A DNA stretch of 64,000 nt from Patescibacteria group bacterium (GCA_041660005.1 JBAZXG010000001.1:158565-222564), one strand, 5' to 3'; positions 1 through 64,000 are shown, counted from the stretch's first letter. Numbers and translations: made by a program. The notes: generated by a model not told the origin, from the letters alone.

Positions 1-204
1 GACCTTGTTGGAACCTATGAAAGACCGGGGCTTCGCACGGCGAAGTACCTTGATACAGCAACCTATCAGATGCCGGAGCTTCGCATGGCGAAGCACATTA
101 ATTTAAATTACGACCCATTTGTCCTTCATAGCTTTCTTGTCGCCCAGCTTTAACGGTCGCGCAATGAGGGTCGCCCCCACTTGACTCCCTAACCGGTAGA
201 CGGA

Positions 205-232
205 AAAACGCCCCATGAGGGGCGTTTTCTTC
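205..232. terminator. Hairpin aaaacgcccc-atga-ggggcgtttt with flanking T/A runs (bidirectional terminator-like), just upstream of a TATAAT at 240-245
   Basis: Perfect 10-bp stem read directly; followed by ttttcttc; -10-like TATAAT 240-245 precedes the 253 CDS. Confidence 0.5.
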
Positions 233-252
233 AAATAAGGTATAATTATTTT

Positions 253-1482
253 ATGAAAAATCGCGAACAGTCATCGGCACATCCTGAAACGGAGCGTAGA
301 CTCCCTGTAACTCATATTTCTGAGTCCGACAAAGAATACCAATCAAATTTAGAGAAATTGCAGTCACAAGGCTCGCAAAGGTGGAAAGCATTCGGCGGTG
401 TGATACTTTTTGCAGTTGATATTCAAAGGGGGCTTATAAATACTTTAAGTACTCCCATAGAAGGAAAAACGGAGGAAGAAAAAAGAGATTTGAGTGAAAC
501 AAAAAAAGCGGAAGACCGTGTTGATGCCTTGTTACAAGGCGCGAAAGATACTCTTCTAAGGGTATGCAAGGACAAGAATCGGTTTGATGACTTTTTTGGT
601 TTTTTTCAAGAGATGGCAACTTCTCCAGAAATAGTTATGATGGCTGGTCTCAGTGAGCTAGATACTAAAGAAATACCTTATAGATTGGCGAACATATTTC
701 TTACAGTTGGATTTACAAACAATGTCTTTGAAGCAATGCTTAGAAAACACATTGAGCTATTCGAAGAAAAGGATAGAAACTTCAACGAAAGATTGCCAGA
801 AGTTCTAAGCGAGTTTAGGCAGGAAGTTTTAGCCGCTATCGAATCTGGATACCTACCTATTACTATAGAGGAGGTTGATAGAAGGTTGTCAGAGACCAAG
901 GGGGTGCTTGTCGATAAGCTGGAGACCCACTTAGGAGAAGCCAATGGGGACTATAACGCGAGCTATGGTGAATTTAGAATTGCATCAGATCTTGACGAGA
1001 AAGACGAAAAAGATGCCACGTTTCACGAGCTTGTTCATGCGACAATTTCTGGCCGAACAGTAATCTTACGACAACAAGAGGATGGTGATAAAGTTAAATA
1101 TCAACGTCTTGGACTCGTTTTTTACAATCGCACGAAAGATATACCGGAGAAATTGTTTCGGTGGCTTAATGAAGCAGTAACCGAATCAATTTCGATGCAT
1201 ATACAGGGCAAAACAGATGGGTCGTACGGACTAGAACGCAGTGTTTTGCAAGAACTTTATAGTTATGGTGTATCTCAGGAATTAGTGTATGAAGCTTATA
1301 GTGAAAACTATACAACCGACAACCCAACTGGTTCACGTGTGCCAGCTTGGAAGCGTTTTGCAGGAGCGATTAAAAAATTATATCCCCAAAAAGGCGTCAG
1401 AGCTCTTCAAGAAGCCGAGAGAAATATCAAGCAATATTACGACGAAGAACGAACGAGGTTAGCGAAGTTAACAGCGGAATAA
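253..1482 (+). CDS. Hypothetical 409-aa protein with HExxH (FHELVHAT) zincin-like motif and downstream NEAVTE; possible metallopeptidase-like (DUF4157-like?)
   Basis: Long ORF, AT-typical codon usage, HELVH motif; no other recognisable family. Confidence 0.55.
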   Translation: MKNREQSSAHPETERRLPVTHISESDKEYQSNLEKLQSQGSQRWKAFGGVILFAVDIQRGLINTLSTPIEGKTEEEKRDLSETKKAEDRVDALLQGAKDTLLRVCKDKNRFDDFFGFFQEMATSPEIVMMAGLSELDTKEIPYRLANIFLTVGFTNNVFEAMLRKHIELFEEKDRNFNERLPEVLSEFRQEVLAAIESGYLPITIEEVDRRLSETKGVLVDKLETHLGEANGDYNASYGEFRIASDLDEKDEKDATFHELVHATISGRTVILRQQEDGDKVKYQRLGLVFYNRTKDIPEKLFRWLNEAVTESISMHIQGKTDGSYGLERSVLQELYSYGVSQELVYEAYSENYTTDNPTGSRVPAWKRFAGAIKKLYPQKGVRALQEAERNIKQYYDEERTRLAKLTAE

Positions 1483-1519
1483 AACGCCTCTCTATTCTTA
1501 TTAAAACAACAAACAAAAA

Positions 1520-1556
1520 CACAGCGCGACCCTGTTGGTCGCGCTGTGTTCTGTTA
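1520..1556. terminator. Bidirectional intrinsic terminator between convergent genes
   Basis: cacagcgcgacc-ctgtt-ggtcgcgctgtg perfect 12-bp stem; T-run after it on + strand and A-run before it (U-run for minus transcript). Confidence 0.75.
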
Positions 1557-1603
1557 AGGTACGTACTTGTACAACGAGCAGATGAATAGATGCGTGCGGA
1601 GTT

Positions 1604-2290
1604 CTACCGTATGCGTACTTGAATTGCTTCCAAGAGATTGCGCACTTCATCCCAAAGTCCTTTTACCGCAACTTTTGCCCCCACGGTGATGTCAGCAAAA
1701 GATCCAGATGCCTGCTTGTCTTTGTTCTCATAGAAGCTCGTGCCGGCGTCAGTAGTCACGGTCACCTTTGTTGGAATGCCCAGGTGTTCCATGGCCACCG
1801 TAAGCGTATTGCCGCTTATTGCCGTAACCGTACCCCGTGCAATAGCCGGATGCGTGTTCGCGGGTAAGTCATAGACAACCTTTGCGGTAATGGTGCTTGC
1901 TGATTGTGCGCCCTTAACCCAAACATTGTCATTAACGGCAAGGTCGGCCAACACAATGACACTTCCGAATGCACGACGTAACTCGGCATTTGTCGTCAGA
2001 ACGGTCATTGTTTCTCCGTCTTTAGTTTTCATGGAGAAACCAGTGCTGCTTACTGCCGTAATCGTCCCAGTTACGACAGCCATGCGCTTCTGTTCTGACG
2101 GATTCTCGGTGTCACCGCGATCATGACTCCAGACCTTGGTGAAAAAACCAAGACCGACCCCTCTCTCCTCTCCTCTTATGTCCGAACTGGTGTTGCCGCG
2201 AAAATCGACGTTCGAGGCAAGCGTCACGCCTGGCGCGAGGACGGCAACCGACAAAACCAAACTTGTAACAATTCGATTAAACTTACTCAT
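1604..2290 (-). CDS. Secreted beta-rich protein with internal repeats (DUF5666-like?), signal peptide MSKFNRIVTSLVLSVAVLAPGVTLA
   Basis: N-terminal signal peptide; repeated TVTAIS/TITAKV-type segments; divergent from ECF sigma gene. Confidence 0.55.
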   Translation of the reverse strand: MSKFNRIVTSLVLSVAVLAPGVTLASNVDFRGNTSSDIRGEERGVGLGFFTKVWSHDRGDTENPSEQKRMAVVTGTITAVSSTGFSMKTKDGETMTVLTTNAELRRAFGSVIVLADLAVNDNVWVKGAQSASTITAKVVYDLPANTHPAIARGTVTAISGNTLTVAMEHLGIPTKVTVTTDAGTSFYENKDKQASGSFADITVGAKVAVKGLWDEVRNLLEAIQVRIR

Positions 2291-2481
2291 ACCGTTAATA
2301 ATTGATTAATGACTAAAATTGTCATACGTAATAGCAGACGGATGACTTAGTCTATTCTTTCGTGTTGTCTCATCCAACACCACTCATGAGGTTGAATACC
2401 AAACAAATGACGACTAGAATAACCCAGAAGAGCTTGTCTTATTGATCTACTACATACACCCCCTTCTCTTTTTGTAAGAAT

Positions 2482-3063
2482 ATGGAAGAAACCCCGTCTT
2501 ATACTTCGATGGCCAAAGATGACCACGAACGTGGAAAAGAAACTCTCGAACGTAGGTTTACCGATGCCTATGAGTTATACAATGACGCTATATTTCGTTT
2601 TTGTTACTTTCGAGTCTTCAACAGGGAACGTGCCAAAGAACTCACACAAGAGGCCTTCTTGAAAACCTGGCACTACCAAACCGAACAAGGTAAGACAATT
2701 GATAACTTGCGCGCTTTCCTCTACCGCACCGCCCGAAACCTAATCATCGATGATTCACGAAAACATACGACCGTGTCGCTCGACGAACTCAGAGAGCAGG
2801 GGTTTGATCCAACAGGAGACGGTGGAAATTCCATAGAACAAGGGGCAGAGATTAGTCTCATAGTTCAACACCTTGCTACTGTTCCAGAACCGTATCGCAT
2901 GGCTGTACACCTTCGCTACATTGACAGACTTAGCCCACAAGAAATTGCTGAAATAACAGACACACCAGTTAACACCGTATCGGTCCACATTCATAGAGGT
3001 ATTGAAAAACTGCGAACCGTTACTTCCGAAGAGCATTTGCCAAACGATAACAACCAACTATGA
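2482..3063 (+). CDS. ECF-type RNA polymerase sigma-70 family factor
   Basis: Region 2 (FLKTWHYQ..LRAFLYRTARNLIIDDSR) and region 4 HTH (LSPQEIAEITDTPVNTVSVHIHRGIEKLR) motifs. Confidence 0.85.
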   Translation: MEETPSYTSMAKDDHERGKETLERRFTDAYELYNDAIFRFCYFRVFNRERAKELTQEAFLKTWHYQTEQGKTIDNLRAFLYRTARNLIIDDSRKHTTVSLDELREQGFDPTGDGGNSIEQGAEISLIVQHLATVPEPYRMAVHLRYIDRLSPQEIAEITDTPVNTVSVHIHRGIEKLRTVTSEEHLPNDNNQL

Positions 3064-4397
3064 AAAACGAACCACAGCATGAAATACCGATTGAAGCCGC
3101 TCGCCTACACCAGGTGAGTACTGAGGTTCGTTTAACAACTGACGAGCGGGACACGATGCGCAAAAATATTCTTTCTTATATGAACCAGCATCCCGCGATT
3201 CCATCAACAACGGTTTTCACGCGATTCAAGGAACTACTCAATAGCTTACAGCCAAGAGTTATCCTACTGAGACCCGTGGGCGCAGTTTTCCTGATTTTGG
3301 TACTGATTAGTGCCAGCACAGCAACTGCTGCCGAACAATCCTTACCGGGCGACATACTCTACCCTGTAAAGATTAACGTAACCGAACCCGCACGAGGGCT
3401 GCTTGCTCTTTCAACGGAGGCGCAAGCTGAGTGGCAGTCTCTGCTACTTGAACGACGTATGAACGAAGCCACTGAACTGAGCGAACAAGGTCGGCTTGAT
3501 AAAAATAATTCTGTTATTGTTTCTCGTCAGATTACAGAGCAGGTGACAAAAACCGAAGATGCTTCAAAAAAACTTCAAAGAGAGGACCAGCAAACAACAG
3601 CAGTTACCATTCAATCTTCAGCAGCTGCGTCGCTGGCGGCTCAAGCACAAGTATTTGCTCGGATTAACAGCGACAATACTCCAGACGAAAACCAAGATGA
3701 CACCTCCAGGGACGCACTTATTTTAACCATGCGCAAACAAGCAGAACACGTAGCAGCGGCTGCAGCAAAGACGGCAGCAAAGATCGAAAAACGTACGGAC
3801 TCCGACGCACTCAAACGCACCGCGACCCGCCAACAAAAGTCGTCTGAAGACGCCATTGATGCTGCCAAATCTTTGTTAACAAAACGACAAGACGAGCTTG
3901 ATGCGCAAGCAGTACTTGACGCACAGACAACACTTGATGCCGCCATCAACGCGGGACTTGAAGGAAAGCAATTGTTCGCAACAAACGAGTACGGAAAAGC
4001 ATACGTTAAGTTTCAAATGGCTGAAAGTTTCTCAAAACAGGCATCTGTACTTATGCGCACGAGTAAACGTCTGCGTTCAAAACTAAAAAATACGGAAAAG
4101 CATCCCGATGTTACCAACAAAGAGATTCTTGAAAATGATAAGAATAACGACCCTACTTCAGAAAGCTCAAAGAACAAAACGGGAAGCGAGGGCGGATCAG
4201 TAGAACTACAAATTAGCACAGGGGCAAATGTTGTTTCTTTGCCAACAATAGAAAACAATTCTCGCGCAAACACAGAAAGCAAACCGTCTACAGATACTGA
4301 ATCGCAAGAACCAAGCAAACAAGATAACCAATCAGAAACAAATCTGTCCCCATCCTCCGATAACGGCGTGCTGCGCAGTATTTTTGACTTACGTTAA
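3060..4397 (+). CDS. Putative anti-sigma factor / single-pass membrane protein with low-complexity C-terminus
   Basis: ATGA start-stop overlap with sigma gene (translational coupling); one TM segment (VGAVFLILVLISASTATA); position typical of anti-sigma partner. Confidence 0.5.
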   Translation: MKNEPQHEIPIEAARLHQVSTEVRLTTDERDTMRKNILSYMNQHPAIPSTTVFTRFKELLNSLQPRVILLRPVGAVFLILVLISASTATAAEQSLPGDILYPVKINVTEPARGLLALSTEAQAEWQSLLLERRMNEATELSEQGRLDKNNSVIVSRQITEQVTKTEDASKKLQREDQQTTAVTIQSSAAASLAAQAQVFARINSDNTPDENQDDTSRDALILTMRKQAEHVAAAAAKTAAKIEKRTDSDALKRTATRQQKSSEDAIDAAKSLLTKRQDELDAQAVLDAQTTLDAAINAGLEGKQLFATNEYGKAYVKFQMAESFSKQASVLMRTSKRLRSKLKNTEKHPDVTNKEILENDKNNDPTSESSKNKTGSEGGSVELQISTGANVVSLPTIENNSRANTESKPSTDTESQEPSKQDNQSETNLSPSSDNGVLRSIFDLR

Positions 4398-4474
4398 CAT
4401 AGCGCAGAAGGAAATCACTCGCTCCCAAAAAATTCACGAAGCACGTTGTCGCTTGCTAAAACCGGTCTTCCCTA

Positions 4475-4783
4475 TCAACGTTCCTCCTGGTACCGGCGCT
4501 GAACAATGAGGCAAAGACTATGAAGCGAATAGAGATATCCTTTACGCTGTGATCTGGCTGAACCAACAACATGCCCGAGATGCGCGTTACATTTTTTACA
4601 AACGACCTCGTTGCTTGAATAATCTAAATTCATTCTTTTTACTTTTAAGTAAGGATGATTTATTCTGGCGAGAACACGGATGCTCGAACCGCGTAACGCA
4701 CCAATAATCGACCGCGAAGAGAATAACTCTGAACGACAGCTATGACAACGACAGACAAAATTTGTTTGTGTATTTTCTACCAT
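4475..4783 (-). CDS. MsrB/SelR-like (Mss4-like fold) zinc-binding protein; catalytic Cys position appears replaced (GYLYSLHSL vs RYCINSAAL)
   Basis: CRCHSC..LFSS and CKKCNAHLGHVV match MsrB CxxC..CxxC and HLGHVF motifs; short (102 aa) and divergent. Confidence 0.4.
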   Translation of the reverse strand: MVENTQTNFVCRCHSCRSELFSSRSIIGALRGSSIRVLARINHPYLKVKRMNLDYSSNEVVCKKCNAHLGHVVGSARSQRKGYLYSLHSLCLIVQRRYQEER

Positions 4784-4853
4784 GTAATTTTCTCAATAGA
4801 ATGATGGTCCGACGAGCACATTTATCAACCACGAGTAATAGAGAGTGCTGCGC

Positions 4854-5405
4854 TTACGGGTACACGTAAAGCTTGCCGGCTCCCTTGCCGTCACACGTAA
4901 CAAGGTAACCAACGGGTTTTTCTGCGGCAGGGGCCGTAACAACGACGAAACCAGCACCGGAAACTGTGTATGCGTGCGTGCCGATGGCCAACACATGGGG
5001 AACAGAATCATGATTTTCTAAAACAACACTAGCCCCTTGCTTTACATTAAGTGACCCATAACTGGGCAGACCAGTAATGGCACTACAACTGGTGATCTGA
5101 AAACGGTAATCATAGATTTGCTTTGCTTCGCCATAATCTAACTTTGCGCTCACAGCAAGATCATCTGTGCCATATGAAGCCACGCCCGCGCGAGCATTTT
5201 TTATTGCAGTCGGTTGTTGAAGGGCCGTAATTTGTTCACCGCCTAAAAACTCAGTGTCCTGTACTGTCGCGGTGTTTTCACCTGTTACCGCAATCGGTTT
5301 GCTCATCGTGCGCAACCAATAAACACCAGCGCCCAACATTACTGCAACTACTAAAACGACAAGTATGCGGAGATAAATCACTTTTTTCATAGAAATAGCA
5401 GTCAT
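4854..5405 (-). CDS. Hypothetical exported/membrane-anchored protein (N-terminal TM helix)
   Basis: ORF with N-terminal hydrophobic segment VIYLRILVVLVVAVMLGAGVYWL; no family recognised. Confidence 0.5.
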   Translation of the reverse strand: MTAISMKKVIYLRILVVLVVAVMLGAGVYWLRTMSKPIAVTGENTATVQDTEFLGGEQITALQQPTAIKNARAGVASYGTDDLAVSAKLDYGEAKQIYDYRFQITSCSAITGLPSYGSLNVKQGASVVLENHDSVPHVLAIGTHAYTVSGAGFVVVTAPAAEKPVGYLVTCDGKGAGKLYVYP

Positions 5406-5712
5406 TAAATTTGCTTATATTTAGTTGACGAAACACTTTTAAAAAAATTACACCGAGAGGCGCAGTATTCGATATATGTCAAAAACTTTGAAAACCCTGG
5501 CCACGTATGAATGTTCCGACTGTACTGCGGTCAATGAAAGGCCGAAGCTTCGTATGGAAAATGTCTATGACCACCAGTACTCCCTCCGAAACAGATTTAT
5601 CCACGATTACCATGCAGAGCAGCGGTTGCAATTTATAGTCAACTCTGTATAGTGTCAAAACTTATCGCCTTGCAAGTCAGAAACGCGAAACGCGAAAGTG
5701 GGAGAGGAAAAA

Positions 5713-6180
5713 ATGAGGAAGAGTGAAGCATCGAGAGGGTCTGTGGTGGTGGCTGTACTTGTGGTGGTTGCGGTAGCCGTTATCGCGGTTTTTTTCAGGC
5801 ATTGGACCGAGGTCATCATTCTAGAGCCGAGTCTTCTAGACGGAATGAGCTGTCAACGGGCAGTGGTGGCACTCGGCGACGACTTCGAGGACCGGCGGCC
5901 GGATTGTCCGGAGATGAGCGAACTCGATCGTTGGGCCGCTTTGGTCATAACGTGCCGAGCGAACGAAGCAAAAGCAACGCAACTACCGGACATCTGCCAA
6001 CGAAACCGCAACGGGCGCACTGAGTACGTCCGCCTCTACTACGGAGAGGCACTCAGTGGCGACTGGGACGACTGTAAACTCAGGCGAAACTGGCAATGTA
6101 GGGATCTCAGCAACAAGGAGTGCCTCAAGGCCGGTTTTGATGTCATGGAGGCACCACCAGAATGGTGCCCCACGCTCTAG
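5713..6180 (+). CDS. Hypothetical membrane-anchored Cys-rich protein in GC-rich islet
   Basis: GGAGAGGAAAAA-ATG SD; TM helix VVVAVLVVVAVAVIAVFF then 8 Cys; local GC clearly above backbone. Confidence 0.45.
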   Translation: MRKSEASRGSVVVAVLVVVAVAVIAVFFRHWTEVIILEPSLLDGMSCQRAVVALGDDFEDRRPDCPEMSELDRWAALVITCRANEAKATQLPDICQRNRNGRTEYVRLYYGEALSGDWDDCKLRRNWQCRDLSNKECLKAGFDVMEAPPEWCPTL

Positions 6181-6295
6181 GAGGGCAAGTACAACGAGGG
6201 CGGTCGCACTACCAACAGGTATGTGTGACCGCCCTCGCTTCGTTATTTACATAAACAATTTGAAACGACAGGCATGAATGGGCGTTTTTCTTTCG

Positions 6296-6574
6296 ATGGA
6301 CTATAATTTAAATATGCCCCATGACCTAGAAGTAGCTCCAGGAATTTACCAACACTACAAAGGTGACAAGTACCGGGTTCTTTTTGTCGCCACCAATGCA
6401 ACAAATGAACAAGAAAGAAATAAGGTCGTTGTTTATATTTCACTAAAAGACGGGTCGGTTTACTACCGCGACCTCGGTGAATTTACGGAAATTGTTGAGT
6501 GGCCCGACGGTGGGAGAAAATCTCGGTTCATAGGTGCCTACACTTCTTTTAAAAAACGAGTTCGGAAACAGTAA
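6296..6574 (+). CDS. DUF1653 family protein
   Basis: PGIYQHYKGDKYRVLFVA...VVVYISL...SRF matches DUF1653 GIYRHYKG..Y.V core; start ambiguous (6278/6296/6314). Confidence 0.6.
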   Translation: MDYNLNMPHDLEVAPGIYQHYKGDKYRVLFVATNATNEQERNKVVVYISLKDGSVYYRDLGEFTEIVEWPDGGRKSRFIGAYTSFKKRVRKQ

Positions 6575-6631
6575 TTTTTTTGTTTAAAACCTTTCGCGAA
6601 GGGTCTCTGCCCCTCTTTTAACTCCTCGAAC

Positions 6632-6660
6632 TGACACCCTCAGAGAGGGTGCTTTGTCTT
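6632..6660 (+). terminator. Hairpin caccctc-agag-agggtg followed by ctttgtctt
   Basis: 7-bp stem read in sequence, T-rich tail; downstream of DUF1653 gene. Confidence 0.4.
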
Positions 6661-6740
6661 GACTTGTTTTACGGTTTATGAAAATGTACACGCCGGACCT
6701 TCTACTCGCAGGGAGGTACTATTTTGCAAGGAGTGTACAC

Positions 6741-7196
6741 ATGACGACCACATCGAGTGCGCAGCAGGCTTCAGCACCACGAGCGAGACGGCGGTCACTG
6801 ACCGACCACGAAAAGGAGGTCCTTCTCCTGGTCTGCGAAGGACTCACCAACGCGAGAATCGCCTCCAATCTGGGGGTGGGGCGAGAGGCGGTCAGGTCCG
6901 CGCTCAAGCGGATCTTCCGCAAGCTCGGTGCCGGCAACAGGACGAGGGCGGCCGCGCTCTTCGCTCAGCAGGAAGGGGAGCAACGGGACCCTGAACGTCA
7001 GAAGCCGAGACTGACCGCGCGAGAGCTGCAGGTTCTTCGCCTCGTGCGCGACGGACGGACGAACAGCGAGATCGCGACCCTCCTCATGGTTTCCAAGGAA
7101 ACCGTGAAGTCCGAACTCAAGCGCATCTTCCGCAAGGTCGGCGGCAGTAACAGAACGCAGGTGGCGGTACTTCTCACCAGAAACGGCTGGATCTAG
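6741..7196 (+). CDS. Transcriptional regulator consisting of two tandem LuxR/GerE-type HTH domains (GC-rich islet)
   Basis: Two copies of L(T)xxExxVLxLVxxGxTNxxIAxxLxVSxxTVKSxLKRIFRKLG; AAGGAG SD before ATG 6741; ~63% GC. Confidence 0.6.
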   Translation: MTTTSSAQQASAPRARRRSLTDHEKEVLLLVCEGLTNARIASNLGVGREAVRSALKRIFRKLGAGNRTRAAALFAQQEGEQRDPERQKPRLTARELQVLRLVRDGRTNSEIATLLMVSKETVKSELKRIFRKVGGSNRTQVAVLLTRNGWI

Positions 7197-7244
7197 TCCA
7201 GCCCGCCTACGGACCCTAAAAGGGGTCCAACCGATGGCGAGAAC

Positions 7245-7290
7245 AGACGGCGACCGACCCAACCAGTCGGCCGCCGTTTCTCCTTTTTTT
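7245..7290 (+). terminator. Intrinsic terminator after LuxR-type gene
   Basis: gacggcgaccgac-ccaaccag-gtcggccgccgt stem followed by ttctccttttttt. Confidence 0.7.
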
Positions 7291-7362
7291 AAAAACCTCT
7301 GTAAAGGAGTTCAACTGTTTCTAATACTTCGCCGAAGTGGGCAGGTATGTCATAATTAAAAT

Positions 7363-7752
7363 ATGCCTGAACACAAAAACCCATCTGACCAAACGAAGAA
7401 GGATGCCCTTCAACGTTTTGTTGAAACACTGAAACCTCACCGTGATGTATACAATGCAATCGCCGGTATTAAGCTTGCTATACTCATGCTAGACGGAGTG
7501 GACCCGGTAGACGACGATAAACTACAACATGCACTTGACCCTGTTAAGACATGGCAAGAATATTTTGCGGCGCATGGACCAGCACAAGGCTTTGCTCTGG
7601 GAAACAGGGAAGACGACGACCCAACGATGGTTACTGCATTTAACGACTTAGTACATCAATTCAACGCCGAGCGCGAGAGGATAATTCAGGAAAGAGATTC
7701 TACATCCTTAATTGCGTACGACGAAAAGTTCCGCAAGATTATCTATGAATAG
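7363..7752 (+). CDS. Hypothetical protein (129 aa)
   Basis: ORF with backbone-like composition; no motif recognised. Confidence 0.4.
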   Translation: MPEHKNPSDQTKKDALQRFVETLKPHRDVYNAIAGIKLAILMLDGVDPVDDDKLQHALDPVKTWQEYFAAHGPAQGFALGNREDDDPTMVTAFNDLVHQFNAERERIIQERDSTSLIAYDEKFRKIIYE

Positions 7753-7834
7753 AATAAGTTATAGCTATAGTAATGGTCATGCTGTTTCATAAAGACTCTG
7801 CAAAAACTTTAATAGTAAAGACTTATTTATCACT

Positions 7835-8629
7835 ATGAAACTACAACCACTGAAAAAACTTATTAATCTTACAGGCAAGACCGCGATAGTTACTGGCGGC
7901 GCCATGGGAATTGGTCTCGGCATTGCACGACGTCTTGCTGAAGCGGGAGCGAATGTGGTCATTGCTGACTACAACGAAAAGGCCGGCAAAGCAAGCACCA
8001 AAGAGCTACAAACAAACGGATGGATTGCTGCTTTTATAAAAACCGACGTTAGTCACGAACGAGATGTTCAAGCGGCAGTTAACTTTACTGTTGCCACTTA
8101 TGGACATATCGACATCCTTGTGAACAATGCCGGCATCTACCCGACGATCCCTGTATTAGAAATGAAGCTCGATGATTTTAAGAAAGTAATCGAGGTAAAC
8201 TTGCAAAGCGTTTTTCTGTTCACTAAGGCCGCAGCAAAAATTATGATTAAACAAAGCAACGGTGGAAAAATCATTAATATTACTTCGGTCGACGCACTTC
8301 ACCCATCATCTGTCGGTCTCGCGACCTATGACGCATCAAAACATGGACTCTGGGGTTTTACTAAAAATTCCGCACTTGAGTTTGCGCCGTATAACATCCA
8401 GGTAAACGCTATTGCCCCAGGAGGCATCACCACACCAGGAACAGGAGCCGGCTTGCCGGTAAATCCCAGCATGACAGCGCTCCTTAAAAAATTTAAAGAA
8501 AAAATTCCCATGAAGCGCATGGGTGAACCCGATGATATTGGGAAAGTCGCCTTGTTTTTGGCTACTGATCTTTCGAGCTACATGACCGGGTCGCAGGTGG
8601 TGGTAGACGGCGGTGTTTTGCTCACGTGA
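7835..8629 (+). CDS. SDR family oxidoreductase (FabG-like 3-oxoacyl reductase family)
   Basis: TGGAMGIGLGIARRL Rossmann motif, NNAG, YDASKHGLWGFTK catalytic YxxxK. Confidence 0.85.
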   Translation: MKLQPLKKLINLTGKTAIVTGGAMGIGLGIARRLAEAGANVVIADYNEKAGKASTKELQTNGWIAAFIKTDVSHERDVQAAVNFTVATYGHIDILVNNAGIYPTIPVLEMKLDDFKKVIEVNLQSVFLFTKAAAKIMIKQSNGGKIINITSVDALHPSSVGLATYDASKHGLWGFTKNSALEFAPYNIQVNAIAPGGITTPGTGAGLPVNPSMTALLKKFKEKIPMKRMGEPDDIGKVALFLATDLSSYMTGSQVVVDGGVLLT

Positions 8630-8895
8630 ATTGAAATTGCTATCAACACGAAGTTTGTGTTACCATGAAATTTCTAGTTATCTCATACCCCTGTGGAAAG
8701 TAACAAAGTTACTATCGACGACCTTGCTGTAATGATCAATAAAGGTTTTGAAAAGGTTGAAAAGGACATCGACGAACTTAAAAAAGGACAGGATCGCATT
8801 GAGCTACGCCTTGATAATGTTGCTTATCGATAAAGTCGGGTACAACCTTACTGAAACTTATCAAAGACAGAGGTTTTGCAAAGTGAGGTAGGTTA

Positions 8896-10191
8896 TTAAT
8901 TTTTTTTCACCCGTTCGACCACCGCCACTTTCACTGTGCGCAAAGTAGTTTCTTTAACAATCAGTTGAATATCTTTATGTTCTACAACGTCCCCTATTTT
9001 AGGAAACCGACCAAGACGATCGAGAATAAATCCTGACACGGTTGTAAAGTCCTCATTTTCTGGCAGCTCAGACTGAAGATGCTTGTTAAAATCGATAATG
9101 GAAACGTCGCCAACGACAAGAAGTTTGTCCCCTTCCTGTTTAATCGCCCCACTTACTTCGTCAGTTTCGTCCGTAATGTCTCCAACAATCTCCTCTAAAA
9201 TGTCCTCTAATGTGACCAGCCCCTCGATTTCTCCATGCTCGTCGGCAACCAATGCCATGTGCGCTTTTTTTCTTTGAATTCTTTGCAGCACCTGACCAAT
9301 TTTCATCGTACCTGGAACAAAATAGGGCGGTAACAAAAACTCACGAAGCTGAAGTCCTTGCATCCCCTTTTCAAACTTTGGAAGCAAACGTTTCGTATAA
9401 AGAATACCAATGATGTTGTTCATGGTTCCCTCGTAGATTGGTACTCTTGAGTAACCCGACTCAATGGCTTTATGAACAACATCTCGCGCGGGCTCGTTAA
9501 TATCAAAAGCAACCATGTGCGTACGCGGTATCATAATTTGCCGTACGCTCAAGTCAGAAAAGTCAAAAACGTTTTCTATTATATTATGTTCATGCGATTC
9601 AATGGTACCGGCGCGACGGCTTTCTAAAAGAAGTGCTCTGATTTCCTCTTCTGAAAGTTTAGTCTCAGTGAAGGTTGTTGAGTCGTGAAATAATTTCAAA
9701 AGTAAATTGGAAGAGACGTTCAATGCTTTAATCGGCAACGCATTAATTTTTGATAACCACCAAACAGGATAAGCAGCGAGAAGCGCTAAAGTTTCCGCAT
9801 AACGTAACCCCAAAGACTTCGGCACCAACTCCCCAATGACGATGTTAACGTAGGCAACCACAACAACAACGGTTGTAAAACTAATGGCGTAAGCGTGTTC
9901 AGCAACAAAAGGAATATCGAACCTACTAAGGAAACTAGCCAACTCACGGGCGATACTCGAACCAGCAAAAGCCGAAGCGGCAATGGTAATAACAGAGATG
10001 CCTATTTGAATGGTGGCAAACATGCGCTCTGGTTTTTGATACAATTGTTGAATGATCTGCGCGCGTCGATTGCCTTTCTTAACCAAACCGGCTAGATGGG
10101 TTTTCCGTACGGCAATAAAGGCAATTTCACTCATGGAGAAAAAACCATTGAGCAAAGTCAACAAAAAAACGATAGCAATTTCTGAAATCAT
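8896..10191 (-). CDS. HlyC/CorC family transporter (DUF21/CNNM + CBS pair + CorC_HlyC C-terminal domain)
   Basis: N-terminus MISEIAIVFLLTLLNGFFSMSEIAF typical of DUF21; 431 aa architecture. Confidence 0.85.
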   Translation of the reverse strand: MISEIAIVFLLTLLNGFFSMSEIAFIAVRKTHLAGLVKKGNRRAQIIQQLYQKPERMFATIQIGISVITIAASAFAGSSIARELASFLSRFDIPFVAEHAYAISFTTVVVVVAYVNIVIGELVPKSLGLRYAETLALLAAYPVWWLSKINALPIKALNVSSNLLLKLFHDSTTFTETKLSEEEIRALLLESRRAGTIESHEHNIIENVFDFSDLSVRQIMIPRTHMVAFDINEPARDVVHKAIESGYSRVPIYEGTMNNIIGILYTKRLLPKFEKGMQGLQLREFLLPPYFVPGTMKIGQVLQRIQRKKAHMALVADEHGEIEGLVTLEDILEEIVGDITDETDEVSGAIKQEGDKLLVVGDVSIIDFNKHLQSELPENEDFTTVSGFILDRLGRFPKIGDVVEHKDIQLIVKETTLRTVKVAVVERVKKN

Positions 10192-10595
10192 TTTGGCTCT
10201 CTAGCGGATAAACAAAGAGATTATTAGTATAGCGGCTAAAGTTGCCAATTGGCAAAGACATAAAGAAACGCTCACTATTCTTTTACGCCTCCTTTAAACG
10301 CTCTTTTGCATCATTGCCGGCGGCGTAAAAGCACGATAAAGTACAAAAACTGGAAAAATCAATCGTAGAATAACCCTTGTAAAACTTGAATGAACATGCT
10401 ACATTGGGTCGTTATCTTAAAAAGATAACAAATAAGCTATAAAAGAAATGAAGAGCTGTTGGGATATTTCTTCTCTCGAAAGTAATCAGAGGAGAACGAT
10501 TTCCCAACCGCTTTTTGGGAGAGAAGCGGTAATGGAACGTTCATTTTAGGATTGTAGCCCCGGCTCCGAGGTAAATCGGGCAAAGGAGGAGAAGG

Positions 10596-11195
10596 GTGTT
10601 AGAAACAGTTTGGGCTTTTGTTCAGATCATTGGGATCGACGTGATCATGGCAGCCGACAATGCTGCGATAGTAGCAATGATCGCAATGACAGTGCCGCTA
10701 ACTGAGCAACGTCGTGTCCTTGTATTCGGCACAGGACTAGCGGTAGCTCTGCGAGTAGGGCTGGCCGTTTTCGCGTCGTTCTTGATGCAATATGTTGGGT
10801 TAACCTTAGCCGGTGGATTTATCCTCTTGTACTTCGCACACGGAATGTACAAAGAGATGTGCTGGCACGGTACTACCCACGGCGGTACGAAATATAGGTA
10901 CAAGTCATTTCGACACGCCGTGCTGCAAATAGGGATTGCGGACACAGTGATGAGCATCGACAACGTCCTCGCGGTCTCGGGAATAGCCAACGGTCACGTT
11001 CAAATGACCGCATTCGGGCTACTCCTATCCGTGGCTCTCATGGGAGCTGCCGCCGGGTTTCTCGCGCACACGATCCAGCGCTACCGGTGGATAGCGTGGG
11101 TCGGCCTTGCCATGGTCGGATGGGTTGCCCTTTCAATGATTTGGAAGGGTGGCATCGAAGTCGTCACAGCCGCTGCGGCAGCAACAATGCGCTAG
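10596..11195 (+). CDS. TerC family integral membrane protein (YjbE/YkoY-like)
   Basis: Duplicated DNA..V/ DNVLAV motifs (IMAADNAAIVAMIA; SIDNVLAVSGIA), multi-TM. Confidence 0.7.
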   Translation: MLETVWAFVQIIGIDVIMAADNAAIVAMIAMTVPLTEQRRVLVFGTGLAVALRVGLAVFASFLMQYVGLTLAGGFILLYFAHGMYKEMCWHGTTHGGTKYRYKSFRHAVLQIGIADTVMSIDNVLAVSGIANGHVQMTAFGLLLSVALMGAAAGFLAHTIQRYRWIAWVGLAMVGWVALSMIWKGGIEVVTAAAAATMR

Positions 11196-11621
11196 ACCTC
11201 GTAACCGAACTCGGAACGGTTAACTCTCCGAGCGCCAACTAGATAGGCGCAAGTATCTGGTAGGAGGACGCACTTGGAACGCGTCCCCTCTTCTGAATTC
11301 ACTATCACTCAATGATAGCGGAATCAGAAAAGGGCATTATGACAACTTGAGTAAAATATTTTTCAAAAAATTAAGCGGCTCTTTACCCTCGACAAAAACC
11401 CTAAAATACTGTAGGTTGCAATCGATCTGTTCGTTATAGACAGGGTCGAAATTCTTTGGCAGAGTAATTTGCCATGACTTTCGTCCCCGACTTTCTGAAT
11501 AGATCCCTGGGGCAATAGGGGCACCGCCAGGGCTCCCCGTCTGGTTTCTGCCAGACAAACTATTGCCCTTACAGGTTCAACGCGGGGAAGGAAAAGTGAC
11601 ACTCCTTCCCCCATTCAATTA

Positions 11622-11873
11622 TTGATTAACGTATTTAGTATGACTGAACGTGCCACAGAAATAGAAATAGTGGCTACAACAGTGACTGAGGTGATAGAAG
11701 CAGTTCTTTCCCGCATTCCGAACTATAAAATAGACCTAATTGACGAACCTATTGGAGAAGAAGCAACTTCACTAAACGATTTTTTAGAAAACAATAATGA
11801 CGGTAGTGAATGGACAGATCCAAAAGGTTTTAAAATAAACATTGCTGGTGGAGAATATAAAATTTCATTTTGA
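11622..11873 (+). CDS. Hypothetical small acidic protein (83 aa)
   Basis: ORF only; weak. Confidence 0.3.
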   Translation: MINVFSMTERATEIEIVATTVTEVIEAVLSRIPNYKIDLIDEPIGEEATSLNDFLENNNDGSEWTDPKGFKINIAGGEYKISF

Positions 11874-12115
11874 AAACGTTAACAAAAGACGACCCCCGTG
11901 TACAGCTGTAGTTACAACCATCCCGTGTGTTTCTCTTTGTGCGTAACGAAATGTTGTTTGAAATTGCATCATCTTCACCACTACAGCGACTGACCACCGA
12001 TCACTCGGTTACGCTCGACTTAAAAACTCCTCGCGACAACTGATCCCTTGCTTTGATTGAAAATGAAAACAATGTACATTACACTTCAATACATTGCATG
12101 ATTTTCAGCATAACT

Positions 12116-13339
12116 ATGTGGAATAACTTTTCAATATCGGCCTTTCTTGCTGGTAAATCTATTCTAAAGGGAAACCGAGCGGTTTTGATATTAACGCCTA
12201 TCGTTATTAGTTTTTCAATTGCGAACTTAGTTTTTTCTGCGTCACTTTTTACTGGAATGATTCGTTCTCTCGAAGCACAGCTCATTGATAATCTTTTTTC
12301 AAATATCCTCATTGAACCACAGGACGACCATCAGTACATAACAAGCGTCGATAGCATCGTGAACAACATAGCGAGCATTTCATCGGTTATCGCTGTCGCG
12401 CCTCACTATAAAACTGGTGCCCAATTCTCTTTTGACCCTGAAAAAGATAACCTCCATGTAACCAAGCGTGAATATCAAGTTGTTGGGGTTGATCCGCCGG
12501 TCGAAGAAAAGGTTACAAAGATAGCACAGTCGATGATCGCTGGCCGCTACTTGGAACCAAGTGACCGCGATGGTATTTTGATCGGCGCTGAAGTCGCAGG
12601 AGGTGGTTTAGGGTCTTTCGAAAAAATATCGCTCGGAGGCGTCACTGTTGGAAGCAAAATACGTGTAGCGTACGGCAATGAACGTGTGCGGGACTATAAA
12701 GTCATCGGCATTTTTAAAACGGGCATGGATGGCATTGATATTATGACATTTGTTACCCGCAAAGAGTTCGAAGCAGTGCATGGTATCACTGACAGTGCTC
12801 ACGAAATTATGGTGCGTTTACCAAAACTGGGTAACGAAGACAAAATAATCGACCAGATACGGACTCTGGGATATGCCAAGTTAAAAATTGGCCCATGGAG
12901 TTCTTTTTCCAACTTTACAGCAGGTATGTCTAATAGTTTTGAAATTCTCAACTTCATAACAGGGATCATAAGTCTCGTGGTGGCTTGCACGACGATATTC
13001 ATAGTTATTTTTATCCAGGTCGTGAATAAAAAACGCCAACTTGGCATACTGAAAGCCATCGGTGTCAGTGAAAGAATTATCATTCATTCATTCATTCTGC
13101 AAACTTTTTTTTACGGACTTGTCGGATCACTCTTGGCGGCGCTCATTATGTATGGAGTAGCACGTCCGTATTTTGATCACTATCCCCTAAATATGGGATT
13201 TGCCAAAGTTAAACTACTTATCGAACCGTTAGAAATGTTAAAAAGCGTAGCAATAATTGTTACCGCAAGTCTTATTGCTGGCTTTATTCCTGTTTGGTTT
13301 ACCATTCGTCAATCCATTATTAAAGCTATATGGGGATGA
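12116..13339 (+). CDS. ABC transporter permease, FtsX/MacB-LolE type
   Basis: N-terminal TM + large extracytoplasmic domain + C-terminal 3-TM FtsX-like region; start chosen at MWNN (ORF opens at 12053). Confidence 0.8.
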   Translation: MWNNFSISAFLAGKSILKGNRAVLILTPIVISFSIANLVFSASLFTGMIRSLEAQLIDNLFSNILIEPQDDHQYITSVDSIVNNIASISSVIAVAPHYKTGAQFSFDPEKDNLHVTKREYQVVGVDPPVEEKVTKIAQSMIAGRYLEPSDRDGILIGAEVAGGGLGSFEKISLGGVTVGSKIRVAYGNERVRDYKVIGIFKTGMDGIDIMTFVTRKEFEAVHGITDSAHEIMVRLPKLGNEDKIIDQIRTLGYAKLKIGPWSSFSNFTAGMSNSFEILNFITGIISLVVACTTIFIVIFIQVVNKKRQLGILKAIGVSERIIIHSFILQTFFYGLVGSLLAALIMYGVARPYFDHYPLNMGFAKVKLLIEPLEMLKSVAIIVTASLIAGFIPVWFTIRQSIIKAIWG

Positions 13340-14019
13340 TAGAGGTTAATAACTTAACGCGGACTTACCCAGGCAAAGTACCGACACTGGCGTTGCGAGG
13401 TGTTACGTTCACCATTAACGAAGGAGAATTTGTCGCTATCATGGGAAAAAGTGGTTCTGGAAAATCAACACTGCTGCATCAGCTCGCGCTTCTGGATATA
13501 CCCACAAGTGGATCGCTAACGATTGGCGGCAACGATGTCATGGCTTTAAGCGAACACCAAAAAACTCTTTTTCGACTCATGAACATTGGCTACGTTTTTC
13601 AAGAATATGCGATTTTGACCGAACTGACAACCCTCGAAAACGTTGCTTTGCCGCTGCGCGTTCGTGGAGGGCTGTCACGTAAAGATGCTCATAACGAGGC
13701 CTCGCAACTACTCGATCGTGTAGGACTTAGCAACCGTTTACATCATTACCCGGGCGAACTATCGGGCGGCGAACAGCAACGTGTGGCGATTGCACGGTCA
13801 CTCATTAACAAACCGCGCATACTACTAGCGGACGAACCATGTGCAAATCTCGATACCGCATCTAGCGAAACGGTTCTTCGCTTGTTGCGAGATCTCAATA
13901 AAAACCTTGGTCAGACTATTGTAATGATCAGCCACGAGCCTGAAGATCGCGAATGGGTTGATAGAATTTTATGGCTGAAAGACGGGCTTATTGATCATAT
14001 TGACAAAAAAGCATCGTAA
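13330..14019 (+). CDS. ABC transporter ATP-binding protein (MacB/LolD-like)
   Basis: Walker A GKSGSGKST, signature LSGGEQQRVAIARSL, Walker B ILLADEP; overlaps permease by 10 nt. Confidence 0.9.
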   Translation: MGMIEVNNLTRTYPGKVPTLALRGVTFTINEGEFVAIMGKSGSGKSTLLHQLALLDIPTSGSLTIGGNDVMALSEHQKTLFRLMNIGYVFQEYAILTELTTLENVALPLRVRGGLSRKDAHNEASQLLDRVGLSNRLHHYPGELSGGEQQRVAIARSLINKPRILLADEPCANLDTASSETVLRLLRDLNKNLGQTIVMISHEPEDREWVDRILWLKDGLIDHIDKKAS

Positions 14020-14098
14020 ATTGCTCCACGAAAAAGCATCTGCTTCTCTCAAAGCCACCCATTGCCAAGACCACAAAAATCACCTAGCATGTCGAGAC

Positions 14099-15562
14099 AT
14101 GGCAAACAACGTTATTCTTCGTTTCGACGAAGTTATTTTTAATTACGGCAAAACCAAGCCCATACTGGATGAGGCCAGTTTTTCCGTGCGCAATGGCGCT
14201 AAAGTTGCGCTCATGGGACAAAATGGTGCTGGCAAAACTTCTCTCTTCTCTTTGATTCTTGGAGAACAAAAACCCCAGTCGGGACGAATTTATTTAACGC
14301 CGCAAGACGCCACCGTTGGCATTGCAAAGCAAGTTGTCGCAGAGGAACAAAAAGATCTTACGGTGCGTGATTTTTTTGCTGCAACATTTACTGACGTCCC
14401 TTACAACTTAGACAAGCGCATTGCAGACGTTCTGGATGCTGTAAACTTAAAAACCGACCTCACAAAAAAAGTACGCGAGCATTCCGGCGGTGAGCAAGCA
14501 CGGCTATTGCTCGCCTACGCGCTCATTCAAGACCCCGATATTTTGCTGCTTGATGAACCAACCAATAATCTTGATCAAGACGGGATTGCTCATCTCACCA
14601 TATTTCTTGTCATGTACGAAAAAACAGTTATGGTAATTTCACACGATGCAGACTTCTTAAACGCCTTTACGGACGGTGTCATTTATCTTGACGTGCATAC
14701 ACATAAAACTGAGCAGTATGACGGCAACTACTCCAACGTTGTTGATGAGATAGCCCGCCGGATTGAACGTGAACTCATGCAAAATGCTCAAGCCGAGCAG
14801 CAGATTAAAAAGAAAATGGCGCAGGCAGAGGTGTTCGCACATAAAGGTGGTAAACTCCGTTCTGTTGCCAAGCGCATGCGCGAAAACGCCGAAGACGCCG
14901 CCGAAAACATGGTTGAGACACGCCGTGAAGACAAAACTATTCGTGACTTCACTATTCCGGTTCAAGAATTTCCATTTGATTTTAACGGAGCAATTCTTGA
15001 TATAAACAAGGTTAGCATTGTCAAAGAAGGTAAACTGGTGATGAAAGAAGTTGCCTTGACCCTGCGCCGTCGATCGCACCTTCTGCTTGCTGGCCCGAAC
15101 GGTATCGGCAAAACAACATTACTGAAACAAATCGCCGCTGGCGAAGCGAAGGGTACAAAAATTGGTATGGGTGTACGTGTTGGATACTACGCGCAAGATT
15201 TTTCTATGCTCGACTTCAGTCAAACAGGACTAGCATGTTTAACGAACGCCATGGAAAAACCAGACGAACATATTATTCGCTCCACCGCAGCAGGATTTTT
15301 ACTTGATGGCAAAGTTATTGGTAACGAAATTCGCTACATGTCTGAAGGACAAAAAGGGCTTCTAGCTCTGGCAAGACTCGTCCTGATGCGTCCAGGGCTC
15401 ATTATTTTAGACGAGCCGACAAACCATATAAATTTCCGCCATTTGCCGATTATTGCCAAAGCGCTTGATGGTTATGAAGGCGCCATGGTGCTTGTGAGCC
15501 ACATTCCTGACTTTGTCGCACAAATTCGCATTGATCACACGATTGATCTTGGTCGACTGTAA
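14099..15562 (+). CDS. ABC-F family ATPase (two ABC domains, no TM)
   Basis: GQNGAGKTS / HSGGEQARLLLAYAL / LLLDEPTNNLD and GPNGIGKTT / MSEGQKGLLALARLV / ILDEPTNHIN; start at MANNVILRFDEV. Confidence 0.85.
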   Translation: MANNVILRFDEVIFNYGKTKPILDEASFSVRNGAKVALMGQNGAGKTSLFSLILGEQKPQSGRIYLTPQDATVGIAKQVVAEEQKDLTVRDFFAATFTDVPYNLDKRIADVLDAVNLKTDLTKKVREHSGGEQARLLLAYALIQDPDILLLDEPTNNLDQDGIAHLTIFLVMYEKTVMVISHDADFLNAFTDGVIYLDVHTHKTEQYDGNYSNVVDEIARRIERELMQNAQAEQQIKKKMAQAEVFAHKGGKLRSVAKRMRENAEDAAENMVETRREDKTIRDFTIPVQEFPFDFNGAILDINKVSIVKEGKLVMKEVALTLRRRSHLLLAGPNGIGKTTLLKQIAAGEAKGTKIGMGVRVGYYAQDFSMLDFSQTGLACLTNAMEKPDEHIIRSTAAGFLLDGKVIGNEIRYMSEGQKGLLALARLVLMRPGLIILDEPTNHINFRHLPIIAKALDGYEGAMVLVSHIPDFVAQIRIDHTIDLGRL

Positions 15563-15953
15563 AAGGTATTGACCCCATAGAAAGCCCTAGACTCTTAAGT
15601 TCGCCCACGGGCGAGTTGAGAAAGACGGCTCGGCAGAGCTCCGCAAGCAGCAATTTACACCATTTTGTGCGTACGCACAAAATGGTGTAAAAATAATAAA
15701 ATACAAAATCACTAAAAGTAATCAGCGACCACGCCCCAAGGGGACGGGATGTGTAATGGTGATTCCACTTCGCCGAGTCAAACTCACCTCCTTCGCTTAA
15801 GCTTCGGACGGTCAAGGACCTCCTTCGCTCCCACTTCGTATCAAACTACGGCGGGACACAGCAATGCTACGGACGGTCAAGGACCTCCTTTGCTTAAGCT
15901 TCGGACGGTCAAGGAGCTACGCGGGATATTTTTGCTCACCCCCAACAATTGCA
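15563..15953. repeat. Composite repeat-rich intergenic region (palindrome + B-module + three copies of acggacggtcaagga(c/g)c units)
   Basis: Direct reading: ctcctt(c/t)gcttaagcttcggacggtcaagga twice, acggacggtcaagga three times; shares motifs with 20088-20193 and 60930-61013. Confidence 0.6.
15656..15689. repeat. 34-bp perfect palindrome TACACCATTTTGTGCGTACGCACAAAATGGTGTA (copy 1 of 3)
   Basis: Sequence equals its reverse complement; flanked by T-run and A-run. Confidence 0.85.
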
Positions 15954-17039
15954 CTAACGTTTTTTAAGCGTATCGCTTGATATCACGCGGTCGTAACGGC
16001 GACCGTTGAAAATTATTGTGGGAATTTTAATGGTACGAATTTGTTGCTCAACGACCGCACGGTGTTCTTTAATGATTTGAACCACTTTATCCGAATGTGC
16101 CATTTCAGTAACGCGCGCAATGGTCGCTTCATCATAGCCAAAAGTCGGCAACATTTCTTGCAGCTTATGTTCGGCTTCAGTTTCGCTGTAGAGCGTATTA
16201 AACTTTACCTGCATCTGAACTCCGTCACCGTCTGCACCCAGCAATATTGTCTCAAGTAGTTTCCAGTCTGCGGGCGTCGTCCCATCAAGCTTCGAGGGTG
16301 GAACGAGTTTTACTGCTTCGAGATATTGCGCAATGAGATATGAGTTGGCAAATTTGTAACCACTCTTTTGCTGCGGATCAGGAATAGGATAAGCAATATA
16401 GGTTAGGTTGTGCGTATGCTCAAAGTCAGCTGCTTTAATATTATTTAATAACGAAGCGCAATAATGGCATCCCGGATCGAGAATTTCTAGCGCCGTTATT
16501 TTTTGATTATCAAAAGGGGCATAGTACGTGCTCTCCGCCGTCGTGAAGTCAGCAGCATTCCAGCTCCGCAGCCGATTCGGCACAAGACTCGTAGTGTTCG
16601 CTACGTTCACAAACGGCCGAGCCGCCCACGATGCCAGTTGTCCTTGCTGAAACGATTCAAACAAATCAAGATTCTGTGAAGGAACGGCACAGGCTTCTCC
16701 TGCTAACGAGCAAGACTCTGCAGCCTGCGGATTGCAGGTATCATAAACAAAGAGGTTAAGCCCCGAAACCGCAACATATATAAGACTCCAAATGGATAAA
16801 CCAACAAAGACGAGGGCGAGCCAATTTGACCACCTTAAGAAAAAACGTGCGAGGAGTGGTGAACGTCGAACCAGTTTACCGGCAATGATACCTTTAATTT
16901 CTTCGTCAAAATGAATATCGCACGGCCGAAAAGTAAGGCGGCGGCCAACACAATACCAAGCTTTTTTAGCAAGCCCCCGATAATAGGCAGAGAATATACC
17001 CAAAATGAGAAAGACGATAAAAGCGGCGATGCAAAACAT
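15954..17039 (-). CDS. Membrane-anchored thiol:disulfide oxidoreductase, DsbA-like thioredoxin-fold domain (CHYC) fused to N-terminal 2-TM Cys-containing domain
   Basis: LDPGCHYCASLL CxxC motif in C-terminal half; two TM helices and paired Cys N-terminally. Confidence 0.6.
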   Translation of the reverse strand: MFCIAAFIVFLILGIFSAYYRGLAKKAWYCVGRRLTFRPCDIHFDEEIKGIIAGKLVRRSPLLARFFLRWSNWLALVFVGLSIWSLIYVAVSGLNLFVYDTCNPQAAESCSLAGEACAVPSQNLDLFESFQQGQLASWAARPFVNVANTTSLVPNRLRSWNAADFTTAESTYYAPFDNQKITALEILDPGCHYCASLLNNIKAADFEHTHNLTYIAYPIPDPQQKSGYKFANSYLIAQYLEAVKLVPPSKLDGTTPADWKLLETILLGADGDGVQMQVKFNTLYSETEAEHKLQEMLPTFGYDEATIARVTEMAHSDKVVQIIKEHRAVVEQQIRTIKIPTIIFNGRRYDRVISSDTLKKR

Positions 17040-17042
17040 ATT

Positions 17043-18254
17043 CTAAAATGCTTGAAGGGTTGATGAAATAATTTTTACAACACGAGAAACATCGGCATGA
17101 GTATTTTGAAGTCCAAGAGACAAACGTAGAAGTGGAGGCAATTTTAGTACTTTTTGCAAATAATAATGACAGCAGAAATATCCGCTCCGCGCCATAACCC
17201 CTTGTTCTGATAGCATGAGCGAGAGGCGATGCGCGTCAGCGTTTGGAAAAGAAAAAGCTACCACAGGACTCGCACTGCTATTCACAAGATTAATCGCCGG
17301 AATTGTTTTTAGCTCATCCAAAAAAGTTTGAGACAGCTCGCGCACATGCACATCAATTGCTTTATTACTCGGACGATATTTCGATAGCCACTCAAGAGCA
17401 GCAGAAAAACCAATGATGCCAGCCCAATTTTGCAGCCCCGGCTCAAGCCGAGTATGAAGTTCACCCTGTTCGTCAATGAGTGAATACGCAAGCTCGGAAA
17501 CGTCGCTCACCATCCCGCCGCCAATAAAACTGATATCGAGATTCTCGAGTAAACTTTTTTTGAAAACAATAAAGCCAAGACTCGGCCCGTACATTTTATG
17601 CGAAGAACCGAAGAGACAATCAAAATCAACGTTGGCAAGGAGTGATCGGTGATACACCATAGACTGCGCTGCGTCGAGGAAAAGAAGCCCACCCGCGGCG
17701 TGCGTATCGCGAGCAAGGTCCGCAACGTTCACACACTGTCGCCCATCAACGTTTGATGTCGTGCTAACAAGAACGACGCTCCGTTCAAGTTGATTTTTAT
17801 TGTATGAAAGTGCGCCATCAGCAGCTCTCTCAAGCACGAGCCGAGACAACCCATACTTTTTTGCCACCGTAATCGTCGGCAGAAAAACAGAGTTATGCTC
17901 AATTTGGGAAGTAACAATATTCTTGAACCGGTCAACCTTGAGCTGCTGCAATACCAGGTTGATACCGTACGTTGTATTTAAAGTAAAAGCGACAGCATAT
18001 TCATTCGCCGATTTTCCAAGAGCGTCCAATAACCGACGTCGGGCAATGCTAACCGCATCGTCAACCCGTCTCCCCCACTCATATTTTACGCGACCACCAC
18101 AGGCGTTGTAATTCTTGTAATAATCAATCTCGGCGTCAATAACTTCCTGCGGCCGCAGTGTTTGGCACGCCGAATCAAAATATAATTGTGTCTCGTCAAG
18201 ATATGCAAAACTCGATGTTTCTGTATGTTGTCGAGAACGAGTGCCGAAAAGCAT
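17043..18254 (-). CDS. Class V aminotransferase-fold PLP enzyme (cysteine desulfurase-like)
   Basis: YFDSACQT (cf. YLDSAATT) and SSHKMYGP PLP-lysine motif. Confidence 0.7.
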   Translation of the reverse strand: MLFGTRSRQHTETSSFAYLDETQLYFDSACQTLRPQEVIDAEIDYYKNYNACGGRVKYEWGRRVDDAVSIARRRLLDALGKSANEYAVAFTLNTTYGINLVLQQLKVDRFKNIVTSQIEHNSVFLPTITVAKKYGLSRLVLERAADGALSYNKNQLERSVVLVSTTSNVDGRQCVNVADLARDTHAAGGLLFLDAAQSMVYHRSLLANVDFDCLFGSSHKMYGPSLGFIVFKKSLLENLDISFIGGGMVSDVSELAYSLIDEQGELHTRLEPGLQNWAGIIGFSAALEWLSKYRPSNKAIDVHVRELSQTFLDELKTIPAINLVNSSASPVVAFSFPNADAHRLSLMLSEQGVMARSGYFCCHYYLQKVLKLPPLLRLSLGLQNTHADVSRVVKIISSTLQAF

Positions 18255-18471
18255 TTGCGAAAATCAATGATATCTTACATTGAGCATATCAAGAATTGAC
18301 CATTATTTCAAGCATATTTGATTACATAATACTGTAGTCTTTTGTTGTTTTTTGTTGTCGCAATAGTGTGCAATGTTTGCATAAATTTATACCTTTTAGA
18401 AAGACGACGTCCGGGCGGCTGCAGTATTGCAACCGTCCGGACGCATTTCGACTGTGGTGGGGTTTTCGGCC

Positions 18472-18720
18472 TCAACGGCAGGGATGGATACCGTGCTGCC
18501 GGAGCATTCTGCGCATCCACCCGATGGTGGATGGCTTCTGTTTTCGACGGGCAAGAGAATCTCGCCTACTTCCGCCCATCGTAGCGTTGATGTTGTGCTT
18601 CTGGCACTGCTCGACAAGCTTCTCGCGCGCCGTCGCAAGCTCGCGCTCTCTTTTCGTCGGGACGCCTACCCTCGGCTGGTAGAATACTCTTCCTCTTGAT
18701 CCAAAAATTGTCGAACTCAT
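18472..18720 (-). CDS. Hypothetical small basic protein in GC-rich islet
   Basis: AGGAGGA SD 7 nt before ATG; Arg/Lys-rich 82 aa; GC-rich; followed by inverted repeat 18406-18447. Confidence 0.3.
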   Translation of the reverse strand: MSSTIFGSRGRVFYQPRVGVPTKRERELATAREKLVEQCQKHNINATMGGSRRDSLARRKQKPSTIGWMRRMLRQHGIHPCR

Positions 18721-18882
18721 CTGGTCCTCCTGCGACCACAAACGTTACGTACCCCAAAATCGACGACGTGACTTTAACATAGACCCTTTCAACCTACAAC
18801 TTAAACTATGCTGGTTCTTATGGTACACTAATTAAATAGATACTTTGTTATAGTCTAGAGAATATTACCTTTTTATAAATTT

Positions 18883-19413
18883 ATGCCAAATCACCTTTCA
18901 TTATTACATTCCCTCTTTGGTGACACTGAAGAGCCAAAAAGAAGGAAGATACTACGCTCCATCAAAGCTAAAGCTGACTCCAAAAGAACAGTATCAGAAA
19001 AAACCGCCGATTGGATGACGGCTCATTTTGGGAGTATAACTTTTTTACTACTGAACTTTTTTTTGTTTATCGTTTGGTTAGTTATTAATTCTGAACGAAC
19101 AAAAGGACTTCCCAACTTTGACCCCTTCCCATTTAACCTACTAACAACAATCGTTTCACTAGAAGCAATTATTCTTGCTATTTTTGTTCTGATATCGCAA
19201 AACCGAAGTATGAAAGTGGACGACCTAAGAGAAGAGGTTCATTTACAGATAAATCTCATTGCTGAAAAAGAAGTAACAAAAGTAATGAAAATGATGGTTC
19301 TATTGTTAAAAAAACATGATATAGATGTATCGGAAGATCCTGAACTAAAAAAGCTTCTTAAGCCCATCAGTGAGGAAGAGATAGAGCGGATATTAGAAAA
19401 AGAAATTTTGTAA
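18883..19413 (+). CDS. DUF1003 family membrane protein
   Basis: DWMTAHFGSITFLLLNFFLFIVWLVINS...FDPFPFNLLTTIVSLEAIILAIFVLISQNR pattern. Confidence 0.55.
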   Translation: MPNHLSLLHSLFGDTEEPKRRKILRSIKAKADSKRTVSEKTADWMTAHFGSITFLLLNFFLFIVWLVINSERTKGLPNFDPFPFNLLTTIVSLEAIILAIFVLISQNRSMKVDDLREEVHLQINLIAEKEVTKVMKMMVLLLKKHDIDVSEDPELKKLLKPISEEEIERILEKEIL

Positions 19414-19517
19414 ACCATCTGTATTGCGTAAGGCGTACTGCGCAAGGATGATATTACACTTGCTATTTATCGCTATTTAGCATAGTATCAAGCAACTCAC
19501 CACTCATATAAAAATCT

Positions 19518-19931
19518 ATGAACTCACCATTTCAACGTAATACTCGAGGAAAACGCAGCGACGGGGACAGATTTAGTAGCGATAAGCCCTGGAAAAAGAG
19601 CTTTGGCGACCGCGACGGCGCACGTCCGGCACTACACCCTGCTGTCTGCAGTAAGTGCGGCCAAGACTGTGTTGTGCCTTTTAAACCAAACGGCAAAAAA
19701 CCAATTTTCTGCAGCAATTGTTTCAAAAAAGAAGAGGGCGCAGACGACAATCGATTTAGTCGACCGAGTACCGGGCGACCATATCGTGATGAAGATCGCG
19801 GCGGTAGAGAAGATTCTTTAGGGTGGCAACTGAAAACGATTAATAGCAAGCTCGACACTATTTTGAACCTGCTAGAATCTGACACCTACGAAGAACCTAA
19901 GCTTGATAAACCAAAATTCAGGAAACGTTAA
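19518..19931 (+). CDS. Hypothetical zinc-ribbon protein (CxxC-x17-CxxC) with Arg/Gly-rich flanks
   Basis: CSKCGQDC...CSNCFKKEEG; basic RGG-like low complexity. Confidence 0.5.
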   Translation: MNSPFQRNTRGKRSDGDRFSSDKPWKKSFGDRDGARPALHPAVCSKCGQDCVVPFKPNGKKPIFCSNCFKKEEGADDNRFSRPSTGRPYRDEDRGGREDSLGWQLKTINSKLDTILNLLESDTYEEPKLDKPKFRKR

Positions 19932-20015
19932 AGCGACTGAAGACTCCTGAAACGACCCCCGAGTTTTCGGTTTGTCGGCGTTTCTGAAAATTGCTTAACT
20001 TTCGCGTTACCGTTT

Positions 20016-20049
20016 TACACCATTTTGTGCGTGCGCACAAAATGGTGTA
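20016..20049. repeat. 34-bp palindrome copy 2 (centre gtgcgc variant)
   Basis: tacaccattttgtgcgtgcgcacaaaatggtgta. Confidence 0.85.
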
Positions 20050-20087
20050 AAAGTTAAAAGTCAATATAATCACGACAAGCTGACGGA

Positions 20088-20193
20088 GTGTAATGGTAAT
20101 CCCACTTCGCCGAGTCAAACTCGGCTACGAGGGATATTTTTGTCTTCTATATTGTAACCTCGCGGCAAGCCGACGAGGTATTGGGGACAAAAA
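20088..20193. repeat. Mosaic repeat: B-module (gtgtaatggtaatcccacttcgccgagtcaaactc) + C-module double hairpin (tttttgtc..cctcg-cggcaagccga-cgagg..gacaaaaa)
   Basis: B-module also at 15751-15785; C-module near-identical at 33521-33577. Confidence 0.75.
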
Positions 20194-20290
20194 TAAAAAA
20201 CTCGCGGAGCACCGCGAGAGTTAGCTGGCTGTCGAACGTACTGGATATACAGTCCAGAGTTCGACAGCCCGCCGCTGCGAAGGAAGCTTC

Positions 20291-20593
20291 CTACCCTGCC
20301 AGGAGTCCCTCCTTGAATTCCTCGAACGGGATAGCTTCCCCTTCGGGTTCTGCGTAATCGGGGTCAACGTTGTGCCGAGCACGGAAGACCGCAGTTGCAC
20401 CCGGAACCCATCCGGCTCGCTCTTCGACGGCGGTTTTCAGGGCCGCCCGAGAATGCACGTAGCATTCCCAAAGAGCAGCCTGTTTCAGAAACCGTCGACC
20501 ACCCATCCTGGGGTTGTCCCTGCTCAGGGCAACAACCCCGTCTCCAGTGACCGGTCCGGAGGTCACTATGTATCCTCGGCCGCTTTCATCCAC
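20291..20593 (-). CDS. Hypothetical protein in GC-rich islet (100 aa)
   Basis: Natural-looking translation on minus strand; downstream 10-bp stem with 22-nt loop (20228-20268) then tight terminator 20200-20218 + U-run. Confidence 0.35.
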   Translation of the reverse strand: MDESGRGYIVTSGPVTGDGVVALSRDNPRMGGRRFLKQAALWECYVHSRAALKTAVEERAGWVPGATAVFRARHNVDPDYAEPEGEAIPFEEFKEGLLAG

Positions 20594-21004
20594 TCCACTT
20601 ACCTCGCTTGGTTATTCTGTCCTGCTGGTCAAACCAGACGCGAACAGTGGGCACAATGGTATCCTTATAAAAGGAAATAATCAAGGAACTCCTTTTGATT
20701 TATTATTACTTTGGAAATAACACATTTGAACCTTGCCCAGTCAGACTGGGCGGAGGTTGTCTATTATATTTTTCTTCACAAACTGTTAGTACCATAGCCT
20801 AGACTATGGTACTAGATGAAAAATGGGACTTCTAGGTAAAAAATATAATATACTATTCGATATTCCAACATTCTTGAGAATGTGAGAATGACAGAAATAA
20901 GTCACTCCACAGATTTCGCTTGCAGTACCAACCCCTACAAAATCAGCAAGTCTTAGTGACTTTTATACAAAAAGTATTATACTAGCATTAAGTTACTATA
21001 GTTT

Positions 21005-21397
21005 ATGCACGACCAATATACCCCTGACGACCCTAAGGTTACAAAAAGCAGTAAGGAAGTGCGACCGCCAGCAAGTATGGATGAGGGTCAGGAAATAGGC
21101 AAAAGTGAAGTGCCAACGAAAGTTCTTAACATGGCGGAAATAATGCTAGGTAAGTTGGGTGGGCAGACTGACGGTCGTAATGTTACTATTACTCGCTGCA
21201 AAGTTAGCATTGATCAAACAAACAACAGTTGTTTTTATTCGATCAGGGGAGCAATTCACACCGAACAATTAAATACACGAACTGACAGTTCCGAACCTCA
21301 GTTTGATCGACCAACCGAAGCTGAAGTCATGATTACAACATATCCTCATGAAGTTATTGAGACGAAAGTTGTCAGTACGAAGATAGTGCACCAATAA
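21005..21397 (+). CDS. Hypothetical protein (130 aa)
   Basis: ORF ending right before strong terminator. Confidence 0.45.
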   Translation: MHDQYTPDDPKVTKSSKEVRPPASMDEGQEIGKSEVPTKVLNMAEIMLGKLGGQTDGRNVTITRCKVSIDQTNNSCFYSIRGAIHTEQLNTRTDSSEPQFDRPTEAEVMITTYPHEVIETKVVSTKIVHQ

Positions 21398-21430
21398 AAA
21401 ATACCTCGGCTCGCGCCGAGGTATTTTTCA
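21396..21430. terminator. Bidirectional intrinsic terminator shared by convergent genes
   Basis: aaaatacctcggc-tcgc-gccgaggtatttt perfect 13-bp stem with A-run and T-run. Confidence 0.8.
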
Positions 21431-21438
21431 AGAATTTA

Positions 21439-22062
21439 CTAATCTACCCGTTTGACTTTTTGCGCCGCATCAAAAACTAAATTCGCCGTTTTCCAATTGA
21501 GGTTCTTAATATAATCATCAATATAGGTCTTTCGATCTGATCCGTAATCAATAAAGTAAGCATGCTCATAGACGTCTAACGTCAGCACAGGAATAGCACC
21601 CCAAACGCCACCCTGATTGTGCGCGTCGCCAGTGTAGACTTTGAGCTCGGCTTCATGCGTGTCCCAGGCAAGAACTGCCCAACCGCGTGCTGCCATACCG
21701 CAGGCTTTAAAGTAGCTAAGAAAATTTTCAAGTGAACCAAACTTTTCTTCAAGTGCAGTAATGAGCGAACCGTCAGGAACACCATCACCACCGAGCACAT
21801 TGAAGTAATACTCATGAAGGTACACGCCATTTGTGGCGAACGTCTCGCCGTCTTTCAAGGCGCGCAGTTCAGAAAATGTCTGGTTGGCACCGGTTAAATC
21901 TTTTTTACCCTGCTCAAACGCTTCTAGACTTTCGGCGATCTCGTTCTTCTTCTTAACGTAACCCATGTAGAGCACATCATGGTGCATCGCCATGGTCTTG
22001 TCCGAAATACCTTTCAGTGTCGCTTTAAAAGGAAGCGGCTTACCTGTATATTGTTTTGCCAT
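21439..22062 (-). CDS. sodA: Fe/Mn superoxide dismutase
   Basis: DVYEHAYFIDYGSDRKTYIDDY and WDTHEAEL motifs; 207 aa. Confidence 0.9.
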   Translation of the reverse strand: MAKQYTGKPLPFKATLKGISDKTMAMHHDVLYMGYVKKKNEIAESLEAFEQGKKDLTGANQTFSELRALKDGETFATNGVYLHEYYFNVLGGDGVPDGSLITALEEKFGSLENFLSYFKACGMAARGWAVLAWDTHEAELKVYTGDAHNQGGVWGAIPVLTLDVYEHAYFIDYGSDRKTYIDDYIKNLNWKTANLVFDAAQKVKRVD

Positions 22063-22163
22063 AAAATATAAATAATTTAATAACTTCTATTGAACATCCA
22101 GTATACGCCCGCTTAAAAAAGTAGGCAAAACTACCCACGGCTCTTTTGCCGACAAAACAATTT

Positions 22164-23363
22164 CTAAATTCGGACAAATTTAATTATCTCGGGTAATGCT
22201 TTGAGTACAAGGTCAATATCTTCTTTGGTAGTACTCTCGCCAAACGTAAAACGAACACTGCCGGCAATAGACGCTTTGTCGAGTCCTATGGCTTCAAGTA
22301 CGTGCGACGGCTCCCCTTTTGCACCAGCGCACGCTGCTCCTGTGCCAGCGTAAATTCCCTGCTCGCTCAAATACACAATGAGTCCTTCAGCGTCAACTCC
22401 GGGAAGACACACGTTGACGTTGTTCGGCAAACGCAGTGTTGCATGACCGTTTACCGTACTGCCAGGAATGACAGCAAGAATACCATTAGTAAAGTAATCA
22501 CGAAGAGACGTAAGACAAAGAATCTTTGCCTCGTGGTCTCTGCGCGCCAGCGTTAACGCCGCGGCTAACCCCACAATTGCAGGAACATTTTCAGTGCCAG
22601 CCACGAGACCGTGCTGTTGCCCGCCGCCATAAATAAGCGGCGCAAGTGTAATGCCACGTCGCACGTAAAGTGCCCCAACCCCCTTAGGGCCATAAAGCTT
22701 AGCGGCGTTCAAAGTCAATAAATCAACCCCTAGCTTTTCAACTGCCAGTGGTAAAAACGCGGCGGCCTGACAGGCATCGGTATGAAAATAAACAGGATGG
22801 AGACCTTGAGTAGTACGTTCTCGATTTACACGTTTCATCAATTTTCCGATTTCAACAATTGGCTCAATAACGCCAATTTCATTGTTGGCGTACATGACAG
22901 AGACAAGAACTGTTTCTGGAACAATCGCGGCAACAATAGCAGCAGGATCAATCCGGCCTTCACGGTCAACAGGTACGCTCGTAACACGCGCATCTTTGTC
23001 TTGAACAAGCGCACGCAACGGTTCTCTCACTGCATCGTGCTCAATAGTCGAAGTAACAACGTGGGGCACTGGCTGATGACTTGCGCGAACAGTGCCAAGA
23101 ACGGCCAGGTTGTCACTCGCTGTCCCGCTAGGAGTAAAGATGATTTCGTCTGAATGCGCGCCAAGTATTTCGGCAACAGCGCGCGCTGCTGCATCAATAA
23201 CTACACGACTCTGCTTTCCTAAACGGTGAAGGCTCGATGGGTTGCCATAATACTCGTCGTAATAAGGTGCCATGACCATGGCCACCTCAGGAGCGACCGG
23301 GGTCGCTGCCGCGTAATCAAGATAGATATTCGGCTCTTTCGCCTTTTTCTTAAAAAATTGCAT
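22164..23363 (-). CDS. Cysteine desulfurase, NifS/IscS type (class V aminotransferase)
   Basis: YLDYAAATPV, LNAAKLYGPKGVGALYVRRG PLP-Lys region, C-terminal active-site Cys loop GTGAACAG. Confidence 0.85.
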   Translation of the reverse strand: MQFFKKKAKEPNIYLDYAAATPVAPEVAMVMAPYYDEYYGNPSSLHRLGKQSRVVIDAAARAVAEILGAHSDEIIFTPSGTASDNLAVLGTVRASHQPVPHVVTSTIEHDAVREPLRALVQDKDARVTSVPVDREGRIDPAAIVAAIVPETVLVSVMYANNEIGVIEPIVEIGKLMKRVNRERTTQGLHPVYFHTDACQAAAFLPLAVEKLGVDLLTLNAAKLYGPKGVGALYVRRGITLAPLIYGGGQQHGLVAGTENVPAIVGLAAALTLARRDHEAKILCLTSLRDYFTNGILAVIPGSTVNGHATLRLPNNVNVCLPGVDAEGLIVYLSEQGIYAGTGAACAGAKGEPSHVLEAIGLDKASIAGSVRFTFGESTTKEDIDLVLKALPEIIKFVRI

Positions 23364-23503
23364 ATACGTTAATTGTACCCATGAACTATAAAGTAAGCTA
23401 TGGATTGTTTTACGTCAAAGACATTACATAAAAATCGGATTGACTTTTCATAATGTCTGAGATATTCTATCCAGTCCTAACCAAGGACAGGAGGAATCGA
23501 CCA

Positions 23504-23719
23504 ATGGCCGACGAAAACGCCCTTCTTTTCGCAGAGGAAGGGAGAAAGAGGATCCAACGCGCCATCACAGCACAAGCGGGTCGCGAGACTCACCTCGCCT
23601 GTGAGCGAGGTTTCGTCGATACTGAGACAGGTATCGGCGTAAGCGATACTGACATTCTCGAGGTACTCGAACGCGAGTGGCTTGATCTCCAGGTGATCCT
23701 GTCCACTCCTGCCGAGTAG
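23504..23719 (+). CDS. Hypothetical small protein (71 aa) in GC-rich cassette, C-terminus ..STPAE
   Basis: AGGACAGGAGGA SD 7 nt upstream of ATG; GC ~55%. Confidence 0.4.
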   Translation: MADENALLFAEEGRKRIQRAITAQAGRETHLACERGFVDTETGIGVSDTDILEVLEREWLDLQVILSTPAE

Positions 23720-23732
23720 CCGGAGAACCTCC

Positions 23733-23808
23733 GAACGCGCGCGACGAGAAGGGCGGGAAGATTGGCAACGAGCTGATCGACCCGCCCTCGTCTTTTCTAG
23801 CCACTTTT
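23733..23808 (+). repeat. 3' cassette module copy 1: ccgaacgcgcgcgacgagaagggcggg-[23-nt loop]-cccgccctcgtcttttctagc (terminator-like inverted repeat)
   Basis: ~70 nt identical to 24367-24445. Confidence 0.75.
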
Positions 23809-23938
23809 TAATCTTTTATTACTTTTTGAAGCCAAAAAATCTTCTCTAAAAAACCTTCATTTTGAGTACATCACTTAGAATTGACGTTTAAATGCTAAAG
23901 GACTAAGGTACTTCGGCACTACTTCATAGTGGAGTGTG

Positions 23939-24358
23939 ATGAGACAAAGCCGAAACTTTCGGCCAGCACCGGAGGAAACAGTGAAGAAACTCATACGCGA
24001 GATCACGTTCTCGACGAGAGGGGTGAGCGTTTCTCTCGCCAACGGAGGAGTGTTCGGCATTAACTGCCAAACACTCGACATGACGGTCGATGAGGGCGAG
24101 GGCGGTCTAAATAGCGCCGCACTGCCCCACGACAGCGTCATGCGGTTCGAGGTCAGAGATGAGGAGGAGTGCCACTGCGCCGCAGTCGAGGGTCCGACTT
24201 TGGGAGCCCACCTGTACGTGGTGTACAGGGACACGACAGGTGGTGAGCAGGGAATGGACATGGGCCTTTTCCCTTTCCGTGATACGCTTCTGCTCCTCTG
24301 TGAAGTGTTCAACAAGCTCAAGCCCGTCACGACTGTCCCCTCCACTCCGGCCGAGTAA
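23939..24358 (+). CDS. Hypothetical protein (140 aa) in GC-rich cassette, C-terminus ..STPAE
   Basis: TTGACG -35-like at 23881, GGAG before ATG; GC ~63%. Confidence 0.4.
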   Translation: MRQSRNFRPAPEETVKKLIREITFSTRGVSVSLANGGVFGINCQTLDMTVDEGEGGLNSAALPHDSVMRFEVRDEEECHCAAVEGPTLGAHLYVVYRDTTGGEQGMDMGLFPFRDTLLLLCEVFNKLKPVTTVPSTPAE

Positions 24359-24366
24359 CCTGAGGC

Positions 24367-24445
24367 CCGAACGCGCGCGACGAGAAGGGCGGGAAGATTG
24401 GCAACGAGCTGATCGACCCGCCCTCGTCTTTTCTAGCTACTTTTT
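24367..24445 (+). repeat. 3' cassette module copy 2 (identical to 23733-23808)
   Basis: Direct comparison of both copies. Confidence 0.75.
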
Positions 24446-24469
24446 AGTGCTTTCGTATTTTAGAATTTT

Positions 24470-24503
24470 TACACAATTTTGTGCGTACGCACAAAATTGT
24501 GTA
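24470..24503. repeat. 34-bp palindrome copy 3 (tacacaattttgtgcgtacgcacaaaattgtgta)
   Basis: Perfect palindrome; 2 substitutions vs copy 1, compensated symmetrically. Confidence 0.85.
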
Positions 24504-24512
24504 ATTTGATAC

Positions 24513-24549
24513 TTGCGTCACTCGGAAATGCAAATTATGATTTGCATTT
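24513..24549 (+). promoter_or_regulatory. Candidate suf operon promoter (-35 TTGCGT, 17 nt, -10 TATGAT) overlapped by operator-like inverted repeat aaatgcaaat-tatg-atttgcattt
   Basis: Motifs read directly ~95 nt upstream of sufB start. Confidence 0.45.
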
Positions 24550-24640
24550 CACTCGAATATTTGGCAATAACAATTTAATACTAACAACCGCAAAACACTT
24601 TGCCGGACAGGGCGTATATTGCTACACTTGGACACTGCCT

Positions 24641-26089
24641 ATGCCGCAAAATGAACAAGAAATTATCGCAAAAACAACGAGCAAATCCTACCCATTCGGC
24701 TTTCGCTCAGTGATTGCAACCGAACAGGCAGAACGAGGTTTGAACGAAGCAGTTATTCGGTTTATTGCGCAAAAAAGAGATGAACCGGTATGGCTCCTCG
24801 ACTGGCGACTCGCTGCCTACCGCCATTGGCTCACCATGAACGAACCAACCTGGGCAAACGTTGCCTATCCGCAAATCGATTATCAAGCAATGCACTACTA
24901 CGCGGCACCAAAACAGCGACAGGCACTTAATAGCTTGTCCGAAGTTGATCCTGCAATTCGCGAAACCTTTGAAAAACTTGGTATACCGGTTTTTGAACAG
25001 GAACGCTTAGCTGGTATAGCAATTGATGCAGTGATTGACAGCGTTTCCGTAGCGACGAGCGTTCACGAAACACTGCAAAATCTCGGCATTGTTTTTTGTT
25101 CTCTCGGTGAAGCCGTACAAAAATACCCCGACCTCGTGCGTCAGTATCTCGGCAGCGTAGTACCTGCGAATGATAACTTTTTTGCAGCGCTCAATGCCGC
25201 TGTTATGAGCGACGGCACTTTTGTTTACATTCCCACTGGCGTACACTGCCCTATCGAACTCTCTACTTACTTTCGCATGAATGCCGCCAACACCGGCCAA
25301 TTTGAACGAACGCTTATCATTGCCGAAGCCGATAGCTACGTCAGTTACCTTGAGGGATGCACCGCCCCGCGCCGAGAAGAAAACCAATTGCACGCTGCAG
25401 TTGTGGAAATTGTTGCTCTAGAAAACGCCGAGGTGCGCTACGCCACGGTACAAAACTGGTACCCGGGGGACGAACAGGGCAAAGGTGGCGTCTATAATTT
25501 TGTGACAAAACGCGGGCACTGCTTAGGGAAACGATCAAAAATTTCTTGGACACAAGTAGAGACGGGTGCCGCCATCACTTGGAAATACCCCAGCGTTATT
25601 CTGGAAGGAGACGAATCAGAGGGGGCTTTCTATTCTGTTGCGGTCACTACTGCCCGACAGCAAGCAGACACCGGCACCAAAATGATTCATCTTGGAAAAA
25701 ATACCCGCAGTACTGTCATTGCCAAAAGTATTGCCGCAGGAGAAAGTCGAAACACCTACCGCGGCCTCGTTAAGGTCGGATCAAAAGGCGAAGGCGCTAA
25801 GAACTACTCGCAATGTGATTCATTACTCATTGGCGGAAAATCATCTGCGCACACCTTTCCAACTTTGGAAAGCCGGCAGACAAAAGCGAACGTGCAGCAC
25901 GAAGCCACCACTTCAAAAATTAGCGATGAGCAGCTCTTCTACCTTAATCAGCGCGGTATTCGCACTGAAGATGCTGTTGGTTTAATTGTCAACGGATACT
26001 GCAGAGAAGTGATGAGCCGACTGCCAATGGAATTTGCCGTTGAAGCAAAAAAACTGCTCTCATTAACGCTTGTGGGTGCTGTCGGTTAA
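24641..26089 (+). CDS. sufB: Fe-S cluster assembly protein SufB
   Basis: N-terminus aligns with SufB ([28 protein letters not shown]); length ~482 aa; followed by sufC. Confidence 0.9.
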
Positions 26090-26095
26090 AACCTT

Positions 26096-26854
26096 ATGTC
26101 TGCTCCCCTACTCAGCATCAATAACCTAACGGTCGTTAAGGACGAAGTACCTATCCTTAGCGGGTGTAGTCTTACTGTTCCAAAAGGTGAAGTACACGTC
26201 ATTGTGGGACAAAACGGCTCTGGAAAAAGTACACTCGCGGCAACGCTTGCTGGAAAACCCGGATACCAAATCACACAAGGCAGCATTAACTATCTAGGGA
26301 AAGACCTCCTAACCATGACTCCCGAGGTTCGCGCCGGCGAAGGTATCTTTTTAGCGTTTCAGTATCCGGTCGAAATACCGGGACTCAGCATGATTGAATT
26401 TTTGCGTGCGTCTACGAACGCCGTACGCGGCTACCGCGGCGAAGCATCACTGGAACCCTTGCCCTTTCTTGATTACGTACGATCTAAACTCAAGGTGCTG
26501 AAACTCGGTGAACAGTTTTTAGAGCGTTCAGTTAATGACGGTTTTTCTGGTGGTGAAAAAAAACGCAACGAAATTCTACAACTACTTTTGCTTGAACCGC
26601 GACTCGCTATTCTTGACGAAACAGATTCTGGACTAGACGCCGACGCCCTCAGAACTGTTGCTCAAGTCATTCAAGAACTACGCTCGCCGGAGGAATCATT
26701 TCTCATTATCACGCATTACGCTAAACTCCTTTCTTGTCTCACGGTAAACCGTGTACACGTGATGCATCAAGGGAAAATTGCTTGTTCGGGTGGTACAGAA
26801 ATTATTACCGATATTGAACGTCACGGCTACGCCGGTCTTTTTGCTTCGCTATGA
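26096..26854 (+). CDS. sufC: Fe-S cluster assembly ATPase SufC
   Basis: GQNGSGKSTLAATLAG Walker A, FSGGEKKRNEILQLLLLEP signature. Confidence 0.9.
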   Translation: MSAPLLSINNLTVVKDEVPILSGCSLTVPKGEVHVIVGQNGSGKSTLAATLAGKPGYQITQGSINYLGKDLLTMTPEVRAGEGIFLAFQYPVEIPGLSMIEFLRASTNAVRGYRGEASLEPLPFLDYVRSKLKVLKLGEQFLERSVNDGFSGGEKKRNEILQLLLLEPRLAILDETDSGLDADALRTVAQVIQELRSPEESFLIITHYAKLLSCLTVNRVHVMHQGKIACSGGTEIITDIERHGYAGLFASL

Positions 26855-27636
26855 GCACCCGACAACTTAAAACGCAACAAAAAATTGCACAGCCAACTAT
26901 TAAAAAAGGTGTACTCGTCGTGCCCAAAAACAGCCGTATGGAACTAACCGAAGGCGCAGAGAGACCAAACCAAGATCAAGAGTATGAAGACATTGTTATC
27001 GAAACAGGTGGACGGCTACTGCATACGGTTTATAAAACACCGTACAAAAGCCGCAGTGTAGCAATTGCTGCTAATGCTTCCTACGAACTGCGCTGTCTCA
27101 CCGTCGGAGAACAGCAAATAGTAAACAACTTAACCGTTGAATTAAAAGGTGAGAGAGCTGAAGCTCACATTTTTATCCTGACGGCTACGTCAGGCACAAG
27201 CAAGCTACAAGAACGCATTCATATCATCCATAGAGCGCCCAACTGCACCTCGACCGTGCTGCATCGGGCGTTCGCTTCTCACGAAAGCACTGTTGACTTC
27301 ACAGGAACAATCTCCATAGCGCCCCAAGCAAAGAAATCTAACGCAAAACTTACGAGTAACGGACTACTACTCTCGCCGCACGCGCTCATACGCACGAGAC
27401 CAGAGTTTGAAATTTTGACGTCGGATGTCGGCTGTAGGCACGGAGCAACTATCGGTGAGCTTGATGAAGCAGCTCTTTTTTACATGACATCTCGAGGCAT
27501 TGATTTAATGCAAGCGAAAAGACTTCTCACTGTGGCTTTTGCTAAAGAAATCCTCACGGGAATGCCTGAAGGACCTGCAAAAAACGAATCAACTGCTGCT
27601 CTCGACTATTTTCTTGATCACGCCTATGCCGTTTGA
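26851..27636 (+). CDS. sufD: Fe-S cluster assembly protein SufD (short form)
   Basis: C-terminal SufD region LTSDVGCRHGATIGELDEAALFYMTSRGI; 4-nt overlap with sufC. Confidence 0.7.
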   Translation: MSTRQLKTQQKIAQPTIKKGVLVVPKNSRMELTEGAERPNQDQEYEDIVIETGGRLLHTVYKTPYKSRSVAIAANASYELRCLTVGEQQIVNNLTVELKGERAEAHIFILTATSGTSKLQERIHIIHRAPNCTSTVLHRAFASHESTVDFTGTISIAPQAKKSNAKLTSNGLLLSPHALIRTRPEFEILTSDVGCRHGATIGELDEAALFYMTSRGIDLMQAKRLLTVAFAKEILTGMPEGPAKNESTAALDYFLDHAYAV

Positions 27637-28840
27637 CGCCGACACCATACGCAAGGATTTTCCGGCATTCAAAACGGACAATAAACAGCTTTGCTACCTT
27701 GATAGTGCGGCGACCACTTTAAAACCCGCAGCGGTCATTGCGGCACTTCAGGAGCACTACGCACATGGACTTAGCACTGCACATGAGGCACTCTACACGC
27801 TTGGTCAAAAAAGTACGCAACAATACGAAGCGGCGCGCAGCACCATACAGCAGGCTATCAATGCCGCGCACTCGGACGAAATTATTTTTACTTCCGGTAC
27901 AACGGCAGGATTAAACCTCATCGCAGAAACCTACGGGCGAAAACATCTCGTGCCGGGTGACAATGTGGTGATTTCCATAATGGAGCACCATGCCAATCTG
28001 GTACCGTGGCAGAGAATATGCAAAGAACGAGGGGCTGAACTAAGAGCCATAACCCTCACGCCACAAGGTGAACTAGACCTCGCAAATGCACAAAAACTCA
28101 TTGATAAAAAAACAAAAGTTGTAGCTATAACGCACGCCTCTAACGTACTCGGCACCGTGAACCCAATTTCCGAACTTGCCAAAGTAGCGCATTCCGTCGG
28201 TGCAATACTCATTGCCGATGGGGCACAAGCGCTCGCGCATATACCGATTGACGTTCAAGAGCTTGATGTCGACTTCTATGCCGCGTCCGGACATAAATGC
28301 TACGGACCCGGCGGTATTGGATTTCTCTACGGTCGACATGAACTTCTCAATGATCTCGCCCCTTACCAAGTCGGCGGTCGCATGGTTGAACAAGTAACAC
28401 TAGAAAAAACAACATTCGCACCGCCGCCCTACCGATTCGAGGCCGGAACACCAAATGTAGGCGGTGCTATTGGGTTTGCCGCCGCACTCACCTACCTTGC
28501 TAAGTTACCTATTAAAGAACGCCTAGCGCATGAGGCAACGTTAACGAAACGAGCGCTCGACGCACTCAACAATACTGAAGGCGTGACTATCGTCGGTGCA
28601 CCCAAAAAACGTATCGGCGTTATTTCATTTACGGTTGCCGGCGTTCACCCCCACGATGTTGTAGCCGTTGCCGACGAAGAAAGTGTGGCACTACGCGCCG
28701 GCGACCATTGTGCACAACCGCTTATGCAATTTCTTGGCCTCTCTGGAACCGTGCGCCTTTCGTTCGGAGTCTACAGTACATTGACTGATATCGATGCCCT
28801 TGTGCGTGCACTGCATCGCGCTCAAAAACTCTTTGCTTAA
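27626..28840 (+). CDS. sufS: Cysteine desulfurase SufS (group II)
   Basis: FDADTIRKDFPAF..CYLDSAATTLKP, SGHKCYGPGGIGFLYG, RAGDHCAQPL; start overlaps sufD end by 11 nt. Confidence 0.85.
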   Translation: MPFDADTIRKDFPAFKTDNKQLCYLDSAATTLKPAAVIAALQEHYAHGLSTAHEALYTLGQKSTQQYEAARSTIQQAINAAHSDEIIFTSGTTAGLNLIAETYGRKHLVPGDNVVISIMEHHANLVPWQRICKERGAELRAITLTPQGELDLANAQKLIDKKTKVVAITHASNVLGTVNPISELAKVAHSVGAILIADGAQALAHIPIDVQELDVDFYAASGHKCYGPGGIGFLYGRHELLNDLAPYQVGGRMVEQVTLEKTTFAPPPYRFEAGTPNVGGAIGFAAALTYLAKLPIKERLAHEATLTKRALDALNNTEGVTIVGAPKKRIGVISFTVAGVHPHDVVAVADEESVALRAGDHCAQPLMQFLGLSGTVRLSFGVYSTLTDIDALVRALHRAQKLFA

Positions 28841-28841
28841 T

Positions 28842-29579
28842 ATGTCGATGCTTGAGAATCTCTATCAAGACATCATTCTTGAACACAGCAAACACCCAAA
28901 ACACTTTGGACTGCCGCAAAATGTTTCGCGACAAAAACAACTTACAAACCGTACTTGCGGAGATCGCTTCACGCTCGCATTATTCATAACTAACGAAACG
29001 ATTACCGACATTGGCTTTATCGGCTCCGGGTGCGCCATCGCTACTGCCTCAGCTTCGCTCATGACCGACATCATAAAGGAATCTTCGACAAAAAAGGCCA
29101 CTGACCTGGCTCGTGCCATGCATCGCTTCATTGTCCAAGACGGAGATTTGCCGCACATACGTCTCGCACCCTTTGCTGGCGTTATTCATTACCCTAGTCG
29201 CCACGACTGCGCGCTGCTCGTTTGGAGCGGACTTACGGCATTACTCGAAAATCCGCCAGAAGCAACTGCAAACAGAAATGAACAGCTGAGAGAAAATATT
29301 ATTACTACGCTCAGAACCATCTACGATCCAGAAGTACCTATAAACATCTATGACTTGGGTTTTATTTATAAAATAGAAGTCGAGCAAAACGGAAGTGTCG
29401 CGATTATCATGACGCTCACAACACCGCAATGCCCGGTAGCAGAGACTCTACCGCGCGAAGTGCAGAGACGAGTTGCAACAGTCCAGGGTGTCAAAGACGT
29501 CCACGTAACTCTTACCTTCGATCCGCCCTGGAGTAAACAAAAAATGTCGCCGGACGCACGTCTAGCGCTCGGTATGTAA
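28842..29579 (+). CDS. Fusion of SufU/IscU-like NifU-type scaffold domain with DUF59 (SufT/MIP18) domain
   Basis: N-half LENLYQDIILEHSKHPKHFG..TCGDRFTL..GSGCAIATASASLM; C-half IYDPEVPINIYDLGFIY..TPQCPVAE; ATG 1 nt after sufS stop. Confidence 0.75.
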   Translation: MSMLENLYQDIILEHSKHPKHFGLPQNVSRQKQLTNRTCGDRFTLALFITNETITDIGFIGSGCAIATASASLMTDIIKESSTKKATDLARAMHRFIVQDGDLPHIRLAPFAGVIHYPSRHDCALLVWSGLTALLENPPEATANRNEQLRENIITTLRTIYDPEVPINIYDLGFIYKIEVEQNGSVAIIMTLTTPQCPVAETLPREVQRRVATVQGVKDVHVTLTFDPPWSKQKMSPDARLALGM

Positions 29580-31026
29580 GCCAAATAAAAAACACACCGT
29601 ACCACATTAAAACTACCCCGAGAGGTACGGTGAGAGTAAAAGAACTCCAGCTAAACGACCCCCCAAGCTGAATGGTGCCAAGCACAAAACGCGCCCCAAG
29701 CTCTGCTGGTAACCCAACCCATGACCCCAGAGGAGAAAACAATAGCGAAGTCACGAGTCCAAAAAAACCAAAAAGCATGATAAACGGTATGAATGGTACA
29801 ACAATCATGTTAATAAGCGGCGAGATGAGTGAAAACGTACCAAATTGATAAAGGAGAACTGGAAAAACGCTTAGCTCTGCAGCTATACTCATGAGCAGTG
29901 CTTCTTTAAACTTGAAAAACTCTGGAAGAGTGCGCGTTAAGCGTTCAAGTACTGGGTAGAGATAAATAATGCCAACGGTGGCGAGAAAAGAAAGCTGAAA
30001 GCCAACGTCGAAAAAGAGTATGCGCGGCTCCACGGCAACCATAAGTGCGGCTGAAAACACGAGCGCATTACCAACCGATGCGCGTCGACCGAGAGAACGC
30101 GCCAGCACCACCAACATCCCCATAATGGCTGCACGTACAACTGAAGCCCCAGCACCAACCATTAACACAAAGAGGGCGAGCATTGCCCCGATAACAGCTA
30201 TATGCCAACGGCGTGGGACAGATAATGTTTGCAAAAACAGTGTTAAAAATCCGGCAATGATACTAATATTAAAACCAGAAAGCGCAACCAGGTGAACCGT
30301 ACCGGTTGCAATGAGGACATCTCTCCACTCTGCAGAAAGTGCGCTCGAGCCGCCGATTAATAGCCCACTAATGAGGCCACCGGCATCCGTCGAAAAAGAA
30401 GCGGCAACCCCCGCGACGAGCCGAAGACGAAGACGCAGCAACAAGGCTCTTAGTGAAGTCCCAGTTGCTTCAGAGAGCACTTTCACCCTAGGAAAGGCGC
30501 ACTCAGGATCTCCACTGCTAACACCAAAAGTACTCGCTGAAAGCTGACAGTTAAGTTGTAACCTATCACCAAGATGAACTTGGATACTGGGGTCGGTAAC
30601 GACGTTTACTTCTTCTGAAACCGGCAAATCCGCACCATCAACCTGATCAACTCGAACCGTAAAACTCTCTGCATTACGTAACGCTTTAGGAGGAGAAACG
30701 GCTGCACCTTCCAGAATGTGCCGTTCATGAAGCGCCGGCAAAAGCGTATTTTGTGCTCTTAATAACTCACCTGCGCGTGCACGAAAACCGCCAAGCGTAA
30801 AGGCAAGAACAATAGCTATGATTGCTGCGGGCAGAGGAAAACGATATAAGGTCAAAACAAAAATGATGAATAGCACCCAGGACAAACTAAAGGAAACAAG
30901 GAGTGGAATCGGGACCAAGAGACCAAGCCCGACTCCTGCTAAAAACGAAAGGCAGACAAAAAAGAATGTCCAAGAAGGGCTCACTTTTTGCTGTATCAAT
31001 GACAGAACATCCCTCCTAATGTCCAC
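29512..31026 (-). CDS. ComEC/Rec2-like competence channel protein (DUF4131 + Competence domain, no metallo-beta-lactamase domain)
   Basis: LLIGGSSALSAEWRDVLIATGTVHLVALSGFNISIIAG matches ComEC competence motif; multi-TM. Confidence 0.7.
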   Translation of the reverse strand: MDIRRDVLSLIQQKVSPSWTFFFVCLSFLAGVGLGLLVPIPLLVSFSLSWVLFIIFVLTLYRFPLPAAIIAIVLAFTLGGFRARAGELLRAQNTLLPALHERHILEGAAVSPPKALRNAESFTVRVDQVDGADLPVSEEVNVVTDPSIQVHLGDRLQLNCQLSASTFGVSSGDPECAFPRVKVLSEATGTSLRALLLRLRLRLVAGVAASFSTDAGGLISGLLIGGSSALSAEWRDVLIATGTVHLVALSGFNISIIAGFLTLFLQTLSVPRRWHIAVIGAMLALFVLMVGAGASVVRAAIMGMLVVLARSLGRRASVGNALVFSAALMVAVEPRILFFDVGFQLSFLATVGIIYLYPVLERLTRTLPEFFKFKEALLMSIAAELSVFPVLLYQFGTFSLISPLINMIVVPFIPFIMLFGFFGLVTSLLFSPLGSWVGLPAELGARFVLGTIQLGGSFSWSSFTLTVPLGVVLMWYGVFFIWLTYRALDVRPATFFVYSRADRR

Positions 31027-31038
31027 AACCCTGAATTA

Positions 31039-32152
31039 TTATTTCTTAGCCAGCCGCTGGCGTTTCTCAACTTCCCATTTAAGGTACGCCTCAACAAATG
31101 ATTCAAACTTACCATCCAACACCGCATCAGTATCACTCGTTTCAAAACCCGTACGGTGATCTTTCACTAGGCGGTAGGGCTGCAAAACATAGGAACGCGC
31201 CTGACTCCCCCACTCTGCAGACTGGAATTCACCGCGCAACTCTTGGCGCTCTTCCGCTTGCTCAGCAACAGCTACCCGATGTAACTTAGCTTGTAAAATT
31301 TTCAATGCTGTTTCACGGTTCTGTTGCTGAGACCGCTCATTTTGACAGCTCACCGTAATGCCCGTTGGAATATGCACAATGCGCACCGCAGAATACGTGG
31401 TATTCACTGACTGACCGCCATGACCCGAGGAAAGAAATGTATCAACGCGCAAATCTTTAGGATCAATCACCTGCTCTTCGATCTCCTCAAGCTCAGGAAG
31501 GACCTCCACAAGTGCAAACGATGTATGGCGCATTTTTTCAGCATCGAAAGGCGAAATACGTACCAGTCGATGAACGCCGTGCTCCCCCTTAAGGTAGCCA
31601 TAGGCGTAACGCCCGTGGAAATGAACGGTCACGGTTTTTATGCCGGCCTCCTGACCCCGATGTTCGTCAATAATACGCGCGGTTAAGGCATGCCGCTCGG
31701 CAAAACGAAGATACATGCGTAAAAGCATTTCTGCCCAATCTTGTGCTTCGGTCCCTCCGCTGCCGGCATGAATCGCCACAATAGCATTGCGCTCATCATA
31801 GCGCCCTTGAAAGAGCGTCGAAAACTCTAAGGCCTGAAATTGCACTAGTAGCTTTTTGTACTCGCCTTCAACCTCAGCTGCCATAGCGTCATCATCGCTC
31901 GTACTTGCTGCTAACGTTGCAAGATCATCAATCGCCTGAAGTAACGTATTCCAAATATTCAGCTCTTCGCGCAATCCACCCGCCCGCTCTGCTTGCTTGG
32001 CGGCGTTCGCCCGGTTGTCCCAGAAACCAGGGCGGCTCATGGCCGCTTCGATGGTTGTCAATTCTGCGTTGCGTCCAGGAAGGTCAAAGCAACCCCCGCG
32101 TCTCGACCACACGGTCGCGAAGGGCGCGGAGGTTGTCCGTTAATTCTCGCAT
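31039..32152 (-). CDS. prfB: Peptide chain release factor 2 with programmed +1 ribosomal frameshift
   Basis: ORF1 MRELTDNLRALRDRVVETRGLL ends at CTT TGA C; +1 frame continues DLPGRNAEL..; SPF and GGQ motifs downstream. Confidence 0.9.
32083..32098 (-). other. RF2 autoregulatory frameshift site: SD-like CGGGGG, then TTG CTT TGA C
   Basis: Reverse-complement reading of 32083-32098. Confidence 0.85.
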
Positions 32153-32153
32153 A

Positions 32154-33482
32154 TTACTTCCGCTCAACTAAAGTGACGGTAACCATCCGCTCTTTTCCTG
32201 CGGTCATCACTTTGAGTGGAACTTGTTCATCAACAGTATGCTGGGCGATGAGCGTAGAGAGTGTGTGGTCAGTATCAATCCTCGTACTGCCAATCTCCAA
32301 AATAATGTCGTTCTCCTTAAGGCCGGCTTTGTCTGCCGGACTACCGGGTGTTACGGCAAAATCAGTGCTCGTCTCTCCGCGCACGATGAGTGCACCATAG
32401 CTAACGGGTAGCTGGTTCTTTTTTGCCAGCGCATCATCAATGATGACATAGCGAACACCCAAGAATGGTCGAATGATACGTCCATTTTTTTTCACACTGT
32501 CTACCACCTGTTTCACCTCATTGGCTGGAATAGCAAACCCAATATTCTGCCCATTACTAGCCATAGCCGTATTAATACCAACCACTTCACCATTTAAATT
32601 AGCAAGTGGTCCGCCCGAATTTCCTGCATTAATGGCAGCGTCTGTTTGCACAACGCCGGAGAGCTGCTCTGTACCAAATGCTGAACCAGAAGCAGTAATA
32701 GACCGAGCCAGCCCAGAAATAACGCCGACCGAGACAGTATTGCGAAATTCTCCGAGCGCATTACCAATGGCAATGGCTGTTTGTCCCAATTCGAGTTTGT
32801 CAGAGTCACCAAAGGTAACCGTGGGGAAATTACTGCCCTCTACTTTAACAACAGCGAGGTCATTAGCCGGATCGCGAGCCAGGACTTTGGCGGATAACTT
32901 CCGTCCGTCATTCAGTAAAACGGTATACTCAGCACTCTCGTCTGCAACAACATGTTTATTGGTCACGATGAGACCATCGCTCGTTACAAAGAACCCCGTA
33001 CCACCGCCAACTTCCTGCTTCTGGGTACCACCACTAGAATCTGAAGAAGGTGGTTGAGAAGGTGTTGGCACCTGACCGAAAAAATTACCAAAAAACGGAC
33101 CATTAAAAAATCCGAACGGCGCTGCATTCGACGGAACCTGCGGCACATCCTTCATAATAACAATACTGACGACAGCCGGCTTCAGTTTACGCACAGCTTC
33201 AACAACACCACCTTGTCTGTTCTCTGCACTGTCCGCTACGGTACCCGTATCTTTATTCTTGCTAACTAGCTGACCAGGGTGCGTTAACTGCGCCAAGGTC
33301 GTACCAAAAGTGTCATTCAGCACGGTAGCGCCAACAACACCAAAGAGCGCCCCACTCGCAGCACCCACAAGAAAACTAACCAAAAAAACGGCAATGAAGA
33401 GTGACTTTGACTCTTCGTAAAGTTGGTTTAATGATTTCATATAGTTACTTTCTACTGTACGAAAAAGTTGGCATGGGGTCAA
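32154..33482 (-). CDS. htrA: HtrA/DegP-family trypsin-like serine protease with C-terminal PDZ domain, N-terminal TM anchor
   Basis: GNSGGPLANLNGEVVGINTA catalytic Ser motif, His/Asp regions, PDZ; true start possibly MKSLNQ at 33440. Confidence 0.85.
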   Translation of the reverse strand: MTPCQLFRTVESNYMKSLNQLYEESKSLFIAVFLVSFLVGAASGALFGVVGATVLNDTFGTTLAQLTHPGQLVSKNKDTGTVADSAENRQGGVVEAVRKLKPAVVSIVIMKDVPQVPSNAAPFGFFNGPFFGNFFGQVPTPSQPPSSDSSGGTQKQEVGGGTGFFVTSDGLIVTNKHVVADESAEYTVLLNDGRKLSAKVLARDPANDLAVVKVEGSNFPTVTFGDSDKLELGQTAIAIGNALGEFRNTVSVGVISGLARSITASGSAFGTEQLSGVVQTDAAINAGNSGGPLANLNGEVVGINTAMASNGQNIGFAIPANEVKQVVDSVKKNGRIIRPFLGVRYVIIDDALAKKNQLPVSYGALIVRGETSTDFAVTPGSPADKAGLKENDIILEIGSTRIDTDHTLSTLIAQHTVDEQVPLKVMTAGKERMVTVTLVERK

Positions 33483-33893
33483 TTACCCCGCCCCAGAGGG
33501 GACGGGGTATATAATGGTATTTTTGTCTTCTGTGTTGTAACCTCGCGGCAAGCCGACGAGGTATTGGGGACAAAAAATAATGCAAGCTGCGTCCACCTTA
33601 TCCTCTACAAAGTGCACACCCTCATGTTCTAAGAGTTGACGTTTTCTTCTGGCGCCTCCGCTGTAGCCGCCCAGTTCTCCATTAGCACGCACTACCCGAT
33701 GACAAGGTATGGTGGTTTTTGCCTGCGAACCTCCTAAAAAAGCCGGGTACGGGTTTTTAGAAAGCGCACTACCGACCGCTCGAGCAGCATTCGGAGAGCC
33801 AACAGCTCGGGCGATCCGTTCATAAGTAGTTACCCGACCACGCGGCACACCAACGACGGCTTGCCATACCCGCTCAGAAAACGAACGTTCCAT
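33483..33893 (-). CDS. ogt: Methylated-DNA-protein-cysteine methyltransferase (MGMT/Ogt DNA-binding domain) with C-terminal extension read through a dispersed repeat
   Basis: TYERIARAVGSPNAARAVGSALSKNP...IPCHRVV active-site motif; last ~33 codons are the C-module repeat. Confidence 0.8.
   Translation of the reverse strand: MERSFSERVWQAVVGVPRGRVTTYERIARAVGSPNAARAVGSALSKNPYPAFLGGSQAKTTIPCHRVVRANGELGGYSGGARRKRQLLEHEGVHFVEDKVDAACIIFCPQYLVGLPRGYNTEDKNTIIYPVPSGAG
33488..33577. repeat. Repeat copy: ccccgcccc-agag-gggacgggg hairpin + C-module double hairpin
   Basis: Near-identical to 20136-20193; related hairpin at 15733-15748. Confidence 0.75.
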
Positions 33894-33896
33894 GTG

Positions 33897-34235
33897 CTAA
33901 CGTGTTTTGTCGGGCACGCTAACACCAATACTCTTAGCGTAATTAACGATTTCTTGCCACGATGGAGTTGAAGAAGTACCCGCCGCACCAGAGGAAGCAC
34001 CACGCTGTATATCGCTCATGGGACCGAGCAACTCCTGATACTGTTGCAAATACGGTTTAATAAGCGGCGGTAAGTAAAAAAAAGCAATAATAAGCGGAGC
34101 AACAATGAGTATAAGATAAATAACACTCACGACGGTACGCATGGCCATCGAACGGCGTACCTTCTTCATCATGGTGTGCATTTCGCGGGAAAGTTGCAAA
34201 TTTTCCTCAAGCATTTTCCGTATATCTTCTTCCAT
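33897..34235 (-). CDS. Hypothetical small membrane protein (112 aa)
   Basis: One TM helix TVVSVIYLILIVAPLIIAFFYL. Confidence 0.45.
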   Translation of the reverse strand: MEEDIRKMLEENLQLSREMHTMMKKVRRSMAMRTVVSVIYLILIVAPLIIAFFYLPPLIKPYLQQYQELLGPMSDIQRGASSGAAGTSSTPSWQEIVNYAKSIGVSVPDKTR

Positions 34236-34252
34236 AAATTTTATCTCTTTAA

Positions 34253-34756
34253 TTATGCTTTCTTATGCGCATGCTTTTTGCGCTTTGGCAATAATCTACG
34301 CATACGGCTTGGTGTGAGGCGAAGAATCGCTCGGTGAAAAGCAGCTGCATCGCTGAATGCCTGGTAGACTGAAGCGAAACGAATAAACGCAACCTCATCA
34401 ACGCGTTTTAGCCGCCGCATGACAATTTCGCCGATCTCCTGCGAGGTCACCTCTGGTTTACGCAATATCTGAATGTCCTGTTCAATGATTTGAACCAATC
34501 GATCGAGATCATCTTTGGTAAGTGGACGTTTTTCAAATGCTTTCTTAATGCCCGCAAGCACTTTTTCGCGTGCGTACGGTTCACGTCCGCCGGTACGCTT
34601 CACAACGGTAAGGTCTAAAATTTGTACTTCTTCCACAGTCGAGAACCGAAATTCGCACGCGCCGCAATCGCGTCGACGACGTATAGCGATGCCGCTACCC
34701 GTTAAGCGCGAATCAATGACCTTAGTGTCCGGCTCTCCACACGCTGGGCAGCGCAT
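34253..34756 (-). CDS. nrdR: Transcriptional repressor NrdR (zinc ribbon + ATP-cone)
   Basis: MRCPACGEPDTKVIDSR...CGACEFRFSTVE. Confidence 0.9.
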   Translation of the reverse strand: MRCPACGEPDTKVIDSRLTGSGIAIRRRRDCGACEFRFSTVEEVQILDLTVVKRTGGREPYAREKVLAGIKKAFEKRPLTKDDLDRLVQIIEQDIQILRKPEVTSQEIGEIVMRRLKRVDEVAFIRFASVYQAFSDAAAFHRAILRLTPSRMRRLLPKRKKHAHKKA

Positions 34757-34760
34757 GCAG

Positions 34761-35966
34761 CTAATTCATCTTACGCCGAATGAAGGCGGGAATGTCTAAA
34801 TCTTCCTCGTCGTCTTTCCTTTTCGGTTCAGGCGTCGCTTCAAAATTGCTGGTAGATCGAGCAGCGCGCGTGCGGAAAATGGCTTTGGTGTCCGGGGTTT
34901 CTTCTGGTTCATCTATCTCATCGTCATCTTCTATCTCGTCTTTTTTCTCAAGGTAGCGATTTGCAGTGTAGGTTGGCGTAGCATCGGGTGCTTTGCTATG
35001 CGCCGGACGCGGGGTTCCGCTAAAACCGGAAGCAATAACCGTAACGCGAACTTCTCCCTTCATGCTTTCGTCAATCACCGTACCGAAAATAACCCGAGCA
35101 TTTTCGTCTGCTGAATTGGTAATAATTTTTGCCGCGTCGTTCACCTCGTGCATACCGAGATCGATGCCGCTCGTAATAACGAAGAGAATACCACGCGCAC
35201 CTTCAATGGAGGATTCGAGCAAGGGACTGGTGATCGCAGCTTTTGCTGCAGTCACCGCGCGGTTCTCGCCAGTACCTTTACCAATACCCATCAGCGCAGA
35301 GCCAGCGTTATGCATAATAGATTTAACGTCAGCGAAGTCGACATTCACAAGACCGGGCATGGTAATCAAATCAGAGATACCTTCAACGCCTTGGCGCAGT
35401 ACCTCGTCAACGGTTCTGAACGATTCCAGAAGCGTCGTTTTTTTATCGACAATTTGTAAAATGCGGTCATTCGGAATGACAATAATGGCGTCAACTTTTT
35501 CAGCGAGGTCATCATAGGCTTGTTCGGCAATAGTCCGTCGTTGAACACCCTCAAATGAAAATGGCTTCGTGACTACCGCAATAGTGAGTGCACCGAGATC
35601 ACGCGCGATTTCAGCAACTATCGGTGAAGCACCGCTGCCAGTACCACCGCCAAGACCACACGTAATGAACACCATATCAGCACCCTTCAGAAGATCGCGT
35701 ATTTCATTTTGCGCCTCTTCGGCGGCTTTGCGTCCGAGATCGGGGTTCATGCCGGCACCAAGACCGCGCGTGACTGTTTTACCAATATGGAGCTTTGTAG
35801 GTGCCTTGGTGTAATGCAGTGCTTGGACATCGGTGTTCATGACAATGAATTCGACGCCTTTAATCTTGGCTTCAACCATGCGGTTTACTGCCGAAGACCC
35901 GCCGCCGCCAATACCAACAACTTTAATCTTAGCGATTGTTTCAATGTCTGGTTTCACTTCGGCCAT
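34761..35966 (-). CDS. ftsZ: Cell division GTPase FtsZ
   Basis: GGGTGSGASPIVAEIAR tubulin signature. Confidence 0.95.
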   Translation of the reverse strand: MAEVKPDIETIAKIKVVGIGGGGSSAVNRMVEAKIKGVEFIVMNTDVQALHYTKAPTKLHIGKTVTRGLGAGMNPDLGRKAAEEAQNEIRDLLKGADMVFITCGLGGGTGSGASPIVAEIARDLGALTIAVVTKPFSFEGVQRRTIAEQAYDDLAEKVDAIIVIPNDRILQIVDKKTTLLESFRTVDEVLRQGVEGISDLITMPGLVNVDFADVKSIMHNAGSALMGIGKGTGENRAVTAAKAAITSPLLESSIEGARGILFVITSGIDLGMHEVNDAAKIITNSADENARVIFGTVIDESMKGEVRVTVIASGFSGTPRPAHSKAPDATPTYTANRYLEKKDEIEDDDEIDEPEETPDTKAIFRTRAARSTSNFEATPEPKRKDDEEDLDIPAFIRRKMN

Positions 35967-35989
35967 AAAACGTAATGAGTATCAAAAAA

Positions 35990-37237
35990 TTATGGAAGGA
36001 GGGACGAAAACCACGATCGCACATCTTTGACAAACTTGCCGGCGTCCACATGGGATAGCATACCCCCTAATCGTCCGCCTTGCTCGCGCGTTGCTGCTTC
36101 ACCCCAGAGCACTAAACCGAGAGCCGTGGCAAACGAGACGTCATTCACTGAATCAACAGCACTCATAAAACTGGCGCGGGGTTCGCCCAAGGTTACCGGC
36201 AAACGCAATCTGCGCTTGGCGAGGTCAATAAGGTTAGGAATCTTCGCGCCGCCACCTACGAATACAACACCTGCGGGTAGCATACCCGAGCGGTCTACTT
36301 TCTTCAAGATTCCATCTACTTTGTCCAGAATTTCCTCAAGTCGTGCCTCAATGATTTCTGCCACATAGCGGCGCGAAACGACTTCTCCTTCTTCGCCTCC
36401 AAATTCAGCTAAGTCAATTTCCTCTCGCTTGTTCACATTCTTAGCGTCAGCCGTGCCGTAGTTAAGCTTAATCTGGTCAGCAATATCAAGCGAAGTTCTG
36501 AGACCAATCGCAATATCAGCAGTCACATGCTCGGAACCGAGTGGTAGCACTTCTGCGGCCAGGAGATCCCCCTCTTCAAATACGGCCACACTCGTGGTCG
36601 CCCCTCCCAAATTTACAACAGCAACGCCGAGTTCACGCTGCCGTTCGGTCACGTGGCTTTCTCCTGCGGCCAGCACTGAAAGAATCACTCCTGAAACTCG
36701 AAACCCCGCACGGTACACACAGCGCATGACGTTTTTCAACTGTGCGGAAAGTCCTTGAATAATTGTTGTCTCTACCTCAAGACGAACACCGCTCATACCG
36801 ATAGGGTCCTTAATGCCTGGCTGACTATCAATCGTAAACGTTTTTGGTATGGCGTGCAAAATTTCATAATTCGGCGGCGTCGCCACCGCTCGGGCTGCTT
36901 CAAGAGCTCGATCAATGTCTGATTCTTCAATTTCACCATTGGCCTTACCGACCGCCACCACACCGCGGCTCGGACTCGTAATCACGTGCGGTCCTGAAAT
37001 GCCTACCCAGGCAGACTCAAGCGGTACACCCGTAATACGCTCGGCTTTTTCTTTAGCAGCGCTCAGCGCCGAGGTGGCGTCGTCAAGGCTCGTGATCACC
37101 CCGCGATTAACCCCCTCAGCTGGTACTGAAACGGCGGCAATAACTTGTAACTGCCCCTCTTTCGTGCGTTGTCCGACAATGATCCGAATAGCGGTTGAGC
37201 CAATATCGAGACCAGTAATGATTTCTTGTTGAGCCAT
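35990..37237 (-). CDS. ftsA: Cell division protein FtsA
   Basis: ITGLDIGSTAIRIIVGQ actin-fold N-terminus; adjacent to ftsZ. Confidence 0.9.
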   Translation of the reverse strand: MAQQEIITGLDIGSTAIRIIVGQRTKEGQLQVIAAVSVPAEGVNRGVITSLDDATSALSAAKEKAERITGVPLESAWVGISGPHVITSPSRGVVAVGKANGEIEESDIDRALEAARAVATPPNYEILHAIPKTFTIDSQPGIKDPIGMSGVRLEVETTIIQGLSAQLKNVMRCVYRAGFRVSGVILSVLAAGESHVTERQRELGVAVVNLGGATTSVAVFEEGDLLAAEVLPLGSEHVTADIAIGLRTSLDIADQIKLNYGTADAKNVNKREEIDLAEFGGEEGEVVSRRYVAEIIEARLEEILDKVDGILKKVDRSGMLPAGVVFVGGGAKIPNLIDLAKRRLRLPVTLGEPRASFMSAVDSVNDVSFATALGLVLWGEAATREQGGRLGGMLSHVDAGKFVKDVRSWFSSLLP

Positions 37238-37309
37238 AATGCAATGCTGGGATTATACAATGAAATGTCGCTAAACGCCAAGCGACGTTGCAAGCTTTGA
37301 AAGCTACCT

Positions 37310-37663
37310 TTAGAGATAGGGTAAAAAAATCAAAACTCCGGCAACAGCGGCACCTAGGGAAGCCACTAAAACTGCGGCAGCCAGGAGATCTTTCAACATC
37401 GCTGCGTAATCATGGACCCGCGGTGAGAGTAAATCGACTAATCGTTCAAAAAAAGTGTTAAGAAGCTCAAGCACGAGTACCAGAGTAACCAAAAGAACTA
37501 CCACAATAACGCGGAGCGACGAAAGCCGAACGTACCAAGCTGCTAGAAATACGACACATCCGATAAATGTTTGCACGCGAAAATTCTGCTCGCTTTTCCA
37601 TGCTTGTCGCAGCCCTAAAAAAGCATAACGAACGCTGCGCATAAATTGTTTTACCTCTTTCAT
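37310..37663 (-). CDS. dgkA: Diacylglycerol/undecaprenol kinase DgkA family
   Basis: RYAFLGLRQAWKSEQNFRVQ motif, 3 TM helices, 117 aa. Confidence 0.75.
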   Translation of the reverse strand: MKEVKQFMRSVRYAFLGLRQAWKSEQNFRVQTFIGCVVFLAAWYVRLSSLRVIVVVLLVTLVLVLELLNTFFERLVDLLSPRVHDYAAMLKDLLAAAVLVASLGAAVAGVLIFLPYL

Positions 37664-37666
37664 ATA

Positions 37667-38107
37667 CTACAATTCGTACCCTTGCAACGCAATAAGTCCT
37701 TTGTTGCCAAGCATGATGCTCTCCATACGCTGCATTGACCGTCGGTCCTTATCAATTTTGTGATCATAACCAAACACATGCAAGAGTGCGTGCAAGAAAA
37801 GCGCTTTAACTTCGCTCTCCACAGAAATGCCATGGCGACGGGCCTGACAAACGGCGCGCGGATGACAAATAATAATTTCACCATAATCAAAGCTCAAAAC
37901 ATCAGTAACGCTGGACTCGTTCCGGTACGTTTTGTTTAAACGTCGCATGCTCGTTTCTCCAACAAAAGCCAGTGAAAGTTCGTCAGGCATTGAACGCCGT
38001 CCCCGCATAGGTATTTTTTTCTTGGCTCGCTGTAAAACGAGAGACAATTGTTTTGTAGATACTGTTTGACGTATCGTTTTTGTAACGACCAAGGTCATGC
38101 CAATCAA
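37667..38107 (-). CDS. ybeY: rRNA maturation endoribonuclease YbeY
   Basis: HALLHVFGYDH metal-binding motif. Confidence 0.9.
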   Translation of the reverse strand: MIGMTLVVTKTIRQTVSTKQLSLVLQRAKKKIPMRGRRSMPDELSLAFVGETSMRRLNKTYRNESSVTDVLSFDYGEIIICHPRAVCQARRHGISVESEVKALFLHALLHVFGYDHKIDKDRRSMQRMESIMLGNKGLIALQGYEL

Positions 38108-39126
38108 GAAGAAAGGTGTAGGAACTGAATAAACAATTCATAGGTGGCTCGAAAATCAAGCGTCGTCTTTGCGCCAGAAGTTAAACTCACCACGTAAACA
38201 TCCTTGGACGCACCAGGAGAAGTGAAATAGAATGTTTGCCGATCGGGAGAAAAAATACCCGTATGCTCGCCAACAGTTTCAAGCACGGGCAATGTTGCCA
38301 CAGCACCAGCGATGCTCGCGCGATACCATTCGCCAATGGCAAGCTTACTAGGATTATTCTGCACGAGAACTGCAATGGACTCGTCAGCAGCGGACACGAA
38401 CTGTATCCCGTCGCGACCAATTGGTCGAGTCGTCCAACGCACTGGGTAACGAACACTATAGCGACCGTTTGGATCACTATAGGCAGTGAATAAACTACCA
38501 CCCTGCAACTTACCCGTTCCTATCGGATTATAGCCGTTTTTGAGTTCGTCTAAATCACTATAACCATCGGCATCACTATCGGGCTTAGCAGGATTTGTAC
38601 CAAACAATGTTTCCTCACTATTGGTTAGTCCATCAGTATCAGTATCAGCACTGTTAGGAAGAAGTGCGGTAACAGGCGGTGGTGTTACTGGGGTCGGAGG
38701 TTCGTTTGTTTGTGTTTCTGACCCTGGCGCCGGAGCTGTATCGGGCGAGGGCGTTGTCGGCAATGTTCCTGACGCCATATTCCCGCCCGTGGTGTTCGTC
38801 GCCGCGGCCGGGGAAGTTGCTGTTTGCTCAGACGCAGCTTGGGGGGCTGAGGCCGGCGCCTGAACACTCGTAACGAGCCAGTACGTGGTAGCAACAAGAC
38901 TGCCGATAACAATAATAGCAACGCTCCATAGTTTTAGCGGTGTCCAAAAACGATGATGTTCTTCAACTACCAAAAACTTATCCGGCATGGTTCGTATGAC
39001 CGTACCGACTATTAAGCGAGGTGCAGTATCTACGACTGCAACCGTTTCTTTTTGCTTTTGTTTAAACAAGGACAGCATACAATGAATTACTTGACCGCCT
39101 GGCAAGCGATACCTCCGGAACAGCAA
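38104..39126 (-). CDS. Membrane-anchored protein with Pro/Thr-rich linker and bacterial TSP3-type Ca-binding repeats (DTDTDGLTNSEE..DSDADGYSDLDE)
   Basis: TM LWSVAIIVIGSLVATTYWLV; DxDxDG repeats; C-terminal NGYNPIGTGKL shared with neighbour; start uncertain (39126/39078/38988). Confidence 0.6.
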   Translation of the reverse strand: MLFRRYRLPGGQVIHCMLSLFKQKQKETVAVVDTAPRLIVGTVIRTMPDKFLVVEEHHRFWTPLKLWSVAIIVIGSLVATTYWLVTSVQAPASAPQAASEQTATSPAAATNTTGGNMASGTLPTTPSPDTAPAPGSETQTNEPPTPVTPPPVTALLPNSADTDTDGLTNSEETLFGTNPAKPDSDADGYSDLDELKNGYNPIGTGKLQGGSLFTAYSDPNGRYSVRYPVRWTTRPIGRDGIQFVSAADESIAVLVQNNPSKLAIGEWYRASIAGAVATLPVLETVGEHTGIFSPDRQTFYFTSPGASKDVYVVSLTSGAKTTLDFRATYELFIQFLHLSS

Positions 39127-39813
39127 CTACTTCGGTACATTGAATAGTTTGCCAAGACCTTTAGGGTTGTAGCCATTGCGAACTTCTGCACCGTCTGAAA
39201 AACCATCGCCGTCAGTGTCAGGTTTCAACGGGTCAGTACCAAATGAACGAACTTCTTCGCCGTCAAAAAGCCCGTCGCCATCGGTGTCAGGATTCTGCGG
39301 GTCAGTACCAGCCGTAATTTCTTGCGCATTCGAAAGACCATCCTGATCACTATCGTCTTCTGGTGAAGCTGGCCCTTGACCTTGCAACTGCAAATCTGGT
39401 CGCGGTGTTACTTCGGTCGTTGGCGCGGCGTTAGTGTCTATTGGCGTAGTGGCTACCGGCTGTTTGTTGCCTGCGCTTCCTTTAAAGTACCACCAAGCAC
39501 CACCAGCACCAGCAATAACAATGAGGGCAACGAATGCTGCGGCAATAATTTTTGTAACCGTACGAGAACCGTCGTCAAGATACTCTTCAGGAATACCGCC
39601 AGAAGTATTCGGTGTTTGCGAGAGCGCCGGACGTGACGGTTGACCAGAAGGTTCTGACAACGGTACCGATTTCTTGGGAACGAAAGGCGAAGACGGAGCG
39701 CTGTCAACTGAAGCAAGCATATCTTCAGGTGCCTTCATAGGTAACGAAGGACTAGATGATTTTGCCACTGAACCAGGGTCTTTCTGCTCTCCTTTTTCTT
39801 GTTCTTCAAACAT
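39127..39813 (-). CDS. Membrane-anchored TSP3-repeat protein, paralog of 38104-39126
   Basis: DDSDQDGLSN..DTDGDGLFDGEE..DTDGDGFSDGAE repeats, TM AAFVALIVIAGAGGAWWYF, C-terminal NGYNPKGLGKL. Confidence 0.6.
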   Translation of the reverse strand: MFEEQEKGEQKDPGSVAKSSSPSLPMKAPEDMLASVDSAPSSPFVPKKSVPLSEPSGQPSRPALSQTPNTSGGIPEEYLDDGSRTVTKIIAAAFVALIVIAGAGGAWWYFKGSAGNKQPVATTPIDTNAAPTTEVTPRPDLQLQGQGPASPEDDSDQDGLSNAQEITAGTDPQNPDTDGDGLFDGEEVRSFGTDPLKPDTDGDGFSDGAEVRNGYNPKGLGKLFNVPK

Positions 39814-39855
39814 AGTATGGATAGTATAGCATGCACCGCATCCTCAACCAAACGG

Positions 39856-42800
39856 CTAAGGTGATGACGGTGGCGTTAAAATATTAACAATGGCACCACG
39901 TAACCTATTTGTTGACGCATCAACCGCAGAGGCATAGATAATATCTCTTGAGAGATAATTAAGCGTCAAACCATGGTAGTCACCCTGGACGGTAATCACT
40001 GGTATGGGTGCTGTCCAACCTGCACTTACCCAAGTCGGATCGTTTGTGCTTAACACCGATCTACGATACTTAATCGTTGTCGTTGATTGAGTAGTAGTAC
40101 GCTCTGCATAAGCAATGTAAAGATAGCCGCTTCGAGAATCTAATGCTAGCGCTACACCTTGGAAACCCCCTCCTGCAACACCAGTAATGTTGGACCCAAC
40201 CACCGTTCCGAATGTACTACTTTTTGTCCGACGCTTAAGTGCGATAAAGTCATCGTTGCTAACTACCCCCTGATCTTGTCGATAGGCAACGATACTTTCT
40301 CCTGTTGTTGGATTTGTTACGGCACTGAACCCGTCACCCGCATAGCCGGTCATAATAACGTTTTCTGCCGCAGTCAAAACCGGCTGTTCTGACCCCCAAG
40401 AGGAGGTTGCGTTCGGACCAACCCACACGCGCGCATTTAATGTTTTCGTAATGGAATTGTAATGATACAAAAGCATTTTCCCCGTGGCATCATCGGACGC
40501 AAGCGGTACCAACTGCGGTGCTTCGTTGTCGGTTTCTGGATAAGGATTATTCGTAATCCGCGAGCATGCATTTGAACTCAAAGGACACTGGTCACTGAAG
40601 CTGCTGGCGCTCGTCGAAACTTGACTACTCAGCGTGAAGTAATTCTTTCCGTCAACCGCTTTTGTCGCTGAAATCAACTGCGGCGCATCAACTATCCCCA
40701 CTGCGACACCGGTCGGTCCAAGAGTAGTTAAAGTATTGCCGACAGTATTGAGGGTCGAATACTGAATAGTGTTTGCATTATTGCCACCAGCTTGCGCACG
40801 ACTCGCCCCCAGGTGAATGAGGGAACCGGTATTAAACGGTGCAGGTGTCCACTGGTCATACCATGACACAATATGGCGACAGTTAGCCGCAATATCAACT
40901 GATGCTGCCCAAGTAAATCCAGTTCCACCACGAGTTCCCCGCACGTACTGACAGGTATTGTTTTTTCCGGTATAGAAAAGATACCCATTGGTTGCCGAGG
41001 AGAAGACGGCGCGCGGACTGGTGCCGTCATTGTAAGTAGCGGTCACATTCGTAGCGGCTATGTCCTCATTGGGCCACCCAGCAATCCAAATATCAACCGA
41101 ATTACTGACCGTTTGCCCAACACCGTTTACTGCGGTCACGGTATAAGCACCGCTACCGGGTATCTGCTTTGTTCCAGATGCGGGCCAGCGCGTACCAGTT
41201 ATTCCAGAAATAGAGCCAGGATTTATTTCGTACGAACTCGCACCAGTTCCACCGCCCCAGGTAAATGCTAATAAAGAATTGGGGGCACAAGGAGCAGAAA
41301 CATCTAAACAAGCAGCATTATATTGACTTACAGTACAAGAATAAGTTGTACCATTGATAACGGTACTTCCACCACGGTTACTCACGTTACAGTTTCCTCC
41401 TTGAGGACCAATGACAAACAATGTGACAGGCTGCGGTTTTGTGACAAATTTTGCGGTCACCGTTTGTTCACCCGTCATAGAAATAGTACAGGTAGGACTT
41501 GCGCCAGCACTCGTACATGCACCACCCCACCCCTGGAAAGTACCGCTATTCACTACAGAAGTAGCGCGAAGCGTAATGGAAGAATTTTTCAAATAATTTT
41601 CCGTAAAACCGTTTGAAACGCCATCATTTGCCGTCGGTGTTGGCCAACCCGCCGGCGCACTCTCAACAACGACATTACCATTTACAACAGGAGGATTGGG
41701 AAATGTATTATCTATCTTCTGCAATGTCAGTTGCTGCACCGCTTCAAACGTTGCCGTGACAGATAGAGAACCACCGGCAGCCGATGCTGAGAAATTACAC
41801 CGATTTCCTGTTGCCGAAGGACAATTCGTCCAGCCGGTAAATTGCGCACTGCCGTTCGGCGTAGCAAGAAGCACCACTGCATCCCCTGGATTAGGGTTGA
41901 AAGAACAGGGAGTCATGGGATCGGACGAGCTCGGGTCATTCGTACAATTGCCGGTTCCTCGCGCTGTTGCATAACCGAGGCGACCCAAACCTGATCCGCT
42001 CACAATCAAATTCACGGTTGGTCGTTTCGAAACCGTTACGCTATCGGTAGCAGTCAGTGAACCATAGCCCTGAACCGTAATGGTATAGGTTTGACTTGTA
42101 TCAGCACCCAAACTCACGACTACCGATCCTTGCGCGGATGACACATTGTAACTCGCAGGCGGAACATTGGTGAAACTACTGATGCGCACAAAGTCGGCGA
42201 CAGGTGTTACGTTCCAATTCAGCGTCTCACTGCCAGCTGGATCAATAAATACACTACTGGCTGACGGATCTGAAGCTGGCGTGAGGGTTACGCTCGGGGC
42301 TTGATGTACGGTCACCGTTACGCTCTTTTGATCAGGTGCTCCAACGCGACCCGTTGCCGTAATCTTGTAGGTCTGGCTAGTACTCGCCGTTGCCTGCTTC
42401 GTACCACTCGCTTCTGGAGTTACAACACCAACCCCCTGGTCAATCGCTACCCCGCCAGAAGTTGCGTCCGTAGTCTCCCACCGAAAAGTTATGTTGTCTC
42501 CGGCAACAACATCTGCTGAGGCGCCGAACTGATTGTTTGGCCCAGCCACTTCAAACTTTGTCACCTTCGCTGGTTTTACAATCGCTAACGTGGTTGTCGC
42601 TGAAGCAGATTCTCCTGGACCGCTGATGTTCAAGGTATAGGTAATATTTGTCGGTGCGTTATTCGACGGACAGTCATGTACGGGGGCGGCTGCGGCATTT
42701 CCAGAAATTGTACGATCAAGGGAACCGTCGTCAGCATGCACAGTAATAGTACGTGTCGTTGGAGCTGCTCCGGTTTCTGTCCATGTTAAGTCACTGCAAT

Positions 42801-45800
42801 CACGATTTTGAATGAGACTCGGTGTTGCGATAAAATTATTTATGCCGCTCGGAACATTCACGGTAAACGACACACTCTTTGTTGTTGTTCCACCAGGGCC
42901 AGTCGCGGTAAGCGTTAATGTTGTCATCCCCATCTTGGCAACAACAGTACTGCTGCCGTTTGGTGGAAGTTCTGTCATATTTACACGATCTGCAACGTTA
43001 CCGTCTGAAGTCAATAAAATATCAGTCGCATTGGTGGTGGTCCAGGAAACTGTTATTAGTGCTCCGTCGATGTAACTTGTGCCATTGAGTAAGCTCAGTT
43101 CTGCCGTTGGTTGTGCGGCAGTCAAATTAACTTGCAAAGTAACCGTTCTCGTCACTGTCACACCTTCACAACGAGTACCATTTTCGACACCAGTACAACT
43201 ATTCACCCAACCCCCAAACGTGCTGCCGACTTTCGGAAAAATCTCCACATCAACACTTGTATTTGCATCAAAAGCAAGTGAACAGGTGTCGTTAATTGAC
43301 GCACACGTTTGACGACCACTACTGGCTGTCACCACAACAGTCGCGTCCCCTGCTTCGCTACTGTTCAGCACTTGCAAGGTTGATACGTTTCGGAAACTTT
43401 GGGTGACAATCTTCGGTGTGCTCATAACCACCGAGCAGGCGCTCTGCCCGCTACAGGCGCCGCCCCAACCACCCAATGAGAAATCAGCGTTATCTAATAC
43501 TGCTTCAAGTAAAACATTTGTGTCGACGTCATAAGCAAACTCACAGGTCGCTGATACACTAGCAGGCTTCACGCAAGTATCAACGACCGATCCGCCGGAC
43601 ACAAACCGAACCTTCACCCGCCCCCCACCTGAACCTGTCAGCGTCAACTGAAGGGGCTTCAACTGAGGGTTTGGAGGAATAATGGTTCCGCCACCATCCA
43701 TAATGGGACCGGGTGGAGGAGCGGGCAAACGATCACGCACCGCAGTATCCGTCACCAGACAAAGGCGATCGCCACCAGTGACTTGGTTGAGTAGAGCCGG
43801 AAATGGAGTAAACACACTTTCCACAAAAGAGCAGAGAGCATAATCCTGACCCTGCCCTTGGCACTTCTCACCGGTCGGACACTGGCTGTCAACAATGCAT
43901 GCCTGCGCAGTTGTCGTCGAACAACGGCCATAAGCGCTGTACGTGTAGACGTGTGTTTCCGTAAGTTGAGCAGGATCAAACGACCACGGTACATCAGGTG
44001 GCGGTTCTACTTTTGTTATTTTTTCTTTAGCTGCATCCAGCGTCGCAAAGTGAGAGGCATATGTTTTAGAAACCTCATCCCAACATGTATTCGAATCATG
44101 TTTCAGCATAGCTGTTCCTAATGTGCTTTCAGTTCCACCGGCTTCACATGCAGCAAAAACACCAATAGGATCCTGCGGCAGTTGTCGACCAAGTTCGTTA
44201 CCTAATGTTGCCACCCATGACGGCCAACGGCTCGTACTGGTGCCAGTTACATAGGTACCCGCGGCTAATAATGGATAATTTGTTGTTCGATCTGCTGGCC
44301 GCTGACACGAGGACGTTACGGTCTTTGTCACGTTGCTGACATCCGTCGCGTCAACATCACCATCAGTATCGGTATCTGCACCGCGGCAGTAAGAAGGAAT
44401 ACTGCCGGGGTTTGCCCGATACCACTCTGTGAGAGAAATATCATAGCCATTAATAACACCATTACAGTTTGCGTCCCCCGGTGCACCAGGAGTAACCGCG
44501 GGACAGGAGGACCCATACTGATAGGCGCTCAAAGTCGTTGACATGTTGACGACGTCGCTCAACCGTTTCACGTCTCGAGTAACCTTGGACTTTGTGTTTG
44601 CGCAAACATATCCACTACCACAGTCGCTGTTAAAAATGCACTGCTTAACGACACCGCAGGTATTGCCACTACCGCAATCACTGTCTTGAGTACAGGCCTT
44701 GCTATTATTGTTAGAACAAAAACGAGTAACCTCTGCGCGACCAGTAGCCTGTTCCCTGCAGTTACCCACGGTCAAGTCATCAATGTTAAAGATGAGATTT
44801 TGTACCAGCTGGTTATAGACATTCTGTGTCGTGGCCTGCGCTCCCTGGTTGTAGGAGAAAATGTAAACGTTTGTGAAGAACACAGGATCGCTCACACCAT
44901 CTCCATTAACGTCAACACCAGAAGTGTTCGCTGCACCAATATAAATGGTGCGACCATCCCGAATAGCTGGGTACCCATCGATTACTAAAGATTCTGGCGC
45001 ACCTTTACTAAACGGCTGCTCAGCGTACCACTGGCTCGGCGTTAAATGCCGGTCATTTCTTACCACTCGAACACCAATAGCATCCGGATCAGGGTGCGTC
45101 GGATCAATAGTCGGGGCCTTCAAAATCCACTCCGCCAAAATGCCGAGCTGATTTGCACCGGCCGGTGCATCAATTTTTGTATTCGAGAAGTTAGGTAGTA
45201 GCTCCGGAACACATGAATTACCAGCGCCGCACTGTTTATCGTTAGCACATGATTTATTCTTATCGTTCGAGCAAACACTTCGGGAGGTGTCCTGACAGTA
45301 AGTCGTATAGAAATTCGTCGGGCTGTCCCCCGCCGGAGGCGGACCATCTTGCAACGGACCATTGTCCCACGGTTGGCGACACAGCATGAAAGTAACCGGC
45401 ACTCTGTTACTGCCCATGGTGTCACTATCGCTCCCTAGACTCGCCGATACATTGACGAGCGCAAAACGCGTACGATTGTCTGATGGTTTATTGGCAAATG
45501 TTGTTTCAAGTTCAGGAGTGGTTGTGTTGGCTAAGGAGAGTAATGGCAACGGATCTTCCTTTGACCAAACATAGTTTGCGCTCAATGCCTGGCCAATAGC
45601 ATCCACTGCTGTTGCCTGATAAACGTGTTGGTTACCGGTTCCTGGTGCAGAGTTCTGGTCTTCAGGCACTTCCCCCGTTGTTGTCTGCCGACAGCCGAGC
45701 TTGACGCCACCAGTGTCAGAACTGCAATTACAATGGTCGCCGTAGCAGGCGAACAGATCGTACGGCTGGATAAGCGTTCGCGGTTGGCTTATCGACATTT

Positions 45801-48800
45801 CCGTAGAAAGTACTGGTGCAATGTTGACCTGAATATTATCAACCTTGCAAATGTGATTGCCAACACCGGGCGGTGTAGACGCTGACGGGTCTGGGAACTC
45901 CTGATTCTTGTCACCGTCAAGCGCAATTCCTGCGGTACTTCTGGCTCCCCCTGTTGGATCTGTGGCGTTTTCGCCGTGCACAACCACACGATACTTAAGC
46001 TTTTTATCGAGTAAGGAGGATACGCTAATAATTGCTTTCGTTACCGGCGAAGACCCGTCTGGGAATACCGTACTCGCCAAAACTTTTGTTCCCAAAACCT
46101 TGCACCAACCACTGCCTGCGGCTGCTCCAGCCTCGTTCAAGAACAATCGACGCACAAACCCGAAGAACTGACTCATGGGTGTCGCTTCAGCAACTTTAAG
46201 ACTTTCTTCCAAGTTGCAGTCTGGCAAGCCATCTGCGTTAAGTTCTCCGACATTATCTAACCATTCGAGACTGGTGTTTTGCTCAACACTGGTCCGATCC
46301 ATCGGTTGACTAAACATAACCGTAAAGGCAGCGTTCCGACAAATGGTTCCGTCAGCTGGAGACTCGGCACCTGTAATTGAAGTGACCCACGGTCGTATGC
46401 CACAGCATCCTCCCTTATTCACCGCAAAACTGCAGAAGAGATCATTGCCTGTACCGTCACCATTGTCACAGGAAACGTGAGAGTCGTTGCTGCATTTCAA
46501 CTGCGCGTTACAAGTGCCAACCGGGTTACCACTACCACAAACATTTAAACTGAGACCAGACGCATCAACATTGCATTGGCTGCTTGTTGAACAGGCGCGC
46601 TTCAACTGTTTTGCGCAGACGTGAGGAATAAGGGAAACACTGTCTACTTCAACACCAGTTGGAAGTTCGAGCACCAAAAAGAATTTATTACCAGTAACCG
46701 CTGACCCGAACGTAACCGTTCCGCTATGCGCTGACCACTTGTTCGTCGTTGTAACAACTCGAGGGTCATCGCCAATAAAATCCACAAACGCTAATTTATC
46801 CAAAATGTTATCTGACTTTGCTAAATAAACGCGTACTCTCTCAGCGCTACCCGGTCGGCGTACCGCAAAGGAAAAATCATATGCCTGGTTCGCAACCGCA
46901 TAGGGCATATCAATGAACGTTACGAGTCCCTCATCGAATGGACACGTCGTCGTATGACAGTCAGGCTGGCGATAATACTGACGGCCATCAGCGGCGTTGC
47001 CGGTTGTCAAAACGGTGCTGGCATACATCTTGGTGCTGTCCGTATCATCTCCCCAACCAGTCAACGGATCAGTACTACCAGCTTTAGTAATTTCAAAACT
47101 ACTATTACCAATAACGTTCTGTGTTGCACTAATACAAGCTTGCGGCGCGATAAATCCGCACTGCAGGGTCAGCGTACTCTTGCCAATAACCGCACAATCA
47201 CTGGTTGTTGTACATTTTTTGGGCTGATTATCACAGGTATCTGCTGCCCCATTACCATCGCTGTCAATCGTGCAGAGGCCAACACTCGCGGTAACGTCTG
47301 TGGCACATTGATAGGTGGGTGCTACAGAACAACTTGGTGCCTTGCCAACGGCTGTTGCAACCTGCCTGGGATCAACATAGCTTCCCACTACCACATGGCC
47401 GGAACTATCAATCTGCTTCAACACGTTATTGTTGGTTATGGTAGCAACATCCGCGTCAGTACTGTTCCACCCATAATCATAGCTAATGGCGGCCAAGCGC
47501 TCACCCGTTGCATTGCAAGAATCTGGCGCTCCAAAGGGCTGCGCTACGATATCTTCAGTAGCACCGATGGTGCGCAAGGTCGCTTTATCAGGAATGTTGA
47601 TGACGCGATCAACCGCACAAATGGTTGATTTCGTTTTAAATACCCACGAATAAGCATCAATAGTATTTCCGTCAACGTCTTTCTCTTTATAATTAGTTTC
47701 GAGCGATTTGCCTTCTTCACTTCTGATATCTTTCGTTAAAATAACACGATAGTACGTTTCTTTTTGAAGGTATCCGTTTGCTGCGGTAAAGCTAACTTGA
47801 TACCGTTTTGGTGTCTCTTCCTTTGCTGGAATAACAATATAGATTGGCTCCGTAATACCAATTCTTTCTGTGGTCGTTTTGTCACTGATTATGCAATCCG
47901 CATTTGCACATTTGTAAAGCTGTACACTGTCAGTCCATACAGGAGCTGCTGTATAGGTAAACGTGCTCGCAGTTAACGGACGAGAAAATACTGCCCCGAT
48001 TGCGGCATTGAGACAAGCGGCATCGCACGACGGGAAAGGTTCAATTACTTTGGGTGCTTCAAAAATAACGTTCACCCGACACTCGCCCACCCGCGCCGCA
48101 GGATCCGCGGGCGAGGCTGCTTTAACTTTCGTCGTACCCTCGCTAACGGCAGTTGCCGTGTTATGGCAACCGGTGAGCCCTGGATCAACTGATGCCACCA
48201 AAGCGCTCGACGACGACCAGGCAACGCTGCCAGACGGGCAAGACAAAATGTTACAATTGGCCGCCTGCAGACCAGCGGACAAACTCTCTTGTTCATCTTT
48301 TGCGGTCAGCTTGTGAGAAGACGGCTGACAAGAAAGCGAAGCAACGGCACAAGTGTCAGACTTTGCTTGAAAACGCCAGATGTAGTCTTTGTCCGGAGAA
48401 ACTCCCTTGTCGCTCTTTACCGCTTTCGTCACTCGCGCCTCATACCAATGATTCAACGTAAAACCACCAACATCAGCAGTAAACCCACCATTTTCGATAT
48501 TCAAATTGTCCGTATAGGTAAAGAACTGTAACGCGGCTGGAGAAACACCGGGTTTCGGCTGCTTACAATCTGGGTCACTATCACAATCAGCCACAACAAG
48601 AGCCGTTTTTGGTGTTGCCACGGTATCAATTGGGGTTGTAAAGCGAACAGAAACTTGTGCGTTGGTGCAGGCATCGACTGAACCCTTCCACGGGCTCGGA
48701 CTCTGTGTTGAACTGCTGGTCCAAGACAAATTAACCGCGTCAACATCAAAACCAGCTTTGGGTAACTCAATAACTACATAGAACTCTTTTGCAGTATAGG

Positions 48801-51800
48801 CTTGGGGAATCGTTACCGCGCCGACAAACTGCTGCCAACTTTGACTAAGATTTATATTCTGACCCGTAGCAAAAGTAAAGAAGGCGAGTTTGTTCGAGAT
48901 ATCATTAGCATCAGCGACATAGACACGCACAGGAGCAATACCGGCGGCAGCAGTCTTCTTGCTGAAAAGCGATACAGTAAAAGATTGACCCGACGCAGAC
49001 TGCGGGAAACTCACTAGCTGAACTAACCCACTCGCAAAAGAGCAAGCGACGCTGCTACAATCCGGCTGTTCGTAAAAATGAGGACCCTCAGCAGCAGATC
49101 CAGTTTTCAGAAAATCTTGAGCAGCATAAGTAATACCAGCAGACGTTCCTCCCCATCCTGATATCTTGCCATCAGCAGTAACAGCATTTTCAAAACTTCC
49201 GTTTATAATGGCTTCGTTATTACATTGCTGCTCCTCAACGACGCGCGGCACGGGGTTACCGGTACTAAACTGCCAACGGTAGGACGCCAATATTAATGGC
49301 AACGGCACAGTGCACGGCTTACTAACCGTCGAACAGCTGCCATCACCGCAACATTGGAAACCGGCAGCGCAAATATTCGGCGCCTGCTGGCAGGCAGTTA
49401 CAGGGTCAGAGGTAAGATAAAATCCGTCATTCCCTTTATCTACATTCATGGAAAAATTGGCCCTATTTTTCGTGATATCAATTTCAACAGAATCCGGTGC
49501 TTCGATAGCAGCAGCGGGATCACTCCTGAATGATTTTACCTTCATCGTCTCAAACTCAACCCTACCAACTACTTTCTCCACATCGGTAACGAGCGGATGG
49601 CCCCCGTACAGCACAACACGAACCTCGCCGTTGATACGTTGAACCGCAAGCCCGGGAACATTTCGGTACGCGGCAATGTCGGGATCGTTTATCGGTACGC
49701 CGTTCTGATACACGGGGAACCACTCACCATCAGCAACAATATTCGTGCCTGACCCAAGGTACACCTTTTTTTGCAAATCTCCAGCGCCAGCGTTTTGAAT
49801 AGAGGTAAAGACAACACGCGCACGAGTCGTATCGGTGCATGCTGCACCTGCGGGAACTAAGCAGGAACCAACGGTAAATTGGAGTGGGTTACTGACCGTA
49901 CCACCATCTCTCACCACACGAACGGGTCCTGAAATTGCAGCACCTGGGACAACTGCTTTAATGGTCTGATTTGCCCAATTTTTTATCTCGGCTGCAATAC
50001 CGGCAAGCGTTAAATTGGTCTGTGCTGAGTTGCCATCATAATATCGAACCGAGCCAGATTGTTGTGTCGCACCAAAGCTGTCTCCAAAATGCTGCACCAA
50101 CAGCGATGGAGGTCCATTGTCTGGTGCCAGACAGTAGAGACCGGGCGTTGGCGTATTAGTATTTACGGTAAAGACCGTATCGCGGTTACTTTCCTTGTCG
50201 TCACGACGCACCACATACACATACTGATCAGCAACAGTAACGCCCGCCGGAACTTTCAACACAATCTGTTTATTCTTCCAGTAAGAACTTGGTCCGCACT
50301 CTGCTGGAAAATCTGCCCATGATACCTCAACCGCAGTACCACCTGCTTTTGGTATAAAATACGCCTGACCGACATCCGTACCAAAGTTAGAACCAGTAAT
50401 CGTAACAACTTGCCCAACTGGTCCGGAGGACGGAGTGACAGAATCAATGACCGGACCTGGCTGGCATGATTTTACCGTAAAGTTATATGGGTTTGACTGA
50501 ACATCTGCTGCGGTTTTAATCGTAGCCCCAACAACGCCCGTATGAACGTTGGCAACCGACGAAACTACTTCGGTCGGTGTCCACACATCAACGACGCCGG
50601 GCAGTGAACCAAAAATCGCACTCCCTTTGGCGGAGCCAAAATTTTTGCCAAGGAACGAAACATTGGGAATGGCGGGATCGTTCACGCAGGCGGCAGACGG
50701 CGTTATGGCGCAAAGTCCTGGTCGAATAGTGGCATTGACATCAAAGTCTGGTAACACGGGTCCGGGTGCTTCATTTGTGCGATCGATGAGGTTAAGCGCC
50801 GTACTCACTTCAACTGATCCATCAACTGCGGCAGCGGGAACTTCCACAATGATTTGATTATCTTGCCAAGTTGCTGCCGTGGAACATACCGACGGCAGCG
50901 CAGCTACGGTATCGTCACTGTTCGCCGGGTCGTCTTTGGCATTACCATCGCCGTCTTTGTCCGTACCAAGGAAAGTGACAACGCCGGGTGTTGTTCCAAA
51001 ACCACTGCCAACAATGGCCACGTAGTTACCTGGCGCGCCGTCGTTGGGTAGTACGGCGGTGATAACAGGTGACTCTGCACAGATACAGGAATCAGGATCA
51101 CAGGCGCTCATCACCGCGCATCCAAACGGATCCGGCTGGCAGGACGGCGCAGTGGTGTCACTATCGCATGATGAACCAGGACAGGCACCGCAAGAACCAC
51201 CACAATCTAAGCCCGTTTCGTCGCCGCTCACTTTGCCATCAAAACAAAAGCCAGGACGAATCTTTACGGTTTTTTCAACCAACGGCGGTTCGTTCTCGTG
51301 GCTTGCAAAGTCAAAGGCCTTTACCTGAAGCGTTCGTGTAGATCCAACCGTAAAACCATTCGTACTCCAAGCAACACCTCCAGTAAATGGAGTATACGGC
51401 GCCGCAGTGGGAGCGGCGTCTCCTATATATGGGGTGGCGGCTTCTTTATCATAAAATTCTAAACGGGAAATGCCGTAGTCGTCCCGACCAACTGCACTCA
51501 CGTTCACACTCGAGTCAACGGGCACTTGACTGCCAACTGGCGCTTTAAAAGCAACCGTTGGCGACTTCGTGTCAACATAGTCCCCTGTCTCAAAGGTTGC
51601 CTTACATGGGTTACTCGGATAGGTACAGTTGAGCGCTCGACCACTAACGCTGCGAATGACTCCGGAAGTCAACTCAACAGTGTAGTTCGTGTTTGATGCT
51701 AAGCAAGACAAAGACTCATTAGGGACGTCACACTTTGCAAGCGGCGTGAAACTGATGCGACGATTACCGGATGCTGCTTGGCTGGTGTCTAATGTCCCGG

Positions 51801-52509
51801 CAATAATTGCTGAAGAATCTGCTGTTGGGTAGATGCGTACTGAATCGCTCGTGGTGCCGTAGGTGAGTGTTGCAACGTCTACCCCTTCATTAAATTGTAC
51901 CTGCACGACACTATTTCGCGGTGCGTTCGTCGTGCTATTCGGCGGCGAGTAACGGCTAACGACAAAAGCATCTGGTGGTTGTGGTCTACAGCCAGGGAAT
52001 AATGTACAACCACCATAATTATAAATACCGTCTCCGTTGGTATCGCTACACGTTCGCTCACCCGCACATGTACCAATAGAACAAGAAATGGGCGGATCCC
52101 CAGCACTACACGCTTGCCCAGGAGGAGGATTAATAAGGGTTCGCAATAGATAAGAAGCAATTGCAAAAGCAGAGAGAATGATAACGAGCCCAATACCTGC
52201 ATTAATGAGAACGCTGCGTGCTTGACGAATCCGCTCTTCGTTTCCTGCCGCAGTCATCCAAAGATACCCACCATACATAATGAGCCCGACGGCGATGAGG
52301 CCGAGGAACCCAAGGAAGAAACGAATGATACGAGCGATCAAAATTTTTAAGTCTCCCCCACCTCCACCGAGACCGATATTGTTACCAATAGTGTTAATGC
52401 CGGTATCCAAATTCTGCGCAAACACCGGCAGTGCAGCGAGCACAACAAAAGCAACAACCGCCAAGGCCAGCCAGCCAGCGTGTACTTTCCTTTGTCGTAC
52501 TTTCAACAT
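39856..52509 (-). CDS. Giant 4217-aa multidomain cell-surface protein with N-terminal pilin-like 2-helix anchor
   Basis: 12,654-nt ORF without stop; signal peptide ..PVFAQ; IPT/TIG-like, Big/SbsA-Ig-like, CBM4_9-like (NGSFENAV..GW), InlB B-repeat-like, DxDxDG, BNR-like (STNDPTW) segments. Confidence 0.85.
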   Translation of the reverse strand: MLKVRQRKVHAGWLALAVVAFVVLAALPVFAQNLDTGINTIGNNIGLGGGGGDLKILIARIIRFFLGFLGLIAVGLIMYGGYLWMTAAGNEERIRQARSVLINAGIGLVIILSAFAIASYLLRTLINPPPGQACSAGDPPISCSIGTCAGERTCSDTNGDGIYNYGGCTLFPGCRPQPPDAFVVSRYSPPNSTTNAPRNSVVQVQFNEGVDVATLTYGTTSDSVRIYPTADSSAIIAGTLDTSQAASGNRRISFTPLAKCDVPNESLSCLASNTNYTVELTSGVIRSVSGRALNCTYPSNPCKATFETGDYVDTKSPTVAFKAPVGSQVPVDSSVNVSAVGRDDYGISRLEFYDKEAATPYIGDAAPTAAPYTPFTGGVAWSTNGFTVGSTRTLQVKAFDFASHENEPPLVEKTVKIRPGFCFDGKVSGDETGLDCGGSCGACPGSSCDSDTTAPSCQPDPFGCAVMSACDPDSCICAESPVITAVLPNDGAPGNYVAIVGSGFGTTPGVVTFLGTDKDGDGNAKDDPANSDDTVAALPSVCSTAATWQDNQIIVEVPAAAVDGSVEVSTALNLIDRTNEAPGPVLPDFDVNATIRPGLCAITPSAACVNDPAIPNVSFLGKNFGSAKGSAIFGSLPGVVDVWTPTEVVSSVANVHTGVVGATIKTAADVQSNPYNFTVKSCQPGPVIDSVTPSSGPVGQVVTITGSNFGTDVGQAYFIPKAGGTAVEVSWADFPAECGPSSYWKNKQIVLKVPAGVTVADQYVYVVRRDDKESNRDTVFTVNTNTPTPGLYCLAPDNGPPSLLVQHFGDSFGATQQSGSVRYYDGNSAQTNLTLAGIAAEIKNWANQTIKAVVPGAAISGPVRVVRDGGTVSNPLQFTVGSCLVPAGAACTDTTRARVVFTSIQNAGAGDLQKKVYLGSGTNIVADGEWFPVYQNGVPINDPDIAAYRNVPGLAVQRINGEVRVVLYGGHPLVTDVEKVVGRVEFETMKVKSFRSDPAAAIEAPDSVEIDITKNRANFSMNVDKGNDGFYLTSDPVTACQQAPNICAAGFQCCGDGSCSTVSKPCTVPLPLILASYRWQFSTGNPVPRVVEEQQCNNEAIINGSFENAVTADGKISGWGGTSAGITYAAQDFLKTGSAAEGPHFYEQPDCSSVACSFASGLVQLVSFPQSASGQSFTVSLFSKKTAAAGIAPVRVYVADANDISNKLAFFTFATGQNINLSQSWQQFVGAVTIPQAYTAKEFYVVIELPKAGFDVDAVNLSWTSSSTQSPSPWKGSVDACTNAQVSVRFTTPIDTVATPKTALVVADCDSDPDCKQPKPGVSPAALQFFTYTDNLNIENGGFTADVGGFTLNHWYEARVTKAVKSDKGVSPDKDYIWRFQAKSDTCAVASLSCQPSSHKLTAKDEQESLSAGLQAANCNILSCPSGSVAWSSSSALVASVDPGLTGCHNTATAVSEGTTKVKAASPADPAARVGECRVNVIFEAPKVIEPFPSCDAACLNAAIGAVFSRPLTASTFTYTAAPVWTDSVQLYKCANADCIISDKTTTERIGITEPIYIVIPAKEETPKRYQVSFTAANGYLQKETYYRVILTKDIRSEEGKSLETNYKEKDVDGNTIDAYSWVFKTKSTICAVDRVINIPDKATLRTIGATEDIVAQPFGAPDSCNATGERLAAISYDYGWNSTDADVATITNNNVLKQIDSSGHVVVGSYVDPRQVATAVGKAPSCSVAPTYQCATDVTASVGLCTIDSDGNGAADTCDNQPKKCTTTSDCAVIGKSTLTLQCGFIAPQACISATQNVIGNSSFEITKAGSTDPLTGWGDDTDSTKMYASTVLTTGNAADGRQYYRQPDCHTTTCPFDEGLVTFIDMPYAVANQAYDFSFAVRRPGSAERVRVYLAKSDNILDKLAFVDFIGDDPRVVTTTNKWSAHSGTVTFGSAVTGNKFFLVLELPTGVEVDSVSLIPHVCAKQLKRACSTSSQCNVDASGLSLNVCGSGNPVGTCNAQLKCSNDSHVSCDNGDGTGNDLFCSFAVNKGGCCGIRPWVTSITGAESPADGTICRNAAFTVMFSQPMDRTSVEQNTSLEWLDNVGELNADGLPDCNLEESLKVAEATPMSQFFGFVRRLFLNEAGAAAGSGWCKVLGTKVLASTVFPDGSSPVTKAIISVSSLLDKKLKYRVVVHGENATDPTGGARSTAGIALDGDKNQEFPDPSASTPPGVGNHICKVDNIQVNIAPVLSTEMSISQPRTLIQPYDLFACYGDHCNCSSDTGGVKLGCRQTTTGEVPEDQNSAPGTGNQHVYQATAVDAIGQALSANYVWSKEDPLPLLSLANTTTPELETTFANKPSDNRTRFALVNVSASLGSDSDTMGSNRVPVTFMLCRQPWDNGPLQDGPPPAGDSPTNFYTTYCQDTSRSVCSNDKNKSCANDKQCGAGNSCVPELLPNFSNTKIDAPAGANQLGILAEWILKAPTIDPTHPDPDAIGVRVVRNDRHLTPSQWYAEQPFSKGAPESLVIDGYPAIRDGRTIYIGAANTSGVDVNGDGVSDPVFFTNVYIFSYNQGAQATTQNVYNQLVQNLIFNIDDLTVGNCREQATGRAEVTRFCSNNNSKACTQDSDCGSGNTCGVVKQCIFNSDCGSGYVCANTKSKVTRDVKRLSDVVNMSTTLSAYQYGSSCPAVTPGAPGDANCNGVINGYDISLTEWYRANPGSIPSYCRGADTDTDGDVDATDVSNVTKTVTSSCQRPADRTTNYPLLAAGTYVTGTSTSRWPSWVATLGNELGRQLPQDPIGVFAACEAGGTESTLGTAMLKHDSNTCWDEVSKTYASHFATLDAAKEKITKVEPPPDVPWSFDPAQLTETHVYTYSAYGRCSTTTAQACIVDSQCPTGEKCQGQGQDYALCSFVESVFTPFPALLNQVTGGDRLCLVTDTAVRDRLPAPPPGPIMDGGGTIIPPNPQLKPLQLTLTGSGGGRVKVRFVSGGSVVDTCVKPASVSATCEFAYDVDTNVLLEAVLDNADFSLGGWGGACSGQSACSVVMSTPKIVTQSFRNVSTLQVLNSSEAGDATVVVTASSGRQTCASINDTCSLAFDANTSVDVEIFPKVGSTFGGWVNSCTGVENGTRCEGVTVTRTVTLQVNLTAAQPTAELSLLNGTSYIDGALITVSWTTTNATDILLTSDGNVADRVNMTELPPNGSSTVVAKMGMTTLTLTATGPGGTTTKSVSFTVNVPSGINNFIATPSLIQNRDCSDLTWTETGAAPTTRTITVHADDGSLDRTISGNAAAAPVHDCPSNNAPTNITYTLNISGPGESASATTTLAIVKPAKVTKFEVAGPNNQFGASADVVAGDNITFRWETTDATSGGVAIDQGVGVVTPEASGTKQATASTSQTYKITATGRVGAPDQKSVTVTVHQAPSVTLTPASDPSASSVFIDPAGSETLNWNVTPVADFVRISSFTNVPPASYNVSSAQGSVVVSLGADTSQTYTITVQGYGSLTATDSVTVSKRPTVNLIVSGSGLGRLGYATARGTGNCTNDPSSSDPMTPCSFNPNPGDAVVLLATPNGSAQFTGWTNCPSATGNRCNFSASAAGGSLSVTATFEAVQQLTLQKIDNTFPNPPVVNGNVVVESAPAGWPTPTANDGVSNGFTENYLKNSSITLRATSVVNSGTFQGWGGACTSAGASPTCTISMTGEQTVTAKFVTKPQPVTLFVIGPQGGNCNVSNRGGSTVINGTTYSCTVSQYNAACLDVSAPCAPNSLLAFTWGGGTGASSYEINPGSISGITGTRWPASGTKQIPGSGAYTVTAVNGVGQTVSNSVDIWIAGWPNEDIAATNVTATYNDGTSPRAVFSSATNGYLFYTGKNNTCQYVRGTRGGTGFTWAASVDIAANCRHIVSWYDQWTPAPFNTGSLIHLGASRAQAGGNNANTIQYSTLNTVGNTLTTLGPTGVAVGIVDAPQLISATKAVDGKNYFTLSSQVSTSASSFSDQCPLSSNACSRITNNPYPETDNEAPQLVPLASDDATGKMLLYHYNSITKTLNARVWVGPNATSSWGSEQPVLTAAENVIMTGYAGDGFSAVTNPTTGESIVAYRQDQGVVSNDDFIALKRRTKSSTFGTVVGSNITGVAGGGFQGVALALDSRSGYLYIAYAERTTTQSTTTIKYRRSVLSTNDPTWVSAGWTAPIPVITVQGDYHGLTLNYLSRDIIYASAVDASTNRLRGAIVNILTPPSSP

Positions 52510-52514
52510 AAGTA

Positions 52515-54704
52515 TTACGGCGCGTTAGCTGTTACGTCACCCGGCACATTGCTCTGCCCATTGACCGGACCATTACTGGGGTAGAAACAATTTTGGTAGG
52601 AATCATGAATCACTGAACCGTAACGCGGCTCATACTTTTTATGCGACTGCGACCCAGATAGGCTCGGGTCTTCAAGCCCACTGTGATTTAACGAAGCGTC
52701 TTCTCTGCCGCAAAAGTCGAGTGTACCACCGTTACAATCTTTATTCAGATTGCAAGCCATTAAACCTCCTACTTCGGCACTGTGGGTGAGACTGCATACC
52801 TGCTCGCATTTATTCGCAGGGTCGTTATTCAATGCCAAACACTCTGCTGTTGAAGTACAAGGAACAACTTTAGTCGGATCACTCAGACTCGGTAGGGTGC
52901 AAATATGCACGGGCTGTTGGTTTGTCGTAAATGCGTAAGGGTAGGGCACGTATGGATCACCAACTTTGTCCTCTTGATAAAACGCAATTGGTGCGTGTGG
53001 TTCGGGTCGAGCAGGATTCGTTTTGTCGAGATAGGTACGAATGATACTGAGCCGTCTGTTAAAGCGAGCAACAATCGGCGTCTTGGGATTAACCCCTTCC
53101 TTGTTAACTTCCGGAGTCACGTTAATAATTTCTGGGCCACTCGAGACAATGGTGTCTGTTGTTTTGAACGACCAGGAAAAACTGTCTTTCGGCGGACCGT
53201 CCGCAGTGCCGTCACCACTTGGCATACGTAATTGCTGATGACCTTCACTATCGAGCACGGGATTACCGTTACTATCCTTTTCAATGTTCTTGCTGCCATC
53301 GAGTGAGTTACTTGCCATATCCACCACACCGTCAAATATTCCATTGCCCGGCGACGGAGTACAGGCGCGCGACGGGTTGTTCGACGGTTCCGGTCCGAGA
53401 TTACATCCAGGGTCACTCCAAAGCATGGCTGCTTTCACATCCGCACTCACCGTCACACTTGCTGGCAGGCAATAAATCGTCTGGTTGCAGGAATTGGTGC
53501 CACAGGGATCAGACGAAACAAATTCCACCGTACGATACCCATTACCAATGCTGAATGTTCCGTTGACCGGCGTATTACCATTGTCGGCGTTCGCTACAAT
53601 TAAATTATTGAACCCATCGGCAGTACTACCGCTCGCGCTAATCGGGTTGACCGCTTCATTAAAGGTAACCTGTACAACGGTATTACGTGCCAGTTCGTCA
53701 TACTCCCAAGGAAGTACGTCAATGATTTTTGGCGGGGTCGTGTCGATGATGGTGGAAACTTCGAAGGACCATGCGTACTTACTATCCTGTACGAGGAAAC
53801 CAGAATCTCCGTTTTTCTTTGTAAGCGTAGTATGCACCGTCGCTCGATGCTTAGTATTGACATCAGGCAGCCCAAGAAGCGCTGCGCCGTGCAAAATAAA
53901 GACAAATACCTTCTCGTCGTTGGTGTAAACGTCAAAGCTTGAAAACTGCTTATACCCCGTTCCGTCACCTGGATCCCACGCTAGATCAAAAACATTTTCA
54001 TTCATGGTGCCACACCACAAAACGGAACAAGTCACCGTGCCAAAGTCTTCACCTTTACTCACCGCATTACTGAGAAACGACTTCGGGAGACTAGCAATAT
54101 CCGCCGCGGTCTTCGGGTCTTTATGAATAACCAATATGGGCTCCCTGAAAGTGATTGCCATACTGGTATTTCTCGGAACATTTTTTTGATCACGCCCGGG
54201 GTAGTGATCTTCAATGATACCGTTCCCTAGTGCAAAACAGTTACTGCAGGGTGGCGGTGAACCCGACCCATTATTGGTGTTGCCGCCCGTACCAACCAAC
54301 CAATTGAGCAAAAACGAAACAATGCTAAAGGAAATTAAAATGATAACGAGACCAATAGCTCCATTACGGAGCACTTTCTGGGCAAGTTCAATGCGTTCAC
54401 TGTTGCCGGCAGATGTCATCCAGAGGTAACCGCCGTAGAGGACGACACCGATAGCAAGGAGACCAAGGAAACCAAGCAGCGCGCGAATAATGCGCGCTAT
54501 TAAAATTTTTAAATCCCCCGAACCGGCACTGAGGCCGGAATTGTTTGAAAAATTAGTAAGGCCGGTATCAAGCCCTTGCGCCAAGGCAACGACCGGAAGA
54601 AAAGCAAAAATGACGGCAACCCCGAGAGCGAGTGAATGGCGCAGCGTCAACCAGGGCAGAATAGTTTTGTTCCGTCGTAGAAAAAAGGCCTCGGATATTG
54701 CCAT
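52515..54704 (-). CDS. 726-aa surface protein (start chosen at MAISEAFF; the ORF opens at 54779 as 754 aa) sharing the pilin-like N-terminal module of the giant protein
   Basis: GDLKILIARIIRALLGFLGLLAIGVVLYGGYLWMTSAGNSERI..IGLVIILISFSIVSFLL nearly identical to giant protein residues 50-122; Ig-like FNEAV segments; stop 5 nt before giant gene ATG. Confidence 0.7.
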   Translation of the reverse strand: MAISEAFFLRRNKTILPWLTLRHSLALGVAVIFAFLPVVALAQGLDTGLTNFSNNSGLSAGSGDLKILIARIIRALLGFLGLLAIGVVLYGGYLWMTSAGNSERIELAQKVLRNGAIGLVIILISFSIVSFLLNWLVGTGGNTNNGSGSPPPCSNCFALGNGIIEDHYPGRDQKNVPRNTSMAITFREPILVIHKDPKTAADIASLPKSFLSNAVSKGEDFGTVTCSVLWCGTMNENVFDLAWDPGDGTGYKQFSSFDVYTNDEKVFVFILHGAALLGLPDVNTKHRATVHTTLTKKNGDSGFLVQDSKYAWSFEVSTIIDTTPPKIIDVLPWEYDELARNTVVQVTFNEAVNPISASGSTADGFNNLIVANADNGNTPVNGTFSIGNGYRTVEFVSSDPCGTNSCNQTIYCLPASVTVSADVKAAMLWSDPGCNLGPEPSNNPSRACTPSPGNGIFDGVVDMASNSLDGSKNIEKDSNGNPVLDSEGHQQLRMPSGDGTADGPPKDSFSWSFKTTDTIVSSGPEIINVTPEVNKEGVNPKTPIVARFNRRLSIIRTYLDKTNPARPEPHAPIAFYQEDKVGDPYVPYPYAFTTNQQPVHICTLPSLSDPTKVVPCTSTAECLALNNDPANKCEQVCSLTHSAEVGGLMACNLNKDCNGGTLDFCGREDASLNHSGLEDPSLSGSQSHKKYEPRYGSVIHDSYQNCFYPSNGPVNGQSNVPGDVTANAP

Positions 54705-54714
54705 GCGTTTTTGT

Positions 54715-55188
54715 TTACTTTGAGGAATCTTTTTGTTTCGCCAGCACTTCACGAACAACCGCCGCAACTTCACTGCCATCTATCGCTCCTTTCAGATCTC
54801 GCATCACCGCTTTCATAGCTTGACCAAAATCTGTGATCCCTTCCTTATGTAACGTTTCAACGACGAGCGCAACACGACGTTTCGTTTCTTCTGGATCAAG
54901 TGCTTGCGGTAAATATGCAGAGAGCACAGCGATTTCTTTTTTCGCTGCATCAATTAAATCTTGTCGTGCAGCTTTGATAAAGTCTTCCAGCGCATCTTTC
55001 TGGCGTTTCACTTCTTGACGAATGACCGTTGCAACAGCCGCGTCATCTAATTCTTTGACCGCACTGGTGCGCGCCGCGATCACAGCATTCTGCAAGGCCG
55101 CACGAAGCGTGCGTAAAATTGATACGCGTTCCGCCTCATGCGCCTTCATTGCTGCTATAAAGTCCTTCTCAATGCGTTCAAGTAACAT
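54715..55188 (-). CDS. yqeY: GatB/YqeY domain protein
   Basis: MLLERIEKDFIAAMKAHEAERVSILRTLRAAL typical YqeY N-terminus; follows rpsU. Confidence 0.85.
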   Translation of the reverse strand: MLLERIEKDFIAAMKAHEAERVSILRTLRAALQNAVIAARTSAVKELDDAAVATVIRQEVKRQKDALEDFIKAARQDLIDAAKKEIAVLSAYLPQALDPEETKRRVALVVETLHKEGITDFGQAMKAVMRDLKGAIDGSEVAAVVREVLAKQKDSSK

Positions 55189-55221
55189 ACGGCTCAGTTA
55201 ACGAAGATGTTAACAATTACA

Positions 55222-55482
55222 TTAACGAGAACGACCGCCGCCTTTGGCTGACCGCTTCTCGTCTTCTTCAGTAAGACGACCAACTTTTCGTAAGTATTCC
55301 ATCTGCTCCCGCTTACCGGCACGAACCAATGCATTCTTGCGTGCTTCGGTACGGCTTTTTTCACGCGTCAAAAAACGAACCTTCCGAGCCTGTCGCATAC
55401 GGCCGCTCCGTTGTAGCTGCCGAACGAACCGACGAAAGAAGGCTTCAAAACTTTCACCCTTTTTCCTCTTTATTTCGACCAC
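55222..55482 (-). CDS. rpsU: 30S ribosomal protein S21
   Basis: MVEIKRKKGESFEAFFRRFVRQLQRSGRMRQARKVRF matches S21 consensus. Confidence 0.85.
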   Translation of the reverse strand: MVEIKRKKGESFEAFFRRFVRQLQRSGRMRQARKVRFLTREKSRTEARKNALVRAGKREQMEYLRKVGRLTEEDEKRSAKGGGRSR

Positions 55483-55733
55483 GTACTCACCTCACTTTCT
55501 TATTGCAGCCGCTCAAGCGGTCGTGCATAAATAATGGTCGATCGTTTTTTCTTCGCTCACTTGAAAAATGCCGACTACTCTACATCTGAACATTTTTCGA
55601 AACTCAAGTAAATTGCGAAGACAAAAAACGATTCGTACGTTTTATTCTAACACATAGAGAGGCGCTAAGTCAAAAGTATAATAACCTTAGGATTCTTGAA
55701 TGAGACGCTCGGCTACGGTCCCCTTGCATGACG

Positions 55734-55770
55734 AAAAACCACCCAGTGTACCTGAGCGGTTTTTTGTAAT
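55734..55770 (-). terminator. Intrinsic terminator after hisS (minus strand, G-U-containing stem)
   Basis: Minus transcript AAAACCGCUCAGG-UACA-CUGGGUGGUUUUUC. Confidence 0.5.
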
Positions 55771-55790
55771 TTCTCGAATGGCAGAATTAA

Positions 55791-57224
55791 CTACGTACTC
55801 GTTGCGTCATGAAGTATAGGTGCCTCGGTATGTACAACGGGTATTTCCTCTTCCAGCTTATGCTTCACAATGCCAATAATTTTTTTGAAGTCAAAAGTTT
55901 CCTGCATGCCGGCTTCCATATCACGAATGATAACCGTGTGATCAACAATTTCTTTTTGCCCGATGATGATGGTGTAGCGCACACCCAAACGAGCCGCCAT
56001 TTCCATTTGCGGTTTTAGGCCGTCCTTAGAAAAATTTGCTGCAACGCGTACATCGCTCTTACGCAACTCTTCAAAAAGTTGCATCGCCTTTTTGCGAGCC
56101 GGTTGCGAAAGTTGTGCAATGAACACTTCTGGTCGCGGCGTCGGCGGCAATGGTACTTCACGCTCTTTCATTTTGAGAATTGTTGTCTCCATACCAAGAC
56201 CTAAACCAACGGCAGGAGTCGGTCGTCCGCCAAGTTCGGTAATAAGGTCGTCATAACGTCCACCGCCGGCGAGTGCTGTCTTCCCTTCTTCGTCATCAGC
56301 CGCCCACACTTCAAACACGGTGCGCGTATAATAGTCTAGACCGCGCACGAGATGCGGATTCAATACATAGGGCACATCAAGATCGTCGAGATATTCGAGC
56401 ATCTCCATAAAGTGCTCACGACAGGGGGTGCAGAGGTGATCAACAAATTGCGGTGCGTTGGCACGCAGCGCTCGGCACCCTTCTTCTTTGCAATCGAGGA
56501 CGCGTAACGGATTTTTAGCGAGCCGCCGTTCACAATCTTCACACAGTTCTTTGCGATGGTTGCGATAATACTCAAGAAGGACGCGACGATATGCCGGACG
56601 GCATTCTTTGTCGCCGATGGTATTCACTTGCAAGGCAACGGGTAGACCTAACGTCTGAAACAAATTCATCAGCATGAGCATCAGTGTCGCATCCATGGTC
56701 GGATGCCCCTCACCTATGATCTCGCATCCCCACTGATGGAACTGCCGTTGACGACCGTACTGCGGTCGCTGGTAGCGAAACATAGGTCCAATGAGATACC
56801 ACTTAACGGGTTGCGGCTGGTTCACCAGTCCATGCTGCAAGTAGGCACGAGCCATGCCGGCGGTCGGCTCCGGTCGTAGCGTCAGTGACTCGCCACCCTG
56901 GTCAGCAAAGCTGAACATTTCTTTTTCGACAATGTCGGTAACCTTGCCGACCGCTCGTTCAAAAAGCGATGTCGCTTCAACCATGGGCAAAGTGATTGGC
57001 TGAAAGCCATAGGTTTCGGCAATCTGTTCACAGGCGGCGGTGAGATAGCGCCAATAGGGTTGCTCTTCAGGCAAAATATCTCGGAATCCGCGTACTGTTT
57101 GCGGCAAACGCTTGTTGCGTACTGGCGCGGTAACGTCAGTAATATCTGCCGGATGCGTCAGTGCCGGAGCGACGTGCTTAACCTTTTTGGGTTTCATCTT
57201 GTCTTGTTTTTCCTTTTTTTCCAT
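55791..57224 (-). CDS. hisS: Histidine-tRNA ligase
   Basis: RGFRDILPEEQPYWRYL motif 1 region, GGGRYDDL motif; start MEKKEK with AAAGG SD; Lys-rich N-terminal extension. Confidence 0.9.
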   Translation of the reverse strand: MEKKEKQDKMKPKKVKHVAPALTHPADITDVTAPVRNKRLPQTVRGFRDILPEEQPYWRYLTAACEQIAETYGFQPITLPMVEATSLFERAVGKVTDIVEKEMFSFADQGGESLTLRPEPTAGMARAYLQHGLVNQPQPVKWYLIGPMFRYQRPQYGRQRQFHQWGCEIIGEGHPTMDATLMLMLMNLFQTLGLPVALQVNTIGDKECRPAYRRVLLEYYRNHRKELCEDCERRLAKNPLRVLDCKEEGCRALRANAPQFVDHLCTPCREHFMEMLEYLDDLDVPYVLNPHLVRGLDYYTRTVFEVWAADDEEGKTALAGGGRYDDLITELGGRPTPAVGLGLGMETTILKMKEREVPLPPTPRPEVFIAQLSQPARKKAMQLFEELRKSDVRVAANFSKDGLKPQMEMAARLGVRYTIIIGQKEIVDHTVIIRDMEAGMQETFDFKKIIGIVKHKLEEEIPVVHTEAPILHDATST

Positions 57225-57228
57225 ACCT

Positions 57229-57831
57229 TTAACTACCTGCGGCAGGCAATAAGTTATAGCTAAAAACATGCAAACGATTGAACGGCCAGGCGCGTACCCA
57301 GACTCTTCCTATGATATAGCGGTCAGCCACCGGTCCAAAAACGCGAGAGTCAAGACTGGCGCCACGGTTGTCGCCCATGACGAAGTAGTGACCCTTTGGC
57401 ACGTCAACAGTAAATTCACCGGTCGTTTCAAGTCCAACCGGCAAAAACGGTTCAGCTAAAGCCACGGGCGAACCATTATTCGGTGGCGTTATGCTGAGGT
57501 GACCGCGAGAAATAGTAACCGTCTCCCCTGGTAGACCAATGATACGTTTAATAAAAAACTGACTTGGGTCGCGCGGATAACGAAAGACAACGATATCGCC
57601 GCGCGCTGGCTCTGAAAAACGGTACGAAAGCTCATCAATGAGCAAATACTCATTGTCATCAAAAGTCGGCTCCATGGACGCCCCCTTTACGTAAAAGGGC
57701 TGGACGATGTAGTAGCGAACCGGAAGAATAATAGCAAGGGATATCAAAACAACCTTCAGGAGCTCTACAATGAACTCGCCGAGTTCCCCGAATACTCTTA
57801 TTGTTGGCCGCTCATCTTTCAAAACAGGCAT
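57229..57831 (-). CDS. lepB: Signal peptidase I
   Basis: GASMEPTF (catalytic Ser), GDNRGASLDSR box. Confidence 0.9.
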   Translation of the reverse strand: MPVLKDERPTIRVFGELGEFIVELLKVVLISLAIILPVRYYIVQPFYVKGASMEPTFDDNEYLLIDELSYRFSEPARGDIVVFRYPRDPSQFFIKRIIGLPGETVTISRGHLSITPPNNGSPVALAEPFLPVGLETTGEFTVDVPKGHYFVMGDNRGASLDSRVFGPVADRYIIGRVWVRAWPFNRLHVFSYNLLPAAGS

Positions 57832-57903
57832 AGTAATCGCTTATGATACACTAAAATAAGCGTTTTGACAAGCCTGCGAGCGACAAATGGTTCTTTCGAA
57901 TAA

Positions 57904-58848
57904 TCAAGAACCTTGTAGTGCAGCCGCTCCAAAAATAAACATGGCTGCCACTAAAATAACTGTAAGAAACGCCATAACAACAGAACCAACCACGAGGTAC
58001 TTTCGTAACTGCACATTTGATTCCGGCGCTACAGCAACCGGCAATGTCTTAAGACGCAGGTAAAGTACATAAAAATAACCGAGGAGGAGTGGTGTCAGCA
58101 ATAACTCAAGCGCGAAGTTAATGGCTTGAGCAATTCCGGGCTGATTAAAAACTCCGGTTAAAATTGCTCCGGGAATGGAGATAACAAAACTCAATAGAGC
58201 TAAAACAACGATGCGCCCGGCAACCGCCCACCAACGTCCCCGCACGTACTCACGGCTTGCTAAAAGTGCGGTAAAGCCATGCCGGTCTTCGCTGACCACA
58301 ACGTAAAGAGCCAATATAAACCAGACGGAAAGAATAATGCCTGGTACAACCAAAAGCAATACTCCCCCGAGCATAAGTAGCCCTGACAATATGGACACCC
58401 AGAGATATGGAAGGACAAACCGTCGAGACTCTCGATAAGCGTCGATGATACCACCACCGGTTGTACTGTCTGCCCCTTTCGCGAGCGTTACAACAACAGT
58501 GAGCGACGCCCAAAGCTGGGTAATACCAAGCGCAATAAAGGCAGCGACTTCAATAAGAATACTCAGGGCTAAACCAATGTAGTGCACTGTTGGCGTAGAA
58601 CTCACGGAAAGCCAAGAAGTGAACGACAACATACCAAGGAGCACAAAAATGCCAACAATGACGGCAAAAATTGCGGCCAATAACAGTGCTATAAGCCGTC
58701 CGAACTGCTTGCGATACAACGCTGCTGCTTCACGCAAAAGCTGCATGGATCCGGGAATAGATGCGTTCTCTTTTAAACCAAGCATGAAAATTAAAATAAA
58801 AGGTGAATACCGATACCCTATTCTAGCATAAATGAGGTAAGGAATCAC
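57904..58848 (-). CDS. Hypothetical polytopic membrane protein
   Basis: Multiple TM helices; start uncertain (MQLLRE at 58746 plausible). Confidence 0.5.
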   Translation of the reverse strand: MIPYLIYARIGYRYSPFILIFMLGLKENASIPGSMQLLREAAALYRKQFGRLIALLLAAIFAVIVGIFVLLGMLSFTSWLSVSSTPTVHYIGLALSILIEVAAFIALGITQLWASLTVVVTLAKGADSTTGGGIIDAYRESRRFVLPYLWVSILSGLLMLGGVLLLVVPGIILSVWFILALYVVVSEDRHGFTALLASREYVRGRWWAVAGRIVVLALLSFVISIPGAILTGVFNQPGIAQAINFALELLLTPLLLGYFYVLYLRLKTLPVAVAPESNVQLRKYLVVGSVVMAFLTVILVAAMFIFGAAALQGS

Positions 58849-58898
58849 CTTGCCTGTAATTTCGTACGACTAAGCGTAACTAAAAAAGTAAACTGATT

Positions 58899-59501
58899 TC
58901 ATACAATCTGCGCTAAGTAGTAGTTGACATCTTTTTCTGGCGTTACCAGATAGGATACTCCCCCTAAATTCTCAAATAAAGCACACGCCTCCGGAGAGTT
59001 GTCGACGAGTAAACAATCTTTCAGCGATACTTCAAGCTTACGAGCGTATTCAACAAATAGTCCTCCTTCGTTGTCGGTTTTATGTTTCCTTTCACTGTGT
59101 GAGTTACTAATGAGATCAAAGTATTTTTCAAGTTGCAATGCTGGCACTGTAAAACGTGAAAAACTATCCATGTTTCCGGTCAGTAGCACAACCGTAAAAC
59201 GATCGCGCAAGGTATGTAACTTTTTGAGTGCCTGCTCTGAAACCTTCATCGTGCGGCAATCTTCAACAAACACGTTCCACAATTTTTCAAAAGGCACACC
59301 AATTTGACCAGCAACAAATTTGTTTACTTCTTCCGCTGTGTACTCCCCCTTCATCCAACCGTCGACCATGGTTCTGTCTTCCCCAAAAAGCAGCTTCTGT
59401 ATTTTTTCATTGTCTTCTGGTGGCAGGCTCCGCCAGTACCTGTCAAAGCAGAGCGTGCCGTCGAAATCACAAAATAAAATCGGTTTGGAAAATGGGGCCA
59501 T
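58899..59501 (-). CDS. HAD superfamily hydrolase
   Basis: ILFCDFDGTL motif I (DxDGT). Confidence 0.7.
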   Translation of the reverse strand: MAPFSKPILFCDFDGTLCFDRYWRSLPPEDNEKIQKLLFGEDRTMVDGWMKGEYTAEEVNKFVAGQIGVPFEKLWNVFVEDCRTMKVSEQALKKLHTLRDRFTVVLLTGNMDSFSRFTVPALQLEKYFDLISNSHSERKHKTDNEGGLFVEYARKLEVSLKDCLLVDNSPEACALFENLGGVSYLVTPEKDVNYYLAQIV

Positions 59502-59515
59502 GTCGATTTAATCTA

Positions 59516-60061
59516 TTAGCTTATTGAAGGGCTTTTTCTATCAAGACGGTACATTCCAATCAGAATACCGAGTATACCTACTATCTGACTGAGAAGACCA
59601 GAATATGAATGCACAAAAAGTGTGTAGGGAATCCAAATGATACAGGTAATCAACATGTAAAAACGAATGTCAGCCGGACGGTTTTGTGACATTGCGCTCG
59701 TCCCTACGACAACACCAACGACCGGCAAAATAGTTATCCATCCTTGCCAAAAAATGAACAAGACAAAAACTGAAACAAAGACGACAAGATAAAACCATAT
59801 CCTATGGTCTGCCCATTTCTTTTTGGTCTTATTTACAAAAATGAGATTACGCCCAAGCGTTACCACACACATCACTGCACCTGCATACGCAGCAAGTAGC
59901 AAGTAATGGATCGTAAAAAACAGTAAACCTACAGATTGTAAAAGAAAGATATTGTTTCTGGTCTTTGCGTTCCATGTCAGTATGCCAAAAAGGAGTGCTA
60001 CGAGGCCAATGCTCTGAATAAACCAAAAGTCATGGAGTAGGTTCATGGGAAAAATATGCAA
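59516..60061 (-). CDS. Small polytopic membrane protein (YgjV-like?)
   Basis: 5-6 TM helices, 181 aa. Confidence 0.4.
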   Translation of the reverse strand: MHIFPMNLLHDFWFIQSIGLVALLFGILTWNAKTRNNIFLLQSVGLLFFTIHYLLLAAYAGAVMCVVTLGRNLIFVNKTKKKWADHRIWFYLVVFVSVFVLFIFWQGWITILPVVGVVVGTSAMSQNRPADIRFYMLITCIIWIPYTLFVHSYSGLLSQIVGILGILIGMYRLDRKSPSIS

Positions 60062-60068
60062 GGATAAT

Positions 60069-60887
60069 TTATAGACCGAAAAGAAGTTTTATACCCAGCA
60101 CCGTTCCTATGCTGGCAAACATAATTTTAATAAATGTATTGCCTTTATACCTGCCGTATCGAGATCCCACATAACCACCAATAAGCGATCCAACCACAGT
60201 AGGAATCATAACTGGCAAACTAAAATACCCTTTTGAGACGAACACAGCCACCGCAAAAACTTCCCATAAAAACGCGACTGCATAGTAATAACCGAGAGCG
60301 TCAATAAAATCAAATCCTCTGGTTTTAAAGGTTACGATCGAAAACAGTATTCCATTACCAGAACCAAAAAATCCTTCGTAAAAACCTAAGACCGGGGCAA
60401 ATATATAAGCGATCGATTGTCTCAACCTTGAGTGAACCTTTGTTTCAGCAAGGCCAACGTTTTTATTAAGTAAGACGTAAGCAACTAAACTCAAAATCAA
60501 TATACCAATAATAACTCCGGCAATTCTTTGGTTAATAGCTACAACGACCAGCGTGCCGACATAAACTCCAACCAAGCCGATAATTGAGAACCAAATGAGA
60601 AACTGCCAATCAACATTTCTACCTTTGAAATAGTTGTACGACGCGGGCAAAACCCAAAACATTGAACTAACTTTTTGCGCCGCCGTAGCCAGAGGAAACG
60701 AAATGCCTAAAAAAAGCATCACCGGAATATATAAAACTGAAGCCCCACCACCTGACATGGAACTCAAAGCAGTGGCAACAAAAGACGTAAAGAGAATTAT
60801 GAAAAAGGTCATTATAATGATAGCGTTTTGATTCCTTGGGGCACTTCGATAAGTTATGGCACACTGTATGACTAATGGCTGTGCCAT
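60069..60887 (-). CDS. TauE/SafE (DUF81) family anion exporter
   Basis: LSSMSGGGASVLYIPVMLFLG motif repeated; likely start MTFFIIL at 60809. Confidence 0.75.
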   Translation of the reverse strand: MAQPLVIQCAITYRSAPRNQNAIIIMTFFIILFTSFVATALSSMSGGGASVLYIPVMLFLGISFPLATAAQKVSSMFWVLPASYNYFKGRNVDWQFLIWFSIIGLVGVYVGTLVVVAINQRIAGVIIGILILSLVAYVLLNKNVGLAETKVHSRLRQSIAYIFAPVLGFYEGFFGSGNGILFSIVTFKTRGFDFIDALGYYYAVAFLWEVFAVAVFVSKGYFSLPVMIPTVVGSLIGGYVGSRYGRYKGNTFIKIMFASIGTVLGIKLLFGL

Positions 60888-60929
60888 TCATAGCGCCAGC
60901 CCAAATTAACGGCACAAACTTGGATATTT

Positions 60930-61013
60930 TACAGCCATTCTTCGCTACCTCCTTCGCTGAAGCTACGGAAGGTCAAGAAAGCTACGAAGGGCATTCTTCG
61001 CTGGCGCGAAGAA
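60930..61013. repeat. Repeat-family fragment abutting tRNA 3' end (cctccttcgctgaagctacggaaggtcaagaaagctacgaaggg + hairpin cattcttcgc-tgg-gcgaagaatg)
   Basis: Matches units of 15788-15925 region. Confidence 0.6.
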
Positions 61014-61090
61014 TGGTGGGCGCGGGAGGATTCGAACCTCCGACCTTTCGAATGTGAATCGAACGCTCTAACCAACTGAGCTACGCGCCC
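61014..61090 (-). tRNA. tRNA-Val (anticodon CAC) with encoded CCA
   Basis: Cloverleaf read manually: GGGCGCG acceptor, GCTC/GAGC D-stem, TTCGA/TCGAA anticodon stem, loop TTCACAT, GGAGG-TTCGAAT-CCTCC T-arm, discriminator A, CCA. Confidence 0.85.
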
Positions 61091-61164
61091 CAATACTAAA
61101 CTCCAACAGCTTGCTCCTATGCTCACGGCATTATATACTAGACCAACGAATTTGCAATTGATCA

Positions 61165-62655
61165 ATGGATAAACCCACTATTAATCTTCTCGACGCATCC
61201 AAGCGACCCGAAACGAAGCCTATCCCAGTACCGTTCATTCCCGCTCCTCGGAAACGACACAGGAGACGCGGTATGATTATTGCCGGCATCGTGCTCGTTG
61301 GCGCTGTTTTTTTATTAGCGAACGTCATTATTCCAGGTGCGCGTCTCAGTAAAACATTTGGTTCATCCGGACTCCTGCAGCAACTTACCCATCTGACATT
61401 CAGCGGTAGCCGCTCACTCGTTGGCGAACAAGATAACCGTATCAACATTCTACTCCTCGGAGTTGGCGGTGCTGGACATGACGGTGCCTACCTCACCGAC
61501 ACAACCATACTCGCCAGCATTGAACCGAGCACGTCACGTGTATCCCTCATCTCCCTTCCACGAGATCTTGTCATTCCCTACTCAGATGGTAGCTGGCGTA
61601 AGCTCAATGAAATTTACGTGACGGGTCAAAACACAAACTCGCACGACCCCGGCACGACAGCAGCAAACACGGTTGGTGCGTTTTTAAACATCGATATCCC
61701 CTACTATGTGCTCGTCGACTTCAACGGCTTCGAAAAAATGATTGACGCCGTTGGCGGTGTTAACGTATCGATTGACCGCACGTTTACCGACCCGAGTTTC
61801 CCGACACCAGGCGGTGAAGATGCCCCAAACTACAAAGATCGTGAAATGTCCGTCACCTTCACGGCTGGCTGGCAGCACCTCAATGGACAACGCGCACTCA
61901 TGTTTGCCCGTTCTCGTCATGGAAACAACGGAGAGGGCTCTGACTTTGCCCGTGCGCGGCGCCAACAAAAAATTCTCCTCGCTCTCAAAGACCGTGTCTT
62001 CAACTTCGGCGTCTTGTTGAATCCAATCACCATCAATCAACTAGCAAACGAACTCTCTGTTCACCTCAAAACAAACCTTGAACCCTGGCAAGCACTGCAT
62101 CTCTATGAACTAGCCAAAGACGTCAATACAGAGCAGGTCATTCGTGCGACAGTCGACGATAGCCCTAACAGTTTACTCGTCGGAGAAATTAATACGGACG
62201 GCGCTTATGTGCTGCGCCCCAAAGGCGGCAACTTTAATCGCATCCAAGAACTAGCACGAGACATCTTTCATAACGGTGAGCTCATCCAAGAACCGACGCG
62301 TGTCGAAATTTTGAACGGAACAAAAGTTAGTGGGCTCGCAACTGAAACAGCAAACCTCCTGGTGGCGCGCGGTTACAATGTGGTGCACACTGGCAATGCT
62401 GATGATCAAACGGTTCTAAAAACAACTATCTACGACTACACGAGTGGCGCTCGCCCAACGTCGCTCGCTGCGTTACGCGTACTCTTAAACGCAGAAGTTG
62501 CCGCAACTGTCCCCGATTGGCTCATTCCAACCGTCAGTACGGTTGACCCGAACGCTACATCTTTCACAGCGCCACCTTTGTCCTCTAAGGCAGATTTTGT
62601 CATCATTATAGGGAAAGACCGATCAGGATCCAGTCAAACGGTAACAACCCCTTAA
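61165..62655 (+). CDS. LytR-CpsA-Psr (LCP) family cell-wall polymer transferase with C-terminal LytR_C domain
   Basis: LLLGVGGAGHDGAYLTDTTILASIEPSTSRVSLISLPRDL LCP core motif; N-terminal TM. Confidence 0.85.
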   Translation: MDKPTINLLDASKRPETKPIPVPFIPAPRKRHRRRGMIIAGIVLVGAVFLLANVIIPGARLSKTFGSSGLLQQLTHLTFSGSRSLVGEQDNRINILLLGVGGAGHDGAYLTDTTILASIEPSTSRVSLISLPRDLVIPYSDGSWRKLNEIYVTGQNTNSHDPGTTAANTVGAFLNIDIPYYVLVDFNGFEKMIDAVGGVNVSIDRTFTDPSFPTPGGEDAPNYKDREMSVTFTAGWQHLNGQRALMFARSRHGNNGEGSDFARARRQQKILLALKDRVFNFGVLLNPITINQLANELSVHLKTNLEPWQALHLYELAKDVNTEQVIRATVDDSPNSLLVGEINTDGAYVLRPKGGNFNRIQELARDIFHNGELIQEPTRVEILNGTKVSGLATETANLLVARGYNVVHTGNADDQTVLKTTIYDYTSGARPTSLAALRVLLNAEVAATVPDWLIPTVSTVDPNATSFTAPPLSSKADFVIIIGKDRSGSSQTVTTP

Positions 62656-62657
62656 AC

Positions 62658-64000
62658 ATGGCACATTCCACCCTAAAACCAGTACGTGTAGCACTTGTTG
62701 GGAGGGTGAACGTAGGAAAATCAACACTCTTTAACCGCCTCGTTGGTGATCGACTGGCGCTTACCTCCCCTATTCCGGGAACCACCAGAGACCGCCGTGA
62801 GGGCGACGTCACCTGGCGAGGAGAGACGTTTACGCTTATTGATACGGGCGGCGTTGAAGTACCGGGGCAAACAACGGCAGCTACACGCGACGACCTTACC
62901 GCCCGCATCACCGAACAAACTGAAGCGGCGCTTGTCGGTGCACAAATCGCTATTCTCGTAACGAGCGCTACCGATGGCGTGTTGCCGCAGGACAAAAGTT
63001 GGGCGCGAGCATTAGCTGGGCGACTACCAACATTACTCGTTGTCAACAAAGCAGACAGCAACATTCGAGCTGAACGAGCTGCAGAATTTTTTTCTCTTGG
63101 ACTCGGCGAACCGCATGCCGTGTCCGCAGTATCGGGAAGAAGCACGGGCGATATGCTCGACGCACTCTTGACGGTCATGGCAACCTTACCGCGCGAACGC
63201 CAAAGCACCGCCACCGTCAAAGCGGTGCCCGGCATCAAGCTTGCCATTATTGGCCAGCCCAATAGCGGCAAGTCTTCCCTCCTTAATGCTATTGTCGGAG
63301 AAGAGCGTTTCATTACGAGCCCCAAAGCCCACACCACGCGTGAACCGCAAGATTTTCCCTTCACTTATTTTGGACAACGCCTCATACTCATTGACACTGC
63401 TGGCATCCGCCGACAGTACCAACAAACCCGCGGCATTGAACGCTTAGGGGTTACGGCTTCTCTCAAAACCGTTAACCGTGCTGATGTGGTACTCCTTATT
63501 ATTGACGCCACAAAAGAACCGAGCTTCCAAGACCAACGACTGGCGAGTATGGTTGCCGAAGAAGGTCGCGGGCTCATTATTGTCATCAACAAGTGGGACC
63601 TCGTTACTCCTAAAACTGCTGCCACACCTGCGGAAATTACGCGCCTATTCCGCAATCGTTTGCCGGGTCTAGACTGGGCGCCGCTCGCTTTTGTTTCAGC
63701 AAAAACAAAACAGCGCGTGCGTAACCTTCTCGACATGGCAATTACGATCGCTGCAGAAAGACGAAAAAAAATAGACGACGTAACGATGCGAGATTTTGCC
63801 GCAAACGCAGTTCGCCAGCATCGACCAGCGCGCGGCGGCGGGGTCAAGCATCCGCAGCTCATCGACTTTGTGCAAACCGGCAGCCAACCTCCAACGTTTA
63901 AGTTAACGATAGCCGGAGAACTGCACCCTTCCTACCTGCGCTTTTTAGAAAATCGTCTACGTGAGGCCTACGGCTTTGTCGGCACACCCATTAAACTCCA
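62658..64000 (+). CDS. der: Ribosome-biogenesis GTPase Der/EngA (two tandem G domains), 3' end beyond window
   Basis: GRVNVGKSTLFN and GQPNSGKSSLLN P-loops, DTGG/DTAG, NKAD/NKWD motifs. Confidence 0.9.
   Translation, partial: MAHSTLKPVRVALVGRVNVGKSTLFNRLVGDRLALTSPIPGTTRDRREGDVTWRGETFTLIDTGGVEVPGQTTAATRDDLTARITEQTEAALVGAQIAILVTSATDGVLPQDKSWARALAGRLPTLLVVNKADSNIRAERAAEFFSLGLGEPHAVSAVSGRSTGDMLDALLTVMATLPRERQSTATVKAVPGIKLAIIGQPNSGKSSLLNAIVGEERFITSPKAHTTREPQDFPFTYFGQRLILIDTAGIRRQYQQTRGIERLGVTASLKTVNRADVVLLIIDATKEPSFQDQRLASMVAEEGRGLIIVINKWDLVTPKTAATPAEITRLFRNRLPGLDWAPLAFVSAKTKQRVRNLLDMAITIAAERRKKIDDVTMRDFAANAVRQHRPARGGGVKHPQLIDFVQTGSQPPTFKLTIAGELHPSYLRFLENRLREAYGFVGTPIKL

Follow-up and report, generated by a model that had tools for sequence, protein, structure and literature searches.

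Giant membrane proteins of a CPR epibiont have been linked to its fibrous surface (PMC8080830), adhesin-like surface proteins were found to be essential in a cultivated Saccharibacterium (PMC11665869), and in predatory Omnitrophota giant genes have been proposed to serve the degradation of the host cell wall (bioRxiv 10.1101/2023.11.21.568195). The giants of Vampirococcus lugosii (1392-4163 aa; PMC8080830) come from the phylum-level group of the 4217-aa protein considered here and are of comparable size; a predicted membrane location and adhesion-type domains are common to both, as is a proposed role in a fibrous surface or in host attachment (PMC8080830). The Vampirococcus proteins come, however, from a different lineage (Absconditabacteria), their domains are WD40, PKD, integrin, DUF11 and others, and neither a VirB2-type anchor nor a conserved operon position has been reported for them (PMC8080830). 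The DNA analysed here, called the window below, is a stretch of 64,000 nucleotides (positions are counted from its first letter) from the MAG of an uncultivated, ultra-small Patescibacteria bacterium near Candidatus Uhrbacteria and with a reduced genome, so that the association of giant surface proteins with reduced-genome bacteria, drawn in an earlier note on this DNA, fits both the organism and the precedent (PMC8080830). Its YqeY is 100% identical to a protein of a Patescibacteria MAG, encoded on a 245-kb contig, and the nearest named relative is a Candidatus Uhrbacteria CG10 genome, with 72% identity.

Adhesins of the SiiE and LapA/MpIBP types leave the cell by type I secretion, C-terminus first, and carry an N-terminal retention module. 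Like the giant, as far as its own parts can be read from sequence and model, these RTX adhesins combine a stalk of many Ig-like domains with calcium sites and a distal ligand-binding module; the giant differs from them in lacking RTX repeats and T1SS genes, in its highly divergent repeats and in its N-terminal membrane-hairpin anchor. With no HemolysinCabind/RTX match in the giant and no ABC, MFP or TolC genes beside the block, its identity as a type I-secreted RTX adhesin was rejected. In modular type IV pilins, for example PilB and PilC of Streptococcus sanguinis, a pilin module is fused to a functional domain, and the giant likewise joins a short pilin module to a large ectodomain; this is an analogy only, type IV pilins being an unrelated superfamily with a class III signal peptide and type IV pilus machinery. 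The VirB2-like pilins of Patescibacteria (PF18895) share the N-terminal design of the giant, that is, a signal peptide and two hydrophobic helices with a short charged loop. They are small and often encoded in arrays of 2-11 genes near virB4 (PMC12102498), whereas here the module makes up the first ~130 residues of proteins of 729 and 4217 aa, whose genes lie in a housekeeping operon without a neighbouring T4SS gene. No discussion of pilin-module fusions was found in that survey, which sought small pilins (PMC12102498).

Gene order at the locus

The gene order on the minus strand and the gene identities given in the earlier note were borne out by ORF analysis of the window and by Pfam and NCBIfam matches. 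Listed from rpsU onwards, the genes are:

55222..55482, minus strand: rpsU, divergent bS21, 86 aa, with a GTG start and a GAGGTG Shine-Dalgarno sequence
54715..55188, minus strand: yqeY, GatB/YqeY-domain protein, 157 aa (Pfam PF09424, E=3e-37)
52515..54704, minus strand: surface protein of 729 aa (NCBI start 54704; longest ORF 754 aa, from 54779)
39856..52509, minus strand: giant surface protein, 4217 aa (ORF, 12,654 nt)
39127..39813, minus strand: TSP3 membrane protein, 228 aa (Pfam PF18884, E=3e-24)
38104..39126, minus strand: TSP3 membrane protein, 340 aa (Pfam PF18884, E=4e-5)
37667..38107, minus strand: ybeY, rRNA maturation endoribonuclease (Pfam and NCBIfam)
37310..37663, minus strand: dgkA, diacylglycerol kinase (Pfam DAGK)

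They are followed on the same strand by ftsA, ftsZ and nrdR. The identities of YqeY, YbeY, DAGK, FtsA, FtsZ, NrdR and TSP3_bac are backed by both Pfam and NCBIfam, while the assignment of the rpsU product as S21 is weak but consistent (Pfam E=0.0017): its PDB matches are almost all bS21 (best E=0.003), and its orthologues in relatives match PF01165. The gaps had been given as 0-5 nt, which does not hold throughout. The giant is separated from the gene of the 228-aa protein by 42 nt, yqeY is followed by 10 nt when the NCBI start is taken or by a 65-nt overlap when the longest ORF is taken, and the gene of the 340-aa protein overlaps ybeY by 4 nt; the other gaps measure 5 nt (729-aa gene to giant), 0 nt (between the two TSP3 genes) and 3 nt (ybeY to dgkA). 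Elsewhere in the window, 24 kb from the block, ABC genes of the MacB/FtsX and ABC-F types are found at 12053-15562.

Position and age of the block

The Firmicutes-type neighbourhood, as in Bacillus subtilis, reads rpsU-yqeY ... phoH-ybeY-dgkA-era, and there, as in the window, rpsU adjoins yqeY and ybeY adjoins dgkA. The earlier note had compared the locus with this order, rpsU-yqeY-phoH-ybeY-dgkA-era, and had seen the surface genes in the place of phoH. It is the wrong reference, since the usual Patescibacteria string, lepB-hisS-rpsU-yqeY-ybeY-ftsA-ftsZ, has neither phoH nor era, and dgkA occurs at this position only in block-carrying lineages. Among other Patescibacteria, 17 loci were compared in which both genes occur, and in 14 of them yqeY adjoins ybeY directly, leaving no room for phoH; phoH, era or dgkA was found at the yqeY/ybeY junction in none of these 17 comparators, nor was a phoH or era domain found among the major ORFs of the 64-kb window. 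Four surface genes do interrupt a conserved housekeeping string, as had been proposed, and because yqeY and ybeY adjoin each other without phoH in these 14 loci, the block is an insertion and not a replacement of phoH.

The synteny comparison that the earlier note had suggested placed the same genes at the same locus in relatives, again without phoH. The complete order lepB-hisS-rpsU-yqeY-pilin/Big_5-giant-TSP3(x2-3)-ybeY-dgkA-ftsA-ftsZ-nrdR recurs in three Uhrbacteria-type relatives (L044, L045 and L046). The yqeY side of the block, defined as yqeY, a 606-972-aa pilin/Ig protein and then the giant, is kept in relatives at 72%, at 57-60% and down to 48% YqeY identity, and at 36-40% it is also present in Magasanikbacteria (giant of 4744 aa), in a second Uhrbacteria genome (giant of 3279 aa, then TSP3) and in Komeilibacteria. 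The novelty that had been implied for the embedding is thus not supported, the block being no peculiarity of this genome: its insertion is ancient, and it has probably been inherited vertically in the clade.

Structure of the giant and its partners

The giant is divided, from its N-terminus, as follows:

52417..52509, minus strand: signal-peptide-like hydrophobic segment, giant residues 1-31, ending VFA/QN with putative cleavage after VFA (hydropathy and sequence reading)
52147..52341, minus strand: VirB2/TrbC-like pilin hairpin (T4SS_pilin, PF18895), giant residues 57-121 (Pfam, AF2)
41059..52146, minus strand: predicted extracellular stalk of divergent beta-sandwich domains, giant residues ~122-3817 (Pfam)
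44320..44481, minus strand: dockerin-type calcium-binding module within the stalk, giant residues 2677-2730 (Pfam PF00404, 29.4 bits; cut-off 22.9)
39865..41058, minus strand: predicted seven-bladed beta-propeller, giant residues ~3818-4215 (AF2, Foldseek, family alignment)

Three hydropathy segments (7-36, 54-86 and 97-127) correspond to the signal and to two TM helices, and the hairpin itself is made of two hydrophobic helices with a short charged loop between them, modelled by AF2 in a 108-residue piece as helices 27-58 and 64-99 with pLDDT >90. PF18895 was matched with 31.6 bits by the whole protein and with 36.4 bits by its N-terminal piece (gathering cut-off 26.6), whereas the 729/754-aa paralogue, with 23.8 bits, lies slightly under the same cut-off; the TrbC match of the giant hairpin is weak (E=0.002). 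A custom HMM of the hairpin domain matched solely the giant (E=8e-39) and the 729-aa ORF (E=3e-36) in the window, and the two hairpin domains are ~60% identical. By hydropathy there is no C-terminal TM or anchor in the giant, and no further TM in its remaining ~4090 residues. A signal peptide with a two-TM hairpin would fix the protein in the cytoplasmic membrane and leave everything past the hairpin outside, so that the bulk of the giant is predicted to be surface-exposed. The 729-aa protein is a paralogue of the giant over its first ~300 aa. It carries Big_5 Ig-like domains besides a signal/TM segment and a VirB2-like two-helix hairpin, and its C-terminus is rich in Cys.

Along the stalk, Pfam matches were obtained to Big_5 (giant residues 181-294 and ~1270-1381), Big_7 (317-373), Big_2 (~1393-1466), TIG (three within ~450-880) and Flg_new_2 (two within ~3500-3700), and none in residues ~1669-2500. 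The domains have diverged from one another and are not tandem copies; the dockerin-type module is present in giant orthologues too. On its array of Ig-like/beta-sandwich domains the giant fits the class of Ig-repeat surface adhesins, and its predicted topology, with an export signal, anchoring and the bulk outside, agrees with this class as well. When extended, the stalk would have a length of the order of 100 nm.

The 228-aa partner is a single-pass protein with a TM segment at 82-110 and extracellular TSP3 (thrombospondin type 3) calcium-binding repeats. The 340-aa partner is also single-pass (TM ~60-88), and its TSP3 repeats are accompanied by a Pro/Thr-rich linker and, at the C-terminus, by a beta domain of ~140 aa; its PF18884 score of 23.7 bits is slightly under the cut-off of 25, and its true length is probably ~324 aa, with the start at M17. 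A calcium role is predicted for the giant and the TSP3 proteins.

The ~390-aa domain that forms the tip recurs in ~150 other proteins. Its AF2 model (pLDDT 86, pTM 0.90) found its best Foldseek matches in the Photorhabdus lectins PHL/PLL (E~1e-10), but the tip is only 7-13% identical to the seven-bladed propeller lectins (Photorhabdus PLL/PHL, Burkholderia BP39L, Chromobacterium CV39L) and to the integrin alpha head, so that the word "lectin" denotes a structural analogy. In contrast to those proteins, its own sequence family is BNR-related and without a solved member, and no PDB sequence match was found for the giant or its tip. BNR_2 is matched by 12 of the 40 aligned family members and the family consensus shows Asp-boxes (SxDxGxTW), while the window's own tip has no Pfam match. 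As modelled and aligned, the tip is a divergent member of this BNR-related family with a predicted lectin-like fold. Beta-propellers are generic interaction scaffolds, and the tip most likely binds a glycan or a protein on a partner cell or substrate.

Function of the surface module

The reading that we favour, with moderate confidence, is that the block is an old, vertically inherited surface module of one clade (Uhrbacteria, Magasanikbacteria and Komeilibacteria-type), in which the giant would be a fibre or adhesin with a ligand-binding tip, co-expressed with its TSP3 partners. An ancestor would have gained the block at the yqeY/ybeY junction, where it would have stayed since. The 729- and 4217-aa paralogues would each begin with a Sec-type signal peptide, followed by the VirB2/TrbC-like hairpin as membrane anchor; the giant would then extend as a long stalk of ~30 or more divergent Ig-like/beta-sandwich domains, including the dockerin-type calcium site, and end in the seven-bladed lectin-like propeller, which would face the partner cell or substrate. 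The TSP3 proteins would probably act at the base of the fibre or help to organise it in a calcium-dependent way. Most likely the module serves as a surface fibre or adhesin whose genes are co-expressed constitutively; all its members come from uncultivated organisms.

A smaller share of the probability goes to a core envelope or spacing structure, that is, a constitutive fibrous coat or S-layer-like scaffold for shape, division and cell-cell spacing. Such a scaffold would account for the link with ybeY-dgkA-ftsA-ftsZ, and it agrees with the clade-wide locus and its fixed place among housekeeping and division genes, with purifying selection along the whole length of the giant, and with the fibrous material that fills the space between the cells of the CPR epibiont mentioned above (PMC8080830). 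The distal end of the giant points the other way. Among orthologues the anchor and middle are 40-63% identical and the distal part is the most variable (29-40%), the distal third evolves fastest, and lineages have exchanged one distal module for another (BNR-like or RCC1 propeller; in L023 the distal part is replaced by PKD domains and a seven-repeat RCC1 propeller), as is typical of a ligand-recognition end; nor is there an SLH-type S-layer or self-assembly domain among the Pfam matches of the giant. A core envelope component explains the strong clade-wide conservation of the locus and of most of the protein no worse than a host-specific adhesin does.

It is rather unlikely that the 729- and 4217-aa proteins are modular VirB2 pilins, with a hairpin that is more than an anchor, which the Patescibacteria T4SS would extract from the membrane and either incorporate in a VirB2-type pilus or mount on its tip. 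The hairpin does belong to the same PF18895 family as the small VirB2-like pilins, which are widespread in Patescibacteria and often adjoin virB4, and no adhesin of the PrgB type turned up in the phylum-wide survey of these pilins (PMC12102498); two paralogous hairpins are encoded side by side, and since the hairpin C-terminus faces outward, an extension is sterically conceivable. However, the 64-kb window and the regions flanking the locus in relatives contain neither virB4 nor any other T4SS gene, and the ABY1 T4SS loci have been reported beside comF, recG and radA (PMC12102498), not here. An ectodomain of 4100 residues per subunit clashes with helical packing, which would allow at most a minor or tip subunit, and the fold search gave no significant conjugative-pilin match: the best Foldseek matches of the hairpin model in the PDB are generic helical hairpins (best E=0.5), the archaeal conjugation pilus having rank 40 (E=5). 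Were the two proteins such pilins, they would be the adhesin that the Patescibacteria T4SS appears to lack. The hairpin might then, and this is just as doubtful, define an undescribed class of "modular VirB2 pilin" and with it a clade-wide, probably essential ABY1-type apparatus that would use a conjugative-pilin module to root a ~4000-residue fibre, or even to polymerise it and present it on a T4SS-derived filament, the fibre bearing exchangeable, host-recognising propeller tips. If so, the apparatus would be hard-wired into a ribosome-maturation and cell-division operon, and every new cell would be attachment-competent.

There is a slim chance that the giant is an extracellular enzyme whose propeller tip, as a sialidase or glycan lyase, degrades host cell-wall polymers. 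Tip homologues match BNR_2, the structural neighbours of the tip include sialidase-like glycoside hydrolases and polysaccharide lyases, and giant genes have been tied to cell-wall degradation elsewhere (bioRxiv 10.1101/2023.11.21.568195). In the 40-sequence tip alignment, however, none of the columns that are invariant or conserved to at least 90% holds an arginine. Aromatic residues are found in the invariant and near-invariant columns, together with Asp, His and Cys, so that the arginine triad of sialidases is not a conserved feature of the family. The 4217 aa contain no catalytic Pfam domain, and the want of a PDB sequence match also speaks against an enzyme.

Very improbable is the reading implied by the earlier note, in which phoH of a Firmicutes-type operon gave way to a recently acquired genomic island or a mobile locus for adhesins. 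Compared with most Patescibacteria the block is extra DNA at the yqeY/ybeY junction, and other lineages (L017 and L031) have different membrane-protein genes at this point, but relatives with a YqeY identity as low as 36-48% carry the same block at the same position, and no comparator has phoH there. In GC, GC3 and codon usage the block agrees with the neighbouring housekeeping genes, the window contains no integrase or transposase, and its only tRNA lies 5.5 kb beyond the block, so that the marks of a genomic island (mobility genes, flanking tRNA, deviant composition, patchy distribution) were not found.

That the giant is no gene at all, having arisen by chance or through an error of assembly or sequencing, is hardly credible, and nothing was found in favour of it: the uninterrupted 12,654-nt ORF of the earlier note is real, with no stop or frameshift splitting it (its 4218 codons contain a single stop, the other five frames 112-310 stops, for a computed chance P of ~1e-92), with neither ambiguous bases nor near-identical tandem repeats able to hide an assembly collapse, with a second assembly (Logan SRR18595301) that is 100% identical across its 16.3 kb of coverage, and with three full-length orthologues (3894, 3930 and 3911 aa) that are collinear from N- to C-terminus.

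Transcription and biological meaning

One site upstream of rpsU may serve as a promoter of the operon:

55644..55673, minus strand: candidate operon promoter, sigma-70-like, TTGACT-18-TAGAAT with TG (best match in the 308-nt hisS-rpsU spacer; only a lead)

Promoter- and terminator-like sites are no commoner in the region than in shuffled sequence and so say nothing firm about transcription. All gaps within the block are at most 62 nt in four genomes, with the genes on the same strand, and convincing internal terminators were not found within the block. These three features are what speaks for co-transcription and for the putative growth-rate-coupled expression of the earlier note. From this one-strand packing between rpsU-yqeY and ybeY-dgkA, the block is probably transcribed together with these genes, i.e., constitutively. 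With an 18-kb transcript ahead of ybeY-dgkA, internal promoters may be needed. The fixed position may also be neutral: the genes on either side form a very stable string of their own, in which the block may simply be trapped. As the same arrangement has been inherited across the whole clade, the surface module is probably a core attachment or envelope structure of these bacteria and not a recent insertion.

The giant gene and its neighbours

The reading frames listed in the earlier note were all found on the minus strand at the coordinates it gave, and the identities of YqeY, YbeY, DgkA, FtsA, FtsZ and NrdR were backed by Pfam and NCBIfam, which also detected TSP3 repeats in both the 228-aa and the 340-aa protein. 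These two genes, together with a 729-aa protein gene and the giant, make up the block between yqeY and ybeY. Its central feature is:

52509-39856, minus strand: giant ORF, 4217 codons, open in its own frame only

Each of the other five frames carries 112-310 stops across the giant ORF, and the chance of an open run like it is ~1e-92. Near-identical tandem repeats were not found inside the giant, where similarity between domains is weak only; a second public assembly shows no difference from it over the 16.3 kb that it covers; and orthologues of 3894, 3930 and 3911 aa are collinear with the giant from end to end. On account of the single open frame, the absence of near-identical repeats, the second assembly and the collinear orthologues, the giant ORF is a real gene, and the possibility of an artefact is contradicted. 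The orthologues were recovered only by an exhaustive HMMER search with the tip of the giant (residues ~3818-4215) as the query, while queries with its N- or C-terminal parts against a word-indexed database returned no protein larger than ~1550 aa.

Two details required correction. The ORF of the protein first described as 754 aa stands, with an annotated length of 729 aa and a start at 54704, i.e., 10 nt after yqeY, as opposed to the 65-nt overlap that the longer version would create; and the spacing between the giant and the adjacent TSP3 gene, given as 0-5 nt, is actually 42 nt. Upstream of yqeY lies an 86-aa ORF that is, judging from its homologues, a divergent bS21: it falls under the family threshold against Pfam S21 (E=0.0017), bS21 accounts for 21 of its 24 PDB sequence matches, with whole-length alignment and a best E=0.003, and its orthologues in relatives match PF01165.

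Position and age of the block

The proteins of the window were mapped by tblastn onto 49 related loci. The usual order in other Patescibacteria, with comparators that include Portnoybacteria, one contig labelled Saccharibacteria and many other contigs, is lepB-hisS-rpsU-yqeY-ybeY-ftsA-ftsZ. Among the 17 other Patescibacteria loci that hold both genes, yqeY and ybeY are directly adjacent in 14 and separated by 0.36-1.9 kb in three, and neither phoH nor dgkA lies at the junction in any of them. The block is thus extra DNA at this junction and not a substitute for phoH, and the suggestion that it occupies the phoH position does not survive the comparison.

The complete block order, from lepB-hisS-rpsU-yqeY through ybeY-dgkA-ftsA-ftsZ-nrdR, was present in three further lineages, where the block consists of a 669-723-aa pilin/Ig protein, a 3894-3930-aa giant and two or three TSP3 genes. 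The yqeY side is kept in relatives whose YqeY identity goes as low as 48%, and the ybeY side in Uhrbacteria RIFCSPLOWO2_01_FULL_47_25 and matching metagenome contigs. At 36-40% YqeY identity, in Magasanikbacteria, a second Uhrbacteria genome and Komeilibacteria, yqeY is followed by a 606-972-aa pilin/Big_5 protein and then by a giant, of 4744 aa in Magasanikbacteria, 3279 aa (and then TSP3) in the second Uhrbacteria genome, and at least 1494 aa in Komeilibacteria, where the contig end interrupts it. All five pilin/Big_5 proteins with known gene context (P0043 of the window, P0044 of Uhrbacteria CG10 at locus L002, and three found by context look-up) sit directly after yqeY.

The GC content, GC3 and codon usage of the four block genes are like those of the neighbouring housekeeping genes. 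Recent horizontal transfer is ruled out by composition, codon usage and synteny, which contradicts the idea of a recent island having replaced phoH; on these sequence grounds, the insertion is an old one. Clade-wide and vertically inherited, the module comprises two hairpin-anchored surface proteins with two or three TSP3 membrane proteins and is fixed between yqeY and ybeY.

Two observations concern the surrounding genes. dgkA follows ybeY only in the block-carrying lineages, with ybeY leading directly to ftsA in the other Patescibacteria loci compared (L014-L041); dgkA (window 37310-37663) may have been gained together with the block or around that time. In two other, unrelated Patescibacteria lineages, different genes lie at the yqeY/ybeY junction (L017 8138-9890 and L031 1308-3200); these share a homologous 409-525-aa single-pass membrane protein, joined by a small membrane protein of 67 aa in L017 and of 205 aa in L031. 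The junction seems tolerant of envelope genes, and a recurrent landing site for them.

Anchor, stalk and tip

The 729-aa protein and the giant have paralogous N-termini, in which a hydrophobic signal segment with an AxA-like end (VFA, followed by QN, in the giant) precedes two hydrophobic helices that a short charged loop connects. The giant anchor matches Pfam T4SS_pilin (PF18895) at 31.6-36.4 bits (cut-off 26.6) and, weakly, TrbC/VirB2, and an HMM built from 89 family members found only the giant and the 729-aa ORFs in the window. AlphaFold2 modelled the anchor as a confident two-helix hairpin from an 84-sequence alignment. A fold search with this model gave no significant match and so did not confirm the VirB2 fold, helical hairpins not being discriminating. 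In the predicted topology, with or without cleavage of the signal peptide, all residues beyond the second helix would lie outside the membrane. Neither a further transmembrane segment nor a C-terminal anchor was found in the giant.

The ectodomain contains, by Pfam, Big_5, Big_7, three TIG domains, a second Big_5 and Big_2, along with two InlB-B-repeat-like domains, a dockerin-type calcium module at residues 2677-2730 and long stretches without a Pfam match; cysteine makes up 3% of the giant. Identity to the orthologues is 40-63% over the anchor and middle and 29-40% over the distal third, a gradient that fits a stalk bearing a recognition end. Some 380 residues (~885-1265; window 48715-49857) are absent from the two closest orthologues, P0180 and P0181, and residues 1103-1261 resemble 1802-1960 with 31-39% identity, which suggests that an internal domain duplication explains the greater length of the window's giant.

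The last ~400 residues had no Pfam or PDB sequence match, and PDB sequence searches with the whole giant and with a profile of the tip family likewise returned nothing. By the exhaustive HMMER search, the tip domain occurs not only in the orthologous giants, at 41-57% identity, but also in ~150 further proteins, where it often lies close to the N-terminus. BNR_2 was matched by 12 of 40 aligned family members, and the consensus carries Asp-boxes. The AF2 model of the tip is a seven-bladed beta-propeller (pLDDT 86, pTM 0.90) with the bacterial propeller lectins PHL/PLL, BP39L and CV39L among its closest solved folds, along with CylK, the integrin alpha head and a glycoside hydrolase of sialidase-like type. 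A catalytic sialidase was considered unlikely, since no arginine is conserved in the tip family.

The giant of Uhrbacteria RIFCSPLOWO2_01_FULL_47_25 (L023 4927-8112; also L013 16-2652) ends differently, its C-terminal ~1060 residues comprising two PKD domains and seven RCC1 repeats; this RCC1 seven-bladed propeller differs from the BNR-like propeller of the window. At L006, a separate 1228-aa RCC1 protein is found ~9 kb upstream.

The TSP3 proteins and transcription

Both TSP3 proteins are predicted to have a cytoplasmic N-terminal tail, one transmembrane helix and extracellular TSP3 calcium-binding repeats, preceded in the 340-aa protein by a Pro/Thr-rich linker and followed by a small C-terminal beta domain. 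The genes share one strand, no gap between them exceeds 62 nt in four genomes, and the best promoter-like match is located upstream of rpsU; the module is therefore probably transcribed with rpsU-yqeY and ybeY-dgkA, i.e., constitutively. The promoter and terminator scan yielded site counts equal to shuffle expectation and hence no real evidence on transcription units. Growth-rate-coupled expression, raised in the earlier note, is a reasonable hypothesis; the fixed position may just as well follow from location within a gene string that ranks among the phylum's most stable.

Proposed function and alternatives

The giant would most likely form a membrane-rooted fibre, of the order of 100 nm if extended, whose propeller tip would bind to a surface or partner cell by way of a glycan or protein, with calcium sites in the dockerin module and the TSP3 partners stiffening or organising the fibre. 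An attractive alternative is that the anchored proteins are modular VirB2 pilins displayed on a T4SS pilus, as Patescibacteria are rich in VirB2-like pilins and without a known T4SS adhesin (PMC12102498); however, a T4SS gene is absent nearby, and the T4SS loci of ABY1 genomes are reported to lie elsewhere. The products of the block could also be a core envelope coat and not an adhesin, which agrees with their conservation but less with the swapped tips. The reading of the giant as a glycan-degrading enzyme loses weight, since catalytic signatures are absent.

Right beside the locus, a diversity-generating retroelement lies between hisS and rpsU in one relative lineage (L008 6000-10000, equal to L045 521-2988; also L009 and L010), with bAvd, a reverse transcriptase and a 112-nt template/variable repeat pair:

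L008 8050-8161: template repeat (TR)
L008 7599-7710: variable repeat (VR), within a 202-aa ORF, at its 3' end

The repeat copies share 86% identity; every mismatch but one falls on a template A. The giant was rejected as the target, the variable region being in the separate 202-aa ORF; the window itself holds no reverse transcriptase.

Source and remainder of the window

The YqeY of the window is identical to a protein encoded on a 245-kb contig of a "Patescibacteria group bacterium" MAG, and the nearest named relative by YqeY is a Candidatus Uhrbacteria CG10 genome (72% identity). The other genes are ordinary and include an ECF sigma factor, the SUF Fe-S cluster system, superoxide dismutase, ComEC, a release factor, HtrA, hisS and lepB; phoH, era, virB4, integrase and transposase genes were not found within the 64 kb. 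Rfam and tRNA scans found only a tRNA-Val (61014-61090), and Rfam gave neither a riboswitch nor a leader in the vicinity of the block. At 17043-29579, iron-sulfur and oxidative-stress genes are densely clustered for a reduced Patescibacteria genome:

17043-18254, 22164-23363 and 27539-28840: three class-V aminotransferase/cysteine desulfurase-like genes
21439-22062: Fe/Mn superoxide dismutase
24479-29579: sufB, sufC, sufD and a NifU-like fusion protein

At 1604-4397, an ECF-type sigma factor gene is followed by that of a DUF5667 protein, possibly an anti-sigma or membrane partner, with a DUF5666 protein on the opposite strand; the sigma-DUF5667 pair also occurs near the locus in the relative L008. 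Just upstream of lepB, a 314-aa ORF (57904-58848) without a significant family match has counterparts of 288-325 aa at the same position in L002, L005 and L011.

Significance

To our knowledge, the Uhrbacteria/Magasanikbacteria group has no cultivated member. A fibrous, adhesive surface formed by giant membrane proteins has been proposed for Vampirococcus, a CPR epibiont (PMC8080830), adhesin-like proteins on the surface of a cultivated Saccharibacterium are essential to it (PMC11665869), and VirB2-like pilins have been catalogued across Patescibacteria (PMC12102498). Giant surface proteins and VirB2-like domains were thus already known in the phylum, and nothing is overturned. Three points go beyond the literature searched: a VirB2-type module forms the N-terminus of surface proteins of 600-4700 aa; the propeller tip is lectin-like and has given way to another type of propeller in one lineage; and the module keeps its place in the rpsU-yqeY/ybeY operon in several candidate phyla.

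The yqeY/ybeY position offers a simple synteny marker for orthologous giant genes, of the kind that metagenome assemblies often break up or miss. The VirB2-like module, discussed earlier only as small T4SS pilins, also heads very large surface proteins, and these fusions bear on the actual role of many "pilin" genes in Patescibacteria genomes. The locus is a concrete, clade-conserved candidate for how ultra-small Patescibacteria recognise or hold their partners, and its modular lectin-like tip lends itself to expression and to tests on glycan or cell-envelope arrays, for which the organism is not needed.

Follow-up and report, generated by a model that had tools for sequence, protein, structure and literature searches.

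A VirB2-like pilin domain heads a conserved pair of very large, putative surface proteins in Patescibacteria

The window analyzed here, a 64-kb stretch of DNA from an uncultivated Patescibacteria (CPR) bacterium, carries two adjacent genes on the minus strand that are separated by 5 nt (Table 1). They encode a mid-size protein of 729 aa and a giant protein of 4217 aa. As listed, the open reading frame of the mid-size protein (52515-54779) comprises 754 aa; both the public annotation and the original prediction place the start at M26 (54704), which gives 729 aa. The alternative in-frame ATG at 54779 is preceded by AGGAG about 6 nt upstream and lies in a 65-nt overlap with the 3' end of yqeY.

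Table 1. Coordinates of the two pilin-headed genes, their domains, and neighboring genes in the window
Feature	Coordinates	Strand	Description
Downstream neighbor 2	38104..39126	-	About 320-340 aa, single-pass membrane protein, TSP3 repeat, C-terminal globular part
Downstream neighbor 1	39127..39813	-	228 aa, single-pass (TM 89-107), Pro/Thr-rich linker, TSP3 (Ca-binding type) repeats; TSP3_bac E 3e-24
Giant pilin-headed protein gene	39856..52509	-	4217 aa; MFA5954130.1, annotated "Ig-like domain-containing protein"; starts 5 nt past the stop codon of the mid-size gene
Giant ectodomain	39859..52131	-	About 4090 aa; hydrophilic, Thr/Ala/Ser/Val/Gly-rich, 130 Cys
VirB2-like pilin core, giant	52132..52362	-	aa 50-126: helix 1, loop WMTAAGNEERI, helix 2; PF18895 at 57-121
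Predicted Sec signal peptide, giant	52417..52509	-	aa 1-31, ends ...LPVFA, then Q32; hydrophobic segment 13-31; AF2 helix 10-32
Mid-size pilin-headed protein gene	52515..54704	-	729 aa; 100% identical to MFA5954131.1, annotated "hypothetical protein"
Mid-size ectodomain	52518..54287	-	aa 140-729: Gly/Asn/Pro linker, tandem Ig-like beta-sandwich (Big_5), Cys-rich C-terminal part
VirB2-like pilin core, mid-size	54288..54524	-	aa 61-139: helix 1, loop WMTSAGNSERI, helix 2; PF18895, AF2, alignment
Predicted Sec signal peptide, mid-size	54579..54704	-	aa 1-42, ends ...VVALA, then Q43; hydrophobic segment 24-42
Signal peptidase I (LepB)	57229..57831	-	Pfam Peptidase_S26 E 3e-44

The two proteins share an N-terminal module consisting of a signal peptide and two helices, as the original prediction had recognized, and the motifs it quoted occur in both. 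Their N-termini align without gaps, with 65 of 111 residues identical (59%; BLASTP E 5e-36), and identity is 68% in the 76-column pilin core. A six-frame HMM scan of the 64 kb recovered exactly two copies of the module, the next match having an E value of 0.33. The heads had been described as nearly identical in protein and similar in nucleotide sequence, which overstates both: protein identity is 59 to 68%, and the head-coding DNA is 62% identical over 300 ungapped nt. Because synonymous divergence is saturated (dS about 1.6, dN 0.35), we attribute the likeness of the heads to selection at the protein level, not to recent duplication. Recent duplication or gene conversion as its origin was rejected on the strength of the saturated dS together with the lack of long identical nucleotide tracts.

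Kyte-Doolittle scans identified three hydrophobic segments in each protein (the signal peptide, helix 1, and helix 2), all of them N-terminal, and no C-terminal anchor in either. In AF2 models, both proteins run from a hairpin through a disordered linker to beta domains. The hairpin is confidently predicted, with a pLDDT of around 90 for residues 60 to 120 of the giant protein (helices 52-86 and 91-126; 65-97 and 102-139 in the mid-size head). Structure prediction, which had been proposed as a check, thus supported the hairpin but did not help to tell a pilin from other helical hairpins, since fold searches could not separate them. The A-x-A followed by Q in the mid-size leader aligns with the AQ of free-standing pilins, and alignment with free pilins likewise sets the AQ position of the giant leader; signal peptidase would be expected to cleave both proteins at this point.

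Beyond helix 2, the window proteins extend by 593 and 4092 aa, compared with tails of no more than 30 aa in 192 of 269 sampled family members. The ectodomains, previously given as 750 to 4200 aa, therefore measure about 590 and about 4090 aa. The mid-size ectodomain is all-beta, with a pLDDT mostly above 90 (AF2), and matches Big_5 in Pfam. Foldseek matched it to Ig domains of LdtMt2, cadherins, the S-layer proteins SbsC and Sap, a Nitrosopumilus S-layer protein, and titin, at TM-scores that are low (0.1 to 0.36) because only single domains match. Pfam hits on the giant ectodomain were Big_5 (181-294), a marginal Dockerin_1 (2677-2730), and a weak Flg_new_2; self-BLASTP detected no internal repeats in the giant protein, and hydropathy detected no further hydrophobic segment in its ectodomain. 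We rejected homology of the two ectodomains, whose common part is a single weak Big_5 Ig domain (26% identity over 109 aa, E 4e-4). The 130 cysteines of the giant protein and the Ig-, S-layer-, and cadherin-like folds of the mid-size protein indicate an extracellular location. What is available on the role of the ectodomains is their Ig-like folds, which are generic.

By sequence, the shared module is homologous to VirB2/TrbC-type T4SS pilins and is a member of the PF18895 family, in line with the resemblance that the original prediction had pointed out. PF18895 (T4SS_pilin; gathering cutoff, 26.6 bits) matched the giant protein at 37.0 bits for the N-terminal 400 aa and 31.6 bits for the whole protein; its match to the mid-size protein, at 93-157 in the 754-aa numbering, fell just under the cutoff (23.8 bits, E 4.9e-5), and the precomputed Pfam list of a database protein identical to the mid-size protein includes PF18895. 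Other models gave a more mixed outcome. PF04956 (TrbC) aligned end to end with the giant protein (model positions 5 to 98 of 98, residues 6 to 121) but did not reach its cutoff (19.2 bits against 27.9, E 1.4e-3), and a Pfam scan found no PF04956 match in the mid-size protein; several free relatives match both families. The profile of the Mbov_0395 pilin-like family (NCBIfam NF045849) scored 33.8 and 27.3 bits, less than its cutoff of 40, over nearly the whole 80-position model. A 40-sequence alignment of the heads with free pilins, compared by hhalign with Agrobacterium tumefaciens VirB2, was in register (probability 64.8%, E 6.2e-5, 32% identity over 56 columns), and an hmmsearch of the PDB with the head profile returned VirB2 (8cue) alone, at a nonsignificant E value of 6.4.

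The closest relatives of the heads are free-standing Patescibacteria pilins of 117 to 206 aa (E values down to 2e-28), all of which belong to PF18895, and the head profile search collected 62,143 family representatives. Both heads keep 15 of 15 invariant columns in the 40-sequence alignment, which includes 38 free pilins. No N_methyl or T4P pilin family in the Pfam scan matched the heads, even at E values up to 1; this result and the type I AxA leader followed by Q rule out a type IV (PilA-type) pilin.

The pair is not peculiar to this genome. We found 603 homologues of the mid-size protein, nearly all combining PF18895 with Big_5, and fused copies make up about a quarter of the sampled copies of the module. 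About 35 metagenome loci have the same ordered pair, mid-size then giant, with tails of 413 to 846 aa and 1339 to 4092 aa, respectively, and the pair recurs in at least 34 other genomes at ectodomain identities as low as 35%. The fusion of a pilin to an ectodomain, which the original prediction called unusual, is so by comparison with characterized pilins but is recurrent within Patescibacteria (more than 600 database matches). Synteny is fixed, with LepB-HisRS-YqeY upstream and TSP3 proteins followed by YbeY-DAGK-FtsA-FtsZ downstream, and the cassette is vertically inherited at this core locus beside LytR/LCP, LepB, and FtsA/FtsZ. Wherever the flanking sequence of a related locus is long enough, downstream neighbor 1 follows the pair, and this synteny suggests that it may be part of the functional unit. 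Of 48 fused loci, 32 have LepB upstream, and this peptidase could be the enzyme that processes the AxA-Q leaders.

In a neighbor-joining tree, 73 of the 78 fused heads fell into one clade together with only 2 free pilins, which shows that the fused heads have a single origin. They are found in one cassette only, and unrelated proteins lack them. Since the fused heads group in a single clade and with a single conserved cassette, the module is not a generic signal-anchor distributed over many unrelated proteins of the lineage, the finding that would have spoken against the original prediction. The mid-size and giant heads of the same genome are 70.5% identical, and all between-genome comparisons gave 57 to 60% (identity-based distances over 76 aligned columns). 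Paralogues within short-pilin arrays showed no such within-genome excess (43.6% versus 42.6%), and in the core alignment the fused heads (58 to 60%) are more conserved than the hypervariable array pilins (43%). That heads within a genome are closer than orthologues suggests, at the level of sequence, that the two heads of one genome coevolve; the pattern could also reflect sporadic gene conversion, or constraints from lipids or partners that are specific to a lineage.

Among known systems, the PF18895 pilins of Patescibacteria are the nearest to the heads, with which they have in common a signal peptide that closes with AQ, conservation of the N-terminal segment of the mature protein, the core LGFLG...GG(F/Y)xWMTAAGNEE...IGLVIIL, and occurrence as adjacent paralogues. 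These pilins are stand-alone proteins of 120 to 150 aa that end about 10 residues past helix 2, whereas the window heads continue for about 590 and about 4090 residues. In the 441 VirB2-like pilin arrays that Quinonero-Coronel et al. (2025; PMC12102498) described, the pilins are hypervariable (mean identity, 25%), unlike the fused heads, which are conserved and covary per genome. Southlakia epibionticum ML1 has an essential six-pilin array in a T4SS cluster (PMC10633639); the pair described here lies instead in a housekeeping and division locus. A. tumefaciens VirB2, RP4 TrbC, and F TraA (PF04956) resemble the heads in their long leader, two helices, short basic loop, and termini on the same side, and the conserved K/R residues in the loop of the heads are analogous to VirB2 Arg91. 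The heads differ from these proteins in a loop that is about 8 residues longer, in scoring below the PF04956 gathering threshold, in belonging to a monoderm host rather than to diderms, in a fused ectodomain that precludes cyclization or C-terminal trimming, and in having no VirB machinery nearby. Mbov_0395 of Mycoplasma ICEs is likewise a VirB2-like hairpin from wall-less or monoderm bacteria, but the Mbov_0395 proteins are small, stand alone, and lie beside conjugation genes.

In modular type IV pilins (PilB and PilC of Streptococcus sanguinis, CofB, and TcpB), a pilin module carries a large C-terminal domain that is displayed on the pilus, often with the protein acting as a tip or minor subunit. 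Type IV pilins have a class III leader, are cleaved by PilD, and have an N-methylated alpha-1 helix; they form an unrelated pilin superfamily, and the concept alone is shared with the window proteins.

We postulate that a VirB2-like pilin domain was co-opted to serve as the membrane module at the N-terminus of two probably cotranscribed surface proteins. A type I signal peptide would direct each protein to Sec and be cut after A-x-A, before Gln, perhaps by the LepB encoded three genes upstream. The two helices would then insert as a hairpin, with the basic-acidic loop (WMT-AGNEE-K/R) in the cytoplasm and both ends outside, so that the Pro/Gly linker and the ectodomain, with its many Ig domains and cysteines, would lie outside the cell. 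Since the heads appear to coevolve per lineage and keep all residues that are invariant in free pilins, we infer that they pack against each other, and perhaps against free pilins, through helix-helix contacts of the pilin type. Such contacts could build the base, within the membrane, of a surface fiber or adhesin complex of two components, perhaps together with the two downstream TSP3 proteins. We consider it an even call that a pilin-derived membrane hairpin holds two Ig-rich proteins at the surface in this way and probably pairs them. No pilin motif has been lost from the heads, not even the loop that in VirB2 lines the pilus lumen, and this exceeds the needs of a plain anchor; real incorporation into a pilus would therefore fit it equally well.

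On that alternative, which we regard as unlikely but worth serious attention, both proteins are modular minor or tip pilins whose heads leave the membrane for a T4SS-type pilus of free short pilins; shaft pilins would come from seven-gene arrays elsewhere in the genome, and the ectodomains would be host adhesins, placed at the tip or sparsely. All residues that are invariant in the family are present in the heads, as are the mature N-terminal segment and the basic loop motif, and the greater conservation of the heads relative to array pilins is expected of priming or minor subunits. A C-terminal extension would be geometrically tolerated, because both VirB2 termini face outward in the T-pilus, with the loop that carries Arg91 toward the lumen (10.1101/2022.09.25.509369). 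An Uhrbacteria genome with COV04 locus tags encodes a 7-pilin array in addition to the fused pair, the MAG from which the window derives also encodes a free pilin (WC817_01515), and work on Saccharibacteria has documented a T4SS and essential arrays of VirB2-like pilins. Against this, the VirB4- and VirB6-like partners suggested by the original prediction did not turn up: no VirB4, VirB6, VirB3, or coupling protein was found in the window (all ORFs of at least 400 aa and most of at least 100 aa were scanned), and no T4SS genes were found at distances of up to about 10 kb from four related pair loci (Pfam-annotated gene lists) or among the recurrent and large ORFs flanking 28 short-pilin array loci of this clade. 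An association of PF18895 pilins with virB4/T4SS genes has been reported in 1135 of 1948 assemblies (PMC12102498). One part of a published VirB4 table lists ten Uhrbacteria assemblies, about half of them reported to lack VirB4, while the pair occupies a core locus; this point loses weight because MAGs are incomplete. The Uhrbacteria genome with both pair and array has a GC content of about 0.49, which fits the "48_16" assembly (VirB4 absent) of that table as well as its "50_16" assembly (VirB4 present). A 4000-aa appendage in a tightly packed five-start filament would, moreover, be sterically possible only at the tip or at very low occupancy.

It is improbable, in our view, that the ectodomains instead build a structural envelope layer (an S-layer-like coat or wall-spanning scaffold), with the hairpin as a mere tether and no part in adhesion. 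The fold matches to SbsC, Sap, and the Nitrosopumilus S-layer protein, the UniRef name of an Uhrbacteria orthologue ("SbsA Ig-like domain-containing protein"), and vertical inheritance at a fixed core locus beside envelope and division genes all agree with such a layer, but the Ig-like folds and their TM-scores discriminate little, and a nonrepetitive 4217-aa protein whose tail varies so widely in length between genomes is unlike lattice-forming S-layer subunits. A tether would also leave the conservation of the full pilin motif set unexplained. We find it hardly credible that the module is an unspecific signal-anchor, or that its two copies arose by recent duplication or gene conversion, and that it resembles pilins by chance: the PF18895 score above a curated cutoff, the close PF18895 homologues and large family, the saturated dS, and a conserved pair whose heads are restricted to one cassette effectively refute it.

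The VirB2-like pilin family is already known, and its fusion to giant ectodomains appears to be an undescribed variant; we found no fused or giant VirB2-like pilins of CPR bacteria in the literature searched, which does not prove their absence elsewhere. To our knowledge, no modular pilin has been described in the VirB2 superfamily. That this cassette represents the first, with heads that nucleate or cap a short-pilin pilus or form the base of a T4SS-independent fiber, is doubtful but conceivable.

Patescibacteria are ultrasmall and largely uncultivated, and the cultivated ones live attached to their hosts. A T4SS with a VirB2-like pilin array is essential in the single species amenable to genetics (PMC10633639). 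Here, the same pilin domain forms the N-terminus of two very large putative surface proteins whose genes are inherited vertically as a pair at a fixed core-genome position without T4SS linkage, which raises the possibility of a secretion-independent role for the pilin family. There is also a consequence for annotation: these proteins now bear the labels "hypothetical" or "Ig-like domain-containing," and any census based on PF18895 hits will tacitly include them among the pilins. We propose the pair as a candidate surface or host contact apparatus of the class ABY1 (Uhrbacteria, Magasanikbacteria, Falkowbacteria, and others). If its members were modular pilins, a 4000-residue adhesin would stand at the point of host contact, and the pair would be a host recognition device of ABY1.

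Two adjacent minus-strand genes, separated by 5 nt, encode a 729-aa protein (the mid protein) and a giant protein that begin with the same N-terminal module, which we refer to as the head. Database entries of identical sequence are MFA5954131.1 (locus tag WC817_01160; "hypothetical protein") for the mid protein and MFA5954130.1 ("Ig-like domain-containing protein") for the giant protein, both from the same Patescibacteria group bacterium MAG, in a contig of 244,965 bp. BLASTP aligned the two N termini without gaps (65/111 residues identical; E value, 5e-36), confirming the original prediction that they share a signal peptide and a two-helix module, although its wording, "nearly identical," overstated this level of identity. 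In both proteins, hydrophobic segments are confined to the N terminus and number exactly three, in the same order, namely, a signal peptide ending in A-x-A before Gln and then two helices; the remainder of both proteins is hydrophilic, with 130 Cys residues in the giant protein. A helical hairpin was confidently predicted for the head by AF2. Similarity at the nucleotide level had also been claimed too strongly, in that the shared 300 nt are 62% identical (dS of ~1.6; dN of 0.35). The likeness of the heads is old and protein level and not the result of recent duplication. A profile made from the two copies found no third copy in the six-frame translation of the window.

Features of the window discussed in the text
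Feature	Position	Strand	Remarks
DUF5666 protein	1604-2290	opposite to sigma-70 gene	upstream of sigma-70 gene
ECF-type sigma-70 gene	2482-3063		
DUF5667 protein	3060-4397		follows sigma-70 gene
ComEC competence channel gene	29512-31026	minus	Competence + DUF4131
Two single-pass membrane proteins	38104-39813	minus	downstream of giant gene; Pro/Thr-rich linkers and TSP3 Ca-binding-type repeats
Giant gene	39856-52509	minus	4217 aa
Mid gene, ORF	52515-54779	minus	754 aa from first ATG
Mid gene, publicly annotated	start 54704	minus	729 aa; start also used in the original prediction
Mid gene, ambiguous start codon	54704-54779	minus	

No Shine-Dalgarno sequence precedes the annotated ATG of the mid gene. 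The upstream in-frame ATG has AGGAG ~6 nt before it and would overlap the 3' end of yqeY by 65 nt, giving the mid protein a leader of 68 residues, a length that recalls VirB2/TraA propilins, whose leaders are long. The 90% cluster of the mid protein also contains a 752-aa variant (P0388).

The head of the giant protein exceeded the 26.6-bit Pfam cutoff for PF18895 (T4SS_pilin), scoring 37.0 bits when the N-terminal 400 aa were used and 31.6 bits at full length; the mid protein scored 23.8 bits, just under it. PF04956 (TrbC/VirB2) aligned end to end with the giant protein below its cutoff (E value, 1.4e-3). In NCBIfam, the "Mbov_0395 pilin-like" family of Mycoplasma ICEs was matched below threshold. 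A search of 5.8 billion proteins returned 543 matches to the first 135 aa of the giant protein, the best 120 of which were all free-standing Patescibacteria PF18895 proteins of 117 to 206 aa; some of these 120 carry names such as "pilin" or "VirB2 component," and PF04956 matches several as well. In a 40-sequence alignment, both heads align with such free pilins from the signal peptide through helix 2, with every invariant column retained, but whereas free pilins end ~10 residues past helix 2, the two window proteins continue exactly there. Compared by hhalign, this alignment matched Agrobacterium tumefaciens VirB2 in register (65% probability; E value, 6e-5). VirB2 alone surfaced in a PDB sequence search with the head, without significance, and none of the type IV pilin models in the Pfam scan matched the heads. 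Judged from these sequence comparisons, the head is mostly pilin-like, and the VirB2/TrbC-type likeness originally proposed holds at the level of the family, PF18895. This family is very large: the head profile matched 62,143 cluster representatives at 50% identity, 20,775 of them at an E value of 1e-10 or better. The same profile matched many two-headed proteins of 220 to 290 aa and polypeptides with heads in tandem (8 in 820 aa, 17 in 1775 aa, 11 in 1147 aa, and 10 in 966 aa; P0241, P0285, P0338, and P0292), which must be genuine poly-pilin proteins or else gene predictions that run through arrays.

The whole mid protein had 603 matches, nearly all of 540 to 920 aa with PF18895 and Big_5, from Uhrbacteria, Falkowbacteria, Magasanikbacteria, Buchananbacteria, and unnamed Patescibacteria, at identities down to ~33%. 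Gene order in four other genomes was LytR (opposite strand), LepB, HisRS, a small ORF, and YqeY, then a pilin-Ig protein (571 to 723 aa) and a pilin-headed giant (1632 to 3930 aa), followed by a TSP3-repeat protein, a ~320-aa protein, YbeY, DAGK, FtsA, and FtsZ. One genome (GCA_964590345.1; L009, 12100-13248) has a third pilin-headed gene, of 382 aa, between the two, indicating that the cassette can expand; in another genome, no Pfam match is recorded for the second gene (2887 aa), yet our own scan found its head. Scanning metagenomes with the head alignment added 80 loci, for 302 head copies across 92 sources in a sample biased towards heads like that of the giant protein. The tail after helix 2 was ≤30 residues in 192 of the 269 copies with a complete C terminus and >100 residues in 64, including 13 of >2000. 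Two types of locus were evident: arrays of 4 to 10 short pilins (mode, 7) and ~35 ordered pairs, in which a mid gene (tail of 413 to 846 aa) precedes a giant gene (tail of 1339 to 4092 aa). Where the flank is long enough, LepB, HisRS, and YqeY lie upstream of the pairs (32, 33, and 22 of 48 fused loci, respectively) and TSP3/YbeY/DAGK/FtsA/FtsZ lie downstream; such flanks were absent from all 28 array loci. Two loci with LepB-HisRS-YqeY synteny and pilin-headed genes clearly of the Patescibacteria type (L002 and L005) come from MAGs titled "uncultured Gammaproteobacteria bacterium," probably through mis-binning or mislabelling in public records.

Over 76 aligned core columns, mean identity was 43% between free pilins and 43 to 44% between fused heads and free pilins. 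Between genomes, it was 59.5% for giant versus giant heads, 58% for mid versus mid, and 57% for mid versus giant; within the same genome (n = 34), mid and giant heads were 70.5% identical. One NJ clade holds 73 of the 78 fused heads and only 2 free pilins. These values and the clade indicate that the fused heads are one subfamily, the two members of which change together within lineages. Orthologous comparisons exceeded cross comparisons in only 63% of 561 genome pairs (mean margin, 1.5 points), and the paralogous head in the same genome was closer than 84 to 88% of orthologues; short pilins showed no such within-array excess (43.6% versus 42.6%). Given that synonymous sites are saturated in the window, we read the within-genome likeness as probable co-evolution, via mutual contact or a shared lineage-specific partner. 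Sporadic conversion may also lie behind it.

Beyond the head, the mid and giant proteins share only weak Big_5-type Ig similarity. In the AF2 model of the 729-aa protein (pLDDT, 81; pTM, 0.73), the hairpin leads through a disordered Gly/Asn/Pro linker to successive beta-sandwich domains, for which Foldseek matched LdtMt2 Ig-like domains, cadherin ectodomains, S-layer SbsC/Sap, a Nitrosopumilus S-layer, and titin, with no enzyme fold among the matches. The predicted architecture is of the stalk, adhesin, or S-layer type. In the giant protein we found Big_5, a marginal dockerin (aa 2677 to 2730), a weak InlB-B-repeat-like match, and no internal repeats. The two TSP3 membrane-protein genes directly follow the giant gene wherever the flank suffices. 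Dockerins also bind Ca, and a Ca-dependent interaction is possible. Elsewhere in the window, the ComEC gene lies ~9 kb from the cassette, on its downstream side; machinery for natural competence has been documented in Patescibacteria. The sigma-70 gene and its neighbors look like a sigma/anti-sigma-type module with two uncharacterized DUF families.

The original prediction proposed a search for VirB4/VirB6-like partners. Neither these nor VirB3 or coupling proteins were found in the window (every ORF of at least 400 aa and most of at least 100 aa), in the four pair loci with Pfam-annotated genes, or among the recurrent or large ORFs flanking short-pilin arrays. Array loci (L010/L011/L013, L024, L064, L090, L091, and others) have their own conserved neighborhood. 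A solute-binding protein (SBP_bac_1) is encoded directly upstream, accompanied by a GT2 glycosyltransferase, polytopic membrane proteins of the DUF2079/PMT_2 type (GT-C-like), a RodZ-like HTH protein, and an LTD/PKD surface protein. This context might hint at pilin glycosylation or envelope assembly rather than secretion. Other ORFs flanking arrays encode an MFS transporter, ComM, SMC, H+-PPase, RpoB/C, PBP1, and PolA. One Uhrbacteria genome carries both the fused pair and a 7-pilin array, and among ten Uhrbacteria assemblies listed in a published table, about half are marked as having VirB4.

A signal peptide followed by an even number of helices would necessarily place the C-terminal domain outside, with or without signal peptide cleavage, and the Cys-rich Ig domains agree with this location. 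The VirB2 subunit of the T-pilus forms a U whose termini both point outward and whose loop, carrying an essential Arg, lies in the lumen (10.1101/2022.09.25.509369), a geometry that allows a C-terminal extension in a filament no less than in a membrane-embedded hairpin. Retention of all pilin motifs and conservation above that of free pilins suggest that the heads act as pilins in helix packing or partner recognition. A generic signal-anchor or a recent duplication is effectively excluded. We favor, with middling confidence, the reading that a membrane hairpin of pilin origin displays the two surface proteins and pairs them. The main rival, in which both proteins are truly built into a pilus as modular minor or tip pilins, draws on the tolerance of the T-pilus geometry for an extension, but we regard it as rather unlikely, since the position in a core locus and the lack of detected T4SS linkage argue against a simple T4SS pilus subunit. 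A structural role of the ectodomains in the envelope seems to us more improbable still.

VirB2-like pilins were reported with PF04956 and PF18895 in 1,948 Patescibacteria assemblies, near virB4 in 1,135 of them, along with 441 tandem arrays of 2 to 11 divergent pilins each (Quinonero-Coronel et al. 2025, PMC12102498), and epibiotic growth of Southlakia epibionticum requires the T4SS cluster with its array of pilins (PMC10633639, PMC12857230). We found no mention of pilin heads fused to large ectodomains in these three papers or in the other literature searched, nor a description of a fused, paired, syntenic, and co-evolving form, which we consider a new variant. Its significance would rise if the heads do serve as modular pilins.
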